Below are positions 1-64,000 of a stretch of 64,000 nt of DNA, piece after piece. The first letter of the stretch is position 1, and the number at the start of each line of letters is the position of its first letter. Source of the DNA: a virus. Under the pieces are notes generated by a model that saw nothing but the letters and a program-made list of their open reading frames with translations, was not told the origin of the DNA and did not search any database. The stretch spans positions 40,213 through 104,212 of IMG/VR virus record IMGVR_UViG_3300044641_010298; one strand, given 5' to 3'. The translations under genes were made by a program, and so were the position numbers.

Positions 1-1942
1 TGGATGCAGACAAAAAAGTACTTACAATCCGTGGAGAATCTGTCCTAAATCCGGGATAAGAAATTGACCCGGATGGAGTAGTGAGACTTCCTGAGAAGTT
101 GACCATTGATGTTACTTCAATTGTTTGATCTCTAAGATCTGCAAGTCTAGCTTCTCCAGACATTCCATACTCTCTAATGGTAAAGAAGTTCTCAGGAACT
201 ATTCCTGACGATAGCATAATTGACCTTACTGCTGATTTTGTTCCTTTTGCAGAATTAACGTAAGACATGTTTGAAATAATTCTACGCCAGAGATCATCTC
301 GAAGAGATCGAAGCGTATAAGTTGTTAACTCATCATCGTTGACATTGTTTCCAAATGAAAATTGCTCTGTAGTTGACTTTGCAAAGAAGTTTGGAAGATC
401 TATTCCAAAATAGTCGGCTGCATATTTGATCATCTGGCTGTTTATCTTCTCTTCTTCTCCTAGCTCAACAGCCAGAAGATTAGACATGCTGTCAATAAAC
501 TGCTTGATCTCATCAACCTGTATGGACATCAAAGAGAGAGTAGAAAGGAGGGGAGAAGATCTTGGCATCTCTCCAGTTCCTGGAATAGAATCTAGTTCAG
601 GAAATTCACCAATTCCTGAATCAAATCTGGATAAGCCGCTTGCGATAGCACTTTCCTGCAAATAGTGAGCCGGCACAAAATTTGTTACAATATTTGGATT
701 CTCTTCATCGTAATCTGAGGCACTCGTGATCAGATTATTAATCTCTGTTTGAAAACTAGAAAAATCAGGATAGAGAACTGGACTATAATATGGGTTCTGA
801 TTTGAAAGTGGGACTCCGATAGAGCTTGTCATACGAAGGTGCTGTGAGAAATTTAAAATTTCAGAATGAAGACATTCTCCAGAATAGTCTAGTGCTACAT
901 TATTCATGTCATACGAACCGCTTGGTTCATCAAATCTAAAATAAAGCTTTAAGCTAGAGGTAGAAAAAATCTGACAATTTTTGTATTTCTCAATATTTTC
1001 TTCAGTTCTCTGGTCTGTAAAAAATCTCAATTCATCAATTGCGCCGCTCAGGGTTTGTCTGGGAAAAAATCTGTAGTCAAATATCTCGTGTAGACTTCCG
1101 CTTCCTATAAAAAGACTTGAAGTGTCAAAACTAAGTGATCCAAAATCCTGGTAATCAGATGATGAACCTACAAGATTTTGATCAACAAATATTTTTGCTC
1201 TTTTTCCTCCATCTTCATCAAACAGACAAGCTCTGACGTGTGAAAAATTTCCCTTTGAGAAAGTTCCAGATGCTATCACGTATGAATCAGAAGCTGAGGA
1301 GACAAGAAATAGAATTCTACAGTCAGACGTTGAAGCTGATTGTGAGATAGCAAGCGTGTATCCCGCAGAGCCTTGCAGTCTCTGAACAATAACCTGATTA
1401 TCGTTTGAAATAGGGGGAACATAAAGATGTGCCTCTATCTCAAAGGGACTTTGCCCAATAACAATTGCTGCTTCTCCGCTTGCGCCAGGTGCTTCCGGAA
1501 AACTATAGCCCTTGTATGGCTTTACCTCGATGTATGTACCACCTGTCCGTTCAGTTACTTGAGTTCCAGAGAAAAAAAGATATCCTATATTCTTTGGAAC
1601 ACTATCAAAAATGTACTTCTCAAATCCTGTAAGTCTAAAGAGGAATTCATCTATTTCTGCACCAGATCCTGTATATGGGTACTCATTTATCGACTTGTAC
1701 AGAGCAACATCCAGCTTTGACCGGGCAGGAGAAAAGAAAGTGTGATTGCTAAATTTAGAAAAGTCTAATGAAAGCTGCTGTGTAGACTTAAATCCTGCAA
1801 GATATGAGTCTATCACAAAGTTGTTATCAGAGACATCGTGGTCAGCTAGTGCTGAATTACTTATGCCCCTTCTAACAGCATTTGTAGTTGTCTGGCTTTT
1901 TCTTCCTCTAAAAAGAGGAGGACGCGTTCTTAAACGAGGCAT
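1..1942 (-). CDS. baseplate wedge-like (gp7/tail protein I-like) protein with LamG-like domain, 3'-truncated by window edge
   Basis: Absent from ORF track (runs off the edge). Starts MPRLRTRP at 1942, overlapping the upstream TGA. Spot-translation shows LamG-like 'LSGAIDELRFF', 'LKLYFRFDEP' and 'DLWRRIISNMSYVNSAKGT'; lies in the baseplate cluster. Confidence 0.6.
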   Translation of the reverse strand, partial: MPRLRTRPPLFRGRKSQTTTNAVRRGISNSALADHDVSDNNFVIDSYLAGFKSTQQLSLDFSKFSNHTFFSPARSKLDVALYKSINEYPYTGSGAEIDEFLFRLTGFEKYIFDSVPKNIGYLFFSGTQVTERTGGTYIEVKPYKGYSFPEAPGASGEAAIVIGQSPFEIEAHLYVPPISNDNQVIVQRLQGSAGYTLAISQSASTSDCRILFLVSSASDSYVIASGTFSKGNFSHVRACLFDEDGGKRAKIFVDQNLVGSSSDYQDFGSLSFDTSSLFIGSGSLHEIFDYRFFPRQTLSGAIDELRFFTDQRTEENIEKYKNCQIFSTSSLKLYFRFDEPSGSYDMNNVALDYSGECLHSEILNFSQHLRMTSSIGVPLSNQNPYYSPVLYPDFSSFQTEINNLITSASDYDEENPNIVTNFVPAHYLQESAIASGLSRFDSGIGEFPELDSIPGTGEMPRSSPLLSTLSLMSIQVDEIKQFIDSMSNLLAVELGEEEKINSQMIKYAADYFGIDLPNFFAKSTTEQFSFGNNVNDDELTTYTLRSLRDDLWRRIISNMSYVNSAKGTKSAVRSIMLSSGIVPENFFTIREYGMSGEARLADLRDQTIEVTSMVNFSGSLTTPSGSISYPGFRTDSPRIVSTFLSAS

Positions 1943-3456
1943 CACTCCACCCTGAATTTGGCGGCAACATCATTGATTATGATCTCTTGCCCTTTATTAA
2001 CTATCTTGAAGTCAAATGTATATGTTCTACCTTTTGGCAAAGCTGACATATAAAGATCAAAATAGTGTGAAGTTGAGTCATTGGATGTTTGCGTGCCAGG
2101 AACGTGGAATGGAATAATCACATCGTCGCTTTCAAAATCTCTAACTCTATAGTAGCAGCTATCAACAATGACCCCTGTATTCTCAAGCGGAGTCTTTACC
2201 GTAATTACGTTTTTTGTGAAATTTTCGATAAATAATCTAAATCTGAATTTTTCAGTTGTCTTGTATGTCGAACGCATGTTAGTAATGTTGACGAAATATC
2301 TCTCTGGATTTTGCTGAAAATATGTTGTTTCTCTGCCGTCTATGCTTAGGGCACCTGTGGCAAATTGAACTGTTTGATCGGGCGAGAGCCACTTTACGCC
2401 AAATTCAAGTCCAGTCGCACTAGTGCCGGTGAGATATGCTCTTATATCGGAATCAAAAGAGTTTACCAAGAATGATGACTTATAAATTCCTGTAATTGGA
2501 ATGTTTCCAATCTTGTATTGTGATCCTGAGAAAACTTTTGTGATACTGCCAGATTGCAACTTAACCACAACGCAATTATCTCCCACAAGCTGTGTCAAGC
2601 TTGATCCAGATACGAGATTTGATGCGACTCCTCTTGAAAAAGAGTTTAGAAATATTGATCCAGTTGTATTAAATTCAAATATCTGCGTCTTGTCAGATAT
2701 AACGTCATTGTATGTGACAATTAACTTTGGTCTTTTGGCAGTATTAGTTGTGTTTCTTGATGCAAATCTCTTTACAAATCTAGACTTGGTATCAGATTCC
2801 TGGTCAGAGATAAAGGATACTCTGAATCCGGAATTTGAAATAAAACCCGCGAGAACACCTGAGACTATTTTTGTCACATTTACATTCAAGTCTTCCTGGC
2901 CTGTTGAAAAGGATTGAACTGATGAAAAGTTGACAATTCCTTTTCCGTCGTTTAGATTTCCAGATGTTATTATATCAATATCGTCGCTTCCAAGCAGCCC
3001 GCCTGCATTTGCACCCGATGCAGACCATGTCACGACTGTTCCTGAAACAGAAGCAGTAATGAAATTTGTTACATCAATGTCTTCAAATCTTACAACATCT
3101 CTTCCTGTTCCTTCATCAAAGCTCTTTGAAAGGGGATATACGACTAGAGAAAAATTAGTCGGTGTCGTCTGTCCTCCGAAGACATCATGCAAATACAGGC
3201 TGCATGTAAAGTCATTTGAATTTATATCAAACTCTCCTAGCGTCATTGAAGAGCTTAAATCTGAAAGATCAAAATGAAGAAGACCTCTGCTTATCTCAAT
3301 TGGGCTTGTCTCACCGGAAAATGTACTTTCATCATATAGCTTAAAAATATCAATCGTTCCTGCCTGACCAGTATTGGAGTCAGTTGCCCGCAATGTATTT
3401 GATATTATCTTGTTTGTTATGTAAGCATCCTTGTCGGCCTGAATTATTCTGTACAT
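1942..3456 (-). CDS. virion structural protein, DNRLRE-like N-terminal domain
   Basis: 504 aa; 'ADKDAYIT...RGLLHFDLS...LYL...YPLSKSFDEGTG' pattern; between baseplate genes. Confidence 0.55.
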   Translation of the reverse strand: MYRIIQADKDAYITNKIISNTLRATDSNTGQAGTIDIFKLYDESTFSGETSPIEISRGLLHFDLSDLSSSMTLGEFDINSNDFTCSLYLHDVFGGQTTPTNFSLVVYPLSKSFDEGTGRDVVRFEDIDVTNFITASVSGTVVTWSASGANAGGLLGSDDIDIITSGNLNDGKGIVNFSSVQSFSTGQEDLNVNVTKIVSGVLAGFISNSGFRVSFISDQESDTKSRFVKRFASRNTTNTAKRPKLIVTYNDVISDKTQIFEFNTTGSIFLNSFSRGVASNLVSGSSLTQLVGDNCVVVKLQSGSITKVFSGSQYKIGNIPITGIYKSSFLVNSFDSDIRAYLTGTSATGLEFGVKWLSPDQTVQFATGALSIDGRETTYFQQNPERYFVNITNMRSTYKTTEKFRFRLFIENFTKNVITVKTPLENTGVIVDSCYYRVRDFESDDVIIPFHVPGTQTSNDSTSHYFDLYMSALPKGRTYTFDFKIVNKGQEIIINDVAAKFRVE

Positions 3457-3464
3457 AGTCTCTC

Positions 3465-5315
3465 CTAGATTGCGTTTCCAATGATGTCTGTATCTGGATA
3501 TTTGACTTCAAATATTCCACCAGTAGGCGGAAAGAAAACGCCCCTATTTATTGATCTAGCTGGGCTAATCGAAAAAGATGAATAACTCCTTTCGTCAACA
3601 TCTCCTGTCAGGCTAGAAAAGCTGTAGCTATCTAGTCCTATAACTCCATCTTGATTGAGTATTAGATTTATTAAATCTGAGACTCTTATTCCTCCATCGA
3701 TTTGCATGTTTTTTATGTCAAGGTAGTCTTTGAGGGCATTATTTATTTTTGTTATTATTCCTGATTTATCCTCTCTATCGTCAATTATAACTGTGTAATT
3801 AAATCCAATATTTATGATCTTGGAATCAAGGACATCAAATGAATCAGATATCACTCTGAACTCATTTATGTAAGTTGAAATATTTCTCTTTAGAGTGTCC
3901 GGAGATTGTGTGAGATATCCATCTGCATCTCTGCTAATCACAAACAAAAGTGAAGAAAGTGGATTAACTGGGTTTGGCTGTATGCCTACCCTAAATGCCC
4001 TACCAAAATTAGTTGGCATTAAGAATATTCTTGCTATCAAGTCTTCTTTTGAAATCACTCTATTTTGAGAATTTCTTACACTAAGAGCAATACTTCTTAG
4101 ATCTTCAAGCGTAGGTGCATCTTCACCACCTTGCGCAGAAGACAGATTGTTAATCAACAGAGACGACCTAACACTAGCAACTTTTGAAGGAGTAATTCCG
4201 TCTTTGAAGTGGGTCAGCAAGTTACTAACCGACCTTATGGTGTTTGATGAAACGTTGTGAGATACACCACCTCCGTGTCTATACCTTGTTCTAATAGTGG
4301 TATTCATGGGAGTAACTCCCATGCTCTTTGATCCAAGCAATGAATTTGGATCAATTGAAACACGAGAAAATACTCTCTTGTCACCGTAAAGAGGAAGAGA
4401 TACTTCGCTCGGATCCGGAAGTATATCATCATCTAGTGTGTCTGCAGCTCCCGATCCAAAGACAATAGTAACATTTCCAGAATCAGCATCTGACCTTGTA
4501 ATAAATCTATAAGGGGCCGGAACAACAGCAAGCGCATCATCGACTGCATCTGTATCTGAGTTGTTATTTTCAACTGCCTTGAATACTGTGTCCTGTGACA
4601 AAGCATCAACTTCATAATACTCATTCCCGTCAGAATCTCTAACCAGCAATATTTCGCTTACATTAGAATTTGACAGAGAGATTGTCTTGAATGGTGTAGC
4701 ATCAGGACCAAACGTAAATTGCTCTTCAGTTATATCGCCAGATGACATCAGCCCTGTTCTGGTGACCGAATATGTTAGCGGATTTCCTGTTGAATCTGTG
4801 CTAGATATTGTGTAGGTTGCTTTGTAATTTCCAAAAGAATCCAATTCTGAAAAATCAATATCGTCCAGAAGTGTGAAAGAAATTCCAGTATTGGATGTTG
4901 CTCTTGTTCCCGCTTTTATAGTGGGCAATTGTCCGTTATTTGGAAGATATCCCGCTGTTGAAAGCTGTGCATCAACTGTTATAGTAAAATCAACATCACA
5001 AAATGCTGGTGACGCACCCTTTATTTTCACACCTGCGAGTCGTATGAGTCTCTCGACGTTTCTTCTCTCTACTGCAGTATCAAGGCTAAGCTCATTAAAT
5101 TGATGGTCCATATAGAAAGATGTGATATCTCCAATGTAAGCGACTAGGTCAATAAGCATTCCTCCGACAGACGCTTCTGAGAAGTCTTGAATCTTGTCAG
5201 GAAAGTATATCTTTGCGTACTGCAAGAGTTCAGCTCGAAGGCTGTTAAAATCCTTTGCAAGATAGTTTCTTTGTCTTTTTTGCTTCAGATTTTTCTTTAC
5301 GTCTGTCAGTGACAT
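3465..5315 (-). CDS. baseplate wedge subunit (T4 gp6/baseplate J-like)
   Basis: 616 aa; 'YLAKDFNSLR...DFSEASVGGMLIDLVAYIGD...FYMDHQFNE', 'GGEDAPTLEDLR...QNRVISKED'. Confidence 0.85.
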   Translation of the reverse strand: MSLTDVKKNLKQKRQRNYLAKDFNSLRAELLQYAKIYFPDKIQDFSEASVGGMLIDLVAYIGDITSFYMDHQFNELSLDTAVERRNVERLIRLAGVKIKGASPAFCDVDFTITVDAQLSTAGYLPNNGQLPTIKAGTRATSNTGISFTLLDDIDFSELDSFGNYKATYTISSTDSTGNPLTYSVTRTGLMSSGDITEEQFTFGPDATPFKTISLSNSNVSEILLVRDSDGNEYYEVDALSQDTVFKAVENNNSDTDAVDDALAVVPAPYRFITRSDADSGNVTIVFGSGAADTLDDDILPDPSEVSLPLYGDKRVFSRVSIDPNSLLGSKSMGVTPMNTTIRTRYRHGGGVSHNVSSNTIRSVSNLLTHFKDGITPSKVASVRSSLLINNLSSAQGGEDAPTLEDLRSIALSVRNSQNRVISKEDLIARIFLMPTNFGRAFRVGIQPNPVNPLSSLLFVISRDADGYLTQSPDTLKRNISTYINEFRVISDSFDVLDSKIINIGFNYTVIIDDREDKSGIITKINNALKDYLDIKNMQIDGGIRVSDLINLILNQDGVIGLDSYSFSSLTGDVDERSYSSFSISPARSINRGVFFPPTGGIFEVKYPDTDIIGNAI

Positions 5316-5318
5316 TTT

Positions 5319-5789
5319 TTATCCGATGTTTGTGACAATAATTTCTACTGTTTTCTGGCTGGTGGATGCTCTAGGTATAGAGAATCTAACCCGTATTCTT
5401 ATCTTTGAAACACCATTTTGATCAGTTTGCAAGGCTTGTGTCTCAAAATCATCAAGGCTGATGTACGGCATGTATCTTTCTGTCGTTTGCTTGACTAGAG
5501 ACATTGCTCTTTCATCGTAATCAGGTAACGCCAGCCTTTCTGTCAAGAGAGATCTTAGATTTGCACCAAAATCAAATAGAGGCACCCTCTCTCCGTGATT
5601 TGTTAGAAGCATATTTCTAAAATTATCAACCATCTGGTCGATGGCCGCGCTAGACATTTCAAAGGGACCTCCAAGCTTTCCAGAAAGAACAATCGGCGTC
5701 AATATTCCTACGGGTCGAATCTGCGCAGGCTGTACACTCCTGGGGTTATTTGATAAGTCTCCAACACTCTTAAAGCTTATTGCTGCCAT
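5319..5789 (-). CDS. baseplate protein gp25/GPW-like
   Basis: 156 aa; 'NMLLTNHGER..LFDFGANL' motif, adjacent to gp6-like gene. Confidence 0.85.
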   Translation of the reverse strand: MAAISFKSVGDLSNNPRSVQPAQIRPVGILTPIVLSGKLGGPFEMSSAAIDQMVDNFRNMLLTNHGERVPLFDFGANLRSLLTERLALPDYDERAMSLVKQTTERYMPYISLDDFETQALQTDQNGVSKIRIRVRFSIPRASTSQKTVEIIVTNIG

Positions 5790-5828
5790 GTTGATAACTA
5801 TTTGAGTATGATGCAGTCATCGATTGTT

Positions 5829-6962
5829 TTAAGAAACTTCAAGAATCTTTGAAACAGACGTTGCAATCAGTCCTGACCCTAGCACAAATCCTACCAATGT
5901 AACAATGAAAGATTTGACAAAGAAAATAACAACACTGATTGTTGACGCAATCTCAAGTACAGCATTAGGATTAATATCAATAGTTGCACTAATTCTCTCC
6001 CAGATGAGGCCAAGAAGAGCTTGAAGCATGTCTTTTACTGCTTGAACTATATCCGTAAAAATTTTCTTAATGGCGTCAACTAGCTGCAAAATAGATTCAG
6101 TTGCTTCGCTTATTGCTCCAGTTATTACTCCGGTTACAGTCTCGATAATTTCTGATGGTATTTTTAAGAATACTGTCATAAGCTTTATGAACTTTGTAGC
6201 AATTCCATCTTGTCCATCTCTTTCAACTGTTGCAAAAAGAGGAGTAATGCTCAGAGAAGGATCCAGGAAAGAAATGTCAAGAACAGGAAGGCTAAAGTCT
6301 GGAACTAGAGATAGAGCAGCATTTTTTATATTTTCTGCAATTTCAACAATTTTCTGTGTGATTGTGTCTTTTGCTTCTTCTATTTTTGAAATTACTTCTT
6401 CGACTGCCTCTCCGGCGCGGTCTAGTGCCTCTTCAATTGCAGACTTTATTATCTCAAAAAATTCTTCAGCTTTTTCCAGGGCTGCATCTATTCCTTCAGA
6501 AAGAGAATCAACTATCTCTTTTAATTTTGAGGCAATCTCTTCTCCCTTTGACAAAAAGACACCAATTTGAGAGACTATAATATCTGTTATTGGCGAGCTT
6601 AGAATTGAGTTTATTGGCTCAAATATTGCAGAAAGCTCTGTTAATATTATTGCAATAGGTCTAGTTGGGTCAAAAAGAAATGGAAAAGCAGCACCCGTGT
6701 CTGGCACGGTGTCCAGGCCTTTTGCAATACTAGAAAGCAATCCCTCTACGTAATATGCGTTCCAAGCAGGATATTCGCTGATTACATCTTCTGTGGTTCC
6801 TGTCTCAAATTTTCCTAAACTAATTGAGCCCGGAGGAAGGCTAGTACTCCCAAGAGTAATTCCATCTCTTAAGATTCCTACAATAGAATCTCTATATTTT
6901 GATATCACACCGCTACTTACAGAGTCACCATCTAAAATTCCAACCGTCGACAACGTTCCCAT
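5829..6962 (-). CDS. hypothetical helical protein, baseplate-associated
   Basis: 377 aa acidic amphipathic-helix-rich ORF in structural operon. Confidence 0.5.
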   Translation of the reverse strand: MGTLSTVGILDGDSVSSGVISKYRDSIVGILRDGITLGSTSLPPGSISLGKFETGTTEDVISEYPAWNAYYVEGLLSSIAKGLDTVPDTGAAFPFLFDPTRPIAIILTELSAIFEPINSILSSPITDIIVSQIGVFLSKGEEIASKLKEIVDSLSEGIDAALEKAEEFFEIIKSAIEEALDRAGEAVEEVISKIEEAKDTITQKIVEIAENIKNAALSLVPDFSLPVLDISFLDPSLSITPLFATVERDGQDGIATKFIKLMTVFLKIPSEIIETVTGVITGAISEATESILQLVDAIKKIFTDIVQAVKDMLQALLGLIWERISATIDINPNAVLEIASTISVVIFFVKSFIVTLVGFVLGSGLIATSVSKILEVS

Positions 6963-8065
6963 TAGGTAACCTTGACCAAAACCTTGGTGGAAAAAATTCC
7001 AGTTGCAGGAAGAGCGGGGGCGCCAAGTATTCCTCCTGCTGTTGAGACAAGAGATGGTGCTGCAACTTTTCCTGCAGTGACAACTGAATCAACAGAAGCA
7101 AGAATTGCTCCTGTTGCATCTTCGCCGCCCAGCTTTATGATTCCCAGAGAGGAAGGCGTGATAATAATGTCTCCATTGCTCTTTAATATTATGCTAGATG
7201 GATCAGAACTAGGTCCGACAAGTATTTTCATGTCCTTTCTTGCCTGTATTCTTACTGAGTCCGTTACGAGTGAGATAGTTGGAGATTCTCCTGCATCATC
7301 GCCTGGCAGAGAGTAATAAGAATCAGCATTAAAACCACTTGATACAACAATTCGAGATGAATCATCACTCTTTAAAGTTCCAAGACCAGAAGTCTGCAAG
7401 GGCTTGACAGATTCAACATACTTGTCTGCGTTTGTTATCTTTTGGCTTTCAGGAAGCTTTATTGTGTCTGATAGTCCTGCAACTATGTCTACTGTTCCAG
7501 TTCCTGGACTTCCATTGTTTGTCAAAACTATTGCAGTCCCATTTGATCCCTGCAAAGTTAGATCAACTGATTTGCTCTTTACAGAGATAATTGGTTCGCC
7601 AATAAATTCTGATCTTGCATTTGAATTCTTTCTAACATCTGCTAAATTTACTGTAGATGAATTTGGATCATAAAAAGTGCTAGAAGTTGTCTGCGCAGCA
7701 TTTTGTGACTTTAGTGAAAGGCTATTGTAGAGATCTGCACGCAAATCGTGAGTAAAATTTAAATCATCTGCAGATTCATTTTGAACTTTTCTTGATAGCC
7801 AGTATGGAACAAGATCTGCCTGCTGACTAAAAACCCAGACTCTCTCTCCTGACTTAATCGGTAGTCTTATATGAGAGAAAAATGGATAATGGATGATTTT
7901 TTGAAGGCTAGATTTGTCATCAACAATGGCTGCTATAATTGTTCCATTTGGACAATTTTTAAAGAACTTTTTGTTAGTGACACCTGTGAGAATCTTAGTG
8001 ATTTGTTCAGAAGTTAGAGAGCTATAATCTGTAATGTAGTCTATGACAACAGCCTCTCTAAACAT
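6962..8065 (-). CDS. baseplate hub/central spike-like protein (gp5/gpV-like)
   Basis: 367 aa; N-terminal 'LPIKSGERVWV' OB-like segment, 'DLTLQGSNGTAI', C-terminal beta-repeat 'SIILKSNGDIII'. Confidence 0.55.
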   Translation of the reverse strand: MFREAVVIDYITDYSSLTSEQITKILTGVTNKKFFKNCPNGTIIAAIVDDKSSLQKIIHYPFFSHIRLPIKSGERVWVFSQQADLVPYWLSRKVQNESADDLNFTHDLRADLYNSLSLKSQNAAQTTSSTFYDPNSSTVNLADVRKNSNARSEFIGEPIISVKSKSVDLTLQGSNGTAIVLTNNGSPGTGTVDIVAGLSDTIKLPESQKITNADKYVESVKPLQTSGLGTLKSDDSSRIVVSSGFNADSYYSLPGDDAGESPTISLVTDSVRIQARKDMKILVGPSSDPSSIILKSNGDIIITPSSLGIIKLGGEDATGAILASVDSVVTAGKVAAPSLVSTAGGILGAPALPATGIFSTKVLVKVT

Positions 8066-8448
8066 TACTCACCCTCGTTGATTTGGCTGAAGATTGAGTC
8101 AGAGTCTACTGGCCTGCTCTCCTCGCTAGTGATTATCTCAGCAAGCTTTATGAGCTGATCATTTGCCCTAGACATTCTCTCAATGTACTTGACAACAACG
8201 GGACCAAGTATGCTGTGATTTGCAGCGTTCCCCTTGAGCTGAATGAAAGTGTCAGTAAAAAGAATTGCTGCGCTCTCTCTATCAGCCAGCGCATTGTTGT
8301 AGATTTCTGACCACAGGAGTTTTTTCTTATCATCGACTCCTTCGAGAGAACTTAAAAGATCATCAAATTGAGCAACTTTCTTCTGTCGATTATTCAGAAT
8401 GTCAATCTGATCATTTATCTTTTCCATCTCTGATTTTTTACCGGCCAT
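8065..8448 (-). CDS. hypothetical coiled-coil protein
   Basis: 127 aa, coupled to neighbours. Confidence 0.6.
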   Translation of the reverse strand: MAGKKSEMEKINDQIDILNNRQKKVAQFDDLLSSLEGVDDKKKLLWSEIYNNALADRESAAILFTDTFIQLKGNAANHSILGPVVVKYIERMSRANDQLIKLAEIITSEESRPVDSDSIFSQINEGE

Positions 8449-8456
8449 CTGATCTC

Positions 8457-9182
8457 CTAGTCTACAATGTCAAATTCACATTCAACCATCGCTTCTCTAT
8501 AGTGCCGTTTAATTGATGACATTGCAGTTGATATCTGCTTTGTGGTTAGGTTTGTCATCTCTCTAATATACACAAAAATTGCACGCTTATTGAAAAAATC
8601 AATATCATCAATGTTCTGGAATATCTTAACAATGGCGTCCATGCACATCTTTTCATGATCTTGAGTTATTCTATCAGATACCTCAAGAAACATCATCTCA
8701 AGCTGCTCGGACTGAATTGCTTTCTTTCCAGCAGATCCGTATATTTCAAATGTTGGCTCAACAATATCAATTATTTCAATCTCTGGAACTATTGTCTTAT
8801 CATCGATATTGATATGCTTCTTTGTGTGCTTTATCTTCTGTCTCATCTTCACAATGATCCAGTTTTTTGCAACAACGTTGAAGTATGAGAATGCTTTTGA
8901 TCCTCTCGATGCGTCAAATTTCTTCAACTTTTCATACAGAAAACTTACGCAATCATTCTTGAATTCATCGACCGATACATGTACATTTGCGCCATGAATG
9001 AATATTAGATTCTCAACAAGCTTTCCAAAGGCAGGCAGGATTTCTTCTGTGTAGATTCTATCCCTCTCTGCCTGGTCCTCTTCACTCTGGAACTTAACGA
9101 TTGCATCATGAGTTCCTGAATGGAAATAAAGCTTTAGGTCGTTCTTCTTTGGTCCGGCGCTACTACTTTTCTTTGCTCTCAC
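8457..9182 (-). CDS. phage sigma factor, T4 gp55-like (late transcription)
   Basis: 241 aa; 'LKKFDASRGSKAFSYFNVVAKNW' sigma region-2-like motif. Confidence 0.55.
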   Translation of the reverse strand: MRAKKSSSAGPKKNDLKLYFHSGTHDAIVKFQSEEDQAERDRIYTEEILPAFGKLVENLIFIHGANVHVSVDEFKNDCVSFLYEKLKKFDASRGSKAFSYFNVVAKNWIIVKMRQKIKHTKKHINIDDKTIVPEIEIIDIVEPTFEIYGSAGKKAIQSEQLEMMFLEVSDRITQDHEKMCMDAIVKIFQNIDDIDFFNKRAIFVYIREMTNLTTKQISTAMSSIKRHYREAMVECEFDIVD

Positions 9183-9465
9183 CTGGACCTCCCATATCCG
9201 TTATTGAGTTAGCTATTTTGAGAATCAGATCTTGACACCCTTTTATTTCAGAAATTACCTGTCTTACTTCAACTGAATCAAAAAATACAGGTTTCTCAAG
9301 TATCTTAGAAAAGATTGCAAATTTTTCATCAAGTGCATCGAGGCATTCTTCCACAGCGTCTTGCATTTTGAGGATAATTAATCCAAATCTTACGTTGTAG
9401 TAGATGGAAACGCAAAGAAGACAAAAATTAATTGCGGCAAATAGGTAGATGACCACATCAAGCAT
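9163..9465 (-). CDS. hypothetical membrane-anchored protein
   Basis: 100 aa, N-terminal hydrophobic helix followed by a coiled coil. Confidence 0.55.
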   Translation of the reverse strand: MLDVVIYLFAAINFCLLCVSIYYNVRFGLIILKMQDAVEECLDALDEKFAIFSKILEKPVFFDSVEVRQVISEIKGCQDLILKIANSITDMGGPGESKEK

Positions 9466-10621
9466 TACTTAATATCTCTATAAATGTCCGCTCGTACATC
9501 TTGAGAATTGAATCTCTTGAGAACTTTGATCTGCACAAGGCAGAAAGCTCTCTTGCCCATTGAGTCGGAGTCTCACTTGAATCTCTAAATTTTCTTATCT
9601 TCTTTTTGAAGATATCTTCAGAGGGATTTGCCCACTTAGATCCTGCTACGAATATTCTTCCATCAATTCTTGACTCTGGAACGTCTATCATGTCGTGTTC
9701 AATCTTTATCCACTTTCCAGTATTCAAGAACTCTGTGTGGGCAGACCAGCCTGTTGCAATTACAGGAAGCCCAGAAGCTGCTGCCTCGAGAAGGGGTAGC
9801 CCAAAACCCTCGCCCCGTGTTAGGCTGACAAGTGCCTTAATCTTTGGATTTCGATATAGCCTAGAAATTTCCTCATTTGTCATATTTCCATGAATAAAAT
9901 AGACAGGAACCTTACTAATTGATCGAATCTGAGATACCACAGATCGAATTGCCTGGGATGTCATTCCCTTGTCGATAGTTGTGCCTCTTCCGCTATTTGT
10001 CTTGAGAACAATTCCTACGCTCTTGTCATCCTTAAATGATTCACATATCCACTTAATTGTATTCACTATGTTCTTTCTATCTACAGACGAATCAACAGAG
10101 GTCAGCTGGCTTACTATCAAGAAATTGAATTCTGTTCTTAGCGGTATATCGAGATAGGAATCTACCTTTTCAATCTCCTCAATGAACCACTCGGGAATTA
10201 CGTAGACAGGAACATTAATTTTTCCGGACTTCTCGAGGACGCTTCTTGTGAAGCTTGATGGGACAATAATTGCAGACATCTTATTGCAAGCTTCAACCCA
10301 TGCAGGGTTACAAACATCCGTCTCAACAGCAGCTGTTATTCCTACGTTTATCTTTGCAAGTGTGGGAGTCCACTCATCGGGTAGCTGAACCTGGAAAGAT
10401 ACATCAAATCCCGTCTGCTGGTCTGTTGATCTCTTCATTACATCGCCAACAAGCCCGCCTTCTGCCTCTTGATCAATAAACCAGGAGGTATTTCCCCACT
10501 GTACTATCTGTGTAGATACCTCGGAGGATGGTATCTTTTTTACTGCCTCAAAAACTTGTCTGCTGTGCTGCCCGTATCCTGAAATGCTCAAAAGCGGAGC
10601 ACGAACTACGATGCGCATCAA
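9458..10621 (-). CDS. glycosyltransferase family 4
   Basis: 'SGYG' N-terminal motif; 'RGEGFGLPLLEAAASGLPVI'. Confidence 0.9.
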   Translation of the reverse strand: MMRIVVRAPLLSISGYGQHSRQVFEAVKKIPSSEVSTQIVQWGNTSWFIDQEAEGGLVGDVMKRSTDQQTGFDVSFQVQLPDEWTPTLAKINVGITAAVETDVCNPAWVEACNKMSAIIVPSSFTRSVLEKSGKINVPVYVIPEWFIEEIEKVDSYLDIPLRTEFNFLIVSQLTSVDSSVDRKNIVNTIKWICESFKDDKSVGIVLKTNSGRGTTIDKGMTSQAIRSVVSQIRSISKVPVYFIHGNMTNEEISRLYRNPKIKALVSLTRGEGFGLPLLEAAASGLPVIATGWSAHTEFLNTGKWIKIEHDMIDVPESRIDGRIFVAGSKWANPSEDIFKKKIRKFRDSSETPTQWARELSALCRSKFSRDSILKMYERTFIEILSNA

Positions 10622-11859
10622 AACTCCTGAACGCTATAGGTCTTTCTATTTTTCTTCCAGTTCTCGACGAGATTTGACGCAGTATTGTGCCAGTCATCTA
10701 CAGTCTTCTGGAAGCTAAACTCTGATCTTGCATAATTGAAGACTTTTCTTGATAGATTCTGTCGTTCAACATCAGAAAGCTCATACATTTTCATGATTCC
10801 AAGTGCAACATTTTCATTTTTAACGTAGTCTTCGTAAATGTAGGGAACGCTCTGCGAACCAACCAGAGTCTTCAGATCGATGTCAAGACCGACGCCATTG
10901 TGAGATCCGTCTCTATGATCAATAGCTTGTCTAGTCATGCCACCTGTCTTTGCAGCAATTATGGGAGTTCCTGCATTCATGGATTCTAGAGTTGCAAGAC
11001 CGAATCCCTCAGCAAAGCTTATGTTAATGCAAACGTCTGAGATGTTGTAGAGAATATTCATCTTGCTGAACTCTAGTCTCTCTTTTGAGAAGACTATATT
11101 ATCCTGCACTCCTAGCTGCTCAGATACTGCGTAGAGATTTGGTCCCTCTTGGTCAAGCGGGTCTGTATGCATAATGAGAGTAGCTTTTCTGTGACCGTGC
11201 TTCTTTTGTAGATCATCAAGGAAAATCTTCCATGACTCAATGACGTCGCTTGGTCGCTTCCTTCTTGCGTTTCTATTCACCCATATCGCCACAAAATGAT
11301 CTGCGCGATTGCTACCAAGAAGCTGATGTCTGTACATTCTCTTCTCATGCTGCGAGATAGGATAGAATAGGTCAGGCGGCAGCGCATGAGGAATGAAGTT
11401 TGTCTTATCCGGGAATCGATCTTTTATCATGTCATATGTTGCATAAGAATGACAATTTATTAGATCTGTCGCTTCATATAGCGAAGAATTGAAGGAAGGA
11501 TAGGGAAGATTATCCCAGACATGCCACCATGCAATAGGGCATACCTGGTGAACTTCATCCTCCATTTCAAAGAGCCAAATAAAGAATCTTGGATCTGTGA
11601 ATATGAGAAGCAAATCGGGCTTCTCAGTGGCGAGTGTAACCCTGATTAGGTCTCTATTTCCAAATCCGTCGATTGGCTTGATGATGAAGTCTTCATTAAC
11701 AACGACTGTCCTGTAATCTGTGTGCTTGACAGCAGCACCAAATTGCCTAAATGTCCAGCCGCCCTTATCAAGCATGCCGTTCACGAGATGTCTTGTCTGG
11801 GTTCCTACACCCGAAGTGGATAGAGCGTGATCCGATAGAATTAGAACTTTCTTTTTCAT
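10618..11859 (-). CDS. glycosyltransferase family 4
   Basis: 'TSGVG', 'NRNARRK', 'AEGFGLATLESMNAGTPII'. Confidence 0.9.
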   Translation of the reverse strand: MKKKVLILSDHALSTSGVGTQTRHLVNGMLDKGGWTFRQFGAAVKHTDYRTVVVNEDFIIKPIDGFGNRDLIRVTLATEKPDLLLIFTDPRFFIWLFEMEDEVHQVCPIAWWHVWDNLPYPSFNSSLYEATDLINCHSYATYDMIKDRFPDKTNFIPHALPPDLFYPISQHEKRMYRHQLLGSNRADHFVAIWVNRNARRKRPSDVIESWKIFLDDLQKKHGHRKATLIMHTDPLDQEGPNLYAVSEQLGVQDNIVFSKERLEFSKMNILYNISDVCINISFAEGFGLATLESMNAGTPIIAAKTGGMTRQAIDHRDGSHNGVGLDIDLKTLVGSQSVPYIYEDYVKNENVALGIMKMYELSDVERQNLSRKVFNYARSEFSFQKTVDDWHNTASNLVENWKKNRKTYSVQEF

Positions 11860-11881
11860 GATTCTCTAAGAACAATAGGCA

Positions 11882-12694
11882 TTATCTAGCACTCGTAAAT
11901 GCTGGAAATTCAGCAGATCCTGGACAATGATCGGTTCCTTTGAACTCGCAATATGTGCATGACATTCTATTCTTTAGATACTTCCCAGAAGAAACTCCAT
12001 TAATCATTGACTTTACTAGCTTATTTGAATCATCAAGCATCTTAGGCCCAACAGATATTTCAACTAGTTCGCAAGACTTTCCCTTCTTTGATCCACGCTT
12101 TAGGAGAACAAATCCGCACTTTATCTCTTTGGGATCAACTTCAAACTTTTGGCTTGTATAGAACTTGTAGAGGGCAAGCTGTGCCTGAACAAGAAAATCT
12201 CTTTTCTTGTCTGACGACCATCCTCGAGCGCTGGTAGTCTTCCAGTCTATAATCCAGAGCTTATCCTGCCCCCTTTTGTTCTTTGCCTTTATCATTCCAT
12301 CGACAAATCCCTTAAATTTAACATTAGAATCTTGAACAGATTCATATAGTGCATGCTCTGATGCAATAAATTCCCAATCTGGGAATGTCTCTGACATAAA
12401 ATCAGGAATATCTTCGATGATCTGCTTGGCTTCCTTTACCCAGGTATCAGGATTATTGAAACTTTTTTCTTTCCATCCATTCCGTATGCTTGATTCCAGC
12501 CGATCTAGATTAAACTCTCGGGATTTGAGATAGTCTTCACACTCAGCGTGGACGTGTGTTCCAAAATCGATATTAGGGCTTGGAACAAACTTATCAATCT
12601 TGTCAATATAGACTAGCTTGTGACGCCAGGAGCATTCCTTCCAAGCCTTTACCTCAGAATAAGAAACATGCGGTTTTCCAGTTGGAAAAATCAT
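11882..12694 (-). CDS. PD-(D/E)XK nuclease, Cas4/RecB-like
   Basis: 'SYS...C', 'FGTHVH', 'GFVD', 'IIDWKT', 'QLALY', C-terminal 'CTYC......C'. Confidence 0.85.
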   Translation of the reverse strand: MIFPTGKPHVSYSEVKAWKECSWRHKLVYIDKIDKFVPSPNIDFGTHVHAECEDYLKSREFNLDRLESSIRNGWKEKSFNNPDTWVKEAKQIIEDIPDFMSETFPDWEFIASEHALYESVQDSNVKFKGFVDGMIKAKNKRGQDKLWIIDWKTTSARGWSSDKKRDFLVQAQLALYKFYTSQKFEVDPKEIKCGFVLLKRGSKKGKSCELVEISVGPKMLDDSNKLVKSMINGVSSGKYLKNRMSCTYCEFKGTDHCPGSAEFPAFTSAR

Positions 12695-12733
12695 TTAGTC
12701 CTCATGTTATCTTACTTCGCTTAGGAGTCGTAT

Positions 12734-13675
12734 TCAACTCTTTTTGCTGACTGCTCGACCAATCTGGTGTTCCCAGTCTCTATCTTTTTCTCCGCGGACC
12801 TCTAGATTCTTTTCCCACGCAGATACCAAAACCTTTGGATCAATTCCGTTCTTTCTAGCAACTGATATTAGTGCGTTGATGTCCTTTGGGAAACAATGTC
12901 CGCCAAATCCTCTTACATGGTTTCCCTCGTGAGTTGGAACCGGGCCAGGAACAGACCAGTGGGTACTTCCTAGTCTAGTATCGAATTTTGCGTACTCTAC
13001 AACCTTGTCATAGTCAACATTGAGACCGCTAGCATCAAGAGATTCACAAATCTGTGAAATCTCGTTAGCAAAAGAGACTTTCACTGCAAGAAAGCAGTTC
13101 GTAACGTACTTAACCATTTCAGCTGTGGTCGAGTCTGTCTTAACAATTGGTACACTGGGAAATGCTCTCTGGAAAACATTCTTTACAGTGTTTATCTGCG
13201 GTCGTGGTCCTCCCAGAATAATTCTATTTTGGCTTCTCATATCATTCAGAGCATTTGCTTCTGTTAAAAATTCGGGATTAAAAACTACGTAGAGTCCATT
13301 TGAATTATATTTTTCATTCCACGACTCTGTTGATCCCGGAGGAACTGTAGATTTAATAACTGCAATTCTCTCACCCGGGATAGCAGCAAGCTCTTCCAGA
13401 ACGCTCTCAACAATCGAAAGATCAGCTGATCCATCTTCTTGCATCGGAGTTGGAACACAGACAAAATATACCCCTGAAAATTGTGTCCCTTTTTCTGGTC
13501 CCACTCTTTCTGCGTAGTCTATCATTCCCTTTAGAGACCAAAGATCAGACATCTCAAATACACCAGGGACTACTTTTCCAGCTTTATCAAAAGCATAGAC
13601 AGTAAATCCTCGTTCAGAAAATACAGTCGCAAGTGAACCGCCAACAAATCCTTGTCCAATAACAGCTATGCTCAT
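12734..13675 (-). CDS. UDP-glucose/GDP-mannose dehydrogenase family protein (short form)
   Basis: 'IGQGFVG', 'CVPTP', 'IKSTVPPG', 'NPEFL', '[10 protein letters not shown]'; 313 aa, lacks C-terminal UDP-binding domain. Confidence 0.85.
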
Positions 13676-14652
13676 TTTATTTTCTCTCTCTCTGCAGCAA
13701 GATCAGATTCATACATTAGCTTTGCGAGACTCTTGAACGTAGTCTTTGGTGTCCATCCGAGCTTTTCCTTGGCCTTGGTGCAATCTCCCTCCAGCCAGGG
13801 CACCTCGTGTGGTCTCCTGAGCCGATCATCTATGATGAGATGCTTGTCAACATCAAGGCCGGCAATCTGGAAGACCTCATCAAGGAACTCTCTAACTGTA
13901 TGAGTCTCTCCGGTGGAAATCACGTAGTCATCGGGCCTGTCTTGCTGCAGCATGAGCCACATTGCCTCAACATAGTCCTTTGCGTATCCCCAGTCTCGGA
14001 GCGCATCGAGATTTCCAAGAGAGATATTGTCCTGGAGACCGAGCTTGATCCTTGCCGCTGCAAGGGTGATCTTGCGGGTCACAAATGTCTCGCCACGACG
14101 AGGGCTCTCATGGTTGAAGAGAATACCGGAAGAAGCGTGGATGCCGTATCCCTCGCGGTAGTTACGTGTTAGACCATGAGCAAAGACCTTCGCGCATGCG
14201 TATGGCGAGGCCGGCATCAGACGTGTCAGTTCATTCTGGGGGTGTTCCGGGTTGTCACCGTACATCTCAGAAGAAGACGCTTGATAGAATCGACAATTTG
14301 GTTGCATTGTGCGAATGCACTCTAGAAGTCGAAGCGGTCCCATGGCAACTGCGTCCACTGTCTCTTCCGGAACGTCAAATGACACCCTGACGTGTGACTG
14401 TGCAGCGAGATTGTAGACCTCATCGAACTTCTGGTTCGAGAAGAGCCGGTAGAATGCTCCGACATCGTTCATTGAGCCGTAAACGAGCTGGAAGTTTGGA
14501 TTTGCGAGGAGATGGTCAATTCTGTCAGTCGCCAATAGTGAGGTTCTCCTCTTCACTCCGACGACCTTGTATCCCTTCTCCAGAAGGAGCTCTGCCAGGT
14601 ATGAACCGTCCTGTCCTGTGACTCCAGTGACCAGTGCTGTCTTCATGTTCAA
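13672..14652 (-). CDS. gmd: GDP-mannose 4,6-dehydratase
   Basis: '[13 protein letters not shown]', 'NLAAQSHV', 'YQASSSE', '[17 protein letters not shown]'. Confidence 0.97.
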
Positions 14653-15575
14653 ACTATAACACCACGAACGTTCGGGTATCTTACTTGAAAGTACTTAATA
14701 GTCTCTCTTAGACCCTCGCGAAGAGGTGTATATTCACCCTTCCAGCCAAGAGACCTAAGCCTCTCGTTGGACGAAGGCTTTTCGTACTGTCCGTCAGGCT
14801 TACTCTTATCAAAGTTACAACCTCCCTCGTATCCAATCTCCTCAGCAATCATACGAGCAAGACTTTCAATCGAGACCTGCTCTGGATTTCCAATGTTGAC
14901 AGGCTCTGCTTTGTCATAGTTCTCTGCAAGCCAGAGAATAATTCTTGCTGCATCACGTGCAAAAGTGAACTCACGTAACGGCTTGCCACTTCCCCAGACA
15001 TCTACATGGTCGTGTCCGTAGACCTTTGCCTCGTGAAATTTTCTGATGAGAGACGGTATGACATGACCGCTGTTTAGATCGTAGTTGTCGTTAAGACCGT
15101 AGAGATTGTTAGGAATGACTGAGATAAAGTTACATCCGAACTGTTGACGGTATGCCCTGCTCTGTACCTCTAGCATCCTCTTTGCGTATGCGTAACCAAA
15201 GTTTGAAGGGTGTGGTGGACCGAGATGAAGCTGGTCCTCTGTGAGCGGGTATTTCACGTATGCAGCATCTGGATAGATGCAAGTTGAGAGGATAGAGACA
15301 AGCTTTAGTCCGTCATGCTTGCAGGCTTCAAGAATGTTCATGCTCATACGAACGTTATCATCAAAGAAATCTGCGACATAGTCAGTGTTTGCTTTCACAC
15401 CTCCTACTCTTGCAGCGCAATGAATAACTGTGTCAAACTTACCATTTGGACAAAGTCTGAGTTTAAAATTGCCCGTGAGATCACAATTTTTCGAATTAAA
15501 ACCAATTGATCCTGGTGAAAGAGATAGAACCTCACTTCCAAGTAGACCAGTTGAACCTGTAATCAGTCTCATCAT
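14649..15575 (-). CDS. fcl: GDP-L-fucose synthase
   Basis: 'AARVGGV', 'LSTCIYP', 'YAYAK', '[10 protein letters not shown]', '[10 protein letters not shown]'; next to gmd. Confidence 0.92.
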
Positions 15576-16219
15576 GATTCTCTATTGACTTCCCAGACAG
15601 TCAAAGATTCTCTCCACCAGTAGGAAAAGTTGGAATATTTTACAGAGGCCTGGCCTAATGCATTGCTAGCAGGAACATTTAGAGTAAATCCTTTCCCTAC
15701 CATAAGATCAACAAAAGAATCAAAAGGCAAGGGATTTAAATGCTGGTGGTGTGGATCGCTTTCTGGATTTTCAGATCCACCATATCGACTCCACGTCATT
15801 ATTAGATACTTACCCGTTAGAGATCTTAGATTTTTTAGTAGAGTCTCTGTGTATTCGGGTTCGATATGTTCGCCAACTTCAGTGCATATCACAATATCGA
15901 ACTTCTTTTCTTCTAAGCCTTCCGGCAAAGGATCTCTTATATCAATAAAGTGAATATTATCAACAATTGATTTGCTAGCGTACTTTTTATGATACTCAAA
16001 ATATTCTATTCCTTCAACACTAACATTTTTGAATCCTGATTTAATGAAATCAATAAGATGACCATCTGCACAACCTACATCAATAGCACTTGAGACACTA
16101 CTAAAATTAAATACTTCTTTTAAGACTTGAAAAAATGATTCATATGGTGCAGGAGAGCGACCTGTCTCCTCGCCCTCTGGATATCTTTTCTCAATGTTAA
16201 TTTTTTCCATTAAATCCAC
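15572..16219 (-). CDS. class I SAM-dependent methyltransferase
   Basis: 'IDVGCADG', 'FDIVICTEVGEHI'. Confidence 0.85.
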   Translation of the reverse strand: MDLMEKINIEKRYPEGEETGRSPAPYESFFQVLKEVFNFSSVSSAIDVGCADGHLIDFIKSGFKNVSVEGIEYFEYHKKYASKSIVDNIHFIDIRDPLPEGLEEKKFDIVICTEVGEHIEPEYTETLLKNLRSLTGKYLIMTWSRYGGSENPESDPHHQHLNPLPFDSFVDLMVGKGFTLNVPASNALGQASVKYSNFSYWWRESLTVWEVNRES

Positions 16220-17085
16220 CTTTCTTTGGACACGACTGGGACATACTGCAAAAAATCAATCTGGCTATAGTCAAAAGACTTTAGTCTAAAATTGGTCCAT
16301 GATCCCATATACGGTCTTTCAAAATCAACTATTCCAGCAAGAGCATCAATACCAGATCCTACATCATAGAATATAGCATTTTTGTATTTTTTAAGTCTGT
16401 GAAGAAGTCCAGATTTAACATGCCCAATTCCGACTAAAAATATGCGAGTCTCTTCTGATGAGTTCTCAAGCTGAGTTGCAACGCTTCGTTCAAGAGATTC
16501 AAGATCATCACACGCAAATTTCTGCGGGATCTTAATATAGTCATTAAAAGTCTCAAGACCAAGAAACTCTTGATATTCTACATTTTCCATTAAACCCTGG
16601 ATTAAGTCAATCTTTTTATCAGCTCCAATTATACCAATCTTTCCAGAAAAATTCTTTGTTAGCCATCTGCTAGAAACAAGACCGTATCCAAATTCAGCAG
16701 GAATATTGATTGGACGGTCAGGGTACAGATCTCTAAAAAGGTGAGTGTTATAAAGCTCAACAGCAATCAGATCGTTTTGCACAACACCATTAATAAAATC
16801 ATCGTGATTAAGCATCTGACTGTAATCTTTTCCAATAGATCTCTTTCCAGGAGTTGCACTTCCATATGGAATCTTTTTAAGAAAGTAATAGTCGCCATCT
16901 CCAAACTTATAAATTGTGCAGCTATTTCCCGCAGAAGTCGCTTCAATTAACCACTTCTTGAATCCTTCTAATCCCTCCTGGAAGTTTGGACAAGCATCCG
17001 GATTTTGAAAAACTGGGTGTTGATCTAGATTTAGCGATCCTTCTATTTCATATTGTGGCAAAAAACCCGGATGCTTATCAAGCAA
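16210..17085 (-). CDS. putative GT-D fold-like glycosyltransferase
   Basis: 'YKFGDGD' resembles the GT-D RFGDGE motif, 'DVGSG'; located in the glycan island. Confidence 0.4.
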   Translation of the reverse strand: MLDKHPGFLPQYEIEGSLNLDQHPVFQNPDACPNFQEGLEGFKKWLIEATSAGNSCTIYKFGDGDYYFLKKIPYGSATPGKRSIGKDYSQMLNHDDFINGVVQNDLIAVELYNTHLFRDLYPDRPINIPAEFGYGLVSSRWLTKNFSGKIGIIGADKKIDLIQGLMENVEYQEFLGLETFNDYIKIPQKFACDDLESLERSVATQLENSSEETRIFLVGIGHVKSGLLHRLKKYKNAIFYDVGSGIDALAGIVDFERPYMGSWTNFRLKSFDYSQIDFLQYVPVVSKERWI

Positions 17086-17133
17086 GATTATCTCCTAGTT
17101 AGAAAACAATAATTTGTCTTTTCTAGATTTATA

Positions 17134-18228
17134 CTAGGGCCTGTATTGATTTACGACATCAGAAATATACCTTAGCTGATTCTCTTCTAGCCACCATCCA
17201 ACTGGAATGTTGATCATTCTGCTGCAGAAATAGTCGCAGCCTGGCAGACTATCTGAAACATAGTCCGAAAAGACAGAATATCTGTCATTTCTCACGTGAA
17301 CAACATCTGATGCGATTCCCTTTTCAAGGAGATACTTTGAAAAATGAGAAGGAGAATCAACAACAAGCGTATAGATCCAGTATGCAGATTCAGCATCCGG
17401 AGTCTGTCTTAGCTTTTTAACATAGACATTTTCTATTTCACGATCGTAGAACTTTCCATTTTTTATGTGCTTCTCAACAATTCCGTCAATTTTTTCCATC
17501 TGAAGTAATCCAATTGAAGCATTGACATTATTCATGTGGAATTTGTATCCAGATCTCGTAATGTCCTGGGACCACTTCTGGCCTGTGAACTTTCTATCAA
17601 GACCAAACCACTTTATCTTTCTGAGTGTTTCAATTTCTTCTTTTCCAAGATTTGTAGAAATTGCGCCCCCATCGACTGTGGTCAGGTGCTTGATTGCTTG
17701 AAAAGAGAAGCAAACATAATCAGAGTGACTTCCGATCTTTTGACCCTTGTATGAGGCACCTAGTGCATGTGCTGCATCTTCAATAACCCTGATTCCGTGA
17801 TTCTTGGCAATTCTATTAATTTCATCAATTTCAAATGGTAATCCGCTCCAGTGAACACCTACGATTGCCTTTGTTTTCTTGGTGATCTTCTTTTCAACAG
17901 AAGCTGGATCAATATTTCCTGTTGTGGGATCAATATCTGCCCAGACAATTTTCGCCCTAGCATTGTGAATTGGTTCATTTGTTGCCATGCATGTCATAGG
18001 TGTCGTAATAACTTCGTCTCCCGGACCGACTCCCGACATATCATAGGCAAGTGTGAGTGCGCTGGTGCAGCTATTGACAATGGCAACATCTCTATTCTGG
18101 ATGTATTCACCAAAACTTCTCTCAAATTGATCTGACTTTTCACCCTCGGTAATAAATCCTGAGTCGAAGACTTCTTGGATTGCTTGACCAATGCCTACCG
18201 GTGTGTGTATCTTGAAGAGGGGAATCAC
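17134..18228 (-). CDS. DegT/DnrJ/EryC1/StrS sugar aminotransferase
   Basis: 'VNSCTSAL', 'IEDAAHALG', 'FSFQAIKHLTTVDGG'. Confidence 0.95.
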   Translation of the reverse strand: MIPLFKIHTPVGIGQAIQEVFDSGFITEGEKSDQFERSFGEYIQNRDVAIVNSCTSALTLAYDMSGVGPGDEVITTPMTCMATNEPIHNARAKIVWADIDPTTGNIDPASVEKKITKKTKAIVGVHWSGLPFEIDEINRIAKNHGIRVIEDAAHALGASYKGQKIGSHSDYVCFSFQAIKHLTTVDGGAISTNLGKEEIETLRKIKWFGLDRKFTGQKWSQDITRSGYKFHMNNVNASIGLLQMEKIDGIVEKHIKNGKFYDREIENVYVKKLRQTPDAESAYWIYTLVVDSPSHFSKYLLEKGIASDVVHVRNDRYSVFSDYVSDSLPGCDYFCSRMINIPVGWWLEENQLRYISDVVNQYRP

Positions 18229-19178
18229 TTGGTTTTTCTCCTGTATTCGCTGATTATATTCTCAATTTCTTTGTCAAGGAATCTTGTTTGCTTCCATCCT
18301 AGATTCAAAACCTTGCTATTGTCGAGAGCGTATCTGACATCAGCACCCGATCTATCCATTACGTTTTTTGTAACATCTTTGTAGTCAACTTTCATATTTT
18401 TACAAATTATCCTTACGACTTCTTCTACAGAATATTCTTCGTCAGAAGAAATGTGATAAGACTCATTTCTATTTCCTTCTTCGATTATTCTAAAAATTGC
18501 GTCAACATTATCATCAACGTGAATCCAGTTTCTAATATGGGTGCCGCTTCCGTGAATTGGTATCTTGTTTCCATCAAGGATGCTCGTTATAGATCTAGGA
18601 ATTAATTTTTCTGAGTTTTGTCTTGGGCCGTAGTTGTTAGTAGTTCTTGTGATAATGTATGGAATTTTATAGGTTCTTCCCCACGCAGAAACAAGCTGTT
18701 CAGCGGCTGACTTTGTTGCAGAGTAGGGATTACTTGGTGTGTGCTTGTCAGACTCCCCAAAGAAACCATCTTCAATGTCTCCAAATACCTCGTCTGTGCT
18801 GATTTGTACGAAAAGCGGGCACTCATATTCCCAGGCGGACATTACGCTTTTTATGTTCTTGTTCTTTATAATTTCAAGCAAATTATAGACACCTAGCACG
18901 TTGGTTCTAACAAAATTGAAGCTGTCTTCTATTGAGTTATCAACATGTGATTCAGCAGCAAAATTTATTATTGCGTGACAGTGGGGAAGATCTTTGATTT
19001 GTGAAATATCCTCTTTTATGTGAACATAATTTCCCTTAAAATTCAGATCCTTATTAGCTGCATAAGTCTCGCAATCAATGTTGATGATTGAATATCCCTT
19101 TTCAAGGGCTTTCTCGACAAAATGAGAGCCTATGAATCCTAAGCCTCCAGTAACTACAAAAGTCTTACTTCTGGACAT
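18225..19178 (-). CDS. rfbB: dTDP-glucose 4,6-dehydratase-like
   Basis: 'VTGGLGFIG', 'AAESHVD', 'ISTDEV', 'YSATK', 'NNYGP'; likely start MSRSK at 19178. Confidence 0.85.
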   Translation of the reverse strand: MSRSKTFVVTGGLGFIGSHFVEKALEKGYSIINIDCETYAANKDLNFKGNYVHIKEDISQIKDLPHCHAIINFAAESHVDNSIEDSFNFVRTNVLGVYNLLEIIKNKNIKSVMSAWEYECPLFVQISTDEVFGDIEDGFFGESDKHTPSNPYSATKSAAEQLVSAWGRTYKIPYIITRTTNNYGPRQNSEKLIPRSITSILDGNKIPIHGSGTHIRNWIHVDDNVDAIFRIIEEGNRNESYHISSDEEYSVEEVVRIICKNMKVDYKDVTKNVMDRSGADVRYALDNSKVLNLGWKQTRFLDKEIENIISEYRRKTK

Positions 19179-19596
19179 TTTCAAAAAAGATCTCCCAATT
19201 TTCAAATTTCTCTGTGTCCTGATTTTCAGGATGCCATGCAATATTAGGCAGGTTTATTACAGTTGATATCTCTGATTCACTATTATTCACAATTCTTATA
19301 GGCATTCCTGGCGGAATAAAGACTACTCGAATTTGATTTTCATCAACTCTTAGATTGACCTTTTTTACTTGACCATCCTCAAAATACTCAACAAAACTTT
19401 CTCCACCAATTGCAGTCAGATACCCAGATCTTTTCCTGTGAAGAATTGGCCCCTTTTTCATAAGGGGACCAATCGTTGTTGCGTAGACCATTGCAGGTTG
19501 ATATCCTGGAACAAGAGAATCCCAATCCCTGTATATTGGAATCATGAGACCCTCAGCCGTCTTGTTGATGAATATTTCCCTATAAGAGAGAGTCAT
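19165..19596 (-). CDS. cupin-fold sugar epimerase/isomerase (RmlC/WxcM-like)
   Basis: 'KGPILH', 'VFIPPG'; next to rfbB-like gene. Confidence 0.55.
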   Translation of the reverse strand: MTLSYREIFINKTAEGLMIPIYRDWDSLVPGYQPAMVYATTIGPLMKKGPILHRKRSGYLTAIGGESFVEYFEDGQVKKVNLRVDENQIRVVFIPPGMPIRIVNNSESEISTVINLPNIAWHPENQDTEKFENWEIFFENVQK

Positions 19597-20222
19597 TTAT
19601 TTTCCTTTTTAATCTTATCAATAAAATCCGAGCTTATACAATCAGAAAAAATTGAAATTCCAGGAAATTTTTCATTTATTACAGTGTAATTAAGCTTATC
19701 CCTAGTTGAGCAAATTGAAGCTCTTTTGTATTTTGTCATCCACTCAACATTGTCTCTCTCAGGAGTTCCGCCTTCAAAAATTACTGGGATCCCACTTTTT
19801 ATTTTTTCCTTGAATATTTCATGAATTTGATAAATCTTTTCTCCATCATTTGAAACATCAATGTGACAAAAATCAAAATTTAGATTGGACCAATCTCCCT
19901 CAAATATGTTTCCCTTCTCAAGAGTCACAAAATCTGAAACGCCAAGATCATCTATCCTTTGCTGAACATCTGATCTTTTGCTGCTCTTATAAGAGTAATC
20001 TTCCCACAAGTCAAAGCATGTAAGTGATCCATTTCCGAGTGTCTTCAAAGCAAGGCCCATGCAAATTGCAGAATATCCAAAAAGAGTCCCAAACTCAACA
20101 ATTTTTAAGGGAGAAATTTCTAAAACTGTCTCATACAAAAAAATACCAAGACCATTCTTGGAATAAGAAGACTCAATTTCTAGCCTATTTATAATTTCTC
20201 TTGCCTCATTCTCTCTTATCAT
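19593..20222 (-). CDS. SAM-dependent methyltransferase (Methyltransf_24-like)
   Basis: 'IVEFGTLFGYSA', 'FDFCHID'. Confidence 0.75.
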   Translation of the reverse strand: MIRENEAREIINRLEIESSYSKNGLGIFLYETVLEISPLKIVEFGTLFGYSAICMGLALKTLGNGSLTCFDLWEDYSYKSSKRSDVQQRIDDLGVSDFVTLEKGNIFEGDWSNLNFDFCHIDVSNDGEKIYQIHEIFKEKIKSGIPVIFEGGTPERDNVEWMTKYKRASICSTRDKLNYTVINEKFPGISIFSDCISSDFIDKIKKENK

Positions 20223-20243
20223 TAATTCCTCACGTTCTGGAAT

Positions 20244-20900
20244 CTAGTAATCTCTTGGATTTTCACCATGCGGATACCAAGTCAATCCCATCTCATCTCT
20301 AGTGTCAAATTGAATCTTCTCTTTTTGAAAAAAATTAAAAATTTGATCTTCAATTGAGATTGAATTCTTGACCATTTCAATTAAATTAATTGATCTACAG
20401 TAGCTTAAAAGATCCTTAGAGCTTATACAAAAAAGACCTGTATTAAAATGTCGACCGTGCTCTCTGTTAATTGTGAATAGATTTCTTGGATTTGACAAAA
20501 AAGAATCAATAAAATTAAAGTTTCTTGTCTTCTGCCTCGGTTCGTGATGAATTATCCAGTCATATTCTTTTATTTCATTTTCAAGACAAAGCCACGTAAA
20601 AATCAGTCCAGCACCGTTATTTAATCCCCCAAATTGATTGTTTTTAGTTAAAAAAACTCTAGAATTTGAGGGAAATCTATCAACAATTCTTTGATCAATC
20701 TCGGAAAAACTAGAAGATGTATTATCAGATATGATGATGTCCACATTCTTGAATCTATCATGTCCGCTCAAGAATGTATCTAGCCCCGCCATATACTGGT
20801 TTACTCTATCCTCTCCTGTAAATCTTCCAGAACCATATCCGGTGCGAGGAGGCGGATTAAATGCACAGCTCAGGATGATTAAGCACCTGCTTTTTTCCAT
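20244..20900 (-). CDS. hypothetical protein, possible glycosyltransferase
   Basis: 218 aa in glycan island; 'IIISDNT', 'FNTGLF'. Confidence 0.4.
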   Translation of the reverse strand: MEKSRCLIILSCAFNPPPRTGYGSGRFTGEDRVNQYMAGLDTFLSGHDRFKNVDIIISDNTSSSFSEIDQRIVDRFPSNSRVFLTKNNQFGGLNNGAGLIFTWLCLENEIKEYDWIIHHEPRQKTRNFNFIDSFLSNPRNLFTINREHGRHFNTGLFCISSKDLLSYCRSINLIEMVKNSISIEDQIFNFFQKEKIQFDTRDEMGLTWYPHGENPRDY

Positions 20901-20955
20901 GTGAAATCTCCAGTATTTGTCTCGTTTTATGTTTTCTGAAGTTTGCTAACTCGTC

Positions 20956-21657
20956 TTAGTTTCTCTGGTCTTCCACAAGGTTCTTTCTCATGAAGTAGAT
21001 GTTTGTGTGCTCATAATCATCATCTTTGTTTTCTACTTTCAAAAAGTACAAAGAATTTTCTCGAATGAGTGCACGATAAGCAATAAATCCTGATGTTTCA
21101 AGAAGCTGAAGCATATCAGAAATCTTTATTCCTCGCTCTTTCCAGCATCCTCCGTACTCGAATTGTCCGGCTAGTATTTTTTCGTGATTAGCATATCTTC
21201 CAATGCTAGAAAAAGTCTCTAGCTCAAATCCCTCTGTATCAATCTTGAGATACCATGAGCTAGAAGGGGATTGATCAAATTCTGATTCATCCAGTATGCT
21301 CTCAAGCCTTCTGAGGCTGACTTCGATCTTCTCTCTTTGATTCAGTATCTCTATCTCGTTAAATGCCTGTCTGTCATAGAGAGCTGAACACTTGGGAAAA
21401 TTAGGCGTCACAAACATATCAGACTTTTTTTCTTCTGTGGAGATTGCGCATTGAAATACTTTTGCGCTTGGGAATCTATTTCTAATGATCTCAGCCTTTT
21501 CTGGTATCGGCTCGATCATGATTGCATTTTTTCTAGATCCCATCCCTAGAACAAAACTAACAAAGTCACCCTCGTGACTTCCTACGTCAATTATTCCAAA
21601 ATCTTTTGGAAAAACTCGATCAATTATCGATTTTGCAATGATAAAATCTTCTTCCAC
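20956..21657 (-). CDS. FkbM-family methyltransferase
   Basis: 'IDVGSHEG', 'IEP', 'LKIDTEGFE'. Confidence 0.9.
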   Translation of the reverse strand: MEEDFIIAKSIIDRVFPKDFGIIDVGSHEGDFVSFVLGMGSRKNAIMIEPIPEKAEIIRNRFPSAKVFQCAISTEEKKSDMFVTPNFPKCSALYDRQAFNEIEILNQREKIEVSLRRLESILDESEFDQSPSSSWYLKIDTEGFELETFSSIGRYANHEKILAGQFEYGGCWKERGIKISDMLQLLETSGFIAYRALIRENSLYFLKVENKDDDYEHTNIYFMRKNLVEDQRN

Positions 21658-21670
21658 AGCAGCTCCCGTC

Positions 21671-22513
21671 TCAAATATACCCGAGAATAATGTTCTCGTA
21701 TTTCTTTGCAGCCTGCTCGAGAGTAAAACTCTCCTCTATGAATTCTCTTGGTAAGAAACTTGAAATTTTTTGAGAAAATTCATCAAATCTATCAATATTA
21801 AAGGTGTCAAAGATCTCACCGCAGCGCTGGTCAAAATATGGAACGCTAGTTGAATCAGCAGGGTTATCCTTGTAGTGAAAATAGTCAAACTTTGATTTAT
21901 TCACAACATAGCAGGGCACACCCATTGAGAGTATCTGCATGTAAGCAATTCCTTGTGACTCAGTACCCGTCAAAAGAATGCAAGATCTAGCGCTTTCACA
22001 GGCAAGATATAGATCTTTCTCTTCGTATTTTCCATACTCTATGATCCTGTGAGGGACGGACCTGCTTCTGAGGTGATTGATGACAAAATCAAGCTCTTCT
22101 CTCTGCCGACTCTTGAAATAGACTAAGACCTCTTTCTTTTGTTGATTTTTTGGGGACCAAAGATCAGTATCAATGCCTGCGGGCCACACATCAATTGTGG
22201 ATGATGACATCTCTGCGTATTTTTGGTACTTTTTCTTAACCCATTCGCTTGGGACAACATAGTGATCAAATTTTTTACAAATTTCTCCCCACTCACTTGG
22301 AAAGATGAATAAATTTGGTCCCATTATAGCATTTCTAGGAAGAGATCCCAGAGCTTGAGTGGGCTGTAAACATCCCTGGATAACATCGGATTGTATCCTG
22401 CTATTTCCATAGACAGACCATCCAATTCCAGCTAGGCCTCTTGCAAGACTTTCAACAACTCTTCCAGGTCCTCTTTGAGTCGAAGAAAAATGCAAGTTTA
22501 TTTCTTTTTTCAA
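21671..22513 (-). CDS. glycosyltransferase (GT-B/GT4-like)
   Basis: 'VVPSEWV', 'GIDTDLW', 'ESQGIAYMQILSMGVP'. Confidence 0.75.
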   Translation of the reverse strand: MKKEINLHFSSTQRGPGRVVESLARGLAGIGWSVYGNSRIQSDVIQGCLQPTQALGSLPRNAIMGPNLFIFPSEWGEICKKFDHYVVPSEWVKKKYQKYAEMSSSTIDVWPAGIDTDLWSPKNQQKKEVLVYFKSRQREELDFVINHLRSRSVPHRIIEYGKYEEKDLYLACESARSCILLTGTESQGIAYMQILSMGVPCYVVNKSKFDYFHYKDNPADSTSVPYFDQRCGEIFDTFNIDRFDEFSQKISSFLPREFIEESFTLEQAAKKYENIILGYI

Positions 22514-23313
22514 CTTCTTTCCAGAAGGCTTATAGAAGAAGGATAATGAGCAGAAGTATTGTTTATCTCAGAAAGCGACAAGAAGTCAATCTTCTTTCCC
22601 TGATCCCAGATCTTTTTCAAATTTTCTGGTAATTCCTCGCCCGACTTGTTCTTGTACTCATCTTGGACACGATTGATGGGCAAGTTCACTATGCAGGAAG
22701 ATGCCATACAGACACATCCAAAGTTTTGAGACATCTGCTTGGCAATTTGCAACCTGTCCTCGAACTGATTTGGATTATTGAATTCAATCATCTGAATCCA
22801 TGATAGCATCTGATCTTTTCTAAAGACGTGTCCATCAACAGATATTGGGTAACTCCAGTCTCCAGATCCAGCGCGCCAGTCCCAAGCAAAAAATCCTCCC
22901 TGGATCATTCCGTCTGGGATTGGCTGCTTCTCTCCTGTTGGATAGCAATAGTTTAGATGCATACCCATTCTCATTGAGAATGTTAGAATGCTGGGATTTG
23001 CATCCAAGATGCCGCACATTGTCAATATTGAGCATCTCTTCTTGAAGATGATATCATCAACAAAGAATGTGCAAAATCTGCTTGCCTCAGAAAAGCAAGA
23101 CATGATATCTTGCTTAAAATTTCCCTGATTTACGAACCTAACATGTGGAAATTTTTTTCTTATCTCTTCGAGACCATCAACATAGAGATCATCGTATTTG
23201 AAAATAACAGATATTGAGGAGTGATCCTTGATGTCAGAATAAAAATGAAGAGATTCTAACAATGCATAGAGCTGGAGGGGTCTATTCCTAGAAAATATTA
23301 CAGTATCGATCAT
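22510..23313 (-). CDS. glycosyltransferase (GT-A-like)
   Basis: 'IFSRNRPLQL', 'FFVDD'. Confidence 0.65.
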   Translation of the reverse strand: MIDTVIFSRNRPLQLYALLESLHFYSDIKDHSSISVIFKYDDLYVDGLEEIRKKFPHVRFVNQGNFKQDIMSCFSEASRFCTFFVDDIIFKKRCSILTMCGILDANPSILTFSMRMGMHLNYCYPTGEKQPIPDGMIQGGFFAWDWRAGSGDWSYPISVDGHVFRKDQMLSWIQMIEFNNPNQFEDRLQIAKQMSQNFGCVCMASSCIVNLPINRVQDEYKNKSGEELPENLKKIWDQGKKIDFLSLSEINNTSAHYPSSISLLERS

Positions 23314-24011
23314 TTTACCACGCCCGTATAAAGATACAGGGATCTATAGAAGCTTGACAATGATAATGCAATTTTTGGATCATAGGCTGGACTGTGTTCG
23401 AACCTATAGGTTACAAGTCGCTCAGGAAGTATTTCAATTTTTGCAAACTTGATCGCTCTTAGCCAGAAATGATAATCCTCGCAGAAAGGAAAGCAATCTT
23501 CGTAGACCCCAATGTGATCAATCAGGGACCGCTTAAAGATCATGCTGGAATTTGCAAGGCAATTTCTTCCAGAAAGCATGCTGCTGATTATTTCATTGTG
23601 TGTCAGAGGATGGAATATCTGATTTTCGTAGAGCGTTCCATCTTTATGTGTTGTCAATATCTGTGTACCAACAACATCTGCTCCATTTTCATCGATGCAC
23701 TTGATCTGCTTTTCAATCTTTCCATCGTGCCAGATATCATCAGCATCCAAGAGGGCAACTAGATCACCCTTTGCAATAAAAAGACCCTTGTTTCTTGCAG
23801 GAACTTTTCCCTTTTGAGATTCAACAACGATCACCCTGCCATCTATTTCTGCTTCTTTGTTGGCAACTTCCATTGTTGAATCTGTGCAGCCATTGACAAT
23901 TACAATGACCTCTTCAATGACAGGACCCTGGGAAAGCGCGCTCTGGATTGCGTCACGAAGTGTGGATTCAGCATTATAGGCAGGAATTATGACCGAGACG
24001 CTGTGATTCAC
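23310..24011 (-). CDS. glycosyltransferase family 2
   Basis: 'SVIIPAYN', 'ARNKG', 'LLDADD', 'EDY'. Confidence 0.92.
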   Translation of the reverse strand: MNHSVSVIIPAYNAESTLRDAIQSALSQGPVIEEVIVIVNGCTDSTMEVANKEAEIDGRVIVVESQKGKVPARNKGLFIAKGDLVALLDADDIWHDGKIEKQIKCIDENGADVVGTQILTTHKDGTLYENQIFHPLTHNEIISSMLSGRNCLANSSMIFKRSLIDHIGVYEDCFPFCEDYHFWLRAIKFAKIEILPERLVTYRFEHSPAYDPKIALSLSSFYRSLYLYTGVVK

Positions 24012-25840
24012 TGGATCCCCTCGATGTGTGGGACCTTGTTCTTCCAGTCCACCTTTCTGTGAAAGATATGCCCACCTAGCTCTTTTGCCAGCTTATCTGC
24101 AAGCTGTCTAATGTCTTCGTCTGAGACTTCTGCCCAAGGCTTATCAAAGAACATGTTATTGTCAGCGCTATCCTCCTGTCGGATATCAAATAGGCTCTCC
24201 CAGTGACGCTGCCAGTAATCTCTGTATGTTCTAATCTTTCTCTCCATGTTAAACCACGAGTAGTGTCGAGGAGAGGGCAGGCTGCTGACAACGTGCTTGA
24301 ACCATGACTGGTAGGCGTGAAGCGCCTCTGGATGACCTCCAATGGCTGCGATTCTTGCACGATGAGCTTCTTCTGTGTAGAAATTTGCGCAAGGAATTGG
24401 GTCACCTGTTGAAACGTGAATGTAATCACATCCGTCTGTCCCCTGCCTTGCATACAGATTCCCCTCAGAATCTGTCATTCGAAGCTGTGCTGGTATTCCA
24501 TGCGTTATATGGGGAAGATTTCTAGATAGTCTCCACTTCCAGGGAGTGATATCCATTCTAACCTTCTCTTTTGATCCCCAAAATTCAACAACTGGAAGGC
24601 AGACAAGGTTTGAAGTCTTTGGAAATGACTTACAAAGATCTCTTACCTTTGTCCAGTCAGATTCTGGTAAGACCTCATCTGCATCCATCTGCCAGCAAAA
24701 ATCACCAGTACAATGGCTTCTTGCAACTGCCTTCTGGTCTCCATCAAATACAGCAAACCGCTTGTGTGACCAATCTCTCTCGTTTCTTACGAGCTTGATC
24801 CTGGGATCATTGCTAGCCATTTCTTGGAGCCTTTCCCAGGTTCCATCCTTCGAGCCGCCATCAACGATGACAACCTCATCGCAGAACCCGACCATTGACC
24901 TAATTGAATCCTCGTACGGGTATTGATGCTTGATGCAATCAAGCGTGGTTGTGTATCCGGATATGCTGGGTTCATTCTGTGCTATCTTGTTGACAACGCC
25001 CCAGAACATATCAGGCCTGTTCCTGAGATAAGCACAGACGTCATTTGGCGCTGCCTGGAACCATGGCTCTGCAGCATGCTGCACGTTCTCATTTGTGACA
25101 ACTTCACATCCGAGCAGCTTGGCCTCTATGACCATTCTTGGGCATGTATCTCCGCCTTTTGGCAAGTAGACAAATCCCGATGATTCTGACATCTTTTGTA
25201 GCATTTGATCATATGGAAGGTCCCAAACAATCTCATACTGCTTGTTATTGCTGATGCACCACTGCTCAGCGTCATCGGCGCCCTTTATCCATGATTTTGA
25301 TCCAAGAACTAACCATCCAGATCTTGTATTTTCAGATTTTGATAAATCATCAACCTTTTGGAAAAATTCATCTCCAAAAACAGAGCTTAGGACAGTTGTC
25401 TTCTTGTCATTAAGAAATGGAAATCTATCTGTGTAGCGCTGCTTTTGTGCTTCAGACATCCAGAAGACGTGATCAGCAGCATAATAGAACGCAGAAACAA
25501 GCTTTCCTAAGTCTTTTTCGTGGCAATCACAATCCTTTCCAGTCTCTGACTTGTGCTTCTCAATTGACCTATATTGGCAGAATTTATAATCATACTCAAG
25601 GATGGCAAACTTAAGATTTGATGCAATTGTCGGAATGAGATTAAAATCGATTGATGCAAAATTACCAAAAACCCAGATGTCATCCTTGTGATTCTGGATT
25701 AGATTCATTGTAAGATTTCTGGCGTGAATCTTGACAACCTCAAACGGGCTCTTTCCAATAAGAGACTCAGTTGTAAGCTCAGCACCTCCAGCATAATTTT
25801 CTGCAAAAAGATCAGCTACGAAGACTACTTTGTTTTTCAT
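24008..25840 (-). CDS. two-domain glycosyltransferase (GT4-like + GT2)
   Basis: N-half 'GGAE', 'CPRMVIEAKLLG'; C-half 'VDGGSKDGT', 'MDADE'; likely start MKNK at 25840. Confidence 0.8.
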   Translation of the reverse strand: MKNKVVFVADLFAENYAGGAELTTESLIGKSPFEVVKIHARNLTMNLIQNHKDDIWVFGNFASIDFNLIPTIASNLKFAILEYDYKFCQYRSIEKHKSETGKDCDCHEKDLGKLVSAFYYAADHVFWMSEAQKQRYTDRFPFLNDKKTTVLSSVFGDEFFQKVDDLSKSENTRSGWLVLGSKSWIKGADDAEQWCISNNKQYEIVWDLPYDQMLQKMSESSGFVYLPKGGDTCPRMVIEAKLLGCEVVTNENVQHAAEPWFQAAPNDVCAYLRNRPDMFWGVVNKIAQNEPSISGYTTTLDCIKHQYPYEDSIRSMVGFCDEVVIVDGGSKDGTWERLQEMASNDPRIKLVRNERDWSHKRFAVFDGDQKAVARSHCTGDFCWQMDADEVLPESDWTKVRDLCKSFPKTSNLVCLPVVEFWGSKEKVRMDITPWKWRLSRNLPHITHGIPAQLRMTDSEGNLYARQGTDGCDYIHVSTGDPIPCANFYTEEAHRARIAAIGGHPEALHAYQSWFKHVVSSLPSPRHYSWFNMERKIRTYRDYWQRHWESLFDIRQEDSADNNMFFDKPWAEVSDEDIRQLADKLAKELGGHIFHRKVDWKNKVPHIEGIQ

Positions 25841-25873
25841 AGAAAAATAGTAGTCAAGAACTCTTAAATGTTT

Positions 25874-25904
25874 AAAAGAAAAAGCCGGGCTCAAGGCCCA
25901 GCTT
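25874..25904 (-). terminator. intrinsic terminator after fibre gene
   Basis: minus strand AAGCTGGGC-CTTGA-GCCCGGCTT then TTCTTTT. Confidence 0.7.
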
Positions 25905-25924
25905 AGTCTTTGTCAGCTAAAGAG

Positions 25925-28303
25925 CTAGATCTCTTCGATCACAAACTTGTATCTCTTTCCAGAGTGATTGTTTGTAATTGAGAGGAAGTCTCTCTCCTCA
26001 ATGATGGTCCAGTCACCACGATCGTTGCGAAGGTGCAAGTCGCCGGTGTACATGTTGCGCCACCGGAATGAAGGTGAGCCAAGGTCATAGGCAACGTCTG
26101 CTCCTGGAAGCATATTCTCATTGACAGTGATCGTTCCTGCACCTGACGTGGATCCAATGTTAATATTTGTCGTCGAGTTAGAAGCACCACCAGTTCCAAT
26201 GTTGATCGTCTTTGTGGTGGATGCGGCAGTCGCACCAGTTCCAAGGTTGTAAGTCGAGGATCCCGTTGAAGCAGTTCCAAGATTTACTGTCTGCGTCGAC
26301 GTGGTGGTGCTTGCAATTGAGAGTGTTGTTGAAACACCTGCAAAATTAATCGTTGTTACGTCGGAATTTAGAAGGTCAGCTCTTGTTATAGTGGGGCCTG
26401 ATCCTAGAATCAAGCTTCCGCCTATTGTACCGCTCTGGACAGTAAAGATGTTATCTGAGTCAGCACGGAAGAAAGCACCTTGGCCTGTAACACCCTTTGC
26501 GATGTTCAGGTATACAGCTGATCCGCTGACTATTGTTGTCGAAGTACCTCCAACAACCATTGCCTTTCCAGAATCAGCTGTAATAAGCGCTGCATTTGAT
26601 GAAAGAGATACAGATGATGAATTTATTGTCAGGTATGGCTGAGCATGCTTCTGAAATCCAACACCAGTATCACCATGTCGCATCAAGAAGTTGCTTGATC
26701 CGCTGAGGTTTAGATTGGATCCTGCTGCTGATCCGAGTGTAAATCCGTTTGCGCTAGTGGCAGTTCCTACAGCAGCAGCACCTGCAAATGCGAAGCTTGT
26801 TGATCCTCCGTGCGATCCGATTGTGACGCCAGATCCCGTAAGAACAAGGTTTCTTGCTATAGATCCAGCCCCTCCATCTCTTGCAAACAACGTGAGGCTT
26901 GTCGATGGAATGCCCGTAACCGATCCGGCCTGTATTCCATTGACGTCAAAATTGACGCCAGTCGTTGAATCAAGATCAACAGCGGCGCCGCTGAGGATTA
27001 GTGACTTTCCTCCAACAGCTCCGAACTTAGCTGCTCCGGCTGATCCTGTGAGCTCGGCATGAGAGCTTCCTCCAATCTGGAACTCAATGGGCTGATTTGA
27101 TGCAGGATTGAGGGTAATCTTGCTCGCTGTTGAATTGACTGTGACAGGTCCCGATGCCTGGGCAAGAAGAGATGTACCATCAGAGGAAGAAACAAATGCT
27201 GTAGTTCCTCCAACATCAAATCTAGCCGCCCTTACTGGCTGCAGAGCAGTAACGCTAACAGCTGTTGCAACGCTTCCTGTTGGTGAGCTTGTTGTCTTTG
27301 TTGCTACGAAAGATGAGTTGGAATTTGACCAGACGAATGCAACATTATTTCCGTCACCAGTAATTCCACCAATGAATCCTCGATCACCAGCAGATAGAGC
27401 AATTGATCCAGAAGAGAACCCAAGACCGATGACAGGATCTTGAATCTCTGTGACTGTTGAATCAATTGTGGTAACTGTTCCGCTGATGTAGAGATCGCCC
27501 TTGACTGTGAGGCTGTTGTTGACTGTAGTCGTGCCAGTGCTTGAACCGATTGCTACTGCAGTAGCAGCACCGCCAATGTTAACAGTTGTTGCACTTGTGT
27601 TGAACAGGGTCGCTGTTGCAGCGGTGGTCGTAATATCTCCACCGTTGACTGCTAGATCACTGCTGGCGCTTACAATGCCAACAAGAGTCGATGTTCCAGC
27701 AACAGTAAGATTTCCACCGGCTTGTAGATCACTAGAGCCGCTTATTACACCGTCATTGCCTAGAGAGACAACCTGCAGTCCTGATCCATTCTTTGTGACA
27801 AAGGATCCAGAGGTTACAACGTTATTTGTATCATCAATTGTAACACCGGATGTATCCTGGATGAGCTTTCCGGTCAATCCATCAAAACGAGCAATGGCAT
27901 TATCCGTTGCGCTAGCCGGTCCGTCAACGTCTCCACCACCTGCGCCTGCTGTAAGAGATGTGAGTGTTACACCGCCTGAGTTTCCGCTATCAAAGAATGT
28001 GAGGCCGCCAGATCCTGAGGTGATCTTTGCTGCACCTCCTAAGAACTGGATCTCGTTAGATGTGATTGTGATCGATCCAGTTCCTACGGTCAAAGATCCG
28101 CTAACAACTGCATCTCCGCCAAAAATTGCGGTTCCTGAGGTTCCTTTTCCTCCAATCGAACCGCTGACGAAGAACGAGCTATCTGTTCCTGGGTTTGATG
28201 GAAACGTTCCTGGGCCTGGATTTCCAAAGATAACAGACCCTGTTATTCCAATCTTCCAGGCATCTGCGCTACTGCCCGAGATGTTGTTAGTGATTAATGC
28301 CAT
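25925..28303 (-). CDS. Gly/Ser/Thr-rich fibre-like virion protein
   Basis: 792 aa beta-repeat-like; 'SATDNAIARFDG.TGKLIQ'; C-terminal 'YTGDLHLRNDRGDWTIIEE'. Confidence 0.7.
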   Translation of the reverse strand: MALITNNISGSSADAWKIGITGSVIFGNPGPGTFPSNPGTDSSFFVSGSIGGKGTSGTAIFGGDAVVSGSLTVGTGSITITSNEIQFLGGAAKITSGSGGLTFFDSGNSGGVTLTSLTAGAGGGDVDGPASATDNAIARFDGLTGKLIQDTSGVTIDDTNNVVTSGSFVTKNGSGLQVVSLGNDGVISGSSDLQAGGNLTVAGTSTLVGIVSASSDLAVNGGDITTTAATATLFNTSATTVNIGGAATAVAIGSSTGTTTVNNSLTVKGDLYISGTVTTIDSTVTEIQDPVIGLGFSSGSIALSAGDRGFIGGITGDGNNVAFVWSNSNSSFVATKTTSSPTGSVATAVSVTALQPVRAARFDVGGTTAFVSSSDGTSLLAQASGPVTVNSTASKITLNPASNQPIEFQIGGSSHAELTGSAGAAKFGAVGGKSLILSGAAVDLDSTTGVNFDVNGIQAGSVTGIPSTSLTLFARDGGAGSIARNLVLTGSGVTIGSHGGSTSFAFAGAAAVGTATSANGFTLGSAAGSNLNLSGSSNFLMRHGDTGVGFQKHAQPYLTINSSSVSLSSNAALITADSGKAMVVGGTSTTIVSGSAVYLNIAKGVTGQGAFFRADSDNIFTVQSGTIGGSLILGSGPTITRADLLNSDVTTINFAGVSTTLSIASTTTSTQTVNLGTASTGSSTYNLGTGATAASTTKTINIGTGGASNSTTNINIGSTSGAGTITVNENMLPGADVAYDLGSPSFRWRNMYTGDLHLRNDRGDWTIIEERDFLSITNNHSGKRYKFVIEEI

Positions 28304-28363
28304 TTTTTCCTCTCTCGATTAACTATCTTGATCTTGTTAAGGGGAAGCCTAAATCATCTGTTT

Positions 28364-29821
28364 TTAATCAAATTCAGGTGCTGGCTCGAGGACAAATTTG
28401 TATCTCTTTCCTGTCTTATTAAATCTAATTGTTAAACATTCCTCTTCCTCAATGATGGTGTAATCTCCTCGATCATTTCGAAGGTGAAGGTCGCCCGTGT
28501 AGACATTTGCAAATCTTCGGACGGGAGATCCCAGATTTCTCGACATATCAGCATCTGGAATTATGTTTGATCCTAGATTTGATCTAAAGTTCACAACATC
28601 AGCACCTGTTCTTCCAAGATAAACAGATCCTGATATCATTACGTCACCGCCAAAGACTGCAGTTCCCTTTGTTGCTCCGTCTTTTGAGCTAGGCGCACCT
28701 CCGACAAAGAAGTTTGTATCAGAAGATAGGAATGGATTTGCTGCTGCAGGATATATGCTTGGCATTATTGCAACAGTTACCTCGGATGCAGCCGTACTCG
28801 ATGTTACGTACAGGAAGTTAACTGTATTGCCACCTGTAGTCCTGATACTTCCAAAGAAATCTCCTCCGCTTGTTAGGTTTCTTAGCTCGAGATTTCCCGC
28901 TGGGGTCTGTTCAAGTATTCCATTTCCTGCTACATCAGTTAGTGTTAAGAGGCCACCTCTTACAGTTGCATTGCCCGCAACAGTAATATTTCCTCCTCCC
29001 AAGATATTTGAAGAAGCGCTGATCACTCCGGCTGTTGTCACAACAAAATCTGTGTCACCAGCTGCATCTTTTATGATAAGAGATCCAGACGATACTATGT
29101 TTCCGCCAAAAAGTGCAACAGATGTTGAAGAAGATCCGGATACAAAGAAGAATACATCTGATCCTGCATTGTTTGTGACGTATGATGATCCTAGATTTCC
29201 TGCTAGCGCAAGCGAACCGGTCGTATTAAGCCTTCCAGCTACTGGATCAGTGAAATAAGAAGATCCTCCGCCTCCACCACCCGTTGAAGTGATAGTGATA
29301 GAGCCGTTTGAAGCTGTTGAAAGCGAGATATTTGATCCTGCGATAAGATATGAGGATCCATCTGAAACTCTCTGTAGAGACCCTGTGATACCAGCAGAAA
29401 AAATAGCATTTTCTGTTGCTTGGACGTATTTGAAAGATCCTGATTTTGCATAAATCTGATCCCATAGAAGAGCAGGCGACCCAAGATCATAGTCTTCACT
29501 TGATACAGGAACTATATTAGATCCTACTCTTCCTGAAAAATCGATGATATCGGCTGATGTTTGTCCAAGGACTGTGTTATCAAATACAGTCAAAGATCCA
29601 CTGATCTTTACGCTACCACCAAACACTGTGAAAGCGTTAGTGCCTCTACTTCCTGTGACAAACAGGAATGTATCAGATCCTGCACCAAGCGCAGGCGTAA
29701 TTGATCCTAGCCCATCAGCATTTGAAGCAGATATTATGACAAGAGAAGGACCAGGAGATAGGCTTCTCGATGCAATTATCTGACTTGTTCTAATCTGTGA
29801 AGTAAGAAAGTCTCTTGCCAT
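28364..29821 (-). CDS. fibre-like virion protein, partial paralog of 25925..28303
   Basis: 485 aa; three 'SD.FFFV.G...FGG....SGS' repeats; same C-terminal YTGDLHLRNDRGD motif. Confidence 0.7.
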   Translation of the reverse strand: MARDFLTSQIRTSQIIASRSLSPGPSLVIISASNADGLGSITPALGAGSDTFLFVTGSRGTNAFTVFGGSVKISGSLTVFDNTVLGQTSADIIDFSGRVGSNIVPVSSEDYDLGSPALLWDQIYAKSGSFKYVQATENAIFSAGITGSLQRVSDGSSYLIAGSNISLSTASNGSITITSTGGGGGGSSYFTDPVAGRLNTTGSLALAGNLGSSYVTNNAGSDVFFFVSGSSSTSVALFGGNIVSSGSLIIKDAAGDTDFVVTTAGVISASSNILGGGNITVAGNATVRGGLLTLTDVAGNGILEQTPAGNLELRNLTSGGDFFGSIRTTGGNTVNFLYVTSSTAASEVTVAIMPSIYPAAANPFLSSDTNFFVGGAPSSKDGATKGTAVFGGDVMISGSVYLGRTGADVVNFRSNLGSNIIPDADMSRNLGSPVRRFANVYTGDLHLRNDRGDYTIIEEEECLTIRFNKTGKRYKFVLEPAPEFD

Positions 29822-29822
29822 T

Positions 29823-30038
29823 TTATCCTCTCACCGCGACGACCCTAATTGCCCCTGTGAAAGCGGCTGAGGTGTTTAGTGTGCAGCCCGATGATGTTAA
29901 GTTACTTACGAACACTTCAACATTTGTCTGCACGGGCAAGGCTGTAATTGCAGGTGCTGATATAAATGCTGTTGAGAAGCTCACGCTTTTTGTGGTTTCT
30001 CCGACAAAAGGAATTATCTGGTTTTCAATTTGAATCAT
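29823..30038 (-). CDS. small beta-rich fibre-associated protein
   Basis: 71 aa; 'VSFSTAFISAPAIT' resembles neighbour 30038..30370. Confidence 0.5.
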   Translation of the reverse strand: MIQIENQIIPFVGETTKSVSFSTAFISAPAITALPVQTNVEVFVSNLTSSGCTLNTSAAFTGAIRVVAVRG

Positions 30039-30370
30039 CAGGCCACCTGTATTGCAGAGAAAGTTACCTGACCAGTGAATTGTGCACTTACAGAAATTGT
30101 AACCGATGTTGTAGTTACTGCATTTATGTAGACATTAACGTTTGAATTATCAGTTGTTTGAACTGAAATTGCAGAGATTGCTGGTGCAGAAGCGAAGGAT
30201 GAGACAAAGTTGTAAGTCTTTGGCCCATCCTCATTTGCAAACTCTATTACACCTGTCTCAACATTGAAATCTTCTGATGTTTCAGTAACTTCCCTTTTTT
30301 CAAATCTCGCATAGGGATACACCTTTGTGAACCTATTGAGATCTCGCTTTTTCAGTGTTACAGTTGCCAC
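30038..30370 (-). CDS. small fibre-associated protein (H-type lectin-like)
   Basis: 110 aa; 'YNFVSSFASAPAIS...VTTTSVTI'. Confidence 0.5.
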   Translation of the reverse strand: MATVTLKKRDLNRFTKVYPYARFEKREVTETSEDFNVETGVIEFANEDGPKTYNFVSSFASAPAISAISVQTTDNSNVNVYINAVTTTSVTISVSAQFTGQVTFSAIQVA

Positions 30371-30394
30371 TTTTCACCCTACTTCTTAATTATG

Positions 30395-31702
30395 CTAGAG
30401 GAGGCGTGAAGCAAGCGTAGCAAGCTCAGATCTTTCTCCCTTTGTTAGTGTAATGTGGCCTGCAATTCTCTCGTTTTTGAATTTTTCTATTGTAATGGTG
30501 AGTCCGTTTGAAAGACTGTCAAGGTAGGGAGTATCAATCTGTTCAATATCTCCCAAAAGAACAATCTTTGAATTCTCTCCCATTCTTGTGATAATAGTCT
30601 TTAGCTCATGAATGGTAGAGTTTTGAGCCTCATCAACAATCAAAAAAGTGTTATTAAAGGTCCTTCCTCTAATAAATGCAAGAGGAGAAACCTCTATTTG
30701 CCCCTTTTGTCTCATTGCCTCAAAGTACGTGACATCCTTGAATGCTTGCCTAAAATTATCAAGGATGGGTGAAAGCCATGGACTCATCTTATCATCAATA
30801 TCTCCAGGCAAGAATCCAATTTCCTTTCCAACAGTCTGGAGAGATCTTGTAATCACTATTCTGTCGTACTTCTTGTCCTGGAGCCCTGATAGTCCTGCCA
30901 TTAGAGTCAAAAAAGTCTTACCAGACCCTGCAAGGCCTGTCATTGTCACCATTTGAACGTCGTCTCTGGTAAGAAGATCTAGTGCAAATTTTTGCTCCTT
31001 ATTTCTTGGAGATATTCCAATTACCCTAGAAATCTTATTCACAGGCTGCCTAATGAATCCGTCATAAAAGACGCCAATTGCAGACTGATTTCCGGACCTG
31101 AGTACAACAAACTGATTTTGATGTAATTCCTCATCAACTTTTGATACTTCGATTTTATCAGACTGATAGAACTCATCAATAATCGAAGAATCTTCAATTT
31201 CTATCTCTTCGACGCCAGAGTACATCTGGCTCTTGTCTTTGACAATTCTGTCCTTGTAATAGTCCTCTGCATTTATTCCTAGAGAATCGCACTTAACCCT
31301 GAAATTGATGTCTTTTGTGATGACAACTACTTTTCCGGGCGTATTTCTCTTGCAGTTAAGCGCGCAGGCAATGATCTTGTTGTCGCCTGTTGCAGAATCT
31401 AAGCCTCCTGGGACCTCGTATGTTCCAATATCAACTCTGATTGTCTGATCTCCTTCGATTGTTACGCCATCGTGAAGAGATCCCTGACTTCTAAGCTTAT
31501 CTAGATATCGATTGATGTATCTTGCTGATTCTCCTAGAATTTCTTGCTTCTCCTTGAATCTATCAAGCTCATCAAGGACGACGATTGGAATCACAACGTC
31601 ATTTCCTGGCAAAGAATGAATAGAACTCTTGTCGTAGAGAAGAACCGAGGTATCAATTATGAAAGTCTTTCTCTTTGCCTGGGCTGTAATTTCAGTCTGC
31701 AT
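30395..31702 (-). CDS. phoH: PIN-domain PhoH family ATPase
   Basis: 'IIDTSVLL' PIN; Walker A 'GLAGSGKT'; 'GFLPG', 'RGRTF', 'IVDEAQN', 'LGDIEQID'. Confidence 0.93.
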   Translation of the reverse strand: MQTEITAQAKRKTFIIDTSVLLYDKSSIHSLPGNDVVIPIVVLDELDRFKEKQEILGESARYINRYLDKLRSQGSLHDGVTIEGDQTIRVDIGTYEVPGGLDSATGDNKIIACALNCKRNTPGKVVVITKDINFRVKCDSLGINAEDYYKDRIVKDKSQMYSGVEEIEIEDSSIIDEFYQSDKIEVSKVDEELHQNQFVVLRSGNQSAIGVFYDGFIRQPVNKISRVIGISPRNKEQKFALDLLTRDDVQMVTMTGLAGSGKTFLTLMAGLSGLQDKKYDRIVITRSLQTVGKEIGFLPGDIDDKMSPWLSPILDNFRQAFKDVTYFEAMRQKGQIEVSPLAFIRGRTFNNTFLIVDEAQNSTIHELKTIITRMGENSKIVLLGDIEQIDTPYLDSLSNGLTITIEKFKNERIAGHITLTKGERSELATLASRLL

Positions 31703-31757
31703 TTTTTCCCTTTAGTAAAATCTATACCGGACAGTTACATTTTAATCAGAGGTAACG

Positions 31758-31979
31758 ATGAAGTGTTATGAAATGCATGATTCTGGAAAAATAGATTGCC
31801 AAAATAAGTCATGCAGGCAATGGATAAACTGTAAGCAGCATCAAAATTGCACGCTGATTGCATCAAAGTCAGGACCAATGTCTCTCCAGGAAATAGGGGA
31901 CATCATGGGTGTGACAAGAATGAGAATCTGTCAAATGGAAAAGAGAATAGTTCAAAAAATATCTGATTTCATTAAGTAA
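31758..31979 (+). CDS. stand-alone sigma-70 region-4 HTH protein with Cys-rich N-terminus
   Basis: 'MSLQEIGDIMGVTRMRICQMEKR' matches sigma r4 'TL.EIG....VTRERIRQIE'. Confidence 0.8.
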   Translation: MKCYEMHDSGKIDCQNKSCRQWINCKQHQNCTLIASKSGPMSLQEIGDIMGVTRMRICQMEKRIVQKISDFIK

Positions 31980-32013
31980 TAAAAAGGCCACCTTTCGGTG
32001 GCCTTTTTATTTT
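31978..32013. terminator. bidirectional intrinsic terminator
   Basis: AATAAAAAGGCCACC-TTTC-GGTGGCCTTTTTATT between convergent genes. Confidence 0.9.
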
Positions 32014-32025
32014 GTGCAAAATCTA

Positions 32026-32223
32026 TCAGGTAGACTCTGCTGTGGTGTCCTCAGCACTCTTTGAAAGCTTAACGAGATCACCTGCAGACTGCTTGATCAA
32101 GCGAAGACCCTTCCTTGCGCGGACGCCTGCAGACTTATTTCCCTTTGCATTCTTCTTTACATCAAGCTCAACACTCTCAAAAAGGGTGCGAAGCTCTTCC
32201 CACTTATCAACAAGACTCATCAT
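32026..32223 (-). CDS. Hc1/histone H1-like small basic protein
   Basis: 'KNAKGNKSAGVRARKGLR' motif. Confidence 0.7.
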   Translation of the reverse strand: MMSLVDKWEELRTLFESVELDVKKNAKGNKSAGVRARKGLRLIKQSAGDLVKLSKSAEDTTAEST

Positions 32224-32453
32224 ACCTCCAATTGTGTTTTTTCAGCCTCTTCAAGAGGACTTCCTACAAATAACTTTGTCACGCCTGATATCTGCTCAAG
32301 CGCATCTCTGTTTTCTAGCGATATGCTTAAGAGATAGATTATTTGAAGTCTTTGCATATCATCAACTCCAAAATTTTCAATCTCTTTCACTATTTCTCTG
32401 CACTGTTGCAGTTTTTCAGCAACTTTATGCACCTTTGTGTGACCATAATCCAT
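32220..32453 (-). CDS. hypothetical protein
   Basis: 77 aa, coupled to neighbours. Confidence 0.6.
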   Translation of the reverse strand: MDYGHTKVHKVAEKLQQCREIVKEIENFGVDDMQRLQIIYLLSISLENRDALEQISGVTKLFVGSPLEEAEKTQLEV

Positions 32454-32920
32454 TAGAATCCAACTCCATCGCTGACTATCTCATTTCTGGTTCGGAAACT
32501 TCCATCTTTCTTGATCATCAGTATCTTTAAGTTTGTTCTGTTTGCCTGTTCGTCACGTCTAATAACAACCTCGGTCTCTTGGTTGTTTTCAAGGAGCCAC
32601 TCAATCTGTTCCCACGTTGCTATGTCAATATTTTGTGACTTGAGGTAGGCAGAAAGCCTCTCTGGTAGTCCAAGTTCAACATCTTCAATTGTTCTAACAC
32701 TTCCGCTCTCTTCTTTTCCATGAATTATCTCAGATCTACAATGATCGGTAATTCTGTGAAGAACGCCACAGTTATTGCATTGAACGACCTTTTCTCTTAC
32801 CTGATCATCTTCAACTATACTGAATGCAATGAACTTGTGAAAGATAGGAGGATTTGTGCTCCTGTACTGCGGTAGAACACAATGACACTGGATGAGGTGC
32901 TTGATGCCCTCGGTTGGCAT
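32453..32920 (-). CDS. hypothetical Zn-binding protein
   Basis: 'CHC', 'CNNC', 'HC' motifs. Confidence 0.6.
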   Translation of the reverse strand: MPTEGIKHLIQCHCVLPQYRSTNPPIFHKFIAFSIVEDDQVREKVVQCNNCGVLHRITDHCRSEIIHGKEESGSVRTIEDVELGLPERLSAYLKSQNIDIATWEQIEWLLENNQETEVVIRRDEQANRTNLKILMIKKDGSFRTRNEIVSDGVGF

Positions 32921-32922
32921 TT

Positions 32923-33144
32923 TTACCTCACTACCTCTTCAATGGACTTCTCGATCTGGCCAGAAGCATTGATGAATCCCTGCTCAAAAGAAGACTCAAT
33001 GACTCGAATTAGCTTCTGAGCGTCATTGTCATCGATCTTATAGATTCCTTGCATCTTTGCTTCAACGATATTTGCAATTACCCTATCCTTGACATGATCA
33101 ACAGCGACCTTAAATTCCGTTCTTAGTCGCGATGTTTTTGACAT
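32923..33144 (-). CDS. hypothetical protein
   Basis: likely start MSKTSRL at 33144 (GAGG upstream); the track's longer ORF overlaps the upstream gene. Confidence 0.55.
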   Translation of the reverse strand: MSKTSRLRTEFKVAVDHVKDRVIANIVEAKMQGIYKIDDNDAQKLIRVIESSFEQGFINASGQIEKSIEEVVR

Positions 33145-33166
33145 TTTCTTTTTTGCCTCACTTAAA

Positions 33167-34468
33167 TTAAACTGTTTCGATACCAGCAGCAACTGATCTG
33201 ATCGACGTCCTCGTCGATAAAAAAACCTTGATAGCCTGGTAAGCCATTTCAGCGGGTACCACATTGTTCCTTCCAAATAATAGACACATCTTAGCAGATG
33301 AAAACTCTTGGAAATCATTTTTTTCAATAAATCCAGATTTAAAAATCTTGGGAAGAGATCGAAATGTTCTATCTAGTCTCTCAACAATGTTAGGATCATT
33401 TTTTTGATCATCTATCCCGACTTCAATCTTTGTAGAAGAAGAAGAAAGGCTCCTTATTCTAGGCTCAAGAATATGAGCAAGATTTAGATTTTCATCAATT
33501 CTTTTTCTCAATCCCGTTGTATGAGCATGAACATCCTTTCTTGCAGACTCTCTTTCAATGCTAATTTGATTTCTTGAGATGATAACTCTGTCTGCTTCAG
33601 ACTTTTGTCTATCGATTCCTGTTGAAATCGTATCTCCTCGGGCTGCTGCAATGGGTTCAATTCCAAATATTATCCCAAGATCAACAAGAGTGTTGACGTG
33701 AAATTCTGTCACAGGAACTTTAACAAGAATTACGTCTAAATTTCCTGCAATGTAGTTCTTTGTCAAGGTTTCCATGACATCGGGTAGACAATCTAGACAA
33801 AATATTACACAAGGAATTCTATTTTTAGAAGAATCCTCGAGAAATCTGTGAATTTCGCTCACATTCTCAATTATTCCATCAATAATTATTGATCTTACAT
33901 TTTTCCTATTCCAAACACCTTTTTGAAGAAATCTCTGATCAATTTCAAGATCAGAAAATCCATATCCTAAAGACCTTGTGATCTTAGTGGCGGAAAGGGG
34001 AGACTTCTTCACAAGAATCTTGTCATCAGACATTATTGTAGAAAAAGTCTTCTCTATAATTCTTCTGTAAGGTTCACTTCCGGCATCAAAAGTCCTGAGA
34101 ATATCTCTCTTCCTTGAGGGAATTGATCTCTCTGAAATTTTGGACAATATCTTGTCCCACTCATCATCGGGCTCTGCGCCAATCGACTTCTTTGCGATGT
34201 CGTCAATTACTGCACTTGATAAAATTCTAAGAAATAGCTCTCCTGCGCCAGCAGCATATTTTTCAGCCTGAATTGCTGCTGACTCGATCATAGGGGTTAT
34301 CAATCCGTCTCTATTAGATCCTCTCCTGATCACAAGGGTCTGTACTGGATCCCTGTGGGATCCAGACTGAGTGAAGGCATCTCCAGCATCGCAAATTTTT
34401 TGTATGTCATCACATGCTTTTCTTGCTTTGCTGGAGATCTCTCTTTCATTTAGGAATCTTGTGTACAT
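33167..34468 (-). CDS. degenerate chaperonin (GroEL/Cpn60-like)
   Basis: apical-domain-like 'IIIDGIIENVSEIHRFLE...PCVIF...VILVKVP', 'TKIEVG'; 'AAGAGE' where GroEL has AGDGTT; likely start MYTR at 34468. Confidence 0.5.
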   Translation of the reverse strand: MYTRFLNEREISSKARKACDDIQKICDAGDAFTQSGSHRDPVQTLVIRRGSNRDGLITPMIESAAIQAEKYAAGAGELFLRILSSAVIDDIAKKSIGAEPDDEWDKILSKISERSIPSRKRDILRTFDAGSEPYRRIIEKTFSTIMSDDKILVKKSPLSATKITRSLGYGFSDLEIDQRFLQKGVWNRKNVRSIIIDGIIENVSEIHRFLEDSSKNRIPCVIFCLDCLPDVMETLTKNYIAGNLDVILVKVPVTEFHVNTLVDLGIIFGIEPIAAARGDTISTGIDRQKSEADRVIISRNQISIERESARKDVHAHTTGLRKRIDENLNLAHILEPRIRSLSSSSTKIEVGIDDQKNDPNIVERLDRTFRSLPKIFKSGFIEKNDFQEFSSAKMCLLFGRNNVVPAEMAYQAIKVFLSTRTSIRSVAAGIETV

Positions 34469-34481
34469 GTCTCCATTATTA

Positions 34482-36407
34482 TCAGGAATCTCTCCAAAGA
34501 TTATTGGCAGCGAAAGTAATAATCTCTTCTGCTGATTCTGGCGTGTAACCGTAGTCCTTGACCATGGTCTCAACCATCTCAGAGTACTTCTTCTGCTGCT
34601 CATTATCACGGCTCTTGGACTTGGTGACAATCCTCGCTAGATCCTTGACAGTGGCAATCAGATAGCTCTCAATTGCCTCTTTGAGGGGCTCATAGGACTT
34701 ATAATCAACCTTTTGTCCGCGACGAACCTTGGCAAACATGTAAGCCGTGACATCAGCTCGGAATCCATCACGAGAAGATCCGACAATTCCGATCTGCTCC
34801 TCGATTGCCTTCATAAACTTCTCATCAGGCTCTCTCTCCTCGTTTGTCACACGATCCTTGAGCCGCTGCTTTGTGGTGAATGACTCAGCATTGTCGAGGT
34901 AGTTGTCGAAGAGCGACTGTGCCTGTTCCTCGTAGGCGGTGACAAAGGCCTTGGCAATCTCACCCTCAAGGATTTTTAGATATTCCTCGCGAATAAGCTT
35001 CTGCAGAATCTCTAGGTAGTTCTTCTTCTTCTCCTCGTCAATGATCTGCTCCTTCACCTGCTTGATAAGCGCATCGATGACTCGCATGGGAGTGATGAAA
35101 CTCTTATCAGAATCAGTGAGAGCAGAGTCGATTGCCTTGGTGATGAATCGTGTTGAGATTCCGTCCATTCCCTCGTGCTTGGCCTCGTCTCGGAGGTCCT
35201 TGATATCAACCTTCTTGGTGCGACCCTTCTCGACAACTTCTTGGCCATCATAGATCTTCATCTTGGTGAGAAGATCGCACTTCTGAGATGGCTTTAGGCG
35301 GCTCATGACCGAGAACATTGCAGCGACCTTGATGGTGTGCGGAGAGAGATGTGCCTTAAAATCAGATCTACGAAGCATCTTATCGTAAATCTTCATCTCC
35401 TGAGTGAGCTCTAGGACGTATGGGACCTCAATCTTTACGACTCGATCTAGAATTGCCTCGTTCGTATGCTCCGACTTAAATCGATTCCACTCTGACTCAT
35501 TACAGTGTGAGATGATGACTCCATCGAAGTAAAGCATTGCGTTCTTACCAGGAGTCGGAACGTTCTTTTCTTGGGTTGCTGTGATGATGGTATGGAGGAA
35601 CTCGATCTCATTCTTAAAGATCTCAACGAATTCAACCACGCCGCGGTTGCCAACATTGAAGGCACCGTCAAGAGAAAGAACCCGAGGATCATTCTCAGAG
35701 TACTTGTCGAGCTTCGAGATGTCCTCAGAACCGATGAGTGCAGAGACGTCCTGAGAGTTGGCATCCATGGGAGGTACAACAGCAATACCACGACGAGCAC
35801 GCTGTGAAAACCCGCTGCGAACAATTGGGAACTTCTCGTACTCTCCCTTGAAATCCTCCATCAGCCTGTGTCGACAAATTGGACAGAGGTCACCCTCGAT
35901 GTGCACACCAAGCGCCTTCTCAAATTGATCTCTGAGGGCGCGCGGTAGAAGGTGAAGGGGCTCCTCTCGAACTGGGCACCCTTCGAGGTGGTAAACAGGC
36001 TCAGCTGCCTTCTCAAGCGACTTCTTGACAGCATCTGCAAGTGCGCTCTTTCCGGATCCAACTGGTCCCATGAGAAGAAGAACCTGTCGACTCTCCTCGC
36101 CCTTCAGTGACGCAGACTTTAGGAATCTCATGATCTTAGCGATGACTCGCTCATGACCATAAAACTCGTCCTTAAAGTAATTGTAGATCTTGAGCTTGTC
36201 ACCATCGAATAGCTTCTTGCAACGTGGATCTGATTCATCCATTGTTTCGATTCCGTATGTTGCAACTGAATCGAAAAGTCGACGTGCTGAAAGCTTGGAA
36301 ACATCTGGATTCTCCTTTAGGACTTCCAGATAGTCCACCAGCGTTCCTGTCCAGGGCTCCTTCTGGCTCTCTGCTCTTTGCTGCTTAATAAGCTTTAGAA
36401 AATCCAT
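34482..36407 (-). CDS. prkA: PrkA/YeaG AAA+ serine kinase
   Basis: 'LLMGPVGSGKS', 'CPVREEPL', 'GNRGVVEFVEIFK', 'NEAILDR', 'EGMDGISTRF'; start MDFLK with GAGG. Confidence 0.93.
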   Translation of the reverse strand: MDFLKLIKQQRAESQKEPWTGTLVDYLEVLKENPDVSKLSARRLFDSVATYGIETMDESDPRCKKLFDGDKLKIYNYFKDEFYGHERVIAKIMRFLKSASLKGEESRQVLLLMGPVGSGKSALADAVKKSLEKAAEPVYHLEGCPVREEPLHLLPRALRDQFEKALGVHIEGDLCPICRHRLMEDFKGEYEKFPIVRSGFSQRARRGIAVVPPMDANSQDVSALIGSEDISKLDKYSENDPRVLSLDGAFNVGNRGVVEFVEIFKNEIEFLHTIITATQEKNVPTPGKNAMLYFDGVIISHCNESEWNRFKSEHTNEAILDRVVKIEVPYVLELTQEMKIYDKMLRRSDFKAHLSPHTIKVAAMFSVMSRLKPSQKCDLLTKMKIYDGQEVVEKGRTKKVDIKDLRDEAKHEGMDGISTRFITKAIDSALTDSDKSFITPMRVIDALIKQVKEQIIDEEKKKNYLEILQKLIREEYLKILEGEIAKAFVTAYEEQAQSLFDNYLDNAESFTTKQRLKDRVTNEEREPDEKFMKAIEEQIGIVGSSRDGFRADVTAYMFAKVRRGQKVDYKSYEPLKEAIESYLIATVKDLARIVTKSKSRDNEQQKKYSEMVETMVKDYGYTPESAEEIITFAANNLWRDS

Positions 36408-36417
36408 TTTAGACCTC

Positions 36418-37722
36418 TCAGATTTCAAAATATTCGTCCTCGATCTCAGTTACCAGCTTAACTGGACCACCCCAGATCTCGCTGATATTTTTTACGCAAT
36501 TGTCAGCATAGTCAAGCTCAAGATCCCTGCCATCATGTTCGTGAACAAGTATCAAAGTATCCTTCTTGACTTCATCAACGTAAATGATAGGAATGCCATT
36601 GCCACCCACTGAGTTCAGTAGCGTCTGACGACACACCTTCCATCCGTCCTCATCTGACAAATCATCAATTGTCCAGTCTCCGTTCCGCTTCTTTGCTGAG
36701 TAGGTGAAAAGATTAAGCTTCTCACAAATGTCTCGATCCAGATACTGCATGATGAAAGACTCGTCATTGTGGACCTCCCTTGCGATAAAGCACTCCTCGA
36801 TTCCTCTCTCCTCTTCAATTTTCTTGAAGAGCTCAAATCCCAGATGATAAGGGTTGATTGATCCACCCCAGGGTCGAAGAACAAGGTTATGAATTCTGAG
36901 AAATGGAATGTGCATACTGTCAGGTAGCTCAAGCTGATTTAAAGTACGATAGTGCCAAAAACTTGCCCATCCCTCATTCATTACCTTTGTCCTGATCTGT
37001 GGCATGAAGTAGAGAGATTCTCCCCTGATGATCTCAATAATATCTTTCTGCCAAGGCTTAAGGTCTTTACAATTTTCCTGAAGGAATAGTAGAAGATCAT
37101 ATTCAGGTGCTAAAGGATGCTTAATCTGATCAGAATCTTTAAGATTTTTTGTATTCTTACTATCCTTCCAGAAAGATTCAACTAGATCTCTCTCTTCTCT
37201 CCTGAATCTTCCTCTCCTGTCAACCTGATACTGAATACTGTGGCATGAATCTATTAATTTCTCAACTCTTTCTATTCCAATTGAAGGATCTTCAATGTAT
37301 GACTGAATTCTAGATCTTGCGCTTCTAAATCTTGTTGTTACATTGTCAGCATCTGTATCTCTAAAAGTTCTGTTCTTCTTAAAGAAATCAGAATGACCCA
37401 CACAATGAGCCATAATCAGAACCTGAAGATATAGAGGATTCTCAAGCATCAGATATGCAATAGAAGGATTTGAGTTAATGATCAACTCATAAGGCAATCC
37501 CTCAGCTCCTGCATTGTACATGTGATGAGTTCTTTCAAATGACTTTCCATATGACCAGTGAGAAAAGTGAGAAGGCATGCCATGATAAGACATGTTTCCT
37601 ATCATCTCAAAATAATCACATGTCTCATATGCAATCTCATACCAGTCTAGCCCGCTCGCCTTAGAGATTTCGCATATCCTCCGGTCCCAGTCGGCAAGCT
37701 CCTCCATGGTCCAATTAGACAT
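36418..37722 (-). CDS. spoVR: SpoVR/YcgB family protein
   Basis: 'GMPSHFSHWSYGK', 'YELIINSNP', 'AHCVGHSDFFK', 'PQIRTKVMNEGWASFWH', 'NPYHLG'. Confidence 0.95.
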   Translation of the reverse strand: MSNWTMEELADWDRRICEISKASGLDWYEIAYETCDYFEMIGNMSYHGMPSHFSHWSYGKSFERTHHMYNAGAEGLPYELIINSNPSIAYLMLENPLYLQVLIMAHCVGHSDFFKKNRTFRDTDADNVTTRFRSARSRIQSYIEDPSIGIERVEKLIDSCHSIQYQVDRRGRFRREERDLVESFWKDSKNTKNLKDSDQIKHPLAPEYDLLLFLQENCKDLKPWQKDIIEIIRGESLYFMPQIRTKVMNEGWASFWHYRTLNQLELPDSMHIPFLRIHNLVLRPWGGSINPYHLGFELFKKIEEERGIEECFIAREVHNDESFIMQYLDRDICEKLNLFTYSAKKRNGDWTIDDLSDEDGWKVCRQTLLNSVGGNGIPIIYVDEVKKDTLILVHEHDGRDLELDYADNCVKNISEIWGGPVKLVTEIEDEYFEI

Positions 37723-38908
37723 CTTCGATTCCTCCAAAAAGCTTCTTGAATACTGGCCAGATATCCTGTGCATTCTTAATAATGTTCATTTTAAACTTGG
37801 TATTCTGAAGTGAAACAAGGCTTCCCCAGACTGTCTTATCAACATCCTCATTCCAAGAGCTATCTGAACGAACTCCTGTTAAAATCTCAGAATATCCAAT
37901 CATTTGTGATATATCAGCAAGCTCTGCAAATTCTTTCTTTGCTTTTGCATTGTCTTCAGGCCAGTTATCACCATCAGTACAATGAAAAGCGTAGATGTTC
38001 CATGAAGAAGGGTGGAAGCGCTTCATTGCAATCTCTCTGGCAAGTGCCGGAGCCGAGCTAATGTACGTTCCTCCAGACTCGACACGCTTAAAGAACGAGT
38101 CTTCGTCAACTTCCCTAGCCTCAGTTGTGTGAGAGATGAATACAATTTCAAGATTCTCATACTTGTATCGAAGAAAATGGTATAGAACAAAGAAGAATGA
38201 TCTTGCTATGTATTTAACATCTTTCGTCATTGATCCTGATACATCCATCATAAAAAATACAACCGCGCTTGATGACTCCTTTGGTTTTGACTTAATGTGA
38301 TGATACCTTAGATCATTATCATGAAACGGGAATAGCTCTTCACCTGTCTCAGGATCTATCTCAATCTCGCCTGCTCTCTTTGCAGCAGATTTTCTCTTGA
38401 TTCTCTCAATTGCAGAAAGCTTCTTGTCAAGACGAGGCTGGATGCCAGTAGTTCTAGTTCCGTGGCGCTTTGGCTTCTCCTGCATGATTGTCTTGAGTCT
38501 CTTCTTATCAAGATCTGGCAGGCTTAAAGAGTCAAAAAGATATTCAGCTAATTCCTCTAGGGAGATCTCAACCTCATATGCCTCTTCGCCTTTATCTTTT
38601 CCCGCCTTGTTTCCACCGCCCTGACCTTGTTGTTGACCCTTTCTAACAACCTGACCTTCCTCAATGTCTTGACCCGGAGCAGATCCTATCTTCTTTTGTC
38701 CGGTGTTGTCACCGTATACAAACTGCCATTCCTTAATTCCTCGAACTGGAATTTTTATCCGCTTCTTTCCGTCTTGGCCAATAATTGATTCTTCAGAAAT
38801 AATGTCAGTAATACCATCTCTAATGGCTTTTTCAATCTTCTTCTTGTGTCTCGATCGATCTGAAGCAGACCTATCTGCAGACGTCTTGTGTTCGCGAAAG
38901 ATTGACAA
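37715..38908 (-). CDS. yeaH: YeaH/YhbH (DUF444) vWA-like protein
   Basis: 'DRSRH', 'PFHDNDLRY', 'MMDVSGSM', 'ESGGT', 'WNIYAFHCTDGDN'. Confidence 0.93.
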   Translation of the reverse strand: MSIFREHKTSADRSASDRSRHKKKIEKAIRDGITDIISEESIIGQDGKKRIKIPVRGIKEWQFVYGDNTGQKKIGSAPGQDIEEGQVVRKGQQQGQGGGNKAGKDKGEEAYEVEISLEELAEYLFDSLSLPDLDKKRLKTIMQEKPKRHGTRTTGIQPRLDKKLSAIERIKRKSAAKRAGEIEIDPETGEELFPFHDNDLRYHHIKSKPKESSSAVVFFMMDVSGSMTKDVKYIARSFFFVLYHFLRYKYENLEIVFISHTTEAREVDEDSFFKRVESGGTYISSAPALAREIAMKRFHPSSWNIYAFHCTDGDNWPEDNAKAKKEFAELADISQMIGYSEILTGVRSDSSWNEDVDKTVWGSLVSLQNTKFKMNIIKNAQDIWPVFKKLFGGIEDV

Positions 38909-39033
38909 AATTACTCCTTAGGACATTAGAATAATACACCAGCATGTTGATTCGTTCTATAGCTACATATTTAGAAATACTAGCAATATTCGTCTCACGG
39001 GCTTTATTTTGGATCACAAGAGGAAAAGAAAAG

Positions 39034-39414
39034 ATGAGAAAAATGATAGTAGAAAAGAGTTGCGCTCAAGACAAAGATTCTGTATCTCTCATCTGCCAAT
39101 TTTGTCTATTTGCTACAGATCATCTTAAAATCGGAGATACAGATTATAAAGTTGTCATTACTGGGGATAAAGAAAAGCACGGAATTAAAACAACGGCATA
39201 TTTCAATCCCCAAACAAATGATCTAGTTATCTTTACAGCTGGCAGACATCCGCACGATATTTGTCGATCAATTGCACACGAGATGGTCCACATGCGTCAA
39301 GGAAAGCACAATTTCTATGGAAAGAAGAATATTAAAGATGTCGGAGGATTCTTTGAGGACGAAGCAAACGCTGTCGCAGGTCAAATTGTAAAGCTTTTTA
39401 TAGCATACAGATGA
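39034..39414 (+). CDS. zincin-like metallopeptidase
   Basis: 'RSIAHEMVHMRQ...EDEAN' HExxH; start uncertain (38944 or 39034). Confidence 0.6.
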   Translation: MRKMIVEKSCAQDKDSVSLICQFCLFATDHLKIGDTDYKVVITGDKEKHGIKTTAYFNPQTNDLVIFTAGRHPHDICRSIAHEMVHMRQGKHNFYGKKNIKDVGGFFEDEANAVAGQIVKLFIAYR

Positions 39415-39416
39415 AA

Positions 39417-39710
39417 CTATCTTCCAAATGCGATAATCTTCCATGCCTCTGGAAGGACTGCAATTCCTTCTTCGTGATCATTATCAAATGTCTCATCCTC
39501 AGCGTCTGTGTGCATTGCTTTACCTTGCGCTGCATCTAGGGCACTATCTGGATCCTCATCTGGAATTACTTCAATTCTAGACTGCGTGCCTACAGAATAT
39601 GAGCCAGGCTCGGCGACATAAGACTCTCTCTTGCCTGTAATCTCACCTTCTAGAAATTTTTTAACTTCCTCTTTGATGATTCTTCGAACCATTTTTTCGG
39701 ATATTATCAT
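39417..39710 (-). CDS. leader-motif protein (MIISEKMVRRIIKEE)
   Basis: 97 aa, acidic; GATATGTAG upstream. Confidence 0.7.
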   Translation of the reverse strand: MIISEKMVRRIIKEEVKKFLEGEITGKRESYVAEPGSYSVGTQSRIEVIPDEDPDSALDAAQGKAMHTDAEDETFDNDHEEGIAVLPEAWKIIAFGR

Positions 39711-39746
39711 TTAAGGCCTCTGTGATTCTACATATCTAGCCTATTG

Positions 39747-40568
39747 TCACTCATCCGGAAAAATCGATGAATCAAGCAATACCAGCCTGCCATCTCTGGC
39801 AATTCCAGTATTTTCACCGTTTATCTCGCTAACCCTGATATTGTACCGACCTAGCGCTCGGATGAATCCAGCAAACGTGGACGAGCTATCTTTGAGATCA
39901 CTGCGGATCGAGAGGAGAGAAATATCAGGATTTTGACTTTTTCTCACAATTTCCCCGCCAGGAAAATAATGTCGCAGGGTATCTTCCTCCCTCAATCTCT
40001 CCTGACGCCTGTCATTGTACCCTCCGAGGAGCACACGAATTAGGGTCGCGTATTCCTCAAGGCCCGTTTCCCCTAGAGATTTTGGATTAGGCAGAAGATC
40101 TGTTCGAAAGAATCGAAAGAAATCCGCCTCACGACGCAGCGGCTCAACTTCCTCCATGACGATCCAGGAGAAATCAGGCGCGTGCTCATATGATCGCGGA
40201 AAAACATCCGTTACGAGATCGTCTTGCCCCATTGTCCAGTCGTCCTGATTCATCTGACCAACATCAAAATCATCTGCTGGAATAGATCTCAGCCTGTCCT
40301 TGGAGATCTTGAGGACACGATTATTTCCAATAGTGAAAGTGACCCGAAAGGAGCCGTCTGCAATGTACTCAACCGGAATCCCGAATTTTTCTCGCAAGGA
40401 TTCAACTTCAGGATCATCAGGTCCAAACATCCACTCACCATGTCGACTAAACATCTCCATGAGAATATCTGAAAGTGCATCCAGGGTGCTTACACTTGTG
40501 ACCGCTTTCTGCTTTATTGAATCTGCAATAACCTCTTGAATTAAAGATTTAAGTAGATTCATCTTCAT
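39747..40568 (-). CDS. protein-kinase-like fold protein with leader motif
   Basis: 'IADGSFRVTF', 'VLKIS', 'WIVMEEV', 'SEINGENTG', 'LVLLD'. Confidence 0.55.
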   Translation of the reverse strand: MKMNLLKSLIQEVIADSIKQKAVTSVSTLDALSDILMEMFSRHGEWMFGPDDPEVESLREKFGIPVEYIADGSFRVTFTIGNNRVLKISKDRLRSIPADDFDVGQMNQDDWTMGQDDLVTDVFPRSYEHAPDFSWIVMEEVEPLRREADFFRFFRTDLLPNPKSLGETGLEEYATLIRVLLGGYNDRRQERLREEDTLRHYFPGGEIVRKSQNPDISLLSIRSDLKDSSSTFAGFIRALGRYNIRVSEINGENTGIARDGRLVLLDSSIFPDE

Positions 40569-41433
40569 CTTTCAGAAGCTCCAAGATCTCGCCCGCCTGA
40601 ATCGCTCCAACAGGTCCAGTTAGCACCATCCCGAGCAATCGCTCAACGAGATCCTCGTCCTCCTCAAATTTGAGGAACTCGGCGACCCTCCCGAAAGAAC
40701 CGTTGATGGTCCGAAGGGCCTCGATCTCCTCAGGGTTGCTCTTGATGATCTCAATCGCATCAAGGTAACCCGCTGAGTACTGCTTGTTCTTCTCATTGTA
40801 CGTGTTTCGGAGCCAGGCACTGATCCGCTCACAGGCGAAATCAAGATCGCTGACCCCTTCAACCCAGCGTTGGCTCTCATTGGACGCTGTACGCTGGATC
40901 TCTTTTCCCATCTCCGGATGCTGCCTGTAGACTGTTGCACCGAGGCTATCGAGGAAGTACTGTGGACTTGCGACAAAGTTGTCCTCAGTGTGGCTCTCGT
41001 AGTACTCCATTACCTTACTGAAGATCGAGATGAGGTGCTCGGCAGCACGACGCTGGTCATCTGCATCCTGATCTTCAATCTTCACGTACTTCCAGCCGCC
41101 GTCAGGATCTTTCACCACACGCCACGCAGCGTCGTCGGCAATCTCCTTGAGGCGCTTGAGACCGGTGCCGGTGATCCAGGTACGGCAGAAGCAGGCGATG
41201 ACGTAAGCGACGTCATCGATGTGGGTGGGATCCTCAACATTTGGCAGCGGCTTCGGTGGGTCTTCCTTCTTTGCAGGCGGTGTCCAGTCCTCCTCGCCAT
41301 CGTCCGCGTCGGAAGCGCCGTCCCAGTCATCTTCGTAATCATCATCATCGACTGCCTCGAGGACCCGCTTCATCTCTTCCTTGATAATGTTTCTAAGTCT
41401 TGTTTCATTGATGAACATAGGATCTTCTCTCAT
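40549..41433 (-). CDS. leader-motif protein with C-terminal GPxGxxQA motif
   Basis: 'INETRLRNIIKEEM'; 'VLTGPVGAIQAGEIL'. Confidence 0.7.
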   Translation of the reverse strand: MREDPMFINETRLRNIIKEEMKRVLEAVDDDDYEDDWDGASDADDGEEDWTPPAKKEDPPKPLPNVEDPTHIDDVAYVIACFCRTWITGTGLKRLKEIADDAAWRVVKDPDGGWKYVKIEDQDADDQRRAAEHLISIFSKVMEYYESHTEDNFVASPQYFLDSLGATVYRQHPEMGKEIQRTASNESQRWVEGVSDLDFACERISAWLRNTYNEKNKQYSAGYLDAIEIIKSNPEEIEALRTINGSFGRVAEFLKFEEDEDLVERLLGMVLTGPVGAIQAGEILELLKDEDEST

Positions 41434-41441
41434 GTCTTTAA

Positions 41442-42146
41442 TTATCCCAGAATATTAATGATCTCATAAGCCTGGATGACGCCATCCGGGCCCGATAGTA
41501 TCATATTTGTCAAATTTTCTTGATATTCTGGATCTATGTTACTAAAATTCACGTCCCTAAAAAAGACAAGTGCTTGCAAATAATTCATGTACAATTCTTT
41601 CATTTCTGGATCTGTTTTGTCAAACACAGATCTGAGCTCTTTAATCTCTGTGGATATAATTTTTTCTCTAGGAAAATCTCCTATTGACATCGATCTAGAT
41701 CTTATCTCAGCCATCTGGTTAAGGACATTATTTATTATTGATGAAATCTTATAGTATTTTCTCATAAATTCATCGCCGAATTTTTGTCTTTCTAGCGCTT
41801 GGAGCCCTGCAAATGTTTCTTCAATTTCTTGTCTTTTTAGACCTGGTGAAACATTTTTAATTACATCATAGAAATCATAGCTTTTGAAAAATGAAGAATT
41901 CACTCTAGAATTCTGTAGCATGTCTCTAAAGCTCTCAACTTCAAGAATTATGTCTGGATTAATGTCTTTGGAATTAGGACTCTCAAGAAAAATCTTGATG
42001 GAATATATGCGAGACTTAATTGTTTCATCTACTCCGAATCTCGCAAGAAGGGCACACATTAGCTGATAATCACTTTCCTGTGCAAGCTCATATGATTCCA
42101 AAAGAATCACACGAATTGCATGACGGATGGAATTTTCTTTTTTCAT
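41442..42146 (-). CDS. leader-motif protein with C-terminal GPxGxxQA motif
   Basis: 'ENSIRHAIRVILLE'; 'ILSGPDGVIQAYEII'. Confidence 0.7.
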   Translation of the reverse strand: MKKENSIRHAIRVILLESYELAQESDYQLMCALLARFGVDETIKSRIYSIKIFLESPNSKDINPDIILEVESFRDMLQNSRVNSSFFKSYDFYDVIKNVSPGLKRQEIEETFAGLQALERQKFGDEFMRKYYKISSIINNVLNQMAEIRSRSMSIGDFPREKIISTEIKELRSVFDKTDPEMKELYMNYLQALVFFRDVNFSNIDPEYQENLTNMILSGPDGVIQAYEIINILG

Positions 42147-42154
42147 GACTTTAA

Positions 42155-42868
42155 TTATTCCAGAACTGATGCAAGCTCTGCAGCCTGCATAAGACCTTCC
42201 GGACCCTCAGCAATAAGTTCGCTGAGCTTCTCTCGATATTCAGCGTCTATATTAGTAGTGTTGACCTTCCTAAATCGAGATGCGCTTCTCATGCAAGACA
42301 CGTAAGTTTCTATTGTTGATCTTGGGATTTTCTGCAATATGAATCTGAGCGAGCGTATATTGCGCTTGGCCCCATCATGAGCGCTGATACCTGCATAGCT
42401 CTCTTGACCCTCAGCAAGCATTCTCAAGTTCCTTGCTAGGCCAGAAATGGGAGTCCTAATGTAGACTTCGTGCTCAAATAAGAAGGAGAAATTCTCATCG
42501 ATCCATACTCTGATCCTTTTCCATATATCATTTCTCGAATCTACATCAGCATAATCGTAAGCTAGTCCTATAACACTGTCAAGATCTCTTCTTCTTGCCA
42601 ACTCAGGGTCAGAGAGGCCAGATTTCAGCGCTTTTCCTACGTTCTCAATGTATTCAATGTCATTTTGGTCAAAAGTTTCTCGAGCGGGGCTTGCCAGGAA
42701 TCTAGAGATTGAATCTGCGAACCTAACAACGTTGCTTCTTTCTTCATCGTTTAGCATTATCGAGCAGATAAAATAAGCATTATCATCTGCTGAAGATGAC
42801 TTATTTTCCTCTGAGTCCTGGATCTGCTCAAAGATGAGCTGCCGAATTAGAGATTCTTTTTTATTCAT
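42155..42868 (-). CDS. leader-motif protein with C-terminal GPxGxxQA motif
   Basis: 'ESLIRQLIFEQI'; 'IAEGPEGLMQAAELA'. Confidence 0.7.
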   Translation of the reverse strand: MNKKESLIRQLIFEQIQDSEENKSSSADDNAYFICSIMLNDEERSNVVRFADSISRFLASPARETFDQNDIEYIENVGKALKSGLSDPELARRRDLDSVIGLAYDYADVDSRNDIWKRIRVWIDENFSFLFEHEVYIRTPISGLARNLRMLAEGQESYAGISAHDGAKRNIRSLRFILQKIPRSTIETYVSCMRSASRFRKVNTTNIDAEYREKLSELIAEGPEGLMQAAELASVLE

Positions 42869-42901
42869 TGCACTTCTCTCTGATCTATTTGTTTGATGGA
42901 T

Positions 42902-43579
42902 TCAAATTATTGAGTAAATTTCCAAAGCCTGCAAGAATCCAGATCCGTCAGGGCCAATGATCTTCATGAGCTGCTGCTTCTTTATTTTTGGGATGTCCTT
43001 CATGTTGCTCGCCATCTCGTACATGGAATCCATCAGCCTAATGGCCTCCTCGAGGTCGTCCCTGTTGATCTTTTGAAGCTTTTCGATATCTGGCTTCATG
43101 CCTCGAGGTGTGTTGTTGTCACGGTTAAACTGGCCTGCGGCCCAGCCATTTGCAAGAGTCCAGAAGATCTGCGGGCTTACATCCTTCGCGACGCTGTCGT
43201 ATAGTTGACCCTTGATCCTTGAGATGAGCTTCTTCGCCCGAACTGGATCGTACCCGAGCGCCTCGATCACCACCTTGGGTGCCTCATCAAGGTCGAAAGG
43301 AAAATCCTCTCCGGATCCCATGGACATGATCCCAAGATCAGCGACCTCCTCAGCCTCCTTCTGAGACAGCATGCTGTCAAGACCGAGCTTGATGAGACGT
43401 TCCCTGTTCTCAGGGGTGAACTTTGCCGACCAGCCCGGTCCAGGATTGATGAGCCTCCGGAAGCAATCGACGTAGAGCTCAGCAGGAACACTCGGCGGAA
43501 GGATGCTCATCACAGTGTATCTCTCGAGCAGAAGTGTCTCACTGATGATGCTACGAATCAAGGCCTCTTGTCTTCTCAT
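42902..43579 (-). CDS. leader-motif protein with C-terminal GPDGSGFLQA motif
   Basis: 'EALIRSIISETLLLE'; 'IIGPDGSGFLQALEI'. Confidence 0.7.
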   Translation of the reverse strand: MRRQEALIRSIISETLLLERYTVMSILPPSVPAELYVDCFRRLINPGPGWSAKFTPENRERLIKLGLDSMLSQKEAEEVADLGIMSMGSGEDFPFDLDEAPKVVIEALGYDPVRAKKLISRIKGQLYDSVAKDVSPQIFWTLANGWAAGQFNRDNNTPRGMKPDIEKLQKINRDDLEEAIRLMDSMYEMASNMKDIPKIKKQQLMKIIGPDGSGFLQALEIYSII

Positions 43580-43706
43580 TGAATCTCCGATAGATTTACA
43601 TATCCCGGAAAGGGATTCGAAAATTTTTTGAAAACCTCAAAAACAAAGAGGGAACTTCCCGTCAGTCAAAAAATCCCAGAAGAACATCCGAGCCTAGCAG
43701 CAAAAA

Positions 43707-44042
43707 TCAAGCCTTTCTGGCAGAAAAAATGATGTCACCCTCACGTGAAAAATCATACGCGATCTTCTTTCCACCATAAGCAGATCTTAGCTTTGACAGG
43801 CGGACAAGGGCGCGCTCAGCTGCCTTCTCGCTAATACCGAGCATTCCTGCAATCATCCAGGGAAAAATGATATTTCCACCCTTGGCGCCGCCCATGCTGT
43901 CGACTATGTCAATTGCCGTCCTAAGAACTTCCTCTTCTACCTCTGTCAGAGGATCAGTGAAGTAGCCATCGTTGGATTCTCTAATCAGAGAAGAAATTTC
44001 ACGTCTTACGATTCGACGAAGATTTGACTCAGATATGTTCAT
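43707..44042 (-). CDS. leader-motif protein, possible winged-HTH
   Basis: 'MNISESNLRRIVRREI'; 'IAGMLGISEKAAERALVRL' HTH-like. Confidence 0.6.
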   Translation of the reverse strand: MNISESNLRRIVRREISSLIRESNDGYFTDPLTEVEEEVLRTAIDIVDSMGGAKGGNIIFPWMIAGMLGISEKAAERALVRLSKLRSAYGGKKIAYDFSREGDIIFSARKA

Positions 44043-44055
44043 GATTTTTTCTCCT

Positions 44056-44928
44056 CTAGTTCACGTCAACGACAAGGATCTTTCCACGAAGATTCTGTCT
44101 CGCCTCGACGGCAGCCTGCTTGATCATTTTTCTAAGCAATTTGAACGCCTCCTGGACCTCCTCGGGTGCGGTCTCGAAAGCTTCAGAAAAAACAAATCCC
44201 TTGCCCGTGATGAGCTCCTGCGTCATCACCTCGGCAAGTGACTCAATATAGGAGCCGAGCTCTCCCTTCCTGGCAGAACCCATCGTTAGATACTTGTCGA
44301 AAGGAACATTAGCGCCCTCATCAATGATAGGAAATAGAGGATCATCAGGGCCCGCATAGTAGGTCTTGCTGCCAAGCTCGATGAAAGTGGGAGAGATCTT
44401 TGAAACCTCCTTGGCCGAATCATCATCCATACCATCAATGTTGAAAAATGCGTGGAAGATCATCCAGGGAGATGCCATGGTCCCACGCTCGGCGCCCGAG
44501 GTCGTATACAGTAAGATCAGATCATCAGGGCCCAGGTCATCAGGAGTTTTCCGATAGCCCATCTTCTGCATCTGTTTGATCTTTCTAGGCGTCAACGTCA
44601 GGACAATACCCCGGTTTGTGACACCATCAGTGAAATCTGTCCCACGTGCGTCAATGTCCTCAATATTTCCGACATAGGGCGCGACAAAGACTCGAAATGG
44701 AAGATGTGCGTAAAGTCGGAGCGCCGTATCTTCAAACTTCTTGCTAAGCGCAAGAGCCGTCGCCGCCCGGGGATTGGGAGAATATTGACCAGTTCCGCCT
44801 GCTTCAAAATCTTTGCTAGGCTTTCTTGAAAAACCAACGCCCAGCCTTCCAGCATAGGGCATCTCATCTAGCTTTCGAGAAAGCTCTTCTCTAATGATCT
44901 GCCTGATCGTGCTCTCTAGTATTCTCAA
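44056..44928 (-). CDS. leader-motif protein
   Basis: 'MRILESTIRQIIREEL'; GATATGTAG upstream. Confidence 0.7.
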   Translation of the reverse strand: MRILESTIRQIIREELSRKLDEMPYAGRLGVGFSRKPSKDFEAGGTGQYSPNPRAATALALSKKFEDTALRLYAHLPFRVFVAPYVGNIEDIDARGTDFTDGVTNRGIVLTLTPRKIKQMQKMGYRKTPDDLGPDDLILLYTTSGAERGTMASPWMIFHAFFNIDGMDDDSAKEVSKISPTFIELGSKTYYAGPDDPLFPIIDEGANVPFDKYLTMGSARKGELGSYIESLAEVMTQELITGKGFVFSEAFETAPEEVQEAFKLLRKMIKQAAVEARQNLRGKILVVDVN

Positions 44929-44960
44929 GTGAAATCCTTGTTAGGGCTACATATCGAGGC

Positions 44961-45277
44961 TCAAAAGTGACCCATTTTTCCCGGGAAATTTTTAGGACCA
45001 CTTTTGATTCCCAAAATTCTCTCGGCCCAGATTTTTGAGCTCGCGCGGGAGCCCTCGGCAGATGATGGGGGCGATGGGCCCTTCGGGTCAAATTTTCTCG
45101 GGAAATTTTCGGGAGATCGCGGGAATGAGGGAAAATCAGCGATCCGGGTGAGAGGGCTGACTTGTTTAAGTCAAAATTTTCCGGGCGGTCGGCGGAGACT
45201 TAGGCGGCCCCGGCGCCCTGCAGGGAGCGCCGGTGGGCTTGGGACCCTGGGGGGCCCGCCCGGGGCGGGCCCCCCAG
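44961..45277. repeat. non-coding boundary element with palindromes and A/T tracts
   Basis: TCAAAAGTG(44961)/CACTTTTGA(45007) around TTTCCCGGGAAA(44977-88); recurring AAATTTT next to CGGG; 15-bp perfect inverted repeat CTGGGGGGCCCGCCC-G-GGGCGGGCCCCCCAG at 45247-45277. Confidence 0.75.
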
Positions 45278-45421
45278 CCCCCTGCCATAGGGCCCCCTGG
45301 GGCGCCCCCTGCCCTGCCAGGGGTAGCCCTGACGCTACACGAGCCCTACCCAGCCCCGGGCAGCAGGGTGGGCAGCGTCCGCCAGAATGCAGGGCTGGGG
45401 GGCAGACTGCCCGGTGGCTAC

Positions 45422-45523
45422 CTACAGCAGGCTGAGGATCCAGGCGCTGATGACCGAGCCGGCAACACCGAGGGCCACCATCGTGACCACCTGGCGGCGT
45501 GTCATGAACCAGTTCCACTCCAT
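45422..45523 (-). CDS. 33-aa membrane peptide
   Basis: MEWNWFMTRRQVVTMVALGVAGSVISAWILSLL; GGAGG SD and cassette promoter upstream. Confidence 0.55.
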   Translation of the reverse strand: MEWNWFMTRRQVVTMVALGVAGSVISAWILSLL

Positions 45524-45576
45524 GTTGCTCCTCCCTACCTGATCATAGTACCACAGCGGGTCGCGGTGACACGCGG

Positions 45577-46365
45577 CTACGGGTTCTTTGGATCCCAGCG
45601 CCTCTGCTCGGGGATCGACTCGGTGTACAGCCGCACCGCTCGGGCAACATCTGTGTGCCCAGCCGACTCTGCCAGCCGCGCGATGGCGTTGCCCTCTCTC
45701 TCTATGATGTCGTTCATCATCTGTGACACCTGGCTGATGTCCTCTGGCATCGTGTTATAGACATCCCTGAGGTAATCAGCTGACACCTGGTAGGCATCGT
45801 CTGTCTTGTCGAGGAAGTCGATTGTGCTGAGGCCGTAGCCGCCCCACTTGATCATCTTGAAGGCTCCCTCGATGACAGTGCCGGCGCGGATCTCCACCAT
45901 GTCCATGAGCGCGCCGACATAGCCCAGGATTGACATGCCCATGAAGAAGATGGAGATGTGGTAGGCGGTCTCGTAGGCTTCTAGCACGGTGGCTCGCTGC
46001 GCCGGGTCCAGCCTCTCCTGCTGCGCGAGCGCATCCTCGTACCTCTTCTTCGCCAGCGAGAACTGGACGACAGAGGTGAGCAGCGCTGTTGTGTCAAATA
46101 TGAACCCAGTGTACCTCAGGTTCCCCTGGATGAAGTTGGTGACGAAGCCGAACAGGTCGTTGATCGCGCTGATCGACTGGAGGCTGTCCTCCATGTCTTG
46201 AGTGTCTAGCATCTGCAGCACATCAGCGTGAGAGGCTGCGACCGTGGCTGCTGGGTTCTTGTGTGCTAGCCGCCCGGTGTCTGGCTCGAAGGTCCCGAGC
46301 TCAGCCTCTCTCAGCAGCTCTCTCACCGCCTCTCGAAGCAGGCGGCCCTGTGTCGTCACGCTCAT
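45577..46365 (-). CDS. leader-motif protein with hydrophobic segments
   Basis: 262 aa; 'RLLREAVRELLRE'; GATATGTAG upstream. Confidence 0.65.
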   Translation of the reverse strand: MSVTTQGRLLREAVRELLREAELGTFEPDTGRLAHKNPAATVAASHADVLQMLDTQDMEDSLQSISAINDLFGFVTNFIQGNLRYTGFIFDTTALLTSVVQFSLAKKRYEDALAQQERLDPAQRATVLEAYETAYHISIFFMGMSILGYVGALMDMVEIRAGTVIEGAFKMIKWGGYGLSTIDFLDKTDDAYQVSADYLRDVYNTMPEDISQVSQMMNDIIEREGNAIARLAESAGHTDVARAVRLYTESIPEQRRWDPKNP

Positions 46366-46403
46366 CGTGTAGCCCCATGTTGAGGCTACATATCACCCGC
46401 CGA

Positions 46404-46727
46404 TCAGCTGTGGACCAGGGCCTTGCACATCCGGGCGATCGCCACCCGACCACCGCGGCCGATCAGCAGGTCCGGGTCGTGCCCCTCGGTCACGGACAGG
46501 GTGGCCTCGGGGACACCGTGGCCGACGGGCTTCGGCATCCGGGGGAGGAGCCCGTTCCAGTTCACCTTGAACCGGGTCGGGTACCGGGGATCCATGCGGT
46601 CGGTGGCCACGAACTTGTGCTCCTGGCCTTCGGGGCCGACCGCGATCCCGCTGACCGCGGTGGTGCCCAGGGGGGAGACCGTGACGGAGGTGATCTTGAA
46701 GGTCCAGCGGAGGTTGGCGGTGGCCAT
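46404..46727 (-). CDS. cassette protein family A, paralog of 57596..57928
   Basis: shares 'HKFVATDRMDPRYPTRFKVNWNGL.PRMPKPVGHGV'. Confidence 0.85.
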   Translation of the reverse strand: MATANLRWTFKITSVTVSPLGTTAVSGIAVGPEGQEHKFVATDRMDPRYPTRFKVNWNGLLPRMPKPVGHGVPEATLSVTEGHDPDLLIGRGGRVAIARMCKALVHS

Positions 46728-46796
46728 GTTGTCGTCCTTGGTTTGGGGTCCGTTAGCTCAGACATCATACCATTCAACGCCTGAGGCGCACGGGCC

Positions 46797-46916
46797 TCAG
46801 TTGAGGCAGTTGATCAGCGGGCAGATCCCGGAGAGGTAGACGAGGGCCGCGACATTGGCGACGAAGAGGGACCCAGCGATCGAGACGGTGCCCCAGATGA
46901 CGGTGTCGGTGGTCAT
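46797..46916 (-). CDS. 39-aa membrane peptide
   Basis: MTTDTVIWGTVSIAGSLFVANVAALVYLSGICPLINCLN; AAGGAGG SD. Confidence 0.65.
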   Translation of the reverse strand: MTTDTVIWGTVSIAGSLFVANVAALVYLSGICPLINCLN

Positions 46917-46933
46917 TTGATTCCTCCTTCCTG

Positions 46934-46952
46934 GGCGGTGTCCATCACCGCC
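46934..46952 (-). promoter_or_regulatory. AUGGA-loop leader hairpin (copy 1 of 6)
   Basis: GGCGGUG-AUGGA-CACCGCC upstream of SD. Confidence 0.7.
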
Positions 46953-46998
46953 TCCTTGCCAGATCATCATACCATTCAGCGGTCAGCCCGCACGGGCT

Positions 46999-47208
46999 TC
47001 AGTGGTTGGCGATCCGGTTCGCCGCGGTCCGGTCGAGGTCCCAGCCCTTCTGCTGGACCGTCTGGTGGCTCGTGTCGACCAGGTCCTTCACCTCACCGCC
47101 CACCGTCCGGACAGTGAAGTTGCGGCCCGCAACCTCGATCACCTCAGCCGCCATCCACTCACCTCGGATCCGAACCACCAGGCTCTCACCAATCAGGGGA
47201 TTGACCAT
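46999..47208 (-). CDS. small SH3/Tudor-like cassette protein
   Basis: 69 aa; AAGGAGG SD; 'GESLVVRIRGEWMAAEV'. Confidence 0.7.
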   Translation of the reverse strand: MVNPLIGESLVVRIRGEWMAAEVIEVAGRNFTVRTVGGEVKDLVDTSHQTVQQKGWDLDRTAANRIANH

Positions 47209-47261
47209 GTTGCCTCCTTGTGATCCTATTCTACCACCGCGACCCTGCCCCGCACGGGCCG

Positions 47262-47543
47262 TCAGCCGACCATGAAGGCCGCCATCGGGACCCGCAGCGG
47301 GCGGCAGGCCGTCACCTCGGCCACCCAGGCCTCGTGCTTCGCCTCGGCCTCCGCCTCGAGCCGGGCCCGCTCACGCCACTCATCCTCGAGGTCCCGGGTC
47401 GCCGCCTCCCAGCCCTCCGCCGTGTCGTCCTCCGGGCGGTACCACCGCGGCTTGATGTTGTGGACCGCCTTGAAGGCGTCGACGAAGTTGTAGAAGGCCT
47501 CGACCTGGGCGTGGGTGGCGAAGGAGGCGGTGTTGATGGCCAT
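47262..47543 (-). CDS. cassette hypothetical protein
   Basis: 93 aa; 'DAFKAVHNIKPR'; own promoter. Confidence 0.75.
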   Translation of the reverse strand: MAINTASFATHAQVEAFYNFVDAFKAVHNIKPRWYRPEDDTAEGWEAATRDLEDEWRERARLEAEAEAKHEAWVAEVTACRPLRVPMAAFMVG

Positions 47544-47611
47544 GTTTGACTCCGTTCTCTGAGGTTGCCTAGCTCTGTTATTCTACCAACGGGTCCCAGG
47601 GACGCACGGGC

Positions 47612-47824
47612 CTACGTGAATCTTGAGCGGCGCCTTGCATCGATGTAGGCATCACCGGAGTCTTCAGCATCGCCAAACATTGGCTGAAACCGCTTGCTGT
47701 AGTGAGATCGGGTCGCTGTCTCGTCTTCCTCAGGCTCCCGCCAGGTCTCAGGGTCTTGATCGGGATCAGGCTTTCGTAGCTCTTCTCTGATGATGTGTCG
47801 AAGCTGGCGCTCGGTGATCCTCAC
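47612..47824 (-). CDS. leader-motif protein (MRITERQLRHIIREEL)
   Basis: 70 aa; GATATGTAG upstream. Confidence 0.75.
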   Translation of the reverse strand: MRITERQLRHIIREELRKPDPDQDPETWREPEEDETATRSHYSKRFQPMFGDAEDSGDAYIDARRRSRFT

Positions 47825-47920
47825 ATGTGCCCCTAGATGGGTCTACATATCGCCCTGGGCCAACAGCGACAACATCGCACAGACACAAGTCAGGCCCCAG
47901 TGACGGGGCCCGAGGTGGTG

Positions 47921-48301
47921 TTAGCGCGAGCGCTTGATTTGCAAGCCGTGCGGAACTCTTCCCGCCTCTATGCGGCTCTGGATCTCACCGGCTGGTAGAT
48001 CCAAGAATTCATCCGGATCGTCGCCGTACTCGTACTCATCCTCGTCTGGCTCATCGAGGTCGAGATTTGAAAACATGTCATCAAACTTCTTGCCAAAGTC
48101 AGGGTCAGTGAGCTTGGGTCGCCTGAACATTGTGGGCTCTCTCATCTTGCGGGCGGTCTCTGCACCCGGGCCAGAGAAGTCATCCATCCCAGACTCCTCG
48201 TAATCGCCTGTCTCTGGGTTCTTGCGGAATGTAACGCCCTTCCTCATCTCATTCAGCTCCTCGCGGACTATCCGGCGAAGCTGGCCCTCAGTGATCCTCA
48301 T
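47921..48301 (-). CDS. leader-motif protein (MRITEGQLRRIVREEL)
   Basis: 126 aa, acidic; GATATGTAG upstream. Confidence 0.8.
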   Translation of the reverse strand: MRITEGQLRRIVREELNEMRKGVTFRKNPETGDYEESGMDDFSGPGAETARKMREPTMFRRPKLTDPDFGKKFDDMFSNLDLDEPDEDEYEYGDDPDEFLDLPAGEIQSRIEAGRVPHGLQIKRSR

Positions 48302-48459
48302 GATGTGCCTCCTGTGATTCTACATATCGCCCCGCTCACCCAGTGCAGGATCAATGTTGCGCAGCGCCAGATCGCGCCCCTTGCATCAGGATCTCGGCGC
48401 CGTGATGCACATCGGGCGCCCCCAGACCGCATCTCCTGCAGCCTGTGGCGCCCTAGTGA

Positions 48460-48777
48460 TTAAGCCTTTGAACGCTTCCAGGCCATGTAGGCTGCCCTTC
48501 CCTCTTCAGCTGATCCGAAGTCCTGTCCGTGAGAAGGATGCGAAGATGGGAACTTGAGGCCGTAACGGAACTCATAATCAGCCTCTGACTCACCGGGACC
48601 GTCGTCGTCAACTCCGTAGTTCATCTCAGCGCTGCGGTCGTAGTCATATCCGCTGCTGTACCCGCCGCCGTAATAGCCGCTACCACCGTATTTGCTCCCG
48701 CCGCGGCGGTAGGTCTCTGTCATCCTGCTGATCTCTTCCTTGATGATCTTTCTCAACTGCGATGCTGTGATTCTCAT
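48460..48777 (-). CDS. leader-motif protein (MRITASQLRKIIKEEI), Gly/Tyr-rich
   Basis: 105 aa; GATAAGTAC upstream. Confidence 0.8.
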   Translation of the reverse strand: MRITASQLRKIIKEEISRMTETYRRGGSKYGGSGYYGGGYSSGYDYDRSAEMNYGVDDDGPGESEADYEFRYGLKFPSSHPSHGQDFGSAEEGRAAYMAWKRSKA

Positions 48778-48894
48778 GTGATCCTCTTGGTGTCTGTACT
48801 TATCACCATCCGTAGAACTTTAGCAGCGTTGTGAACACAACATTCCAGAACAGGATCAGCGTTGCCTTCAACAGGGTATCGAGGACCCAGAGCT

Positions 48895-49110
48895 CTACAG
48901 CCTGCCGTGTGATTCGAGCATGGTCACCACCTCGGGCGGTAGCTCCTCCTTCAGGATGCTCTGTGTCCCCACGCGGCCGTCCTTCGTCTTGTAGCCGATC
49001 TGCCATCCGTGCCTCACCTTCTGCTCTACCTCTAGCTCTGTCCCCTTGGGCCACTCAGTGCCGAAGCGGGTCGTGTACTTCTGCTTGAGAGTTACAACTT
49101 CACCAACCAT
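48895..49110 (-). CDS. SH3-like hypothetical protein
   Basis: 71 aa; AAGGAGG SD. Confidence 0.7.
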   Translation of the reverse strand: MVGEVVTLKQKYTTRFGTEWPKGTELEVEQKVRHGWQIGYKTKDGRVGTQSILKEELPPEVVTMLESHGRL

Positions 49111-49120
49111 TCTCTCCTCC

Positions 49121-49447
49121 TTAGCCTAGCGCCCAGCAGAGCGCAGCGAAAGCGATTGTGAATCCGATCTCCATCACCACCCGGGCCACATCTCTCGCCA
49201 GCGGCGGCGGCATCACCAGGAGCGACAAGCCCACCAGCCCGAGGGCAGCGGAGTACATGATCACATTGGCGATCAGGAACGCCGTCCCCCAGCCCCCAGC
49301 GATCAGGAGCACCGTGAGCAGGGACCAGCACCCGCGGAGCATGAGCGCCCAGGTTGGGTCATTCGCTCGCAGCGCCCGCCACATGTCCCAGATGGTCAGG
49401 GCGCCCCAGAGAATTGCACCGATCGATGGCATAGAACATCCTAACAC
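49121..49447 (-). CDS. multi-pass membrane protein
   Basis: several hydrophobic helices; start may be 49432. Confidence 0.6.
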   Translation of the reverse strand: MLGCSMPSIGAILWGALTIWDMWRALRANDPTWALMLRGCWSLLTVLLIAGGWGTAFLIANVIMYSAALGLVGLSLLVMPPPLARDVARVVMEIGFTIAFAALCWALG

Positions 49448-49465
49448 CCAGTGGGTGCTTGTGTA

Positions 49466-49606
49466 TCAGGTTCGAGAGATCTGGGAACAGACCACCAGCA
49501 TCACGACCCAAGCGACCATCAGGCCCAGGAGCCAGGCGGGGCCGTCGGACCAGGCGATGTGATCGACGGCCATGAGCTGGTGGAAACCCGAGATGACGTT
49601 GTCCAT
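49466..49606 (-). CDS. 46-aa membrane peptide
   Basis: MDNVISGFHQ...WLLGLMVAWVVMLVVCSQISRT; GGAGG SD and cassette promoter. Confidence 0.6.
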   Translation of the reverse strand: MDNVISGFHQLMAVDHIAWSDGPAWLLGLMVAWVVMLVVCSQISRT

Positions 49607-49658
49607 TCTTCCCTCCGTGGATCTATTATAACACGTGACCAAGATCCTGCACGGGTCT

Positions 49659-50111
49659 CTACCCAGCGTCCTCCCAGTCCTTGATCCGCTGCCAGAGGTC
49701 GAAGAGCCGCTTCACATCGGCGAGGGGCAGGGAGGTGAGTCCCTCGCTGAACTTGAGCGAGAGCTCGTCCATGTCCACCGTCACATCACCGCCACCCATG
49801 TTCACCGTGATGCTCCGGATCGGCTGGAAGGGGACGATGCAGCCCGAGGGGCTGACGGGACGGACAGCCGGCGTGCCGTCAGCAGTGGTCATGCCCCTGT
49901 CAGCCATCAGGACCTCGACGGCCTCCTTCGCCTCCTTCAGGCCGACGCCGGGCCGGTCCTTGCCGCTGAAAGGATCGATCGTTCGGTGGCGAGAGGCGTC
50001 GCGGACCACCTTGATCGCGTTGATCTTGTTGGCGTAGCCGCCGCCCGTCTTGTCGTCCAGGAGCGTCTTCACCTGGCTCATCTCTTCCGCGGTCAGCATG
50101 ATCTTGATCAT
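49659..50111 (-). CDS. ribosomal protein bL12 (L7/L12) CTD-like domain protein
   Basis: 'NKINAIKVVR' and 'GLKEAKEAVE' match L7/L12 C-terminal motifs, separated by an insertion. Confidence 0.7.
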   Translation of the reverse strand: MIKIMLTAEEMSQVKTLLDDKTGGGYANKINAIKVVRDASRHRTIDPFSGKDRPGVGLKEAKEAVEVLMADRGMTTADGTPAVRPVSPSGCIVPFQPIRSITVNMGGGDVTVDMDELSLKFSEGLTSLPLADVKRLFDLWQRIKDWEDAG

Positions 50112-50128
50112 CTTTCCTCTCCGTGGTT

Positions 50129-50467
50129 CTATTCTACCAGGACCCCGCGCTCTCGCAGGAGCTTCACAGCTGCGGTGTGCCCGTGAGCCGTGAGGATCTC
50201 GATCGCTTTCGCCTCAGCGGTGGGCTCGTCATCGGTGTCAGCGAGGATGTGACCCAGCTCGTGAGCCTCAATCGCCAGCAGGTGGTCGGGAGTGCACCAT
50301 CCCTGGCTGGCGATGCGCCCATCGATCACAGCGACTGGGTACTCCGTCCCGCGGATCGCATAGCCGTGATTCTGATCAGAGAGCCGCTCGACCACCGTGC
50401 CTTCATCTCGGTCCTCAACCTCGACGACCAGCACATTGCTTGCCATGTCGGACATCCTGAACTTCAT
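50129..50467 (-). CDS. HExxH metallopeptidase-like protein
   Basis: 'AIEAHELGHI...E..AE'. Confidence 0.6.
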   Translation of the reverse strand: MKFRMSDMASNVLVVEVEDRDEGTVVERLSDQNHGYAIRGTEYPVAVIDGRIASQGWCTPDHLLAIEAHELGHILADTDDEPTAEAKAIEILTAHGHTAAVKLLRERGVLVE

Positions 50468-50493
50468 CTCGCCTCCCTTCTACATCTATCGTA

Positions 50494-50913
50494 TCACTTC
50501 GCATGCCCGTCACACAGCGTGCGGACCCAGCCTCCGCCGCGGGGCTTCCCAGGTGCACCACAGATCTCACAGGTGCGGAGCGCAAGCGATTCAGCGAGAG
50601 CGATTGCACCGTCGATGTAGTCGTCGCTATTGCTCACATAGAATCGCAGCCCGCCCCACTTCTCCTTCACCTGCACCGCGACTGTCTGGTGGCCCTCATC
50701 CCATTCAGCATCAGTGAGGTCCTTAAAGTCGCTCTTCTTCCGCTTCCAGTCCAGGTGGTGCTGGATTGTGTTACACAGCGTGTCGACGATGTCATACCAG
50801 CCGTCGTCATGCTCGAAGCCGAAGCACATCAGTGTCTGGCGGGGATCGCCCCGCCTGTCACAAAAGATCTTCGGGTATCGCTCACACAGTGACTTGTCCT
50901 TCTCCTCAGTCAT
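50494..50913 (-). CDS. phage hypothetical protein with C-terminal Zn ribbon
   Basis: 'GFEHDDGW', 'QVKEKWGGLRFY', 'CEICG...C..H'. Confidence 0.75.
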   Translation of the reverse strand: MTEEKDKSLCERYPKIFCDRRGDPRQTLMCFGFEHDDGWYDIVDTLCNTIQHHLDWKRKKSDFKDLTDAEWDEGHQTVAVQVKEKWGGLRFYVSNSDDYIDGAIALAESLALRTCEICGAPGKPRGGGWVRTLCDGHAK

Positions 50914-51119
50914 TTATTCCTCTCGTTGTGTCTATCGAGCATCGCTTGAATCGCTTCGATCACCACCCGCTGGAATCCCTCTTGATCGTCCGGCTGGAGC
51001 CCAAACGCTGCATAGAACTGGTCAACCTTGTCATCCTCGATCTCGAAGACAAATCGCGACCCGCCACCCTCTTGCGGAGCCTCGCTAATGCTCAGCAGCC
51101 CAGGAATATCACTCATCAT
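50910..51119 (-). CDS. hypothetical protein
   Basis: 69 aa, overlapping start/stop with neighbours. Confidence 0.6.
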   Translation of the reverse strand: MMSDIPGLLSISEAPQEGGGSRFVFEIEDDKVDQFYAAFGLQPDDQEGFQRVVIEAIQAMLDRHNERNK

Positions 51120-51453
51120 TCTTCACCTTTCCAGACGCAGCCAGCTCGGCGTAGCCTGGGTAGTACCCAGTTCCCTCGTGTAGATGCCTGAGCAGATTCT
51201 GGGGCCCGAATCCCTCAGCGTCACAGTGGGCATCCCAGAAGTCCTTGATCTCATCATAGGCTCGCAGCTGGACGGTGCGGAGCCGGAGGATCTCTTGGCT
51301 GAGGCGGGTCACCTCCGACTCAAGCGCAGCGACCTTGCTCGGCTCCGACACCCAGCGAGCGAAATCACGAATGACACCCTTGTGTGATCGAAGCAGGTCC
51401 TCGACATCCTGCTCGTTGATTCTATGCAGCCAGCCTGGCACATCGTTTGACAT
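51109..51453 (-). CDS. hypothetical protein
   Basis: 114 aa, GGAG SD. Confidence 0.6.
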   Translation of the reverse strand: MSNDVPGWLHRINEQDVEDLLRSHKGVIRDFARWVSEPSKVAALESEVTRLSQEILRLRTVQLRAYDEIKDFWDAHCDAEGFGPQNLLRHLHEGTGYYPGYAELAASGKVKNDE

Positions 51454-51461
51454 CGCTCCCC

Positions 51462-51629
51462 CTAGAAGGTGATCACCTGCTCCCAGTCAAATTCCTCGGC
51501 ATCCGTGAGCAGCGCATCAAAGAGGCTCTGCTCAGCGCCGGAATCACCCAGTGCCTCCTGCATCGCCTCGCTTGGTGGCTGGTCAGGCCGCCGCTCGATT
51601 ACAATCTGGCGCGTCCTGGCGCGGTCCAT
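51462..51629 (-). CDS. 55-aa acidic hypothetical protein
   Basis: MDRARTRQIV...EEFDWEQVITF; fills the gap with TGATG coupling. Confidence 0.5.
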   Translation of the reverse strand: MDRARTRQIVIERRPDQPPSEAMQEALGDSGAEQSLFDALLTDAEEFDWEQVITF

Positions 51630-51859
51630 CACTCATCCTCGCCACGCTTCGTGTTGCCTGTCTGGGGCTGGCGCTTCCGGATCACCAGGGTGGCCCGTGG
51701 GCGCTCGCCTGGCTTGAGCTCGGCGTCATCCTTCGGGTAGAAGACCACGAAGGTGCTGTCGCGGAGGTCAACGAGCGCTGGAAGATCGGCTCCGCCGATC
51801 AGGTACTCATCCCCGTTCTTGTCGGTGCGGGGCGTCAAACGGATCTCAAATTGGTTCAT
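51629..51859 (-). CDS. hypothetical protein
   Basis: MNQFEIRL..., AAGGA SD. Confidence 0.6.
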   Translation of the reverse strand: MNQFEIRLTPRTDKNGDEYLIGGADLPALVDLRDSTFVVFYPKDDAELKPGERPRATLVIRKRQPQTGNTKRGEDE

Positions 51860-51872
51860 GGTAACATCCTTT

Positions 51873-52142
51873 CTATGATACATCTTTGTCGTCTGGCTCC
51901 TCGCTCACCGGACCATTCCGGAAAGGGAGGACATTGGGTCGAGGCGGAGCCTCCTCCTCGTCATCATCGTCGTCGTCATCGTACTGCCACCCGTTGGCGA
52001 GCAGCATCGCGATGAAGGTCGCCACCGTCTCCTGATGCATCTTGATGATCCGATCCCCGGTCCGCAGGCCGTAGATCGCGCCAAGGATCGCACCGCTGAT
52101 GAAAGAGAGCGTGACGAGGATGAGGGCGACTGAGGGGTCCAT
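51873..52142 (-). CDS. membrane protein with acidic tract
   Basis: N-terminal TM helix, poly-D/E tract. Confidence 0.6.
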   Translation of the reverse strand: MDPSVALILVTLSFISGAILGAIYGLRTGDRIIKMHQETVATFIAMLLANGWQYDDDDDDDEEEAPPRPNVLPFRNGPVSEEPDDKDVS

Positions 52143-52172
52143 GGCTATATTCTGGTCCAGGGCTGCGGGTTG

Positions 52173-52352
52173 TTAATGCTCGAGCGAGCCGGTCCGCACT
52201 TGGACCAGCGTCCATAGGTCATCCAGCGCCGGGTCCGGGTCCTCCTGTAGGGCAGCTTTAAGCGAGAAGAGGTCGTCGGGTTCCATCTCGTTCAGGAGCC
52301 AGAGGTTGTCTGCGACCTGACGAGGGGTGGGCGGTGCTTCAAGATTGATCAT
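52173..52352 (-). CDS. 59-aa acidic hypothetical protein
   Basis: MINLEAPPTP...; AGGAG SD. Confidence 0.55.
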   Translation of the reverse strand: MINLEAPPTPRQVADNLWLLNEMEPDDLFSLKAALQEDPDPALDDLWTLVQVRTGSLEH

Positions 52353-52360
52353 GTTGACTC

Positions 52361-52414
52361 CTATCGGAAAGAAGCGAGGAAGAGAAGGATGATGATGCCC
52401 ATGATGATCGCCAT
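52361..52414 (-). CDS. 17-aa hydrophobic peptide
   Basis: MAIIMGIIILLFLASFR; AAGGAGG SD directly after cassette promoter. Confidence 0.5.
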   Translation of the reverse strand: MAIIMGIIILLFLASFR

Positions 52415-52467
52415 TGTTTGCCTCCTTACCTTGTTATTGTACCAGGTCGCCCACCGCCCGCACGGGC

Positions 52468-52614
52468 TTAGCCCTCGACCTCGATCACCTGGAGGAGGCC
52501 CTCGATCGTGTCGAGGTCGAGGCCGGACCAGAGGGCGCGGGAGATGACCACGCCGGTGTCGAGCCCCTGGGCCTTGGTCGCGAGGATCTGGTCGATGAAG
52601 TGGTGAGCTGCCAT
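52468..52614 (-). CDS. 48-aa cassette protein family C
   Basis: MAAHHFIDQ...ISRALWSGLDLDTIEGLL; paralog of 59658..59810. Confidence 0.75.
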   Translation of the reverse strand: MAAHHFIDQILATKAQGLDTGVVISRALWSGLDLDTIEGLLQVIEVEG

Positions 52615-52626
52615 GTTTGCCTCCAG

Positions 52627-52645
52627 GGCGGAGTCCATCCCCGCC
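52627..52645 (-). promoter_or_regulatory. AUGGA-loop leader hairpin (copy 2)
   Basis: GGCGGGG-AUGGA-CUCCGCC (one G.U pair). Confidence 0.7.
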
Positions 52646-52705
52646 GCCTTGCCAGATTATTCTACCATCAGCTGTCAGGGTCGCACGAGGCCCCGGCCGG
52701 TGAGG

Positions 52706-53011
52706 CTAGAGGGAAAGGAATCGAGAGATATCAGAGGAATCAATGTAGAACTCAATGCCGGATTGAGTCTTGAGGCGGAGCTGGGGATGGGCCAGGCCGG
52801 CCTGCTTGGAGGTCAGGATGGCCAGGAGCTGGACTTGATCACCGGGGTTCAGGTGGGAGGTGGGATCAGGATTGATGGGGTAGGAATTGAAGGGGCCGGG
52901 GTGCCGGGAAACAAGGTTGGGAATGCGGGGGTTGAAGTTGATGCAGGTTTTCTTGGTGATGGTGAGGGTGGAGGGGTTGGTGTTCCGGATGATGGTGAGG
53001 TTGAGAGCCAT
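52706..53011 (-). CDS. cassette hypothetical protein (SH3-like C-half)
   Basis: 101 aa; AAGGAGG SD. Confidence 0.65.
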   Translation of the reverse strand: MALNLTIIRNTNPSTLTITKKTCINFNPRIPNLVSRHPGPFNSYPINPDPTSHLNPGDQVQLLAILTSKQAGLAHPQLRLKTQSGIEFYIDSSDISRFLSL

Positions 53012-53087
53012 TTGTCCTCCTTGGCCTATTCATTATACCAATCGATTCCGGATTCGCACGAGGCCCGGAAGGCCGGAGGCCATCCCG

Positions 53088-53471
53088 TTACGGGGCCGCC
53101 TCGAGCCCGAAGAAGCCGTCGTCACCGAGGACGAGGTCGAGCTTCGCCATCATCGCCGCGGCCTCGCCGCTGACCACCTCCTCGGCCGTCAGGACCGGGA
53201 CCACGACCGGCGCCGCTTCGACCACCTTCCGGGGCCGCTTGAGGACCGCCTCCGGGAGGGTCATGCCCGCCGCCTTCACCGCGGCCTTCGCACGATGGCC
53301 GATCGAGACCCGGGTCCCGCGGTCGAAGTCACCGCCGGTCACGTGCATGAGCATCTTCGAACCCCAGCGAAGAGGGGATGCGACAAACACTTCACCATCA
53401 GCAATCCCGTGGACCACGATGTTTCCGTCCTCAAGAACCACAGATTCGATAGAGATGTTCTTTGAAGCCAT
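53088..53471 (-). CDS. cassette protein family B
   Basis: 'LRWGSKMLMHVTGGDFDRGTRVSIGH'; start MASKN at 53471. Confidence 0.85.
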   Translation of the reverse strand: MASKNISIESVVLEDGNIVVHGIADGEVFVASPLRWGSKMLMHVTGGDFDRGTRVSIGHRAKAAVKAAGMTLPEAVLKRPRKVVEAAPVVVPVLTAEEVVSGEAAAMMAKLDLVLGDDGFFGLEAAP

Positions 53472-53581
53472 GTTTAACTCCTTGGTTGATTGCTGTTTGT
53501 TTCCGCCAGGATATTTTACCACTCATCTCAATGTTCGCACGAGAATCGATACATGAGAGAAGTTGTCGCCATACTTAGACT

Positions 53582-53672
53582 AGACCCCTGGTGAGTTAGT
53601 TCTCTTCTCCGGCAGAGAACTTCTGCGACAAACGATTTGTTCGCAACTCAGTATCAACCAGGGGTCTTTTTT
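53582..53672 (+). ncRNA. putative cloverleaf antisense/leader RNA (P4 CI / P1 c4-like architecture)
   Basis: P1 AGACCCCTGGT/ACCAGGGGTCT plus U-run, P2 GAGTT/AACTC, P3 AGTTCTCT/AGAGAACT, P4 GCGACAAA/TTTGT.CGC; loop and bulge complementary to 53704-53724. Confidence 0.55.
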
Positions 53673-53729
53673 GTCAGAAGAGAATATATAGAAACATCGA
53701 GGATTGATACTCCTCGTCCGGAGAGAAAC

Positions 53730-54392
53730 ATGACCAAAGCAATATACGCAGAGTGCATGTATTGTGGGAAGCCACACAGAAAGAAATCAGCAAGCCCACG
53801 ATGTTCCAAGTGCAAATACCTCGACCCTGATTTTAGGAAGAAAGTTTCAGATGGTCTCAAACAAAGCCTCAACAATCCTGAGACAAGAAAGTCAAGATCA
53901 GAGAAAGCAAAGCGAATGTGGTCTGATGAATCATACAGAGAAAAACAAGCTGAATCATATTCCTCCAGAAAAGACGAAGAATATCGATCCAAGCAATCGA
54001 TTTCAAATAGCTCTATTTGGTCAAGCCTAGAGCTTCGAGAAAGACAATCAAAAATGGCAAAAGAAAGATGGGACAATCCTGATTACAGGAGCAAATTTCT
54101 TGAAACAGTCAGGGAAGAAGAATACAGAAAGAGAAAATCTCTCTCGCTGGGCGGAGATGGTGACTTAAGTAGAATCGAAAATGATCAATCATCTGCGCTC
54201 AAGCAGTGGTCAAAGAAAGTAAAAACAAGAGACAACCATCAATGCCAGCACTGCGGATCAGTGAATGATTTGCATGCTCATCACGTCAAGCGAAAAGCAA
54301 TGTTTCCTGATCTGGCCCTTGAGATTACCAATGGAATCACGCTCTGCTCATTGTGCCATGCACAAGAGCACAGAAAGCTGAACAATCAGTAG
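53730..54392 (+). mobile_element. free-standing HNH homing endonuclease with NUMOD3-like repeats
   Basis: C-terminal 'CQHCG...LHAHH...NGITLCSLCH...H'; repeats 'RSEKAKRMWSDESYR', 'QSKMAKERWDNPDYR'; AT-rich and opposite strand to flanks. Confidence 0.85.
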
Positions 54393-54580
54393 ACAACGAC
54401 TTTAATTATCTGGTCGTCGTAGCCCCAGCACCACTCGCCGGGGCGGACCATGCCGTCGAAGCCGGGCCGGCCGTTCTTGATGTCCGATTCCTTGGACTCG
54501 ACCTCGACCGTGCGGACCTCGCCGCCAAAGGCGCGGTACTTGATGATGGAGCCGACGCGGTAGTTGTGCTGCTTGTTCAT
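54386..54580 (-). CDS. SH3-like cassette protein
   Basis: 64 aa; 'IKNGRPGFDG...WGYDDQI'; AAGGAGG SD. Confidence 0.75.
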   Translation of the reverse strand: MNKQHNYRVGSIIKYRAFGGEVRTVEVESKESDIKNGRPGFDGMVRPGEWCWGYDDQIIKVVVY

Positions 54581-54630
54581 CTTGCCTCCTTGTGAAGTTA
54601 TTCTACCACACCCGACCCGACCCGCACGGG

Positions 54631-54915
54631 TCAGATCGACGCGAGTCCCATCTTCAGGAGGTCGATCCTCCGGACCTGGGAAGGACGGGGGTCACGGTGA
54701 TTGGACCACTTCTTGATGTCCTTCTCGATCACACCCTTCAGGAGTCGGATCGAGTCCTCCTGGGTCGAACCCCACTTTCCACACTCCACAGTCCTGGATC
54801 CATCCGCGCACATCCAGGTCTTCCACACGTCCTCAGTCAGTCCCTGGACCTTGAGATAGGAGAAGAATCCATTGGGGGCGACCGTCGTTTCGATGAAGAA
54901 GTTGAGACCCATCAT
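54631..54915 (-). CDS. cassette hypothetical protein
   Basis: start after AAGGAGGACAGA. Confidence 0.7.
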   Translation of the reverse strand: MMGLNFFIETTVAPNGFFSYLKVQGLTEDVWKTWMCADGSRTVECGKWGSTQEDSIRLLKGVIEKDIKKWSNHRDPRPSQVRRIDLLKMGLASI

Positions 54916-54974
54916 TCTGTCCTCCTTGGTTCCTGACCTCGATATCATACCATCGATCGGGTCGGTCGCACGGG

Positions 54975-55205
54975 TCAGATCGCGACGGAGCCGTCCTGGG
55001 GGAGGTGCAGCCGGGCGACCGCCGCATCCATCTCAGCAGCGGACCACTCTTGGAGCTGAGCATCGACCTCGGGGGCCAGACTCCGCTCCCGGGCGAGGTC
55101 CCACAGGTCGCGGTTGATGACCGAGCCGGTCTCGAGCGGGAGCTCTCCCTTGAAGGTGGCGTTGCCGACGAGACGGATGAGGGTCGCGATTCGGTGAGCG
55201 GTCAT
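54975..55205 (-). CDS. cassette hypothetical protein
   Basis: 76 aa; GGAGG SD. Confidence 0.7.
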   Translation of the reverse strand: MTAHRIATLIRLVGNATFKGELPLETGSVINRDLWDLARERSLAPEVDAQLQEWSAAEMDAAVARLHLPQDGSVAI

Positions 55206-55257
55206 GCTGTCCTCCGTTGTGTGTAGATCATACCATCGATCGGGTCGGGCGCACGGG

Positions 55258-55821
55258 TCAGCTGCCGGCGATCGTGGTCACCTGCCTGACCTCTCGGTAG
55301 CCGCCCACGCTGAAGTAGGAGCGCTGCCGGTCAGCGAGCGAGACGAGAGTTGGATCCAACGCTCGGGCCCACTTGAGCCGGTTCTCGATGATGGCGATCT
55401 GGTGCTGGTGACCGCGGCCATTCGTGGGCGGCGGGACATGGGCCCAGAGCACCCGCATCCCCATCAGCCGGTCCACAGCCGCGACCCGATCCGGGCACAG
55501 GCCCTGGTGCACCATGGCTGCAGCAGCACAGGACATCGACCAGCCAGTGCCCGTCGGGGTCCGGCTGTCGAGATGGGTGATCAGCCTCTCAGCCAGCGAG
55601 CGCCCGTGGGTCTTGCCCGCGTACATGATCTGCTCGCCCTCGAACAGGATGTAGATGCCCACGGGGTGGGGCTCGCCCGCCAGCGCCTGCACCATCAGGT
55701 CGCGGACGGAGAGATCGCCCAGCACCGGGGCGGTCCCGCTGCGGTGGAGAGCCGCGCCCTGGATCCGACCTAGCGGGAGCCCGCCCCAGTCCTCGAACCG
55801 CCAGATCTGGGCGCCGCTCAC
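55258..55821 (-). CDS. GIY-YIG-like nuclease
   Basis: 'GIYILF....IMYAGKT...LAERLITHL' and a later 'IIENRL'. Confidence 0.7.
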   Translation of the reverse strand: MSGAQIWRFEDWGGLPLGRIQGAALHRSGTAPVLGDLSVRDLMVQALAGEPHPVGIYILFEGEQIMYAGKTHGRSLAERLITHLDSRTPTGTGWSMSCAAAAMVHQGLCPDRVAAVDRLMGMRVLWAHVPPPTNGRGHQHQIAIIENRLKWARALDPTLVSLADRQRSYFSVGGYREVRQVTTIAGS

Positions 55822-55910
55822 TGGCGATCCCCAAGCCAGAGCTGCAGGTTGCCAAGCATCCAGCCAGAGGTGAGAGCGAGGGTCAGAAGAGCCAGAATGT
55901 CGATGACCAT
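55818..55910 (-). CDS. 30-aa membrane peptide
   Basis: MVIDILALLTLALTSGWMLGNLQLWLGDRQ; AGGAGG SD; GTGA overlap with nuclease start. Confidence 0.55.
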   Translation of the reverse strand: MVIDILALLTLALTSGWMLGNLQLWLGDRQ

Positions 55911-55959
55911 GTTGCCTCCTGTGATCATTGTATCAATGTATCAGTGCGTTGCACGCGAG

Positions 55960-56076
55960 CTACATGAGCCGTTCGATCAGCCTGATGAGCCCAAAGGTGA
56001 CGAAGGGAGAGACCAGTCCCGCTGCGATGAAGATCGGGACGGGGTGTCGAATGATTGTCGGGTCCGTGTGCCTCAT
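55960..56076 (-). CDS. 38-aa membrane peptide
   Basis: MRHTDPTIIRHPVPIFIAAGLVSPFVTFGLIRLIERLM; ATGA coupling. Confidence 0.5.
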   Translation of the reverse strand: MRHTDPTIIRHPVPIFIAAGLVSPFVTFGLIRLIERLM

Positions 56077-56258
56077 AGGATGTGGGGCCTCGGGTCGTAG
56101 AGCCGCCGCTCGGCCTCGAGCGCCTCGATGTGCAGCCGCATGTCCCGTGCTGCCTCCTTGCGAAGGGGTGATGGCGACCTCTCCATCGCAGCAGCCTCGC
56201 GCCGGAGACACTCGATCGTGTTGTTCAATTGGTTCCAGGGCATCCCGCTTCGGGTCAT
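56073..56258 (-). CDS. hypothetical protein
   Basis: MTRSGMPWNQL...; ATGA coupling. Confidence 0.55.
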   Translation of the reverse strand: MTRSGMPWNQLNNTIECLRREAAAMERSPSPLRKEAARDMRLHIEALEAERRLYDPRPHIL

Positions 56259-56527
56259 TTGGGCTTCCTCTTGCGCAGTTCCTCGATCGGGATCCCGCTG
56301 AAGGCAGACCGGAGCTTCTTCTTGGCCGCGGCGTTGAAGGGGATCCCATTGACGGAGTGGACCTCCTCCGCCATCTTGAAGACCCACTCGATCGTCCCAT
56401 ACTTGTCCCGCAGCACGCGGCCCGCCCGATCAGGCTCTCGGCCCCAGTAGACATCCCAGCAGGCCTCGGCGACTGTCCGGGGCATGTCATCGGGGTGGGG
56501 GTAGGTGAATCCGACTCTGTCGCTCAT
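56255..56527 (-). CDS. hypothetical protein
   Basis: MSDRVGFTYP...; AAGGAG SD. Confidence 0.65.
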   Translation of the reverse strand: MSDRVGFTYPHPDDMPRTVAEACWDVYWGREPDRAGRVLRDKYGTIEWVFKMAEEVHSVNGIPFNAAAKKKLRSAFSGIPIEELRKRKPK

Positions 56528-56567
56528 GTTGTCTCCTTGTGTATCATATCGCCCGGGATGGGCTCGT

Positions 56568-56792
56568 TCACTGGATCTCACTGCACGGGACGCTCTCCTC
56601 CATGATCAGGTCCTCGGGCCAGCCGGTGCTGATCTGCCCGTCGTAGAGGAGCTCCCAGTGATCGGTCCGAGTGGCACCTGCCCGCGACCCGTTCGGGACG
56701 AACTTCCCAATCCGCCGGACCACGATGAAGTAGTCCGACTGCCCCTCGACCGGGTGGTGCCACTTCCTGAGCTGCCCGAGATGGACGCTCAT
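56568..56792 (-). CDS. hypothetical protein
   Basis: 74 aa; ATGA coupling. Confidence 0.6.
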   Translation of the reverse strand: MSVHLGQLRKWHHPVEGQSDYFIVVRRIGKFVPNGSRAGATRTDHWELLYDGQISTGWPEDLIMEESVPCSEIQ

Positions 56793-57064
56793 GCGGCGAG
56801 CCTGGGCGACAGGATCCTGACGCCGGTGACCTGAACCAGGTGATCGATGTGCACATCGTCGAGCAGCTCACCGTCCTGGAAGTGGACCGAGACATAGTCG
56901 GGGTCGTCCTCGTCGATCTCCATTACCTCGCCCAGGAGGCCGTTGCAGTGCTTGATGAACTTCCCGAAGCCGTCACCGGGCTCCATCTCCCAGTCTGCCA
57001 GGGTCATGCCGCCCGCGGTCGCATCGAAGCGGACCGTGTCGCCCACCTTCAGGCCGCCTACCAC
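56789..57064 (-). CDS. SH3/KOW-like hypothetical protein
   Basis: 'LKVGDTVRF...LGEVMEID...VSVHFQDG'. Confidence 0.6.
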   Translation of the reverse strand: MVGGLKVGDTVRFDATAGGMTLADWEMEPGDGFGKFIKHCNGLLGEVMEIDEDDPDYVSVHFQDGELLDDVHIDHLVQVTGVRILSPRLAA

Positions 57065-57285
57065 AGGGCACCAGAGGCCGCGACATCGAAGGCCCGCTGG
57101 CGATCTGCCTCGACCGCAGCCTCGACCGTCTCGCTGCCGTAGGACCGGCGGGCACAGGGGTCGCAGTCGAAGAGGACCGGGGTCCCGTTGACCAGCGCCT
57201 CGAACCCAACGCCGCTGGGCCGGCCGCAGGAATCGCAGCGGGGCTGCGAGGGGCGGGTGACGAAGACCAGGTTGCTGCTGCTCAT
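57058..57285 (-). CDS. Zn-finger cassette protein
   Basis: 'CDSC...CDPC'; GGAGG SD before MSSSN. Confidence 0.6.
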   Translation of the reverse strand: MSSSNLVFVTRPSQPRCDSCGRPSGVGFEALVNGTPVLFDCDPCARRSYGSETVEAAVEADRQRAFDVAASGALW

Positions 57286-57392
57286 CTTACCTCCAAGATC
57301 GTTGTCCACATTCATATTGTAACACAGCGGGTGCCGCCCGCACGGGACGCAGCGTTCATGCCTCGCGCGTCGTTTTGATCGAAGATGGGTGG

Positions 57393-57596
57393 TTATATGG
57401 ACCGCTGCTCCAGGTCAGCATCCAAGGGCAGAAGCTCCTCTGGCCAGCAGGTGAGCGTGACGCCAGGGACGACAGGGTCCACCAGGATGATGAGCCTGTC
57501 ATCATCGCTGTCACAGCCCAGGACCATGGCAAGCCGCCCAGCGTATTCGGGGGTCCACATCTCGGGGATGAGGCGAACGATGTCGCCCGGCCCCAT
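57393..57596 (-). CDS. SH3-like hypothetical protein
   Basis: MGPGDIVRL...; TGATG coupling. Confidence 0.55.
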   Translation of the reverse strand: MGPGDIVRLIPEMWTPEYAGRLAMVLGCDSDDDRLIILVDPVVPGVTLTCWPEELLPLDADLEQRSI

Positions 57597-57928
57597 CAGA
57601 AGGCCCCGTCCTGGACCAGGGCCTTGCACATCCGGGCGATGGCCACTCGGGCCCCTCGACCCATGAACAGGTCCTCATCGACCCCGGCCGTGCAGGCGAG
57701 AACCTCTTCCTTGACCCCGTGCCCGACCGGCTTGGGCATCCGGGGGTGGAGGCCATTCCAGTTGACCTTGAACCGGGTCGGGTACCGAGGGTCCATCCGG
57801 TCAGTCGCCACGAACTTGTGGGTCGTGCCGTCCGGAGCAGTGGCCACCCCGCTCACCGCGATCTGACCGATGGCCGAGCGGCGGATGTCCGTGATCGAGA
57901 AGCTCCAGCGAAGGTTGGCGGTGCTCAT
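57596..57928 (-). CDS. cassette protein family A, paralog of 46404..46727
   Basis: near-identical central segment. Confidence 0.85.
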   Translation of the reverse strand: MSTANLRWSFSITDIRRSAIGQIAVSGVATAPDGTTHKFVATDRMDPRYPTRFKVNWNGLHPRMPKPVGHGVKEEVLACTAGVDEDLFMGRGARVAIARMCKALVQDGAF

Positions 57929-58004
57929 TTCGTTCTCCTTGGTCCGTGGTTCCTTACCTTCCCATCATACCAGGTCGCTGTCCGCCCGCACGGGACTCGT
58001 AAGC

Positions 58005-58157
58005 TCAGGCTCCACGAATGAGTTCGATGCCGAGCGAGATCGAGGCCATGATGCTGATGAGGAAGGCGGTGCAGGCGACCGCGATCACGAGCCAGATCAG
58101 CTCGTCACGGGTCGGGAGGGTCGCGAGAGCGTTCCGGATCTGCCACTTGATGTCCAT
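58005..58157 (-). CDS. 50-aa membrane peptide
   Basis: MDIKWQIRN...LIWLVIAVACTAFLISIMASISLGIELIRGA. Confidence 0.6.
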   Translation of the reverse strand: MDIKWQIRNALATLPTRDELIWLVIAVACTAFLISIMASISLGIELIRGA

Positions 58158-58209
58158 TCTGTCCTCCGTGCTCTGTTATTGTACCATGCTTGCAGCCGCT
58201 CGCACGGGC

Positions 58210-58404
58210 TCAGTCCTTACACTTCTCACAGATGTACAGCTGATTGGCCGGCCAGTTCGCCTCGTAGGTGCCACACCACTTGCAGTCACGGCCCCAGTCC
58301 TTCGCCGACCCGACCATGTTCGCCTGAATGATGCGGGAGGGGCTGTGGGCCGCCTGGCGGCGCTTGGCGGTGGCGGCACGGGGATTGAAGAAGAGCTTGT
58401 CCAT
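58210..58404 (-). CDS. Zn-finger cassette protein
   Basis: 'CKWC...CEKC'. Confidence 0.7.
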   Translation of the reverse strand: MDKLFFNPRAATAKRRQAAHSPSRIIQANMVGSAKDWGRDCKWCGTYEANWPANQLYICEKCKD

Positions 58405-58457
58405 TCTGTCCTCCTTGGCCTGATTATTCTACCATCCGTACCGCCGCCCGCACGAGC

Positions 58458-58694
58458 TCAGTACATTGAGGCCAGGATGTCCATCTCACTGAAGCCGAAG
58501 GGGAACGGCTTGATCTGGTGGCTGAGCTCGGCCATGGCGACCAGGTGGTGCCCGCGGCCGGTGAAGGTGCAGACCACCATGTCGTTCCCGTAGTCGCCCT
58601 CCCACTGCTCGACCTTCAGGCCGAGCTCCTGGGCCAGGCTGAGGAAGCGGGGCAGGGTGTCCTTCGAGATGTTGATGTCGAGGTTCTTGGTCAT
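58458..58694 (-). CDS. cassette hypothetical protein
   Basis: MTKNLDINI...; GGAGG SD. Confidence 0.7.
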   Translation of the reverse strand: MTKNLDINISKDTLPRFLSLAQELGLKVEQWEGDYGNDMVVCTFTGRGHHLVAMAELSHQIKPFPFGFSEMDILASMY

Positions 58695-58706
58695 TCTGTC
58701 CTCCAG

Positions 58707-58725
58707 GGCGGGGTCCATCCCCTCC
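58707..58725 (-). promoter_or_regulatory. AUGGA-loop leader hairpin (copy 3)
   Basis: GGAGGGG-AUGGA-CCCCGCC (one mismatch). Confidence 0.65.
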
Positions 58726-58768
58726 ACCTTGCTTGGATATTGTACCATGCCGCCGGTAAGTCGCACGA

Positions 58769-59050
58769 CTAGGGGGAAACTGCCGTCTTGACCTCCTTCT
58801 TGGTGTAGGGGTGGGTGTACCGGACGATGAGCTCGATCGAGTCTTCATAGGACCATCGGGCATCGACCACCACTGCCTTCAGGTCATGGAGCTGGGTCTG
58901 ACCGGTGGTGGGGTCCTTCAGCTTCCGCTGGATGGTGATGAAACGGTGGACCAGCGGGAGGAAGGCCTGGTCGAGGGCCTTCTGGCGGTAGTCAGCTAAG
59001 AGGTCGTGGGCGGTGGTGGTGAAGGTCTCGAGCTCGTCGGGGGTGATCAT
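58769..59050 (-). CDS. cassette hypothetical protein
   Basis: 93 aa; AAGGAGG SD. Confidence 0.75.
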   Translation of the reverse strand: MITPDELETFTTTAHDLLADYRQKALDQAFLPLVHRFITIQRKLKDPTTGQTQLHDLKAVVVDARWSYEDSIELIVRYTHPYTKKEVKTAVSP

Positions 59051-59099
59051 TCTGTCCTCCTTGCTCCCTTATCATACCATCAGGTGTCGGCCTCGCACG

Positions 59100-59126
59100 A
59101 AACGGCCGCCCCCGAAGGGGCGGCCG
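59100..59126 (-). terminator. UUCG-loop hairpin/terminator
   Basis: CGGCCGCCCC-TTCG-GGGGCGGCCG followed by TTT, abutting the next promoter. Confidence 0.65.
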
Positions 59127-59138
59127 GCCGAGCTCCCA

Positions 59139-59588
59139 TCAGGCAAGGAGGAGGAGGAGCTCGGACTTGTTGAGGTCGGAGTAGCCCTTGAGGCCACGGT
59201 CCTTCGCACGGGCCTTCAGCTGGGGGACCGTCAGGGCGGTGAGGTCCTCGTGCGTCGGGGTCGGGTCCACGACCAGGTCGAGGAGGACCGGCTCGACCGG
59301 GGCCTCGACCTTCACGGTGACCGTGAGGTCGGCGGGGTCGGCCGCCTTCCGGGGCCGCTTGAGGGGCGCCGGGGTCATGTCGAGGCCGGCCTCGCGGACG
59401 GCCTTCTTGGCCGCGTGACCGACCGCGATCCGGGCCCCACGGTCGAGGTCACGGGCCGTGACGTGCATGAGGACCTTCGAGCCCCACTGGAGGCGGGTGG
59501 CGACGAAGGGGACATCGCCGATCGTGCCGACCACGGTGGGGGTGCCATCGACGGAGGTGACGGAGCTGATGGTGATGTTCTTGGCCAT
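59139..59588 (-). CDS. cassette protein family B with C-terminal Rho-N/HeH-like domain
   Basis: 'LQWGSKVLMHVT'; 'LTALTVPQLKARAKDRGLKGYSDLNKSEL'. Confidence 0.85.
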   Translation of the reverse strand: MAKNITISSVTSVDGTPTVVGTIGDVPFVATRLQWGSKVLMHVTARDLDRGARIAVGHAAKKAVREAGLDMTPAPLKRPRKAADPADLTVTVKVEAPVEPVLLDLVVDPTPTHEDLTALTVPQLKARAKDRGLKGYSDLNKSELLLLLA

Positions 59589-59657
59589 TTGTTCTTTCCT
59601 TGGTTGGTGGTGGGTGGCTTGATCATTATACCAGGTCAGCGGCATCCCGCACGGGAC

Positions 59658-59810
59658 CTATTCGGCGGCCAGGTCCTGGGCGGTCTCGAGGAGGCTGTCG
59701 ATCGTCTCGAGGTCGAGGCCGGACCAGAGGCCTCGGCTGATCAGGGTCGCCGTGTCCGCCCCGCCCTTGATTGCCGCCGCCGCCTGATCGATGAAGTCGT
59801 GATGAGCCAT
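59658..59810 (-). CDS. 50-aa cassette protein family C
   Basis: MAHHDFIDQ...ISRGLWSGLDLETIDSLL. Confidence 0.75.
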   Translation of the reverse strand: MAHHDFIDQAAAAIKGGADTATLISRGLWSGLDLETIDSLLETAQDLAAE

Positions 59811-59864
59811 TCTGTCCTCCTTACTCTGTTATTCTACCACCACTCTGTCTGCCCGCACGAACCC

Positions 59865-60038
59865 TCAGTACCCCCGGTGCGTGATCCGCTGGCCGACCAG
59901 GTTGAACACCTGCCCACAGGCGCACCGGGCACCGTCATGGGTGATGGTGAACGACTTGCCCGTCTCCTCGCACGCCACCCGGGTCCGGACCCGCTCCTTG
60001 CCGTTCACCGTGATCGTCACTTGGGTCTTCGTGTGCAT
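59865..60038 (-). CDS. Zn-ribbon-like cassette protein
   Basis: MHTKTQ...'CACGQVFNLVGQ'. Confidence 0.65.
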   Translation of the reverse strand: MHTKTQVTITVNGKERVRTRVACEETGKSFTITHDGARCACGQVFNLVGQRITHRGY

Positions 60039-60053
60039 GCTGCCCTCCTTCTC

Positions 60054-60072
60054 GACGGTGTCCATCACTGTC
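60054..60072 (-). promoter_or_regulatory. AUGGA-loop leader hairpin (copy 4)
   Basis: GACAGUG-AUGGA-CACCGUC (compensatory A-U, one mismatch). Confidence 0.6.
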
Positions 60073-60121
60073 CCCTTGATGATTCAGTTATACCAGGTGG
60101 GGGTCACCGTTGCACGAACCC

Positions 60122-60319
60122 TCAGCCGTTCGCCGGGGCCTCGTAGTTCCGGAGGTTGAACTCGCGGAGGGCGGCGCAGGTCTCCTTGTGGATGCCCCTC
60201 TCCTCGGCGAGCTTGAAGAGGGCGTTCGCGATGTCGGCGGTCTCCTTGGAGTCCAGGCCGTAGTTGACGTAGGCCTGGGTGGTGAGGCCGATGAGCTGAG
60301 CGATCTGGTTGGCGTTCAT
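60122..60319 (-). CDS. cassette hypothetical protein
   Basis: 65 aa; AAGGAGG SD. Confidence 0.75.
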   Translation of the reverse strand: MNANQIAQLIGLTTQAYVNYGLDSKETADIANALFKLAEERGIHKETCAALREFNLRNYEAPANG

Positions 60320-60371
60320 TCTGTCCTCCTTGCTCTGTTATTCTACCAGGTCGTGGGCCGCCCGCACGGGC

Positions 60372-60563
60372 TCAGCGGATCCAGCGAACCTCGACATCCA
60401 CCCACCGGTTGCCGTCCGGGTCGCCCGGGCTCGCCGCGACGATCTTGGCGCTGAGAACCCAGCGCCCCGGGTGCTCGGCCTCGAACTGGGCCTTCGCTGC
60501 GAGGATCGTCTCGCGGATATCGGCCGAGGTCTGGAAGAAGCGGATCTGATTGACGTGGGTCAC
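60372..60563 (-). CDS. cassette hypothetical protein
   Basis: 63 aa; AAGGAGG SD, GTG start. Confidence 0.7.
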   Translation of the reverse strand: MTHVNQIRFFQTSADIRETILAAKAQFEAEHPGRWVLSAKIVAASPGDPDGNRWVDVEVRWIR

Positions 60564-60616
60564 GATTACCTCCTTGCTCAGTTATTCTACCATCCGCTCC
60601 CCAGCCCGCACGAGCC

Positions 60617-60898
60617 TCAGTCGTGGGAGCCACGGCACCGGACCCCGTGGTCGGGGCAGCTGTAGCTGACGATGCAGCAGCACGGGACCTCCTCGGCCTT
60701 CGGGCAGCAGCGGCCACCGCTGATGGTCTCGGTCACCTGGCGTGCGTGGTGGGTCCAGGCGATGGGGGTCGGAGTGCCGCGGCCGAGGGAGGACCGCACC
60801 CGGGTGTTGAAGTCCTCCGGGCTCACTCCGAAGATTCCGGCCGAGGTCTGAAGCGCCTTGTAGTCCGCCCGGTACTGCTCGATCGACTTCGTCTTCAT
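60617..60898 (-). CDS. Cys-rich cassette protein
   Basis: 'CCPKA...CCC...SCPDHG..C.GSHD'; start MKTKS. Confidence 0.7.
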   Translation of the reverse strand: MKTKSIEQYRADYKALQTSAGIFGVSPEDFNTRVRSSLGRGTPTPIAWTHHARQVTETISGGRCCPKAEEVPCCCIVSYSCPDHGVRCRGSHD

Positions 60899-60951
60899 CT
60901 TGCCTCCTAGCTCTGTTATTGTACCACCCACTTGCCAACCCGCACGAGACC

Positions 60952-61092
60952 CTAGAACGGGGCCGTGCCGCTGTCGACCTGGGCCACCCAGGCCCAGAAG
61001 GTCTCGAGCTCCTCCGGGGTGGGGTCCTCGAGCCCCACCACCTCTTCATCATCACCACCGAAGTCGATGTCATCCACGATCAGGTCGCGCAT
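60952..61092 (-). CDS. 46-aa highly acidic peptide
   Basis: MRDLIVDDIDFGGDDEEVVGLEDPTPEELETFWAWVAQVDSGTAPF. Confidence 0.6.
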   Translation of the reverse strand: MRDLIVDDIDFGGDDEEVVGLEDPTPEELETFWAWVAQVDSGTAPF

Positions 61093-61177
61093 CTTGCCTC
61101 CGTAAAGCCATCATACCATCACAGTCGTGGCGCGCACGGGCAGCGCGTCGTGCGGGTGCAGCTCGCCCGGTGTAGGG

Positions 61178-61327
61178 TTAGGGCGGTGGCGGCCCGCTGC
61201 GGAGGCGGTCGACGACGGCCGCGACGACTCGGTAGCTGACGTCGAGCAGAGCTCCGGCAGCGTAGAAGGCGAGGCCGGTCGCCACAGCGGCAGCGACCAG
61301 GGCACAGACGGTGTTGACCAGTGACAT
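61178..61327 (-). CDS. 49-aa membrane peptide
   Basis: MSLVNTVCALVAAAVATGLAFYAAGALLD... Confidence 0.5.
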   Translation of the reverse strand: MSLVNTVCALVAAAVATGLAFYAAGALLDVSYRVVAAVVDRLRSGPPPP

Positions 61328-61328
61328 G

Positions 61329-61622
61329 TCAGCCCTCGTATCCGGCCGCGACGCAGCCGTTGATCCACTCGAAGAACATCTTCTGGCCGCTGATCCGGCT
61401 CACCTCATCACCGAGCTCGAGCCACCAGTCCAGGGGATTCGGGTGGTTGTAGTCGTTCGGGATCCCGGTCCCCTCGTGGATGATGCAGACCAGGGAGCCC
61501 TTCCGGCTCCAGCCGCCCGGGTCCTGCCCACCGCGGAAGACCATCTTGTTCACGTCCAGGTCCAGGCCCAGCTCCTTGCCGGCGATCTTGAGGGCGTGTT
61601 TCGTGGCGACGTAGGGGCTCAT
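61329..61622 (-). CDS. cassette hypothetical protein
   Basis: 97 aa; 'DPGGWS', 'FFEWIN'. Confidence 0.75.
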   Translation of the reverse strand: MSPYVATKHALKIAGKELGLDLDVNKMVFRGGQDPGGWSRKGSLVCIIHEGTGIPNDYNHPNPLDWWLELGDEVSRISGQKMFFEWINGCVAAGYEG

Positions 61623-61752
61623 TCCTTTCCTCCTTGCCTCGTTATTCTACCATGTGCTGGGCGCTGCGCACGGGCGCAGGATGCTGGGCGCTCGATAACC
61701 TGGGCGCAAGATGAGCGCTCGACAGCGAGCGCCCACCCCGGACCCGGAGGTC

Positions 61753-62079
61753 TCAGGCCTCGAGCTCGACCTCGAAGACCACCTCGGACAGGGCCACCGG
61801 CTCGGAAGGGGCGGCCTCGGAGGCCTCGACCTTGGTCTTCCGGGGGCGCTTGAGGGGGGCCGGGGTGAGGTCGATGCCCTGGGCACGGACGGCCTTCTTG
61901 GCCGCATGTCCGATCGAGATTCGGGTGCCCCGATCGAAGTCACCACCGGTCACGTGCATGAGGACCTTGCCGCCCCACTGGAGCTGGGAGGCCTGGAAGC
62001 TCTGCTCACCGACCGTGCCGAAGACCACCGCCTTGCCGTCCACCACCGTCACGTCAGAGATCTTGATGTCCTTGGCCAT
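61753..62079 (-). CDS. cassette protein family B
   Basis: 'LQWGGKVLMHVTGGDFDRGTRISIGHAAKK'. Confidence 0.85.
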   Translation of the reverse strand: MAKDIKISDVTVVDGKAVVFGTVGEQSFQASQLQWGGKVLMHVTGGDFDRGTRISIGHAAKKAVRAQGIDLTPAPLKRPRKTKVEASEAAPSEPVALSEVVFEVELEA

Positions 62080-62149
62080 TTGATTTCCCCTTGATTGTTG
62101 CCGTGATTGGCTTGGTTATTGTACCAGGTTCCCCGTCATTCGCACGGGA

Positions 62150-62377
62150 TCAGCGTTCGTATTCCTTGTACCGGCGCTGGATCTCAGCCACCTCTTTGCG
62201 GACGATTCGTGCGAGGGCCTCGCGGGCGTTCTGATCGTGCGACAGGGTGAAGGCGAGGCACTTGACCATCGTCTGGGCGACGACCGTCGAGCTCGCACCG
62301 GCGAAGCTGTCACCTTCGAGATCCATGTCGCACCAATCCACGAGGATGTCAGCGAGCTGAGCCATATCCGTGTCCAT
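62150..62377 (-). CDS. cassette hypothetical protein
   Basis: MDTDMAQL...; alternative in-frame start 62404 in hairpin loop. Confidence 0.65.
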   Translation of the reverse strand: MDTDMAQLADILVDWCDMDLEGDSFAGASSTVVAQTMVKCLAFTLSHDQNAREALARIVRKEVAEIQRRYKEYER

Positions 62378-62392
62378 GATTCCTTCCTCCAG

Positions 62393-62411
62393 GGCGGGGT
62401 CCATCCCCGCT
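62393..62411 (-). promoter_or_regulatory. AUGGA-loop leader hairpin (copy 5)
   Basis: GCGGGG-AUGGA-CCCCGC. Confidence 0.7.
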
Positions 62412-62456
62412 GCCTTGCTTGATCATTGTATCACTGTATCAGTCCGTCGCACGGGA

Positions 62457-62696
62457 TCACCAGATGACGAGCACCGCGATCTTGCCGTTCTCATCGTCCT
62501 GGTTGAACTCCGGCTCCTTGTCGGAGGGTTCCCAGTCATCCAGCTCGTCATCAGTCAGATCCGAGGTGTCATCGGACCAGGTGCCCCGAGAGACCTGGAC
62601 GATGTCCTCGGGATCACCCCGCTCCGGGTCCAGGACCTGGACCTTCATGTCCTGGGGGAGAGCCTGGAGCTCCTTGATCAGTTCCGAAACAGTCAT
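62457..62696 (-). CDS. acidic cassette protein (MTVxELIxxLxxxPxD type)
   Basis: 79 aa; AAGGAGG SD. Confidence 0.75.
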   Translation of the reverse strand: MTVSELIKELQALPQDMKVQVLDPERGDPEDIVQVSRGTWSDDTSDLTDDELDDWEPSDKEPEFNQDDENGKIAVLVIW

Positions 62697-62747
62697 GATT
62701 GCCTCCTTGCTTGATCATTGTATCACCCGCCCAGCCTGGCGCACGGG

Positions 62748-63098
62748 TCAGAGGCGGCCCTTGTGGTTCGTTCCGATCGAGCCGCTCTCGCCCACCTTCC
62801 TGAACTTCAGATTGCCCATGTAGCTGTTGCTGTTGGACATCTGACAGGCCTTACCCACGTTCTGTCCGCTGTTGGATCGCCACGCCTTCACATAGGCAGC
62901 TCGATCCTTCTCAGATCCGAAGGCGAGGACGGTGACGCCCACACCCTTTCCGTCACCGGCCGCGACCCCGGCATAAGGGACCGCCGTCTCGGTGCCCAGC
63001 TCCTCCACGCAGTCTGGGCACTCGTTGATCCGCCCGCCGATCGAGCGCTTCTGAGGAGAGGTGTGATCGAACGAGACCCCGCAGTGCTTGCAGTCCAT
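62748..63098 (-). CDS. Zn-ribbon cassette protein
   Basis: 'MDCKHCG...ECPDC'; AGGAGG SD. Confidence 0.75.
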   Translation of the reverse strand: MDCKHCGVSFDHTSPQKRSIGGRINECPDCVEELGTETAVPYAGVAAGDGKGVGVTVLAFGSEKDRAAYVKAWRSNSGQNVGKACQMSNSNSYMGNLKFRKVGESGSIGTNHKGRL

Positions 63099-63120
63099 TA
63101 TGCCTCCTGCGCTTATTGTA

Positions 63121-63330
63121 TCAGGTGTTGTCAGTGTCGCACGCCCCGCGGCAAGCCTTCCGGCTCGCTTCCCGCCGCTTGTCCGGTCGGACGCTGTGCT
63201 CACCCCGCCAGTCAGCCGGGGTGCCGCCGGCTGCGAAGTGGGCAGCTCGATCGAATCCCCGAAGGAGGCGGAGGGTGTCCAGCCGCTTCAGGGTGGTGGC
63301 CTTCAGGGTGTGGCGATTCGTGTGTGCCAT
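63121..63330 (-). CDS. basic cassette protein
   Basis: 69 aa; 'WRG......DKRREASRKACRG'. Confidence 0.7.
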   Translation of the reverse strand: MAHTNRHTLKATTLKRLDTLRLLRGFDRAAHFAAGGTPADWRGEHSVRPDKRREASRKACRGACDTDNT

Positions 63331-63380
63331 GATTCCTCCTTGCTCCTATATTGTATCAGGCTGCGGAGGACCCGCACGGG

Positions 63381-63545
63381 TTAGAACACCGTCTCATCCA
63401 GCGGCAGGGCGACGACCGGGCCTTCCCAGCCGGCCGGGACGTAGATCGCTTCCGCCTCGAGTCCACCGGTGTAGACGCGGCCCTCGAGCGTGGGGGCCTT
63501 CGCGACGTTGAAGAGGGTGGCGAGGAAGAGGATGATGGTGTTCAT
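63381..63545 (-). CDS. 54-aa protein with signal-like N-terminus
   Basis: MNTIILFLATLFNVAKA...; AAGGAG SD. Confidence 0.6.
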   Translation of the reverse strand: MNTIILFLATLFNVAKAPTLEGRVYTGGLEAEAIYVPAGWEGPVVALPLDETVF

Positions 63546-63589
63546 TGATGTCTCCTTGGTTCTGGTCTGGTGGGTGGTGCCTGGTTATT

Positions 63590-63721
63590 CTACTTGGTGG
63601 AACCGGTGACGCACGCGCGATGGTTCGACAGACCGACGCAGGCGGTGGACCCCTTCAGGCTCACAGTGACACCGAGGTAGAGAGCGAGGCCGATCGCGGC
63701 GACAATGATCAGAAGCTTCAT
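63590..63721 (-). CDS. 43-aa membrane peptide
   Basis: MKLLIIVAAIGLALYLGVTVSLKG...; AAGGAGG SD. Confidence 0.55.
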   Translation of the reverse strand: MKLLIIVAAIGLALYLGVTVSLKGSTACVGLSNHRACVTGSTK

Positions 63722-63733
63722 CTTGTCCTCCTT

Positions 63734-63752
63734 GGCGGTGTCCATCACCGCC
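63734..63752 (-). promoter_or_regulatory. AUGGA-loop leader hairpin (copy 6)
   Basis: GGCGGUG-AUGGA-CACCGCC, identical to copy 1. Confidence 0.7.
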
Positions 63753-63803
63753 GCCTTGGTTGGTTACCTGCCCATTGTATCACCGCGCCTGGGCGGCGCA
63801 CGA

Positions 63804-63989
63804 TCAGAACTCGTTTGGCCGCGCGCTCTGGTGCATCTTCTTGAGGATCTCCTGCTCGCGGGCATCGATCTCCGCCTCGCGTCGGACGAAGGCCTCGGTC
63901 GCCTGCTTCAGCCGGCGGGCGGTGAGCCAGAGCATCGAGGTGTAGACACCGGTGATCGCAGCGATCGCAGCGATGGGCCCCATGATCAC
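63804..63989 (-). CDS. membrane-anchored small protein
   Basis: 61 aa; TM helix plus coiled coil; GGAGG SD. Confidence 0.6.
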   Translation of the reverse strand: MIMGPIAAIAAITGVYTSMLWLTARRLKQATEAFVRREAEIDAREQEILKKMHQSARPNEF

Positions 63990-64000
63990 GCCTCCCCATA

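Follow-up and report, generated by a model that had tools for sequence, protein, structure and literature searches.

The 64,000-nt window analyzed here (positions 40,213 to 104,212 of its IMG/VR record) probably carries a PeSL-type hyperplastic region of a large uncultured T4-like phage, in which promoter-leader modules would double as recombination patches. The region would consist of ∼35 self-contained expression modules, each comprising a CCCGTGCG box at -37 to -30, a 14-nt spacer, an extended -10 (TGN-TANRAT), a leader, an AAGGAGG sequence and one or more small genes (Table 1). Transcripts would probably start at a conserved GC, 7 nt past the -10, and carry a short conserved leader.

The record belongs to a real, large, uncultured T4-like phage and is not chimeric; its source appears to be fresh water. 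PHROG matches in the record include the capsid, the portal and a gp17-type terminase, the last with 44% identity to Microcystis phage Mel-JY01 and 35% to cyanophage gp17. The GC-rich array occupies the same locus in two related IMG/VR phages, G001 and G002, with capsid protein identities to the record of 96 and 84%, respectively. Such arrays were also detected on more than 100 metagenome contigs, apparently freshwater.

The repeated minus-strand promoter element, which a first-pass annotation had counted about 36 times, was confirmed between 45.5 and 63.8 kb as CCCGTGCG-N14-TGN-TANRAT (alternatively written CCCGTGC, 15 nt, TGN and TANRAT), with 33 copies, or 35 including two degenerate ones. 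When up to two mismatches were allowed, 33 matches were found, on the minus strand only (46764-63804), vs. a mean of 0.56 and a maximum of 3 in shuffled sequence. In the whole 104,212-bp record, CGTGC-N15-TGNTANRAT gave 32 matches, all on the reverse strand and in the array with none outside it, and the reversed control pattern gave none. The 15-nt gap is fixed: 32 of 32 copies retained exactly 15 nt when 13-17 were permitted, and spacing is unchanged in both degenerate copies. In a consensus built on 369 unique copies from 88 sequences, box positions not forced by the search were still conserved (C 0.88, C 0.74, C 0.99, and G 0.86), and G (0.78) and C (0.73) follow the -10 at +7 and +8. Judged from sequence, the element has all the features of a strong extended -10 promoter and is presumably active as one. 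Its -35 box is unlike TTGACA, and a standard sigma-70 consensus scan picked up none of these promoters. Among 185,579 species genomes scanned, there were only 20 scattered single motif matches, so that no host using this promoter was identified.

Promoter copies lie 192-2305 bp apart (median 348 bp), and every copy is followed, as annotated, by a short leader (16-83 nt, mostly 19-21 nt) with a strong Shine-Dalgarno site (AAGGAGG). The ORFs behind them are small (30-150 aa; median gene size ∼76 aa), although the description of one ORF per cassette was too simple, since promoter copies serve 1-6 genes and ∼9 units hold 2-6. At 21 of 33 junctions only 0-3 nt separate the box from the stop codon of the gene ahead of it, and at two more this stop codon overlaps the first base of the box. 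Stem-loop terminators were found at only ∼4-5 of the 33 junctions, and T-tract terminators are not enriched (10 found vs. 9.4 expected). Given that most modules start within 3 nt of a stop and terminators are few, transcription probably initiates anew at each module and continues into the next ones. Two of the three genes without a box promoter (48301-47921 and 47824-47612) are preceded by a GATATGTAG motif; the N-terminal family to which the three belong extends into the low-GC core and so ties the two compositional halves together. The array also contains a plus-strand HNH gene, a further correction to the first-pass annotation, and the unit holding it measures 1087 bp here vs. 243 bp for the matching G001 unit.

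Table 1. Positions of promoter copies and associated features in the window.
Feature	Position	Strand	Genes and remarks
73-aa Cys-rich protein	31758-31979	+	Region-4.2-type helix-turn-helix; RpoD_Cterm profile positions 195-225
Whole cassette array	45422-64000	-	∼35 promoter modules, ∼51-55 small genes; runs off contig end
Degenerate promoter copy	45545-45575	-	Box CGCGTGTC, -10 TACTAT, same spacing; before 33-aa membrane-type ORF 45523-45422
Promoter copy (TATGAT)	46764-46794	-	46727-46404, 107 aa, paralog of 57928-57596
Promoter copy	46966-46996	-	46916-46797, 39 aa, membrane-type
Promoter copy	47228-47258	-	47208-46999, 69 aa; cassette absent from G001
Promoter copy	47580-47610	-	47543-47262, 93 aa
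Three genes without box promoter	47612-48777	-	Inside array; 'MRIT..QLR.II.EE' N-terminal family
Promoter copy	49625-49655	-	Box CCCGTGCA, TGT-TATAAT; unit 49606-49466, 49432-49121, 49110-48895
Promoter copy, 2 mismatches	50131-50161	-	CTCCTGCG; 50111-49659, 150 aa
Degenerate promoter copy	50488-50518	-	GCTGTGTG ... TGATACGAT; 50467-50129, 112 aa
Promoter copy	52436-52466	-	17-codon mini-ORF, then 52352-52173 and more genes to 50494; 2.3-kb multi-gene unit
Promoter copy	52659-52689	-	52638/52614-52468, paralog of 59810-59658
Promoter copy	53032-53062	-	GC hairpin ahead; 53011-52706, 101 aa
Promoter copy	53513-53543	-	53471-53088, 127 aa, family 0
HNH endonuclease gene	53637-54392	+	Opposite strand, interrupts array
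Promoter copy	54600-54630	-	54580-54386, 64 aa
Promoter copy	54944-54974	-	54915-54631, 94 aa
Promoter copy	55227-55257	-	55205-54975, 76 aa
Promoter copy	55927-55957	-	CGCGTGCA, TGATACAAT; 55910-55818 (30 aa, membrane-type) and 55821-55258
Promoter copy	57316-57346	-	Six-gene overlapping operon 57285-55960
Promoter copy	57964-57994	-	57928-57596 (110 aa) and 57596-57393
Promoter copy	58178-58208	-	58157-58005, 50 aa, membrane-type; cassette absent from G001
Promoter copy	58426-58456	-	58404-58210, 64 aa
Promoter copy	58739-58769	-	58718/58694-58458; cassette absent from G001
Promoter copy	59071-59101	-	Directly behind strong terminator-like GC hairpin; 59050-58769; cassette absent from G001
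Promoter copy	59625-59655	-	59588-59139, 149 aa, family 0, C-terminal Rho_N/SAP-like motif
Promoter copy	59831-59861	-	59810-59658, 50 aa; matching G001 position without cassette
Promoter copy	60340-60370	-	60319-60122 and 60038-59865; unit absent from G001
Promoter copy	60584-60614	-	60563-60372, 63 aa
Promoter copy	60918-60948	-	60898-60617, 93 aa
Promoter copy	61110-61140	-	61092-60952, 46 aa, very acidic; cassette absent from G001
Promoter copy	61644-61674	-	61622-61329 and 61327-61178
Promoter copy	62118-62148	-	62079-61753, 108 aa, family 0
Promoter copy	62425-62455	-	62404/62377-62150
Promoter copy	62717-62747	-	62696-62457, 79 aa, acidic
Promoter copy	63115-63145	-	63098-62748, 116 aa, two CxxC pairs
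Promoter copy	63350-63380	-	63330-63121, 69 aa
Promoter copy	63774-63804	-	63721-63590 (absent from G001) and 63545-63381

The array ORFs are real genes under purifying selection; substitutions in 14 equal-length ortholog pairs number 75/68/186 by codon position, and in the six-gene unit a phase-specific third-position excess relative to G001 confirms the reading frames. They were called unrelated, which is only partly so, as three paralog sets exist within the array (59588/53471/62079, 57928/46727, and 59810/52638); 160 cassette families in mosaic gene orders were distinguished, family 0 being the commonest. No Pfam match was obtained for 49 of 53 array proteins and no PHROG match for 49 of 53, and the anti-host or anti-defence function proposed for them is not supported by these searches; any anti-host role is putative.

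Related phages gain, lose, duplicate, and locally reorder whole cassettes, and the breakpoints lie inside promoters or leaders, as the first-pass annotation had anticipated. The array backbone is colinear with that of G001, the closest relative, apart from seven window-only and seven G001-only cassettes and one local order swap; the sole G001 match of ORF 59810-59658 is the paralog B28. In the promoter-dense part, both edges of 10 of the 12 gaps relative to G001 lie -5 to +54 nt from a promoter start, hence in the promoter or leader, and at 10 of 12, a stretch of 6-54 nt in the shorter genome is covered by both flanking alignments. G001 copy B10 shares its -10 with window copy 61140 and its leader and ORF with copy 60948, and the G001 junction at the missing 61110-61140 cassette resembles a hybrid between the promoter/leader copies on either side. 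In the set of 88 sequences, the stretches at -15 to +65 around promoters make up 8.3% of the sequence but contain 41% of homology ends, and breaks affect 68% of promoter junctions vs. 41% of promoter-less gene junctions.

Breakpoint clustering could partly reflect the survival of intact genes, since the promoter is almost the sole intergenic DNA in this packed array. It is accordingly conceivable, if unlikely, that the promoter repeats are passive and that ordinary illegitimate or homologous exchange occurs of which only between-gene events survive, breakpoints coinciding with promoters because these fill the intergenic space. The stop within 3 nt of the box or overlapping it at 23 of 33 junctions, with little other intergenic DNA, is consistent with this, as are the breaks at promoter-less junctions and an insertion (63753-63562) whose beginning coincides with a start codon and whose end is 181 nt away from the next promoter. 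The excess of breaks at promoter junctions argues against it, however, as do at least one hybrid-looking junction (B10), the alignment at 10 of 12 gaps of the longer genome's two flanking promoter copies to the shorter's one, which is expected for crossover in a repeat, and the direct demonstration of PeSL repeat recombination (PMC2839356). Recombination would then be a cause, and not a mere correlate, of cassette turnover. It is highly improbable that the array is a site-specific cassette system of the integron kind, or a GC-rich island of foreign origin or an assembly chimera joined to an AT-rich phage. Many small unrelated ORFs in a single orientation resemble an integron, and GC content rises abruptly from ∼40 to ∼60% near 44-45 kb, but every cassette has its own promoter whereas integron cassettes have none. 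Junctions consist of a stop codon followed by the promoter and have no conserved attC-like inverted repeat, in keeping with the annotated absence of attC sites; there was no match to Rfam families, and no integrase (tyrosine recombinase) was found in the three related, incomplete records. The GC jump and junction recur in G001 and G002, and hence in three independent contigs, and a promoter-plus-gene family crosses the boundary, for which reasons the chimera reading was dropped.

GC content within the array is 56-66% in 2-kb windows, and GC3 is 0.86 in its genes vs. 0.36 in the core. AGA accounts for 2% of Arg codons in the array vs. 57% in the core, ATA for 1 vs. 27%, and GGA for 10 vs. 57%. 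The array thus avoids codons read by a relative's tRNA genes (in G002: AGA, ATA, GGA, AAA, CAA, GAA, and UUA), whereas the AT-rich core uses codons that such close-relative tRNAs decode. Array codon usage suggests tuning to the own tRNA pool of a GC-rich host. This split fits an array that would be expressed first, before phage tRNAs accumulate, and the phage sigma-factor gene lies behind this type of promoter in five relatives. Early expression, as originally proposed, is on both counts indirectly supported and probable.

The same sigma factor underlies a rather doubtful alternative, that the promoters are a phage-specific class read by the phage's own sigma machinery and not plain host-RNA-polymerase early promoters. 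The RpoD-like sigma of the relatives keeps regions 1.2 to 4.1 but not the -35-reading helix (region 4.2), and so would need the invariant TGN extended -10; the 246-aa G002 protein covers RpoD_Cterm profile positions 1-196 of 238, ending before region 4.2, and matches residues 100-325 of 368 of B. subtilis-type SigA. E. coli sigma-70 without region 4.2 reportedly stays active at extended -10 promoters, a result ascribed to Kumar et al. in 1993. More than 100 truncated homologs (235-263 aa) were detected, one on a 266-kb contig with an array. The 73-aa protein in Table 1 and the truncated sigma are complementary on the same profile (positions 195-225 vs. 1-196), and the CCCGTGCG box would be recognized by the 73-aa protein or a different phage factor, as the Mot box of T4 middle promoters is by MotA. 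Each truncated-sigma record tested (G002 and five large records) has one separate small region-4.2 gene, as do G000 and G001, in which the sigma locus lies outside the contig, vs. none of five full-length-sigma phages; 8 phages share an unchanged recognition helix, TRMRICQ. Also in favor are the enrichment of GTGC at -19/-20 from TG before truncated-sigma genes (11 vs. 0.47, even in phages of 36% GC), the failure to see repeated motif use in bacterial genomes, and the Mot-box 'PmSL' cassettes of Nt-1 (PMC4122927). Five large genomes with a truncated sigma and the identical helix, however, have 0-1 GTGC-box promoters, so that the helix does not track the box, and the position of the sigma gene after a box promoter is just as compatible with a classic cascade, host polymerase reading the box promoters early and the phage sigma serving a later class. 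Furthermore, T4 early promoters likewise deviate from the host -35 consensus, the window's own contig has no sigma gene, and AsiA was not found in a search run without a positive control. Cassette shuffling would be unchanged under the phage-sigma model.

The favored PeSL-type reading means that the array is not the undescribed system it was taken for, and the earlier interpretation is overall partly supported. PeSL cassettes are the design of hyperplastic regions in T4-type phages (Arbiol 2010; Comeau 2014; PMC2839356, PMC4122927), recombination between the repeats having been shown experimentally in T4-type coliphages (PMC2839356), and the array shares with them gene shuffling at promoter repeats. 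It differs from described PeSLs, which are defined by stem-loop terminators, in being almost without these, in its unusual length and regularity, in its non-canonical -35 box, and in its GC-rich composition and avoidance of a relative's tRNA codons. With ∼50 nt recurring in one orientation at ∼350-bp intervals, promoter and leader would also constitute a homology patch, at which recombination would delete, insert, duplicate, and swap whole genes while each keeps a working promoter.

The element that heads the cassettes of the minus-strand array reads CCCGTGC, 15 nt, TGN, TANRAT. A search that tolerated two mismatches gave 33 copies in the window, always on the minus strand and between 46764 and 63804, against a mean of 0.56 in shuffled sequences. 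The window makes up the last 64 kb of a 104,212-bp virus record; this entire record contains 32 copies of the core pattern, all on the same strand and within the array, and none of a reversed control pattern. The spacer is 15 nt in every copy although lengths of 13–17 nt were permitted in the search. The recurrence of the promoter on one strand (33 copies, or 35 with two degenerate ones, see Table, against about 36 in the first-pass annotation) and its fixed gap are as that annotation had described them, and so are the short leader and strong Shine-Dalgarno sequence, since each copy is followed by a leader mostly of 19–21 nt with an AAGGAGG-type ribosome-binding site, and then by an ORF of 30–150 aa. 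The median distance from promoter to promoter is 348 bp, and at 23 of the 33 junctions the preceding stop codon lies no more than 3 nt from the box or overlaps it.

A consensus was built from 369 unique copies in 88 sequences, and only positions that the search had not forced were counted as independent conservation. GTGC is preceded by C (0.88), C or T (0.74/0.22) and C (0.99) and followed by G (0.86), a G (0.63) precedes the TG, the discriminator is A-rich, and the AAGGAGG-type site further on in the leader is conserved across the 369 copies. The G (0.78) and C (0.73) located seven and eight nt past the −10 are likely to represent the start point, and the box CCCGTGCG sits at −37 to −30. The −10 comes close to the consensus and its TG never varies, and the hexamer in the −35 position is CGTGCG rather than a TTGACA-like sequence; a standard TTGACA/TATAAT consensus scan misses all copies of the box promoter. 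T-tract terminators are not enriched at the array (10 found, 9.4 expected) and a strong GC hairpin lies ahead of the box at only ∼4–5 of the 33 junctions, so that read-through from upstream modules is likely. The idea of a conserved hairpin, in RNA or DNA, at the box itself was rejected; a short CCC/GGG stem is found in about one-third of the window copies and none is common to all. No Rfam family matched the array, and folds of 68 junctions yielded neither a common structure nor an attC-like element, in agreement with the earlier remark that attC sites are lacking.

The cassettes had been described as each carrying usually one tiny ORF unrelated to the others. The ORFs are indeed small, but roughly nine units carry two to six genes, and several cassettes are paralogs of each other. 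Comparison of 14 equal-length ortholog pairs between the window and its closest relative, the IMG/VR record G001, gave 75, 68 and 186 substitutions at codon positions 1, 2 and 3, and 140 synonymous vs. 118 non-synonymous codon changes, a pattern which indicates that the array ORFs are under purifying selection. The HNH endonuclease gene that interrupts the array occupies a less GC-rich gap, where the matching unit of G001 measures 243 bp vs. 1087 bp in the window, and is probably a mobile insertion. Several cassettes (62404-62377, 58718-58694, and 52638-52614, minus strand) contain two in-frame candidate starts, of which the first is an ATGGA with GGCGGGG or GGAGGGG ahead of it. A hydrophobic mini-ORF of 17 codons, MAIIMGIIILLFLASFR, which has a ribosome-binding site to itself, separates a box promoter from the following gene (window 52383-52436, minus strand).

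Matches for the array proteins were scarce, with 4 of 53 obtaining a Pfam match and 4 of 53 a PHROG match, all weak or uninformative, which leaves 49 of 53 without a Pfam match and 49 of 53 without a PHROG match. Of 51 proteins, nine are apparently membrane-anchored, twelve strongly acidic, and three contain two CxxC pairs. The commonest cassette protein family, with three copies in the window's array and 36 in the collected set, has a conserved N-domain of ∼80 aa, a basic LKRPRK motif and, in many members, a Rho_N/SAP-like tail; Pfam detected nothing in this family beyond the C-terminal Rho_N/SAP-like motif, and an ESM Atlas search returned viral hypothetical proteins. Its AlphaFold model (mean pLDDT 74.7) presents the N-domain as four strands plus a helix, and comparison of the model with the PDB gave nothing below E = 0.25, the top rows being RAD52 matches with a TM score of 0.15 that are not usable. 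A kinship between the MAK(N/D)I and ANLRW cassette families was likewise unsupported (hhalign probability 2.8%, E = 0.016). The anti-host or anti-defence role proposed for the cassette proteins is a guess by analogy.

Table. Positions of individual features in the window and of array fragments in the bacterial MAG G004
Feature	Position	Strand	Remark
Degenerate promoter copies	45575 and 50518	-	Spacing unchanged
Six-gene overlapping operon	57285-55960	-	Frames confirmed by third-position substitutions vs. a relative
HNH endonuclease gene interrupting the array	53637-54392	+	Pfam HNH, E = 3.7e-08
Second promoter-like motif (G)ATATGTAG	38970, 39735, 44954, 46393, 47850, 48327	-	∼20 nt before start codons
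'MRIT..QLR.II.EE' members without exact second motif	48777-48460, 44042-43707, 43579-42902	-	
73-aa Cys-rich region-4.2 protein	31758-31979	+	Matches exactly the region missing from the truncated sigma
Array fragments in G004	contigs C294, C552, C51, C595, C699		Short contigs of a bacterial MAG

Compared unit by unit, that is, promoter plus its gene or genes, the arrays of the window and G001 share a colinear backbone from which seven window-only units, seven G001-only units and one swapped pair of neighbors depart; the two therefore differ by 14 whole cassettes, and the flanking core genes are colinear. Breakpoints were located by chaining nucleotide alignments of the two. In the promoter-dense part both edges of the gap fall at −5 to +54 of a promoter start in 10 of 12 gaps, and in 10 of 12 gaps the flanking alignments overlap by 6–54 nt in the shorter genome, which means that the lone promoter copy of the shorter genome is matched by each of the two copies in the longer. 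One junction looks like a hybrid, in which the G001 copy combines the −10 of window copy 61140 with the leader and ORF of copy 60948, and 12 nt around the ribosome-binding site are identical in all three. Across the 88 sequences, 41% of internal homology ends lie in the interval −15 to +65 around promoter starts, which makes up 8.3% of the DNA, a five-fold enrichment, and at least one break is present at 68% of promoter junctions vs. 41% of gene junctions without a recognizable promoter, so that promoters are preferred places for homology to end but not the sole ones. Crossover between neighboring promoter/leader copies would delete, insert or swap whole cassettes. The proposal that the promoter doubles as the crossover point thus gains comparative support from the gap edges; a stable gene order with breakpoints unrelated to the element, the outcome that had been named as contradicting it, is not what the relatives show.

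Arrangements of this kind have been described in the hyperplastic regions of T4-type phages. There, promoter-early stem-loop cassettes (PeSLs), compact terminator–promoter–Shine-Dalgarno modules situated between ORFans, flank the sites at which close relatives differ by insertion, deletion, replacement or displacement; recombination between the modules generates mini-circles, and the crossover may lie, for instance, between the −10 and the Shine-Dalgarno sequence (PMC2839356, PMC4122927). Their promoters are strong and sigma-70-like, with −35 and −10 boxes 17 nt apart, they end with the Shine-Dalgarno sequence and start codon of the downstream gene, usually an ORFan, and RB49 and phi1 carry 51–52 of them per genome, with at most eight in ∼5 kb (PMC2839356, PMC4122927). 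The array corresponds in its location, the variable region of a T4-like phage, in its compact promoter and Shine-Dalgarno modules directly between small ORFan genes, in the whole-gene insertions, deletions, replacements and displacements that the modules border, and in its crossovers between the −10 and the Shine-Dalgarno sequence or elsewhere in the module; its module density is similar to that of the densest published PeSL patch, eight in ∼5 kb of RB49. It differs in assembling 33–35 consecutive modules of invariant geometry in 18 kb, as against 51–52 over the whole RB49 or phi1 genome, in having CCCGTGCG at the −35 position in place of a TTGACA-like hexamer and an invariant extended −10 TG, in lacking the name-giving terminator stem-loop at most junctions, and in a codon usage radically different from that of the rest of the genome. 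Judged by anatomy and by comparison with its relatives, the array is a PeSL-type hyperplastic region in a longer and more regular form; because its context, anatomy and evolutionary behavior match the PeSL design, the suggestion of an undescribed kind of system does not stand.

Integrons likewise present a one-directional row of unrelated small genes that varies between relatives. Unlike integron cassettes, which are promoter-less and depend upon one common Pc, each array cassette has its own promoter-like element, and exchange in the array apparently proceeds via promoter/leader homology. Neither an attI nor, at the 3′ ends of cassettes, an attC site was found, the junction consisting of a stop codon and then the box within 0–3 nt, and no match to the tyrosine recombinase domain PF00589 was obtained in the window's own record, G001 or the second relative G002 (E ≤ 0.01; all controls matched; records 28–52% complete). 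Given no tyrosine recombinase in three incomplete records, no attC-like structure and a promoter for each cassette, the array, as far as its sequence can tell, is not an integron. The host-takeover module of SPO1 and the early regions of T4 and T5 are also similar, with many closely spaced strong promoters and small genes mostly of unassigned function at one genome end. SPO1 has a phage sigma gene in its early class (PMC13401047). The promoters of these clusters, however, match the host consensus, and the extreme regularity, per-gene promoter and documented cassette turnover of the array are not among their described features.

The array and the AT-rich remainder of the window, the core, are written in different codon dialects. 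GC content at codon positions 1/2/3 is 0.63/0.46/0.86 in array genes and 0.48/0.41/0.36 in core genes, and in the array vs. the core AGA provides 2 vs. 57% of Arg codons, ATA 1 vs. 27% of Ile codons, GGA 10 vs. 57% of Gly codons and AAA 4 vs. 28% of Lys codons. G002 encodes at least 12 tRNA genes in two clusters (C1:164895-172823), mostly for the A/U-rich codons AAA, CAA, GAA, UUA, UUG, AGA, AGG, GGA, and AUA, and the codons that they read are used by the core and avoided by the array. From these patterns we infer that the host is GC-rich, with an expected genome GC content of ∼60–68%, and that the array is tuned to its tRNA pool and the core to the phage tRNAs. Being in the host dialect, the array would be translatable at once, and the core, dependent on phage tRNAs, would likely be translated later, which lends indirect backing to the early expression envisaged in the first-pass annotation. 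Cassettes acquired from GC-rich sources could contribute to the split; in G002, the few box promoters located elsewhere head genes whose GC3 is no more than modestly elevated (0.49–0.68). Codon usage in T4 is reportedly linked to expression time and to the phage tRNAs, and a related case is said to exist for the tRNAs of cyanophages on GC-rich Synechococcus. The present genome resembles these cases in that presumed later genes use phage-tRNA codons and early genes fit the host pool, and differs from them in the size of the split (GC3 of 0.86 vs. 0.36 in one genome) and in its sharp confinement to one array.

Genes for a major head protein (phrog_138), a portal and a gp17-type large terminase lie in the first 20 kb of the record, and the terminase is closest among isolates to those of Microcystis phage Mel-JY01 (44%), Flavobacterium phage 'immuto' (41%) and T4-like cyanophages (35%). 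CheckV completeness of the record is 32%, so that the full genome is probably ∼300 kb. GC content steps from ∼40% to ∼60% near 44–45 kb. A second motif, GATATGTAG, and genes with a common 'MRIT..QLR.II.EE' N-terminus are found on both sides of this step; the genes behind the motif share the N-terminal helix and have unrelated bodies (Table). Since this gene family spans the boundary, and since G001 and G002, which are independent contigs whose capsid proteins are 96 and 84% identical to that of the window phage, show the same junction of GC-rich array and AT-rich core, the step on this evidence is not an assembly chimera. All three contigs end in or at the array, where repeats and population diversity would be expected to break the assembly. 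The core also contains a PrkA kinase, SpoVR and DUF444 (YeaH-like) gene trio (window 34482-38908, minus strand) alongside a PIN-PhoH fusion (30395-31702), and several glycosyltransferase genes of the GT1/GT4 and GT2 families amid structural-type genes (9458-11859 and 24008-25894, minus strand). PrkA was rejected as a cyanophage marker, as its best phage matches are Thermus phages and metagenomic megaphages at ∼33% identity.

A near-identity search of 50,697 isolate phage records gave no match for either the array or the core, and among 2.9 million IMG/VR contigs only G001 carries many copies of the strict motif (33–35). Metagenome contigs yielded at least 120 matching stretches, nearly all of ∼60% GC with several co-oriented copies. 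Most of these stretches, judged from sample identifiers, presumably derive from lakes and rivers. The cassette ORFs collected, 595 in all, were grouped into 160 families, of which 64 have a single member, and the same family is found beside different neighbors in different contigs. In 185,579 species genomes the strict motif gave 20 scattered single matches, which is the chance level. Array fragments with 11 promoter copies in total are present in the 5.3-Mb bacterial MAG 'WB9_2_064' (G004) and absent from 20 of its relatives, and for this reason they were read as mis-binned phage pieces and rejected as evidence of a host.

By default, the box promoters would be read early by the host polymerase. 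That they are instead read by phage-sigma machinery seems unlikely, though several observations point that way. One of the four box-type promoters of G002 lies directly ahead of a gene for a 246-aa RpoD-like sigma (G002:C1:147349-148089) that keeps regions 1.2, 2, 3, and 4.1 and stops before region 4.2, the −35-reading helix, and more than 100 sigma homologs have the same length. A separate, small, Cys-rich region-4.2 gene (73–90 aa), with an invariant TRMRICQ recognition helix, is present in the window's record, G001, G002 and five further large truncated-sigma records, and in none of five complete phages with full-length sigma. A sigma without region 4.2 should reportedly need extended −10 promoters, and the box promoters are all of this type. 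GTGC is moreover enriched at the right distance before truncated-sigma genes, AT-rich relatives included. The chance-level count of scattered single matches in the species genomes argues against a plain host −35, as does the mis-binned phage origin of the fragments in the one MAG with several matches. On the other hand, GTGC-box promoters are all but absent (0–1 copies) from five large genomes that encode both the truncated sigma and the region-4.2 protein, on which ground these promoters were rejected as a clade-wide trait, and a sigma gene behind an early promoter is predicted by a classic cascade too.

A more elaborate version, in which a split sigma reads a phage-private promoter class, feeds back on itself and switches the host polymerase onto a recombining gene library, is also improbable. 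The RpoD-like part, without its −35-reading region 4.2, would depend on the invariant TGN of the extended −10; the CCCGTGCG box would be recognized either by the 73-aa zinc-finger-like protein, whose region-4.2 helix-turn-helix has altered specificity residues (TRMRICQ), or by some other phage factor; and the sigma gene behind the same promoter would give a positive feedback loop. Division of sigma functions over two polypeptides is also seen in T4 gp55 with gp33 and in B. subtilis SigO-RsoA. A single-HTH minimal sigma and an RpoD-like sigma have both been reported in group 2 jumbo phages with a T4-like capsid (Iyer et al., 2021; PMC7824862). Unlike the known two-part sigmas, the RpoD-like protein here lacks exactly region 4.2 and the small protein carries exactly region 4.2; a link to the array promoters is hypothetical. 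The box promoters further resemble T4 middle promoters and the Mot-box versions of PeSLs in phage nt-1 ('PmSLs'), which also serve as shuffling cassettes (PMC4122927), in joining a good −10 to a non-sigma-70 box at a fixed distance near −30/−35. T4 middle promoters rely on sigma appropriation by AsiA and MotA. The Mot box, however, is TGCTT centered at −30, as against CCCGTGCG at −37 to −30, and AsiA (PF09010) gave no match in four incomplete records nor in any control genome. If the split-sigma loop were true, the library to which it redirects the host polymerase would comprise over 160 recombining small-gene families shared by freshwater phages.

The array extends the PeSL idea, that regulatory cassettes double as recombination scaffolds, beyond entero- and vibriophages to a lineage of distant, uncultured, probably jumbo T4-like phages seemingly common in lake metagenomes. 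The design is here at its cleanest, with dozens of one-gene modules, an invariant geometry and at least 160 small-gene families turning over between close relatives, and provides a clean, large natural data set on regulatory-cassette shuffling. The small array proteins form a list of candidates, and only candidates, for host-takeover or counter-defence functions. The odd −35 box, truncated sigma and stand-alone region-4.2 protein together pose a concrete question on how these phages redirect transcription. The two dialects, of a GC-rich host and of the phage's own tRNAs, are a very clear example within one phage genome, and allow codon usage to be tested for its connection with the time of expression.

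Follow-up and report, generated by a model that had tools for sequence, protein, structure and literature searches.

The minus strand of the analyzed window (64,000 nucleotides of the virus record IMGVR_UViG_3300044641_010298) carries an array of small genes, each gene or short gene group of which follows a copy of one rigid promoter. This array is probably best explained by tight packing of genes against the 5' edge of the promoter together with recombination between promoter copies. It extends over positions 45545..64000, runs off the contig end, and contains about 50 small, mostly ORFan genes and 33-34 promoter copies. The array is GC-rich (59-66%) and forms one contiguous block of at least 18 kb, lying 20 GC points above the rest of the genome. 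Based on a match to the Gp23 capsid family (E = 1.9e-66), the virus is T4-type; gp6-like baseplate wedge proteins are also present. The source is an uncultured giant T4-type lake myovirus.

All 33-34 promoters, found on the minus strand between 45.5 and 64 kb, share a common geometry: the box CCCGTGCG, 14 nt, the extended -10 element TG(G/A)TAnAAT in perfect form, a short AAGGAGG leader, and ATG. The window contains 27 occurrences of GCACGGG (4.2 expected), of which 24 are plus-strand copies between 46.7 and 63.4 kb. Across 56 contigs, 252 copies have 14 nt between the box and TGn, and 11 have 15 nt. Information content rises from about 0.1 bit at position -1 to 1.2-2.0 bits within the box, and GG follows the box in about 40% of copies. 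The predicted extended -10 (TGnTAnAAT) is of a type usable by the host sigma-70-type RNA polymerase, and a 17-nt spacer places the last six bases of the 8-bp box where a canonical -35 would lie. A conserved G about 7 nt past the -10 is the probable transcription start; the leader that would follow is about 16 nt long and includes a strong SD, and leaders are near-identical across many cassettes. The -35 element is non-consensus, a canonical TTGACA scan recovering 0 array copies, and its conservation is very strong, given that an extended -10 promoter should be able to do without it. In agreement with the first-pass annotation, which saw no room for UP elements or terminators at the junctions, no AT-rich UP-like region was found upstream of the box and intrinsic terminators were not in excess in the array (10 versus 9.4 in shuffles). 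Since the genes share one direction and terminators are almost absent, transcripts probably read through.

T4 middle promoters (MotA box, AsiA sigma appropriation) and class II activator-dependent promoters likewise pair a good sigma-70 -10 with a phage-specific box that, at fixed phasing, replaces the -35 hexamer. However, the MotA box is centered near -30 whereas the array box occupies about -37 to -30, and the sequences differ too. A profile search for MotA_activ (PF09114) gave no match in this genome fragment, and the control also remained without a match.

At 24 of the 33-34 array promoters, the preceding gene's stop codon either lies 0-3 nt upstream of the box or overlaps the first box base. 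This abutment had been claimed for most junctions, and its coordinates hold; for example, GCACGGG at 54624-54630 is directly followed by TCA at 54631-54633. With ORF calling, 22 junctions had the preceding stop -1 to 3 nt upstream of the 8-mer, and two further junctions (55960 and 47612) were recognized by eye, giving 24/34. An ORF-independent count of stop triplets gave 24/33 promoters, whereas offsets 8-39 predict about 9% (binomial tail ~6e-17).

The stop overlaps the first box base (gap -1) at 63774..63804 (box ATCGTGCG, TGA) and 58739..58769 (box GTCGTGCG, TAG). A gap of 0 was found at 63350..63380 (box CCCGTGCG, TAA) and, with TGA, at 62717..62747, 55227..55257, 54944..54974, and 54600..54630. 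The gap is 1 nt at 62425..62455 (TGA, with an AUGGA-loop hairpin in the leader), 62118..62148 (TGA), 60340..60370 (TGA), 58426..58456 (box CTCGTGCG, TGA), 58178..58208 (TGA), 52436..52466 (TAA, first of a 1.9-kb multi-gene unit), and 47580..47610 (TAG). Gaps of 2 nt were found at 60584..60614 (box CTCGTGCG, TGA), 59625..59655 (TAG), 55927..55957 (box CGCGTGCA, TAG), 50131..50161 (box CTCCTGCG, TGA), 46966..46996 (TGA), and 46764..46794 (TGA), the last being the final copy before the low-GC body. The gap is 3 nt at 60918..60948 (box CTCGTGCG, TAG), 59831..59861 (box TTCGTGCG, TGA), 49625..49655 (box CCCGTGCA, TAG, first of a 2-kb multi-gene unit), and 47228..47258 (TGA).

At the remaining junctions, stops lie either farther upstream or beyond the box. 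The first group includes 57964..57994 (TGA, gap 10), 52659..52689 (box CTCGTGCG, gap 16), 53032..53062 (box CTCGTGCG, gap 25), 59071..59101 (box TTCGTGCG, gap 37), and 57316..57346 (gap 46, first of a 1.39-kb multi-gene unit). In the second group, ORFs cross the box and end in or just before the -10 (-25 to -33). Such read-through was found for about five ORFs, including those at 63115..63145 (box GGCGTGCG, ending just before the -10 at -25) and at 61110..61140 (crossing box and spacer to -30), the latter overlap being kept in relatives. The stop is ambiguous at 61644..61674, where either an overlapping ORF reaches -28 or the stop lies 78 nt upstream and is followed by a GC hairpin. The degenerate copy at 50488..50518 (box GCTGTGTG, TGATACGAT) is overlapped by the upstream ORF, and the copy at 53513..53543 (box CTCGTGCG) has no abutting ORF because it lies downstream of a plus-strand HNH insertion.

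The same pattern was found for 247 unique promoters in 56 contigs, mostly from freshwater metagenomes. In this set, whose instances are phylogenetically non-independent, 46, 39, 29, 16, 11, and 2 stop triplets were found at offsets 0-5, respectively, against a background of about 5. The pile-up is likewise present in the relative IMGVR_UViG_3300042987_004038 (97 kb, hereafter G001) and in 183 unique promoters of metagenome contigs. The steady decay of stop counts with distance points to a pile-up against a wall rather than a fixed cut. At orthologous junctions the gap varies between 1, 2, or 3 nt, in one case between 1 and 20 nt, through small indels.

These observations also bear on the idea that the layout is simply inherited: whole units would duplicate, their ORFs would diverge past recognition, and the stop-box arrangement would be copied from a compact ancestor. 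Three paralogous protein pairs with 50-71% identity are scattered within the array, tandem family repeats occur in relatives (e.g., '3 3' and '13 13'), and the near-identical leaders also fit such a descent. However, most array ORFs (30-190 aa) have no detectable mutual similarity. Additionally, the gap nucleotides differ among cassettes and change between orthologs, indicating that the layout is maintained and not merely inherited. Descent alone is therefore an unlikely explanation.

Compact spacing is found elsewhere in the same genome, where 37/68 co-directional body junctions are 13 nt or shorter and many overlap. The late-class motif does not show equally tight spacing, a possibility raised in the first-pass annotation; its stop-to-motif distances are 103, 11, -16, 37, -4, 26, 27, and -1 (n=8). 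On this small sample the late class is looser, which makes the early array the tightest class in the genome. The lack of a sharp late-class pile-up also counts against our preferred explanation, since compaction alone is then not equally strict everywhere. Stops are also abutted or overlapped by 3/5 T4 early promoters (the five recognizable by eye).

The window's own genome and its relatives differ in the presence, duplication, and order of whole promoter-to-promoter units. The own fragment (104 kb, hereafter G000) and G001 each represent about 30% of a genome. Their comparison revealed six own-specific units, seven G001-specific units, and one order swap, with flanking HSPs overlapping by 8-54 nt of promoter repeat. 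Cassettes follow the order 15-23-24-16-29-5 in the own genome and L106, 15-24-16 in G001, and 15-16-5 in L104, and the position of cassette 12 varies among metagenome contigs. Indels and replacements between relatives (own versus G001, and more than 50 metagenome contigs) end inside promoter elements. Among pairs sharing only the upstream gene, homology ends at the boundary of stop codon and box in most cases (65/107, class 'st'). The refutation proposed in the first-pass annotation, homology extending across junctions in relatives, thus does not refute the cassette reading. In three-way junction alignments of own and G001 sequences, crossovers mapped to the box in about 6/10 events and between the -10 and the SD in about 3/10, although mapping to the box is soft because spacers diverge fast even at intact junctions. 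Spacer identity in junction pairs, which are phylogenetically non-independent, was 0.49 when only the upstream gene was shared and 0.50 when only the downstream gene was shared, against a background of 0.30; intact junctions reached 0.83. Thus, the spacer travels with either side.

The largest share of mapped crossovers falls in the 8-bp box, the shortest conserved segment, which simple homology length would not predict and which counts against the preferred explanation. Together with the homology ends at the stop and with box conservation beyond the needs of an extended -10 promoter, this would fit site-specific capture, integron-like or other, in which an enzyme recognizes CCCGTGCG and inserts or excises genes precisely between stop and box. 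Such capture is nevertheless very improbable. Stop-to-box offsets vary over 0-4 nt and shift between orthologs, further crossovers map to the -10 or leader, ORFs cross the box at about five junctions, and the multi-gene units (1.4-2 kb) contain no box internally. No match to Phage_integrase (PF00589), Resolvase, RVT_1, or RecA was found in G000 and G001 (201 kb in two incomplete fragments), a search for a recombinase or RT having been proposed in the first-pass annotation. Integron cassettes are promoterless, are expressed from a common Pc, carry a folded attC end, and need a tyrosine integrase (IntI). The array resembles them in its co-oriented single-gene units, little non-coding DNA, and presence and order that vary between relatives. 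In contrast, array units each have their own promoter, cassette ends lack an attC-type imperfect inverted repeat, and the integrase family is without a match in these two partial genomes. Of the integron-like capture proposed from the window, the cassette-wise gain, loss, and reordering and the homology ends at stop and box were therefore retained, and capture or trimming at the stop codon was not.

No hairpin or inverted-repeat signal was found around the box by pairing covariation and folding-energy tests, which argues against capture and also against a role at the RNA level. In the latter case the box and its flanks would form a 3'-end hairpin or processing site directly after the stop of the upstream cistron. 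The sequence CCCGTGCGGG can fold into a 3-bp stem with a GTGC loop, the frequent GG after the box could serve such a stem, and C-to-T variants at box positions 1-2 would retain G-U pairs. However, pairing equals the shuffled expectation at 5/6 variable stem positions, with one pair weakly enriched (z = 3.7), and the stem is impossible in about 60% of copies. The mean folding energy around the box is -9.2 kcal/mol, compared with -8.8 and -8.6 kcal/mol in controls. Strict 14-nt phasing to the -10 points instead to a promoter role at the DNA level, and an RNA function is very improbable. A strong GC hairpin was found at only one or two junctions (59079 and perhaps 61652).

The region is probably a hyperplastic early gene block, likely for host takeover, in which packing and promoter-copy recombination act together. 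In a genome that is compact throughout, non-functional DNA downstream of an ORF would be deleted up to the 5' edge of the promoter that follows, which brings stops against the box; the box edge would act as a wall, and stop distances would decay over 0-4 nt for this reason. Promoter copies would serve as short stretches of homology at which related phages recombine, internally and with each other, adding, removing, duplicating, and reordering promoter-to-promoter units. The paralogous cassettes scattered within the array also fit such exchange. ORFs ending before the box would be favored, presumably because the end of an overlapping ORF is rewritten by each exchange. The SPO1 host-takeover module and the T5 pre-early region are likewise terminal blocks, located in terminal repeats, in which numerous small early genes are driven by strong promoters of their own. 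A terminal position of the array is only suggested, by two contigs ending in it, and shuffling of the kind found here is not known to be part of the descriptions of the SPO1 and T5 blocks.

The closest counterparts are promoter-early stem-loops (PeSLs), mobile regulatory cassettes in hyperplastic regions of the T4-type phages RB49/phi1, T4/PST, and KVP40/nt-1 (Arbiol et al., 2010, PMC2839356; Comeau et al., 2014, PMC4122927). Shuffling by PeSLs has been proposed and partly demonstrated in T4-type phages (Arbiol et al., 2010; Comeau et al., 2014), and the mechanism suggested for the array matches it. Both systems have a repeated sigma-70-like early promoter between small ORFans in a hyperplastic region of a T4-type myovirus. 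In both, indels, replacements, and reordering between close relatives terminate within the modules, each of which can be crossed over at several positions. Unlike PeSLs, most array copies lack a stem-loop or terminator; the clearest PeSL-like junction is that at 59071..59101, where the gap holds a 10-bp GC stem with a TTCG loop. The array promoters also differ in having no AT-rich UP region and in their GC-rich -35 box CCCGTGCG with rigid 14-nt phasing, and the units form the contiguous, GC-elevated block described above. On the sequence evidence, the array is best read as a T4-type PeSL variant that lacks the stem-loop and has a non-canonical -35 box.

There is only a slight chance that a dedicated phage enzyme also targets CCCGTGCG, cutting and joining DNA immediately behind stops. 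If so, the array would represent a virus-borne cassette exchange functionally parallel to integrons and mechanistically unrelated to them. Under the preferred reading of packing and promoter-copy recombination, the stop-codon pile-up is a simple mark by which such arrays can be recognized in sequence, and its decay, as opposed to a fixed offset, separates compaction and homology-driven exchange from site-specific capture. The stem-loop would be dispensable, and a bare promoter consisting of an 8-bp box and an extended -10 would be enough to delimit exchangeable gene units. PeSL-type promoter-mediated shuffling would thereby extend to giant T4-type phages of freshwater, a lineage that is widespread and uncultured.

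The window forms the last 64 kb of a linear 104,212-bp IMG/VR virus record, rated 32% complete by CheckV. A match to the Gp23 capsid family (E = 1.9e-66) and gp6-like baseplate wedge proteins mark the phage as T4-type. The body of the window also encodes a PhoH-like ATPase (30395-31702, minus strand) and a homolog of PrkA/YeaG-type serine kinases (34482-36428, minus strand), the latter being 33% identical to those of the Thermus phages TMA and phiYS40 and of several 0.6-Mb uncultured phages.

GC content is about 40% across most of the record and 59-66% in its last 19 kb (window 45.5-64 kb). Mean GC3 is at least 0.71 in this block, herein referred to as the early array (45300-64000), versus 0.39 in the body (1-45000; GC about 40%). 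The GC-rich/GC-poor junction was found in three assemblies: this record, the related IMG/VR record G001 (IMGVR_UViG_3300042987_004038; 96.8 kb, array at G001 1-21000), and the lake-metagenome contig L089. A chimeric assembly is thus ruled out as the source of the GC jump, because G001 and the independent contig cross the same junction. At the array/body border, a 262-aa ORFan (45577-46365, minus strand) is absent from L089, which has about 460 nt in place of about 1070 nt; a locus search detected no relatives of it in IMG/VR. Host-like codon usage of the early genes and a foreign origin are both possibilities for the GC-rich island; tRNA genes, looked for to explain the codon split, were not found within the window.

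All real genes of the array lie on the minus strand, apart from a single plus-strand gene for an HNH endonuclease. The array genes encode 30-190 aa, with GC3 of 0.7-0.98, and nearly all lack a family assignment. Pfam and PHROG searches with 20 array proteins matched only a Rho_N/SAP-like tail and the HNH endonuclease. Megablast and blastn searches with 6 kb of the array against 50,697 phage records gave no match, and single-protein locus searches in IMG/VR returned G001 alone or nothing.

The genes of the array stand behind a repeated promoter, of which the window has 33-34 copies. In minus-strand orientation, each copy consists of the 8-bp box CCCGTGCG, 14 variable nucleotides, TG(G/A)TAnAAT, a short leader with AAGGAGG, and ATG; the plus-strand GCACGGG described in the first-pass annotation is part of this box. 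Among the matches listed for 56 related sequences, 252 copies have 14 nt between the box and TGn, and 11 copies have 15 nt. The final six box bases occupy the position of a -35 hexamer with a 17-nt spacer and do not resemble TTGACA; a canonical sigma-70 scan missed every copy. Information content jumps from 0.09 bits before the box to 1.23 bits at its first base and 1.9-2.0 bits thereafter, and the profile contains no conserved position upstream of the box. Transcripts likely start at a conserved G about 7 nt past the -10 element. Six leaders contain a 7-bp hairpin, GGCGGnG-ATGGA-CnCCGCC, directly before the Shine-Dalgarno (SD) sequence: those after the promoters at 63782, 62433, 58747, 52667, and 46974, and a variant near 60090. 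The stem varies on both sides between copies, and the ATGGAC in its loop and stem resembles the way in which many array ORFs begin.

The first-pass annotation had reported that the preceding stop codon abuts this element in about 25 of 36 junctions, and this was confirmed. ORF calling gave a gap of -1 to 3 nt between the preceding stop and the box at 22 junctions; with two more read by eye (55960 and 47612), 24 of 34 junctions abut. Without ORF calling, a stop triplet was found at the abutting position in 24 of 33 promoters, versus about 9% expected (tail about 6e-17). The same pile-up of stops was found in G001 and, among the matches listed, in metagenome contigs. At the other junctions, stops lie 10-46 nt upstream, or ORFs cross the box and spacer to the stop-rich -10 region. 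In the long gap at 59079, a GC stem of 10 bp is capped by a TTCG loop, and a hairpin may also be present in one further gap; the remaining long gaps fold no better than shuffles. No AT-rich UP-like tract precedes the box, and canonical terminators after the stops show no excess. In 72 unique abutting cases (gap -1 to 3), which are phylogenetically non-independent, the base before the stop is C in 54, versus 49% C at third codon positions of array genes, and the stop is TGA in 47.

Related arrays were found by pattern scans of IMG/VR, which gave G001 with 20 promoter copies, and of JGI metagenomes, which gave at least 120 stretches. Among the metagenome matches listed, two or more promoter copies were found in 54 stretches, and the sources are mostly freshwater lakes and rivers. 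The arrays of the record and G001 are colinear with 70-93% identity and differ by whole promoter-to-promoter units: six are specific to the record, seven to G001, and one pair is in swapped order. Adjacent matching segments share 8-54 nt of overlapping promoter repeat. The content of the arrays is combinatorial. For example, cassette families follow one another as 15-23-24-16-29-5 in the record and contig L106, as 15-24-16 in G001, and as 15-16-5 in contig L104. Cassette 12 precedes 7 in some contigs but follows 2 in the record. An 860-nt stretch mostly missing from G001, a lower-GC patch within the array, carries the HNH endonuclease ORF (53637-54392, plus strand; Pfam HNH, E = 3.7e-8) and looks like a homing-endonuclease insertion. 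The array also contains three scattered pairs of paralogous proteins with 50-71% identity in non-colinear order, all on the minus strand: 59139-59588 and 53088-53471, 59658-59810 and 52468-52614, and 57596-57928 and 46404-46727. One 149-aa paralog has a C-terminal Rho_N/SAP-like motif (E = 8e-6).

Crossovers were mapped by three-way alignments in which the two flanking promoters were set against the one promoter present in the other genome. In about 6 of 10 events, the crossover lies in the box, with the upstream flank including the stop matching one copy and the sequence from the spacer onward matching the other. In about 3 of 10, it lies between the -10 element and the SD sequence. A pair test over 269 promoters, among the matches listed, gave a mean spacer identity of 0.49 for pairs sharing only the upstream gene, 0.50 for pairs sharing only the downstream gene, 0.30 for unrelated pairs (background), and 0.83 for intact junctions. 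Because the distributions are mixed in both single-sided classes, the spacer follows now the upstream and now the downstream gene, and breakpoints are not limited to one point. Homology does not extend across junctions where the neighbors differ, which leaves the cassette idea standing.

From the abutting stops, an integron-like capture or trimming of genes at the stop codon had been proposed. The cassettes are real, but this mechanism is not supported, since stop offsets decay, gaps drift, ORFs overlap the box, and breakpoints are spread. A hairpin of the attC type was rejected: no pairing covariation was found between the box flanks (one position pair reached z = 3.7, the others were at expectation), and mean folding energy around the box is -9.2 kcal/mol versus -8.8 and -8.6 in controls. 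No Phage_integrase, Resolvase, RVT_1, or RecA match was found in the record and G001 with positive controls, which is weak evidence, as each fragment covers about 30% of its genome. Unlike integron cassettes, each array unit has its own promoter, and several genes without internal boxes are found in units of 1.4-2 kb.

Compaction against the promoter edge is favored over a precise cut, and four results argue for it. Among the matches listed, stop offsets of 0-5 nt occur 46, 39, 29, 16, 11, and 2 times, a smooth decay. Gaps at orthologous junctions differ by small indels (1, 2, or 3 nt; in one case 1 versus 20 nt). The whole genome is packed, with 37 of 68 co-directional body junctions at 13 nt or less and many overlapping. 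Finally, some ORFs overlap the box, one such overlap being kept in relatives. Stops are missing from the 14-nt spacer because it is GC-rich, so that an ORF entering the promoter continues to the AT-rich -10 element.

Two other promoter classes were compared to judge how unusual the tight spacing is. Five early promoters were recognized by eye in a 24-kb early region of T4, whose RefSeq record has no annotated promoters; in three the upstream stop adjoins or overlaps the promoter, and two follow a terminator. ATA(G/T)(T/G)TA, the likely late-promoter motif of several structural-region genes (e.g., upstream of 28303, 39710, and 43579), lies 23-28 nt before ATG, sometimes overlaps the upstream stop, and has looser stop spacings of 103, 11, -16, 37, -4, 26, 27, and -1 nt. 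The early array is therefore the tightest class in the genome.

Conservation of the box equals that of the -10 element, and the box varies by lineage. It reads CCCGTGAA in contig L079, where it has the form C(C/T)CGTGAA, while contigs L031 and L042 have the -10 variant TGGTATACT followed by a conserved AACC; in all three, the 14-nt phasing is kept and stops adjoin the box. Since TGn is present in every copy, the host polymerase may be independent of -35 contact. A conserved, lineage-variable box fits a putative dedicated DNA-binding factor, from either the host or the phage, which might activate in the class II manner, take part in sigma appropriation, or act as a shut-off repressor. One candidate reader of CCCGTGCG, a putative regulator, is a 73-aa protein (31758-31979, plus strand) that is rich in Cys in its N-terminal half and carries an HTH of the sigma-70 region-4 type (PF04545, E = 1.7e-9); its gene is antisense to its neighbors and conserved in G001 (31790-31888).

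Among known systems, the array comes nearest to the PeSL of T4-type phages, where recombination between the elements deletes, inserts, and swaps ORFans and gives mini-circles; crossovers there have been mapped to the stretch between the SD sequence and -10, to the loop, or to the AT-rich part (PMC2839356; PMC4122927). The array has the same logic and comparative-genomic signature. Unlike PeSL, its -35 box is GC-rich, non-consensus, and rigidly phased, its units form a single long array, and it is a GC-rich island within an AT-rich genome. The class of mechanism is known. Compaction joined with promoter-mediated, PeSL-like modular exchange is probably the best explanation of the abutting stops; frequent exchange between promoter copies would penalize ORFs that overlap the exchanged segment, and may thereby give the early array its extra tightness.

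Follow-up and report, generated by a model that had tools for sequence, protein, structure and literature searches.

We describe a short hairpin with an invariant AUGGA loop that stands within the translation initiation region of some gene cassettes of a large uncultured phage, and that, judging from sequence comparison, has very probably been kept by selection as an RNA structure, with its stem paired and its loop fixed. Our best, still tentative explanation is that the hairpin is a portable leader module that may tag some early messages at the RNA level for post-transcriptional control by a loop-reading factor. That a loop-specific trans-factor reads the hairpin and sets translation or stability is possible, if slightly less so.

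Hairpins in a promoter cassette array

The window, i.e., the whole stretch of 64,000 nucleotides that was analysed, contains an array of single-gene cassettes (Table 1) that forms a 62% GC island in a genome of 40% GC and has a syntenic counterpart in a related phage (G001:1-21000). Cassettes follow the consensus cCGTGCG-N14-TGGTAnAAT, about 7 nt and then CAAGGAGGacagaATG, and the leader of ordinary cassettes spans only 16-21 nt from the -10 box to the start codon. Hairpins occur in six of about 35 cassettes in the window (roughly one in six) and in 14 of 110 across all relatives compared, which agrees with the optional character that a first-pass annotation of the window had ascribed to them. 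The same annotation had placed six hairpins just before the SD of unrelated open reading frames. All six are present where it put them, its coordinates being the low (plus-strand) ends of 19-nt hairpins that lie on the minus strand. Each consists of a 7-bp stem and an AUGGA loop, with full pairing in three stems and six of seven pairs in the other three; an SD of the GGAGG type starts 2-6 nt 3' of each, and the six downstream proteins belong to six separate families.

A covariance model, a check that the first-pass annotation had suggested, was trained on the 14 copies and run over the window; it scored these six at 49.5-67.2 bits and the next best match at only 15.7 bits, so that the window holds exactly six. 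As a plain motif, ATGGA shows no enrichment in the window. On the array strand, ATGGA ranks first among the loops of all hairpins with 5-nt loops, and hairpins are found at 6 of its 33 occurrences as compared to a background of about 1% of positions. Predicted energies are between -9 and -13 kcal/mol in 12 of the 14 hairpins. Two of the six window copies are thermodynamically weak according to the folding model: copy 60065 does not appear in the fold predicted in context, and copy 58718 has a pairing probability of 0.24. Folding z-scores of whole leaders were not significant in this GC-rich sequence. No Rfam family matched the hairpin, and no equivalent of the module was found in the published literature.

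Table 1. Positions of the cassette array and of its hairpin-bearing leaders, hairpins and genes within the window.
Feature	Positions	Strand	Details
Array of single-gene cassettes	46400..64000	-	GC-rich (59-66%); at least 33 (about 35) cassettes; reaches past contig end
Cassette leader 1	46914..46993	-	GTGCG (-35 position) 46989-46993; TGGTATGAT 46966-46974; SD remnant CAAGG 46954-46958; loop AUG 46943-46945; true SD; true start 46914-46916
Hairpin 1, copy 46945	46934..46952	-	GGCGGUG-AUGGA-CACCGCC; 7/7 pairs; -12.1 kcal/mol; 63.2 bits
Gene of cassette 1	46797-46916	-	39 aa, hydrophobic
Cassette leader 2	52612..52686	-	GTGCG 52682-52686; TGGTAGAAT 52659-52667; CAAGG 52647-52651; true start 52612-52614
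Hairpin 2, copy 52638	52627..52645	-	GGCGGGG-AUGGA-CUCCGCC; 7/7 pairs incl. one G.U; -11.4 kcal/mol; 57.8 bits
Gene of cassette 2	52468-52614	-	48 aa
Cassette leader 3	58692..58766	-	GTGCG 58762-58766; TGGTACAAT 58739-58747; CAAGG 58727-58731; true start 58692-58694
Hairpin 3, copy 58718	58707..58725	-	GGAGGGG-AUGGA-CCCCGCC; 6/7 pairs (A.G mismatch); -8.7 kcal/mol; 62.2 bits
Gene of cassette 3	58458-58694	-	78 aa
Cassette leader 4	60036..60095	-	TGGTATAAC 60087-60095; CAAGG 60074-60078; true start 60036-60038
Hairpin 4, copy 60065	60054..60072	-	GACAGUG-AUGGA-CACCGUC; 6/7 pairs (A.C mismatch); weakest, -3.8 kcal/mol; 49.5 bits
Gene of cassette 4	59865-60038	-	57 aa
Cassette leader 5	62375..62452	-	GTGCG 62448-62452; TGATACAAT 62425-62433; CAAGG 62413-62417; true start 62375-62377
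Hairpin 5, copy 62404	62393..62411	-	AGCGGGG-AUGGA-CCCCGCC; 6/7 pairs; -12.1 kcal/mol; 65.1 bits
Gene of cassette 5	62150-62377	-	75 aa
Cassette leader 6, long-leader type	63719..63801	-	GTGCG 63797-63801; TGATACAAT 63774-63782; CAAGG 63754-63758; true start 63719-63721
Hairpin 6, copy 63745	63734..63752	-	GGCGGUG-AUGGA-CACCGCC; 7/7 pairs; -12.1 kcal/mol; 67.2 bits
Gene of cassette 6	63590-63721	-	43 aa, hydrophobic N-terminus

Selection on the folded RNA

Evidence for selection comes from an alignment of the 14 copies, six from the window and eight from related phage contigs, which together precede members of nine gene families. In this alignment 96.7% of cells are paired, whereas sliding the partners lowers the figure to 36-63%. 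Of the seven pairs, three have changed on both sides (GC/AU/GU, CG/AU and UA/GC/GU), and the covariation score was reached by none of 500 shuffles. These compensatory changes come with G.U intermediates. At pair 13-29, G-C, G.U and A-U are all found, making a stepwise path visible. In L245a, which precedes a different gene, the 5' arm is identical to that of copy 58718 and the A.G mismatch of the latter is compensated to A-U. The stem covariation that had been noticed in the window alone, namely U-A, G-C and G.U at the pair adjoining the closing pair and a G-C to A-U change near the stem base (seen in copy 60065), was read correctly, as was the invariance of the loop, with AUGGA unchanged in 14 of 14 copies. 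Variable columns number eight of 14 in the stem and none of five in the loop. All copies lie on the sense strand, with the promoter on one side and the SD on the other.

The 14 copies all come from a single narrow group of phages, and their stems form two subfamilies, so that independent compensatory events are few (perhaps four to five), and part of the apparent covariation may reflect gene conversion between the stem subfamilies. Being homologous repeats, the copies did not arise independently of each other, and the constancy of the loop could stem from descent, through the common ATGGAC start context of the array, instead of from recognition.

A promoter-proximal inverted repeat or pentaloop hairpin that recurs along a long co-directional array could also serve a dimeric repressor as DNA operator or act as a nut/boxB-like antitermination hairpin, bound on the nascent RNA by an N-like protein. 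We regard this as extremely improbable. A dimeric DNA operator would show the opposite of the pattern seen, in which the arms covary and the asymmetric centre is invariant, and G.U pairs function in RNA only. Terminator-like sites occur in the array at chance level (10 versus 9.4 expected), which leaves nothing obvious to antiterminate, and the hairpin has neither a boxA-like partner nor a GNRA-like loop.

Insertion into the SD

The hairpin is an insert of 24-29 nt that divides the canonical SD (CAAGG / insert / (G)GAGG). CAAGG-N8-AUG is found in 14 of 14 copies with the same spacing as in the canonical CAAGGAGGACAGAATG, and the loop AUG occupies the position of the start codon of an ordinary cassette, 8 nt 3' of CAAGG. 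In copies with the standard short leader it lies 20-21 nt past the -10 box, as do ordinary starts. The true N-terminus is nevertheless encoded from the downstream AUG, as shown by hairpin-free paralogs and orthologs; for instance, the paralog of cassette 2 in the window (59658-59810) lacks the hairpin and begins with MAHHDF, as compared to MAAHHF in cassette 2.

The canonical geometry of the loop AUG might suggest a tandem start or leader mini-ORF, in which this AUG is used and translation either continues in frame into the gene, which lengthens the protein by 8-9 residues, or stops at an ATGA overlap and re-initiates, a natural "bicistronic design" with the hairpin tuning the first start. ATGGAC is indeed a common real start in the array, and the loop AUG is in frame 0 in six gene families and in frame +2 with an ATGA stop/start overlap in two. 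However, the in-frame bias is not independent evidence, because a 24-nt module was copied into cassettes of equal SD-AUG spacing, and the "codon" substitutions are non-synonymous and follow the stem. Opening the hairpin at this site costs about 9-13 kcal/mol, the two L245 copies are in the +1 frame, from which ribosomes would read on out of frame for 84 and 114 codons within the gene, the frame differs between the orthologs L221 and L245a, and the proteins work without the extension. Use of the loop AUG is thus unlikely.

Presence and absence among relatives

Hairpin 1 has an identical copy in L134, where the module is 100% conserved and the flanks have diverged, whereas the G001 ortholog is without it (29-nt indel). 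In the G001 ortholog of cassette 2, whose flanks are identical to those in the window, 24 nt are cleanly deleted and CAAGGAGGCAAACATG remains; in this same-gene comparison, removal of the 24-nt insert restores CAAGGAGG. Hairpin 5 is kept in its G001 ortholog (L125:5640-5658) with a G-C to U-A change at the same pair. An identical copy of hairpin 6 is found in L246, whereas the orthologous promoter of G001 (4014) belongs to a cassette that has no hairpin. Altogether, four gene families differ internally in hairpin presence, and these alignments display a module that evidently moves or gets lost as a unit, orthologous genes occurring with or without it. The split SD, the loop AUG at the canonical start site, the clean indel between orthologous cassettes and a possible ATGGAC origin are points that the first-pass annotation did not contain.

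Such variation between close relatives is also expected of a recombination scar or selfish mini-palindrome of little function, either an older cassette start (SD, ATG GAC ACC GCC) fused by shuffling, or a palindrome that prefers AAGG/AGG and spreads by gene conversion between conserved cassette ends. In four copies the 20-nt core lies between two AAGG sequences, and others have this flanking in part; the canonical GGACAG spacer is retained within the 5' arm of copy 60065, and near-identical copies precede unrelated genes. We still judge a scar or palindrome of little function to be very unlikely, as both the unvarying loop and the compensatory substitutions indicate selection for the folded structure, and as the window and L134 differ more in the flanks than in the module. 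Moreover, a transposase of the Y1/IS200 type turned up in neither of the two phage fragments. The CTGG-flank subfamily took its flank along when it moved, in keeping with homologous copying and not with an insertion that duplicates its target site.

Proposed function of the leader module

As the insert splits the canonical ribosome-binding site, the transcript would probably begin with a segment of about 7 nt (about 15 nt in the long-leader type) ahead of the hairpin that includes the SD remnant CAAGG, with the transcription start placed from the -10 box only. Next would come the 7-bp GC-rich hairpin displaying AUGGA and, 2-6 nt later, an undivided SD with the start codon that the gene really uses. 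We propose that the hairpin serves as a cis-acting tag that is read on the RNA by a loop-specific factor and acts like a translational operator set directly against the SD. An RNA-binding protein of the phage or of the host might be the reader, or else the 30S subunit itself, through recognition of the SD remnant together with the AUG, and tagged early messages would then have a translation rate or lifetime unlike that of untagged cassettes. No candidate RNA-binding protein for the hairpin was identified, and the proteins of the array are ORFans. The coat-protein operators of PP7, MS2 and Qbeta and the T4 gp43 operator are likewise small hairpins with sequence-specific loops beside or containing AUG and SD, and in PP7 the AUG is located in the loop. 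In these systems, however, the protein-bound hairpin holds the gene's own start, whereas in the phage cassettes the loop AUG is not the start of the gene, and the true SD and AUG lie outside the hairpin.

A stem-loop and an untranslated SD near the 5' end might instead shield the message from 5'-end-dependent RNases or keep the true SD unstructured, so that structure alone would stabilise or insulate the leader. The known stabilisers of cryIIIA (STAB-SD), SP82 early RNA, aprE and ompA similarly combine an SD-like sequence that starts no gene with a hairpin near the 5' end of strongly transcribed mRNAs. The short predicted distance from the 5' end to the hairpin, with the SD remnant in front, would suit this explanation, as would the brevity of ordinary leaders and the fact that stem pairing is what selection demonstrably keeps. 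Yet those stabilisers need no fixed loop, and the complete lack of variation in the loop columns is not something that such a scheme requires. In addition, at least about 7 unpaired 5' nucleotides, a distance that is itself predicted only, exceed the few that classical 5' stabilisers tolerate, and most cassettes lack the hairpin. We therefore consider a purely structural role somewhat unlikely.

The first-pass annotation had proposed a post-transcriptional module under CsrA-type control. The sense-strand RNA structure and a site fit for translational control favour the general proposal, but not CsrA specifically. A host or phage CsrA/RsmA dimer would bind the loop GGA and bridge to the SD GGA, thereby repressing tagged cassettes or being titrated. 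All 14 loops read A-N-GGA, and the second GGA, in the SD, is 12-16 nt downstream and within the 10-63 nt that a CsrA dimer can bridge (PMC7652899). The layout resembles the leaders of Escherichia coli glgC and Pseudomonas hcnA, in which a loop GGA directly upstream of a GGA-bearing SD can be bridged by the dimer (PMC7652899). SELEX ligands of CsrA, however, present ACA-GGA-UGU, usually in a hexaloop, on stems of mostly ≤4 pairs (PMC7652899), whereas the phage hairpin lacks the ACA/UGU context and has a pentaloop closed by G-C on a stem of seven GC-rich pairs. Furthermore, the N position is always U, a constraint that CsrA would not impose. The annotation had also advised looking for csrA, and a six-frame search with PF02599 (E ≤ 1) gave no match in the fragments of either phage (G000 and G001), each only about 30% of a genome. 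We regard regulation by CsrA/RsmA as improbable.

Related phage cassettes

The array as a whole is reminiscent of the PeSL (promoter-early stem-loop) cassettes of T4-type phages. In a plastic genome region of these large myoviruses, numerous small ORFan genes are preceded by a recurring, conserved early-type promoter with SD and start codon, and close relatives differ in gene content and indels at the repeats (Arbiol et al. 2010, PMC2839356; Comeau et al. 2014, PMC4122927). The PeSL stem-loop, however, is upstream of the promoter and was read as the terminator of the preceding gene (PMC2839356; PMC4122927), while the hairpin described here is downstream of the promoter, in a split SD, with a fixed loop and in about one in six cassettes. 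The -35 position also differs (CGTGCG versus TTGACA/TTTAC in PeSL), as does the placement of the array in a GC island. The SAS of Cluster K mycobacteriophages is a phage-specific SD motif before many non-structural genes, a subset of which has an additional inverted repeat upstream (extended SAS, ESAS) whose presence varies within one gene family (Pope et al. 2011, PMC3203893). ESAS repeats are 17 bp long with variable spacers, and Pope et al. favour DNA binding because departures from the repeat do not support RNA pairing (PMC3203893). In the phage hairpin, by contrast, changes in the two arms compensate each other around an invariant centre, which speaks for RNA.

A GC-rich island of single-gene cassettes

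The window covers the final 64 kb of a linear virus record in IMG/VR (G000, 104,212 nt), whose completeness CheckV estimates at 32%. Up to about 44 kb its GC content is 37-48%, and the genes there are of large-myovirus and auxiliary types. In this backbone, genes for SpoVR, a PrkA-like kinase/AAA protein and a YeaH/DUF444-like protein occur together, a type of trio that is found elsewhere in Thermus phages and in some huge phages. No close relative was found among known phages: the best protein matches reach about 30-33% identity, and a blastn comparison of 8 kb of array sequence with 50,697 known phages gave no match. A tRNA scan of the window found none.

From about 46 kb to the contig end, GC content is 59-66%, i.e., an island of about 62% in a genome of about 40%. 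The rise at the junction is sharp and separates the structural and auxiliary genes from an early-type cassette array. The related IMG/VR contig G001 (96,830 nt), assembled from another metagenome, is collinear with G000 throughout, and its GC content jumps identically at the corresponding place, which shows that the island is real and rules out an assembly chimera. In both records the contig end falls within the array, perhaps because of a terminal repeat or because assembly broke off at the repeated promoters.

Almost every small gene on the minus strand of the island is preceded by a separate promoter with the rigid layout cCGTGCG, 14 nt, TGGTAnAAT, about 7 nt and then CAAGGAGGacagaATG. There are at least 33 such cassettes, 32 of them with fixed spacing and a few more with a 1-nt difference. 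The promoter consists of an extended -10 box (TGGTAnAAT) and CGTGCG at the -35 position, with a 17-nt spacer; a canonical sigma-70 -35 element was not found. In many cases the preceding gene ends, with its stop codon, directly at the promoter element, and the genes are not separated by intrinsic terminators. Both this rigid promoter with its non-canonical -35 element and the GC contrast between island (62%) and genome (40%) are unusual and merit separate study.

Features of the window discussed in the text (window positions)
Feature	Positions	Strand	Remarks
Backbone genes	up to ~44 kb		gp6-like baseplate wedge, PhoH, PrkA/SpoVR/YeaH-like trio, glycosyltransferases
PrkA/SpoVR/YeaH-type trio	34482-38908	-	encoded together
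GC junction	44000-46500
Cassette array	46400-64000	-
AUGGA-loop hairpin	46934-46952	-
AUGGA-loop hairpin	52627-52645	-
AUGGA-loop hairpin	58707-58725	-	copy 58718
AUGGA-loop hairpin	60054-60072	-	copy 60065
AUGGA-loop hairpin	62393-62411	-
AUGGA-loop hairpin	63734-63752	-
Rho_N-bearing paralogous family	59139-59588	-	unusually long CA-rich leaders (36-41 nt) in this family; this member with C-terminal Rho_N/SAP-like domain
Rho_N-bearing paralogous family	61753-62079	-
Rho_N-bearing paralogous family	53088-53471	-
Second paralog pair	46404-46727, 57596-57928	-	MATANLRW.../MSTANLRW..., 107 and 110 aa, long leaders
HNH endonuclease gene	53637-54392	+	Pfam E 3.7e-08

A covarying hairpin with an invariant loop

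The first-pass annotation had described six hairpins with an AUGGA loop, covarying stems and unrelated downstream ORFs, and all of this was confirmed. The six hairpins are present, all on the minus strand, with a 7-position stem (7/7 pairs in three, 6/7 in three) and a closing G-C pair; the named stem changes are correct, and protein comparison bears out that the proteins downstream are mutually unrelated. ATGGA is the commonest loop of all 5-nt-loop hairpins on the array strand, and 6 of 33 ATGGA sites form hairpins, as compared to about 1% expected. Four of them are stable and are the dominant structure in the predicted fold of the leader, while copies 58718 (A.G mismatch) and 60065 (A.C mismatch, -3.8 kcal/mol), named by loop position, are weak.

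Exact-pattern scans of IMG/VR and metagenomes yielded, among the matches listed, G001 with one further copy and six short metagenome contigs with seven (L134, L161, L205, L221, L246 and two in L245), the latter bearing the same kind of cassette array. The total among the matches listed is thus 14 copies with nine gene families downstream. G001 was the sole related contig among the IMG/VR matches listed, the others being chance coding matches, and a protein-guided IMG/VR search again returned G001 alone.

In a 52-column alignment of the 14 copies, 96.7% of cells are paired, versus 36-63% with slid partners. Both-sided changes occur in three of the seven pairs, and the covariation score was reached by none of 500 shuffles, for 14 copies that represent one narrow phage group. 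Pair 13-29 is seen as G-C, G.U and A-U, pair 14-28 as C-G, A.G and A-U. Eight of the 14 stem columns are variable and none of the five loop columns. A covariance model scored the 14 copies at 49.5 bits or more and everything else in 185 kb at 16 bits or less, so that the copy number is exactly six for the window and one for G001. Independent compensatory events are few within this one group, whose copies fall into two stem subfamilies. In Rfam 15, no covariance model matched window 44000-64000 at permissive thresholds (E<=1), and a limited literature search brought up no published account of a hairpin of this kind.

In every copy the element is placed between promoter and SD, on the sense strand, and its arms, which include G.U pairs, covary about an invariant asymmetric centre. 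These features agree with an RNA hairpin but not with a dimeric DNA operator, one of the rival explanations. Start-associated repeats are known from Cluster K mycobacteriophages, in which SAS is a 13-bp GGGATAGGAGCCC motif 3-7 bp before starts and ESAS an imperfect inverted repeat of 17 bp with departures that give no support to RNA pairing (PMC3203893). In contrast, the present element has a different motif (CAAGGAGGACAGA) and 7-bp arms with compensatory departures. On these comparative grounds, the element is a portable RNA leader module that appears to be under selection for fold and loop.

The hairpin is an insert in a split Shine-Dalgarno sequence

The module is an insert within the canonical SD of the cassette. 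In the MAAHHF gene, the window reads CAAGG-cggcggggATGGActccgccctgg-AGGCAAACATG and G001 reads CAAGGAGGCAAACATG between identical flanks, i.e., a clean 24-nt indel; a second gene differs by a 29-nt indel. Presence or absence of the hairpin varies within four gene families among relatives or paralogs. From the predicted transcription start, as placed from the -10 box only, it is about 7 nt to the SD remnant and hairpin (about 15 nt in the long-leader type). In L161 and L205, which are more distant relatives, the usual cassette -10 box is TGGTATACT, and the hairpin-bearing cassette has TGGTAGAAT and a long CA-rich leader; -10 variant and leader type may travel together with the hairpin in these contigs.

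The loop AUG follows CAAGG by 8 nt in 14/14 copies. In the standard short-leader copies it lies 20-21 nt past the -10 box, which is the start-codon place of ordinary cassettes, and ATGGAC is a common genuine start in the array. Because the loop AUG occupies the start-codon position and the 5' arm of copy 60065 retains the canonical GGACAG spacer, the module looks like a canonical initiation region with its spacer paired with 'codons' 2-4, followed by a second intact SD.

This resemblance bears on a second rival, a tandem start. Relative to the true start, the loop AUG is in frame 0 in six families and in frame +2 with an ATGA stop/start overlap in two. The in-frame bias is not independent evidence, because a 24-nt module was copied into cassettes of equal SD-AUG spacing, and we reject it as a sign of translation from the loop AUG. 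Both L245 copies are counterexamples in frame +1, where the loop AUG would read 84 and 114 out-of-frame codons, and frames differ between the orthologs in L221 and L245 (copy L245a). Regular use of the loop AUG as a start is unlikely. For the proteins themselves it is rejected as the real gene start, as paralogs and orthologs without the hairpin begin at the downstream AUG (MAHHDF or MAAHHF); the predicted N-terminus is the downstream AUG. The insertion into the canonical SD, the loop AUG at the start position and the downstream AUG as true start were all missing from the first-pass account.

Candidate functions of the module

Most likely, the hairpin would be an operator-like tag recognised by a loop-specific factor that sets translation or stability for a subset of early messages. 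It is conceivable, but we consider it rather unlikely, that the 24-nt insert is a mobile 'regulon tag', an RNA operator complete in itself that can insert into the conserved SD sites of cassettes or be copied from one to another. A lineage could then bring single early genes under one loop-specific RNA-binding factor, or release them from it, over very short evolutionary distances, and the design may recur, with other loops, in many uncultured large aquatic phages.

Among the other rivals, a structure-only 5' stabiliser (of the STAB-SD or 5' stem-loop type) would be in line with a paired stem close to the predicted transcription start, set against a loop that is invariant where the stem varies. 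A recombination scar or selfish palindrome would also appear as a clean indel; a Y1 transposase was not found in the G000 or G001 fragments. A trans-acting RNA with a complementary UCCAU loop was rejected, since the transcribed strand of G000 has none and no candidate is common to G000 and G001.

The array resembles the PeSL of T4-type phages in that a repeated early promoter, SD and start stand ahead of small ORFs, in a plastic region where close relatives differ by indels; gene content and indels likewise differ between the window and G001. However, the PeSL stem-loop sits just upstream of the promoter and is the terminator of the previous gene (PMC2839356; PMC4122927). The present hairpin lies downstream of the -10 box, inside the leader. 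A lambda-type nut site has a boxA and, after it, a hairpin close to the promoter whose pentaloop is GNRA-like; terminators to be overridden follow downstream. A nut-like site would share the promoter-proximal hairpin, but AUGGA is not GNRA-like, no boxA-like repeat is present, and intrinsic-terminator-like sites in the array are at chance level.

The first-pass annotation had proposed CsrA-type control. In all 14 copies the loop exposes a GGA together with the A of the A-N-GGA pattern, two bases ahead of it, and the GGA of the true SD begins 12-16 nt further on; this is within the 10-63 nt that CsrA bridges between two GGA sites and matches the glgC-type layout (PMC7652899). These parts of the proposal stand. 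However, high-affinity CsrA sites follow RUACARGGAUGU, with conserved ACA and GU, mostly a hexaloop and a stem of usually four pairs or fewer (PMC7652899), whereas the context here, (G/U)G-AUGGA-C(A/C/U), is a G-C-closed pentaloop on seven GC-rich pairs, with an invariant U at the N position and neither the ACA/UGU context, the hexaloop nor the short stem of CsrA/RsmA sites. A phage-borne csrA, also raised there, was not found: a six-frame search for the CsrA domain (PF02599) gave no match at E<=1 in G000 or G001, each about 30% of a genome. Species-representative genomes scanned for a host clue gave chance coding matches only, among the matches listed. CsrA is thus a candidate for the factor binding the hairpin, but an improbable one.

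In large phages the early 'host-takeover' regions consist of arrayed small genes of unknown nature, and to our knowledge little is established, except in T4, about the ranking and timing of their expression. If individual genes gained and lost such a small, portable RNA tag, it would be a simple and testable means of post-transcriptional sorting of early messages into classes, and would also serve as a compact natural part for translation tuning. The test is easy because clean natural pairs exist, i.e., the same gene with and without the 24-nt insert.

Proteins encoded in the array

The 42 array proteins tested are ORFans, except for a single Rho_N/SAP domain and an HNH endonuclease encoded on the other strand, which were also the only detections among known RNA-binding domains. 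The HNH gene interrupts the array in a locally AT-richer stretch and is probably a mobile homing-type insertion. The Rho_N-bearing paralogous family is the only array family with a hint of nucleic-acid binding. Its members share a conserved N-domain of about 80 aa that has four strands and a helix and ends in LKRPRK. SpoVG ranks first among the structural matches to this domain, at a Z of 6.3 that falls short of the noise guide (rmsd 2.5, 68 aligned). The Rho_N/SAP-like domain of one member has a helix-extended-helix fold. A protein search recovered 58 homologs of this family in metagenomes, some of them on contigs of up to 90 kb.
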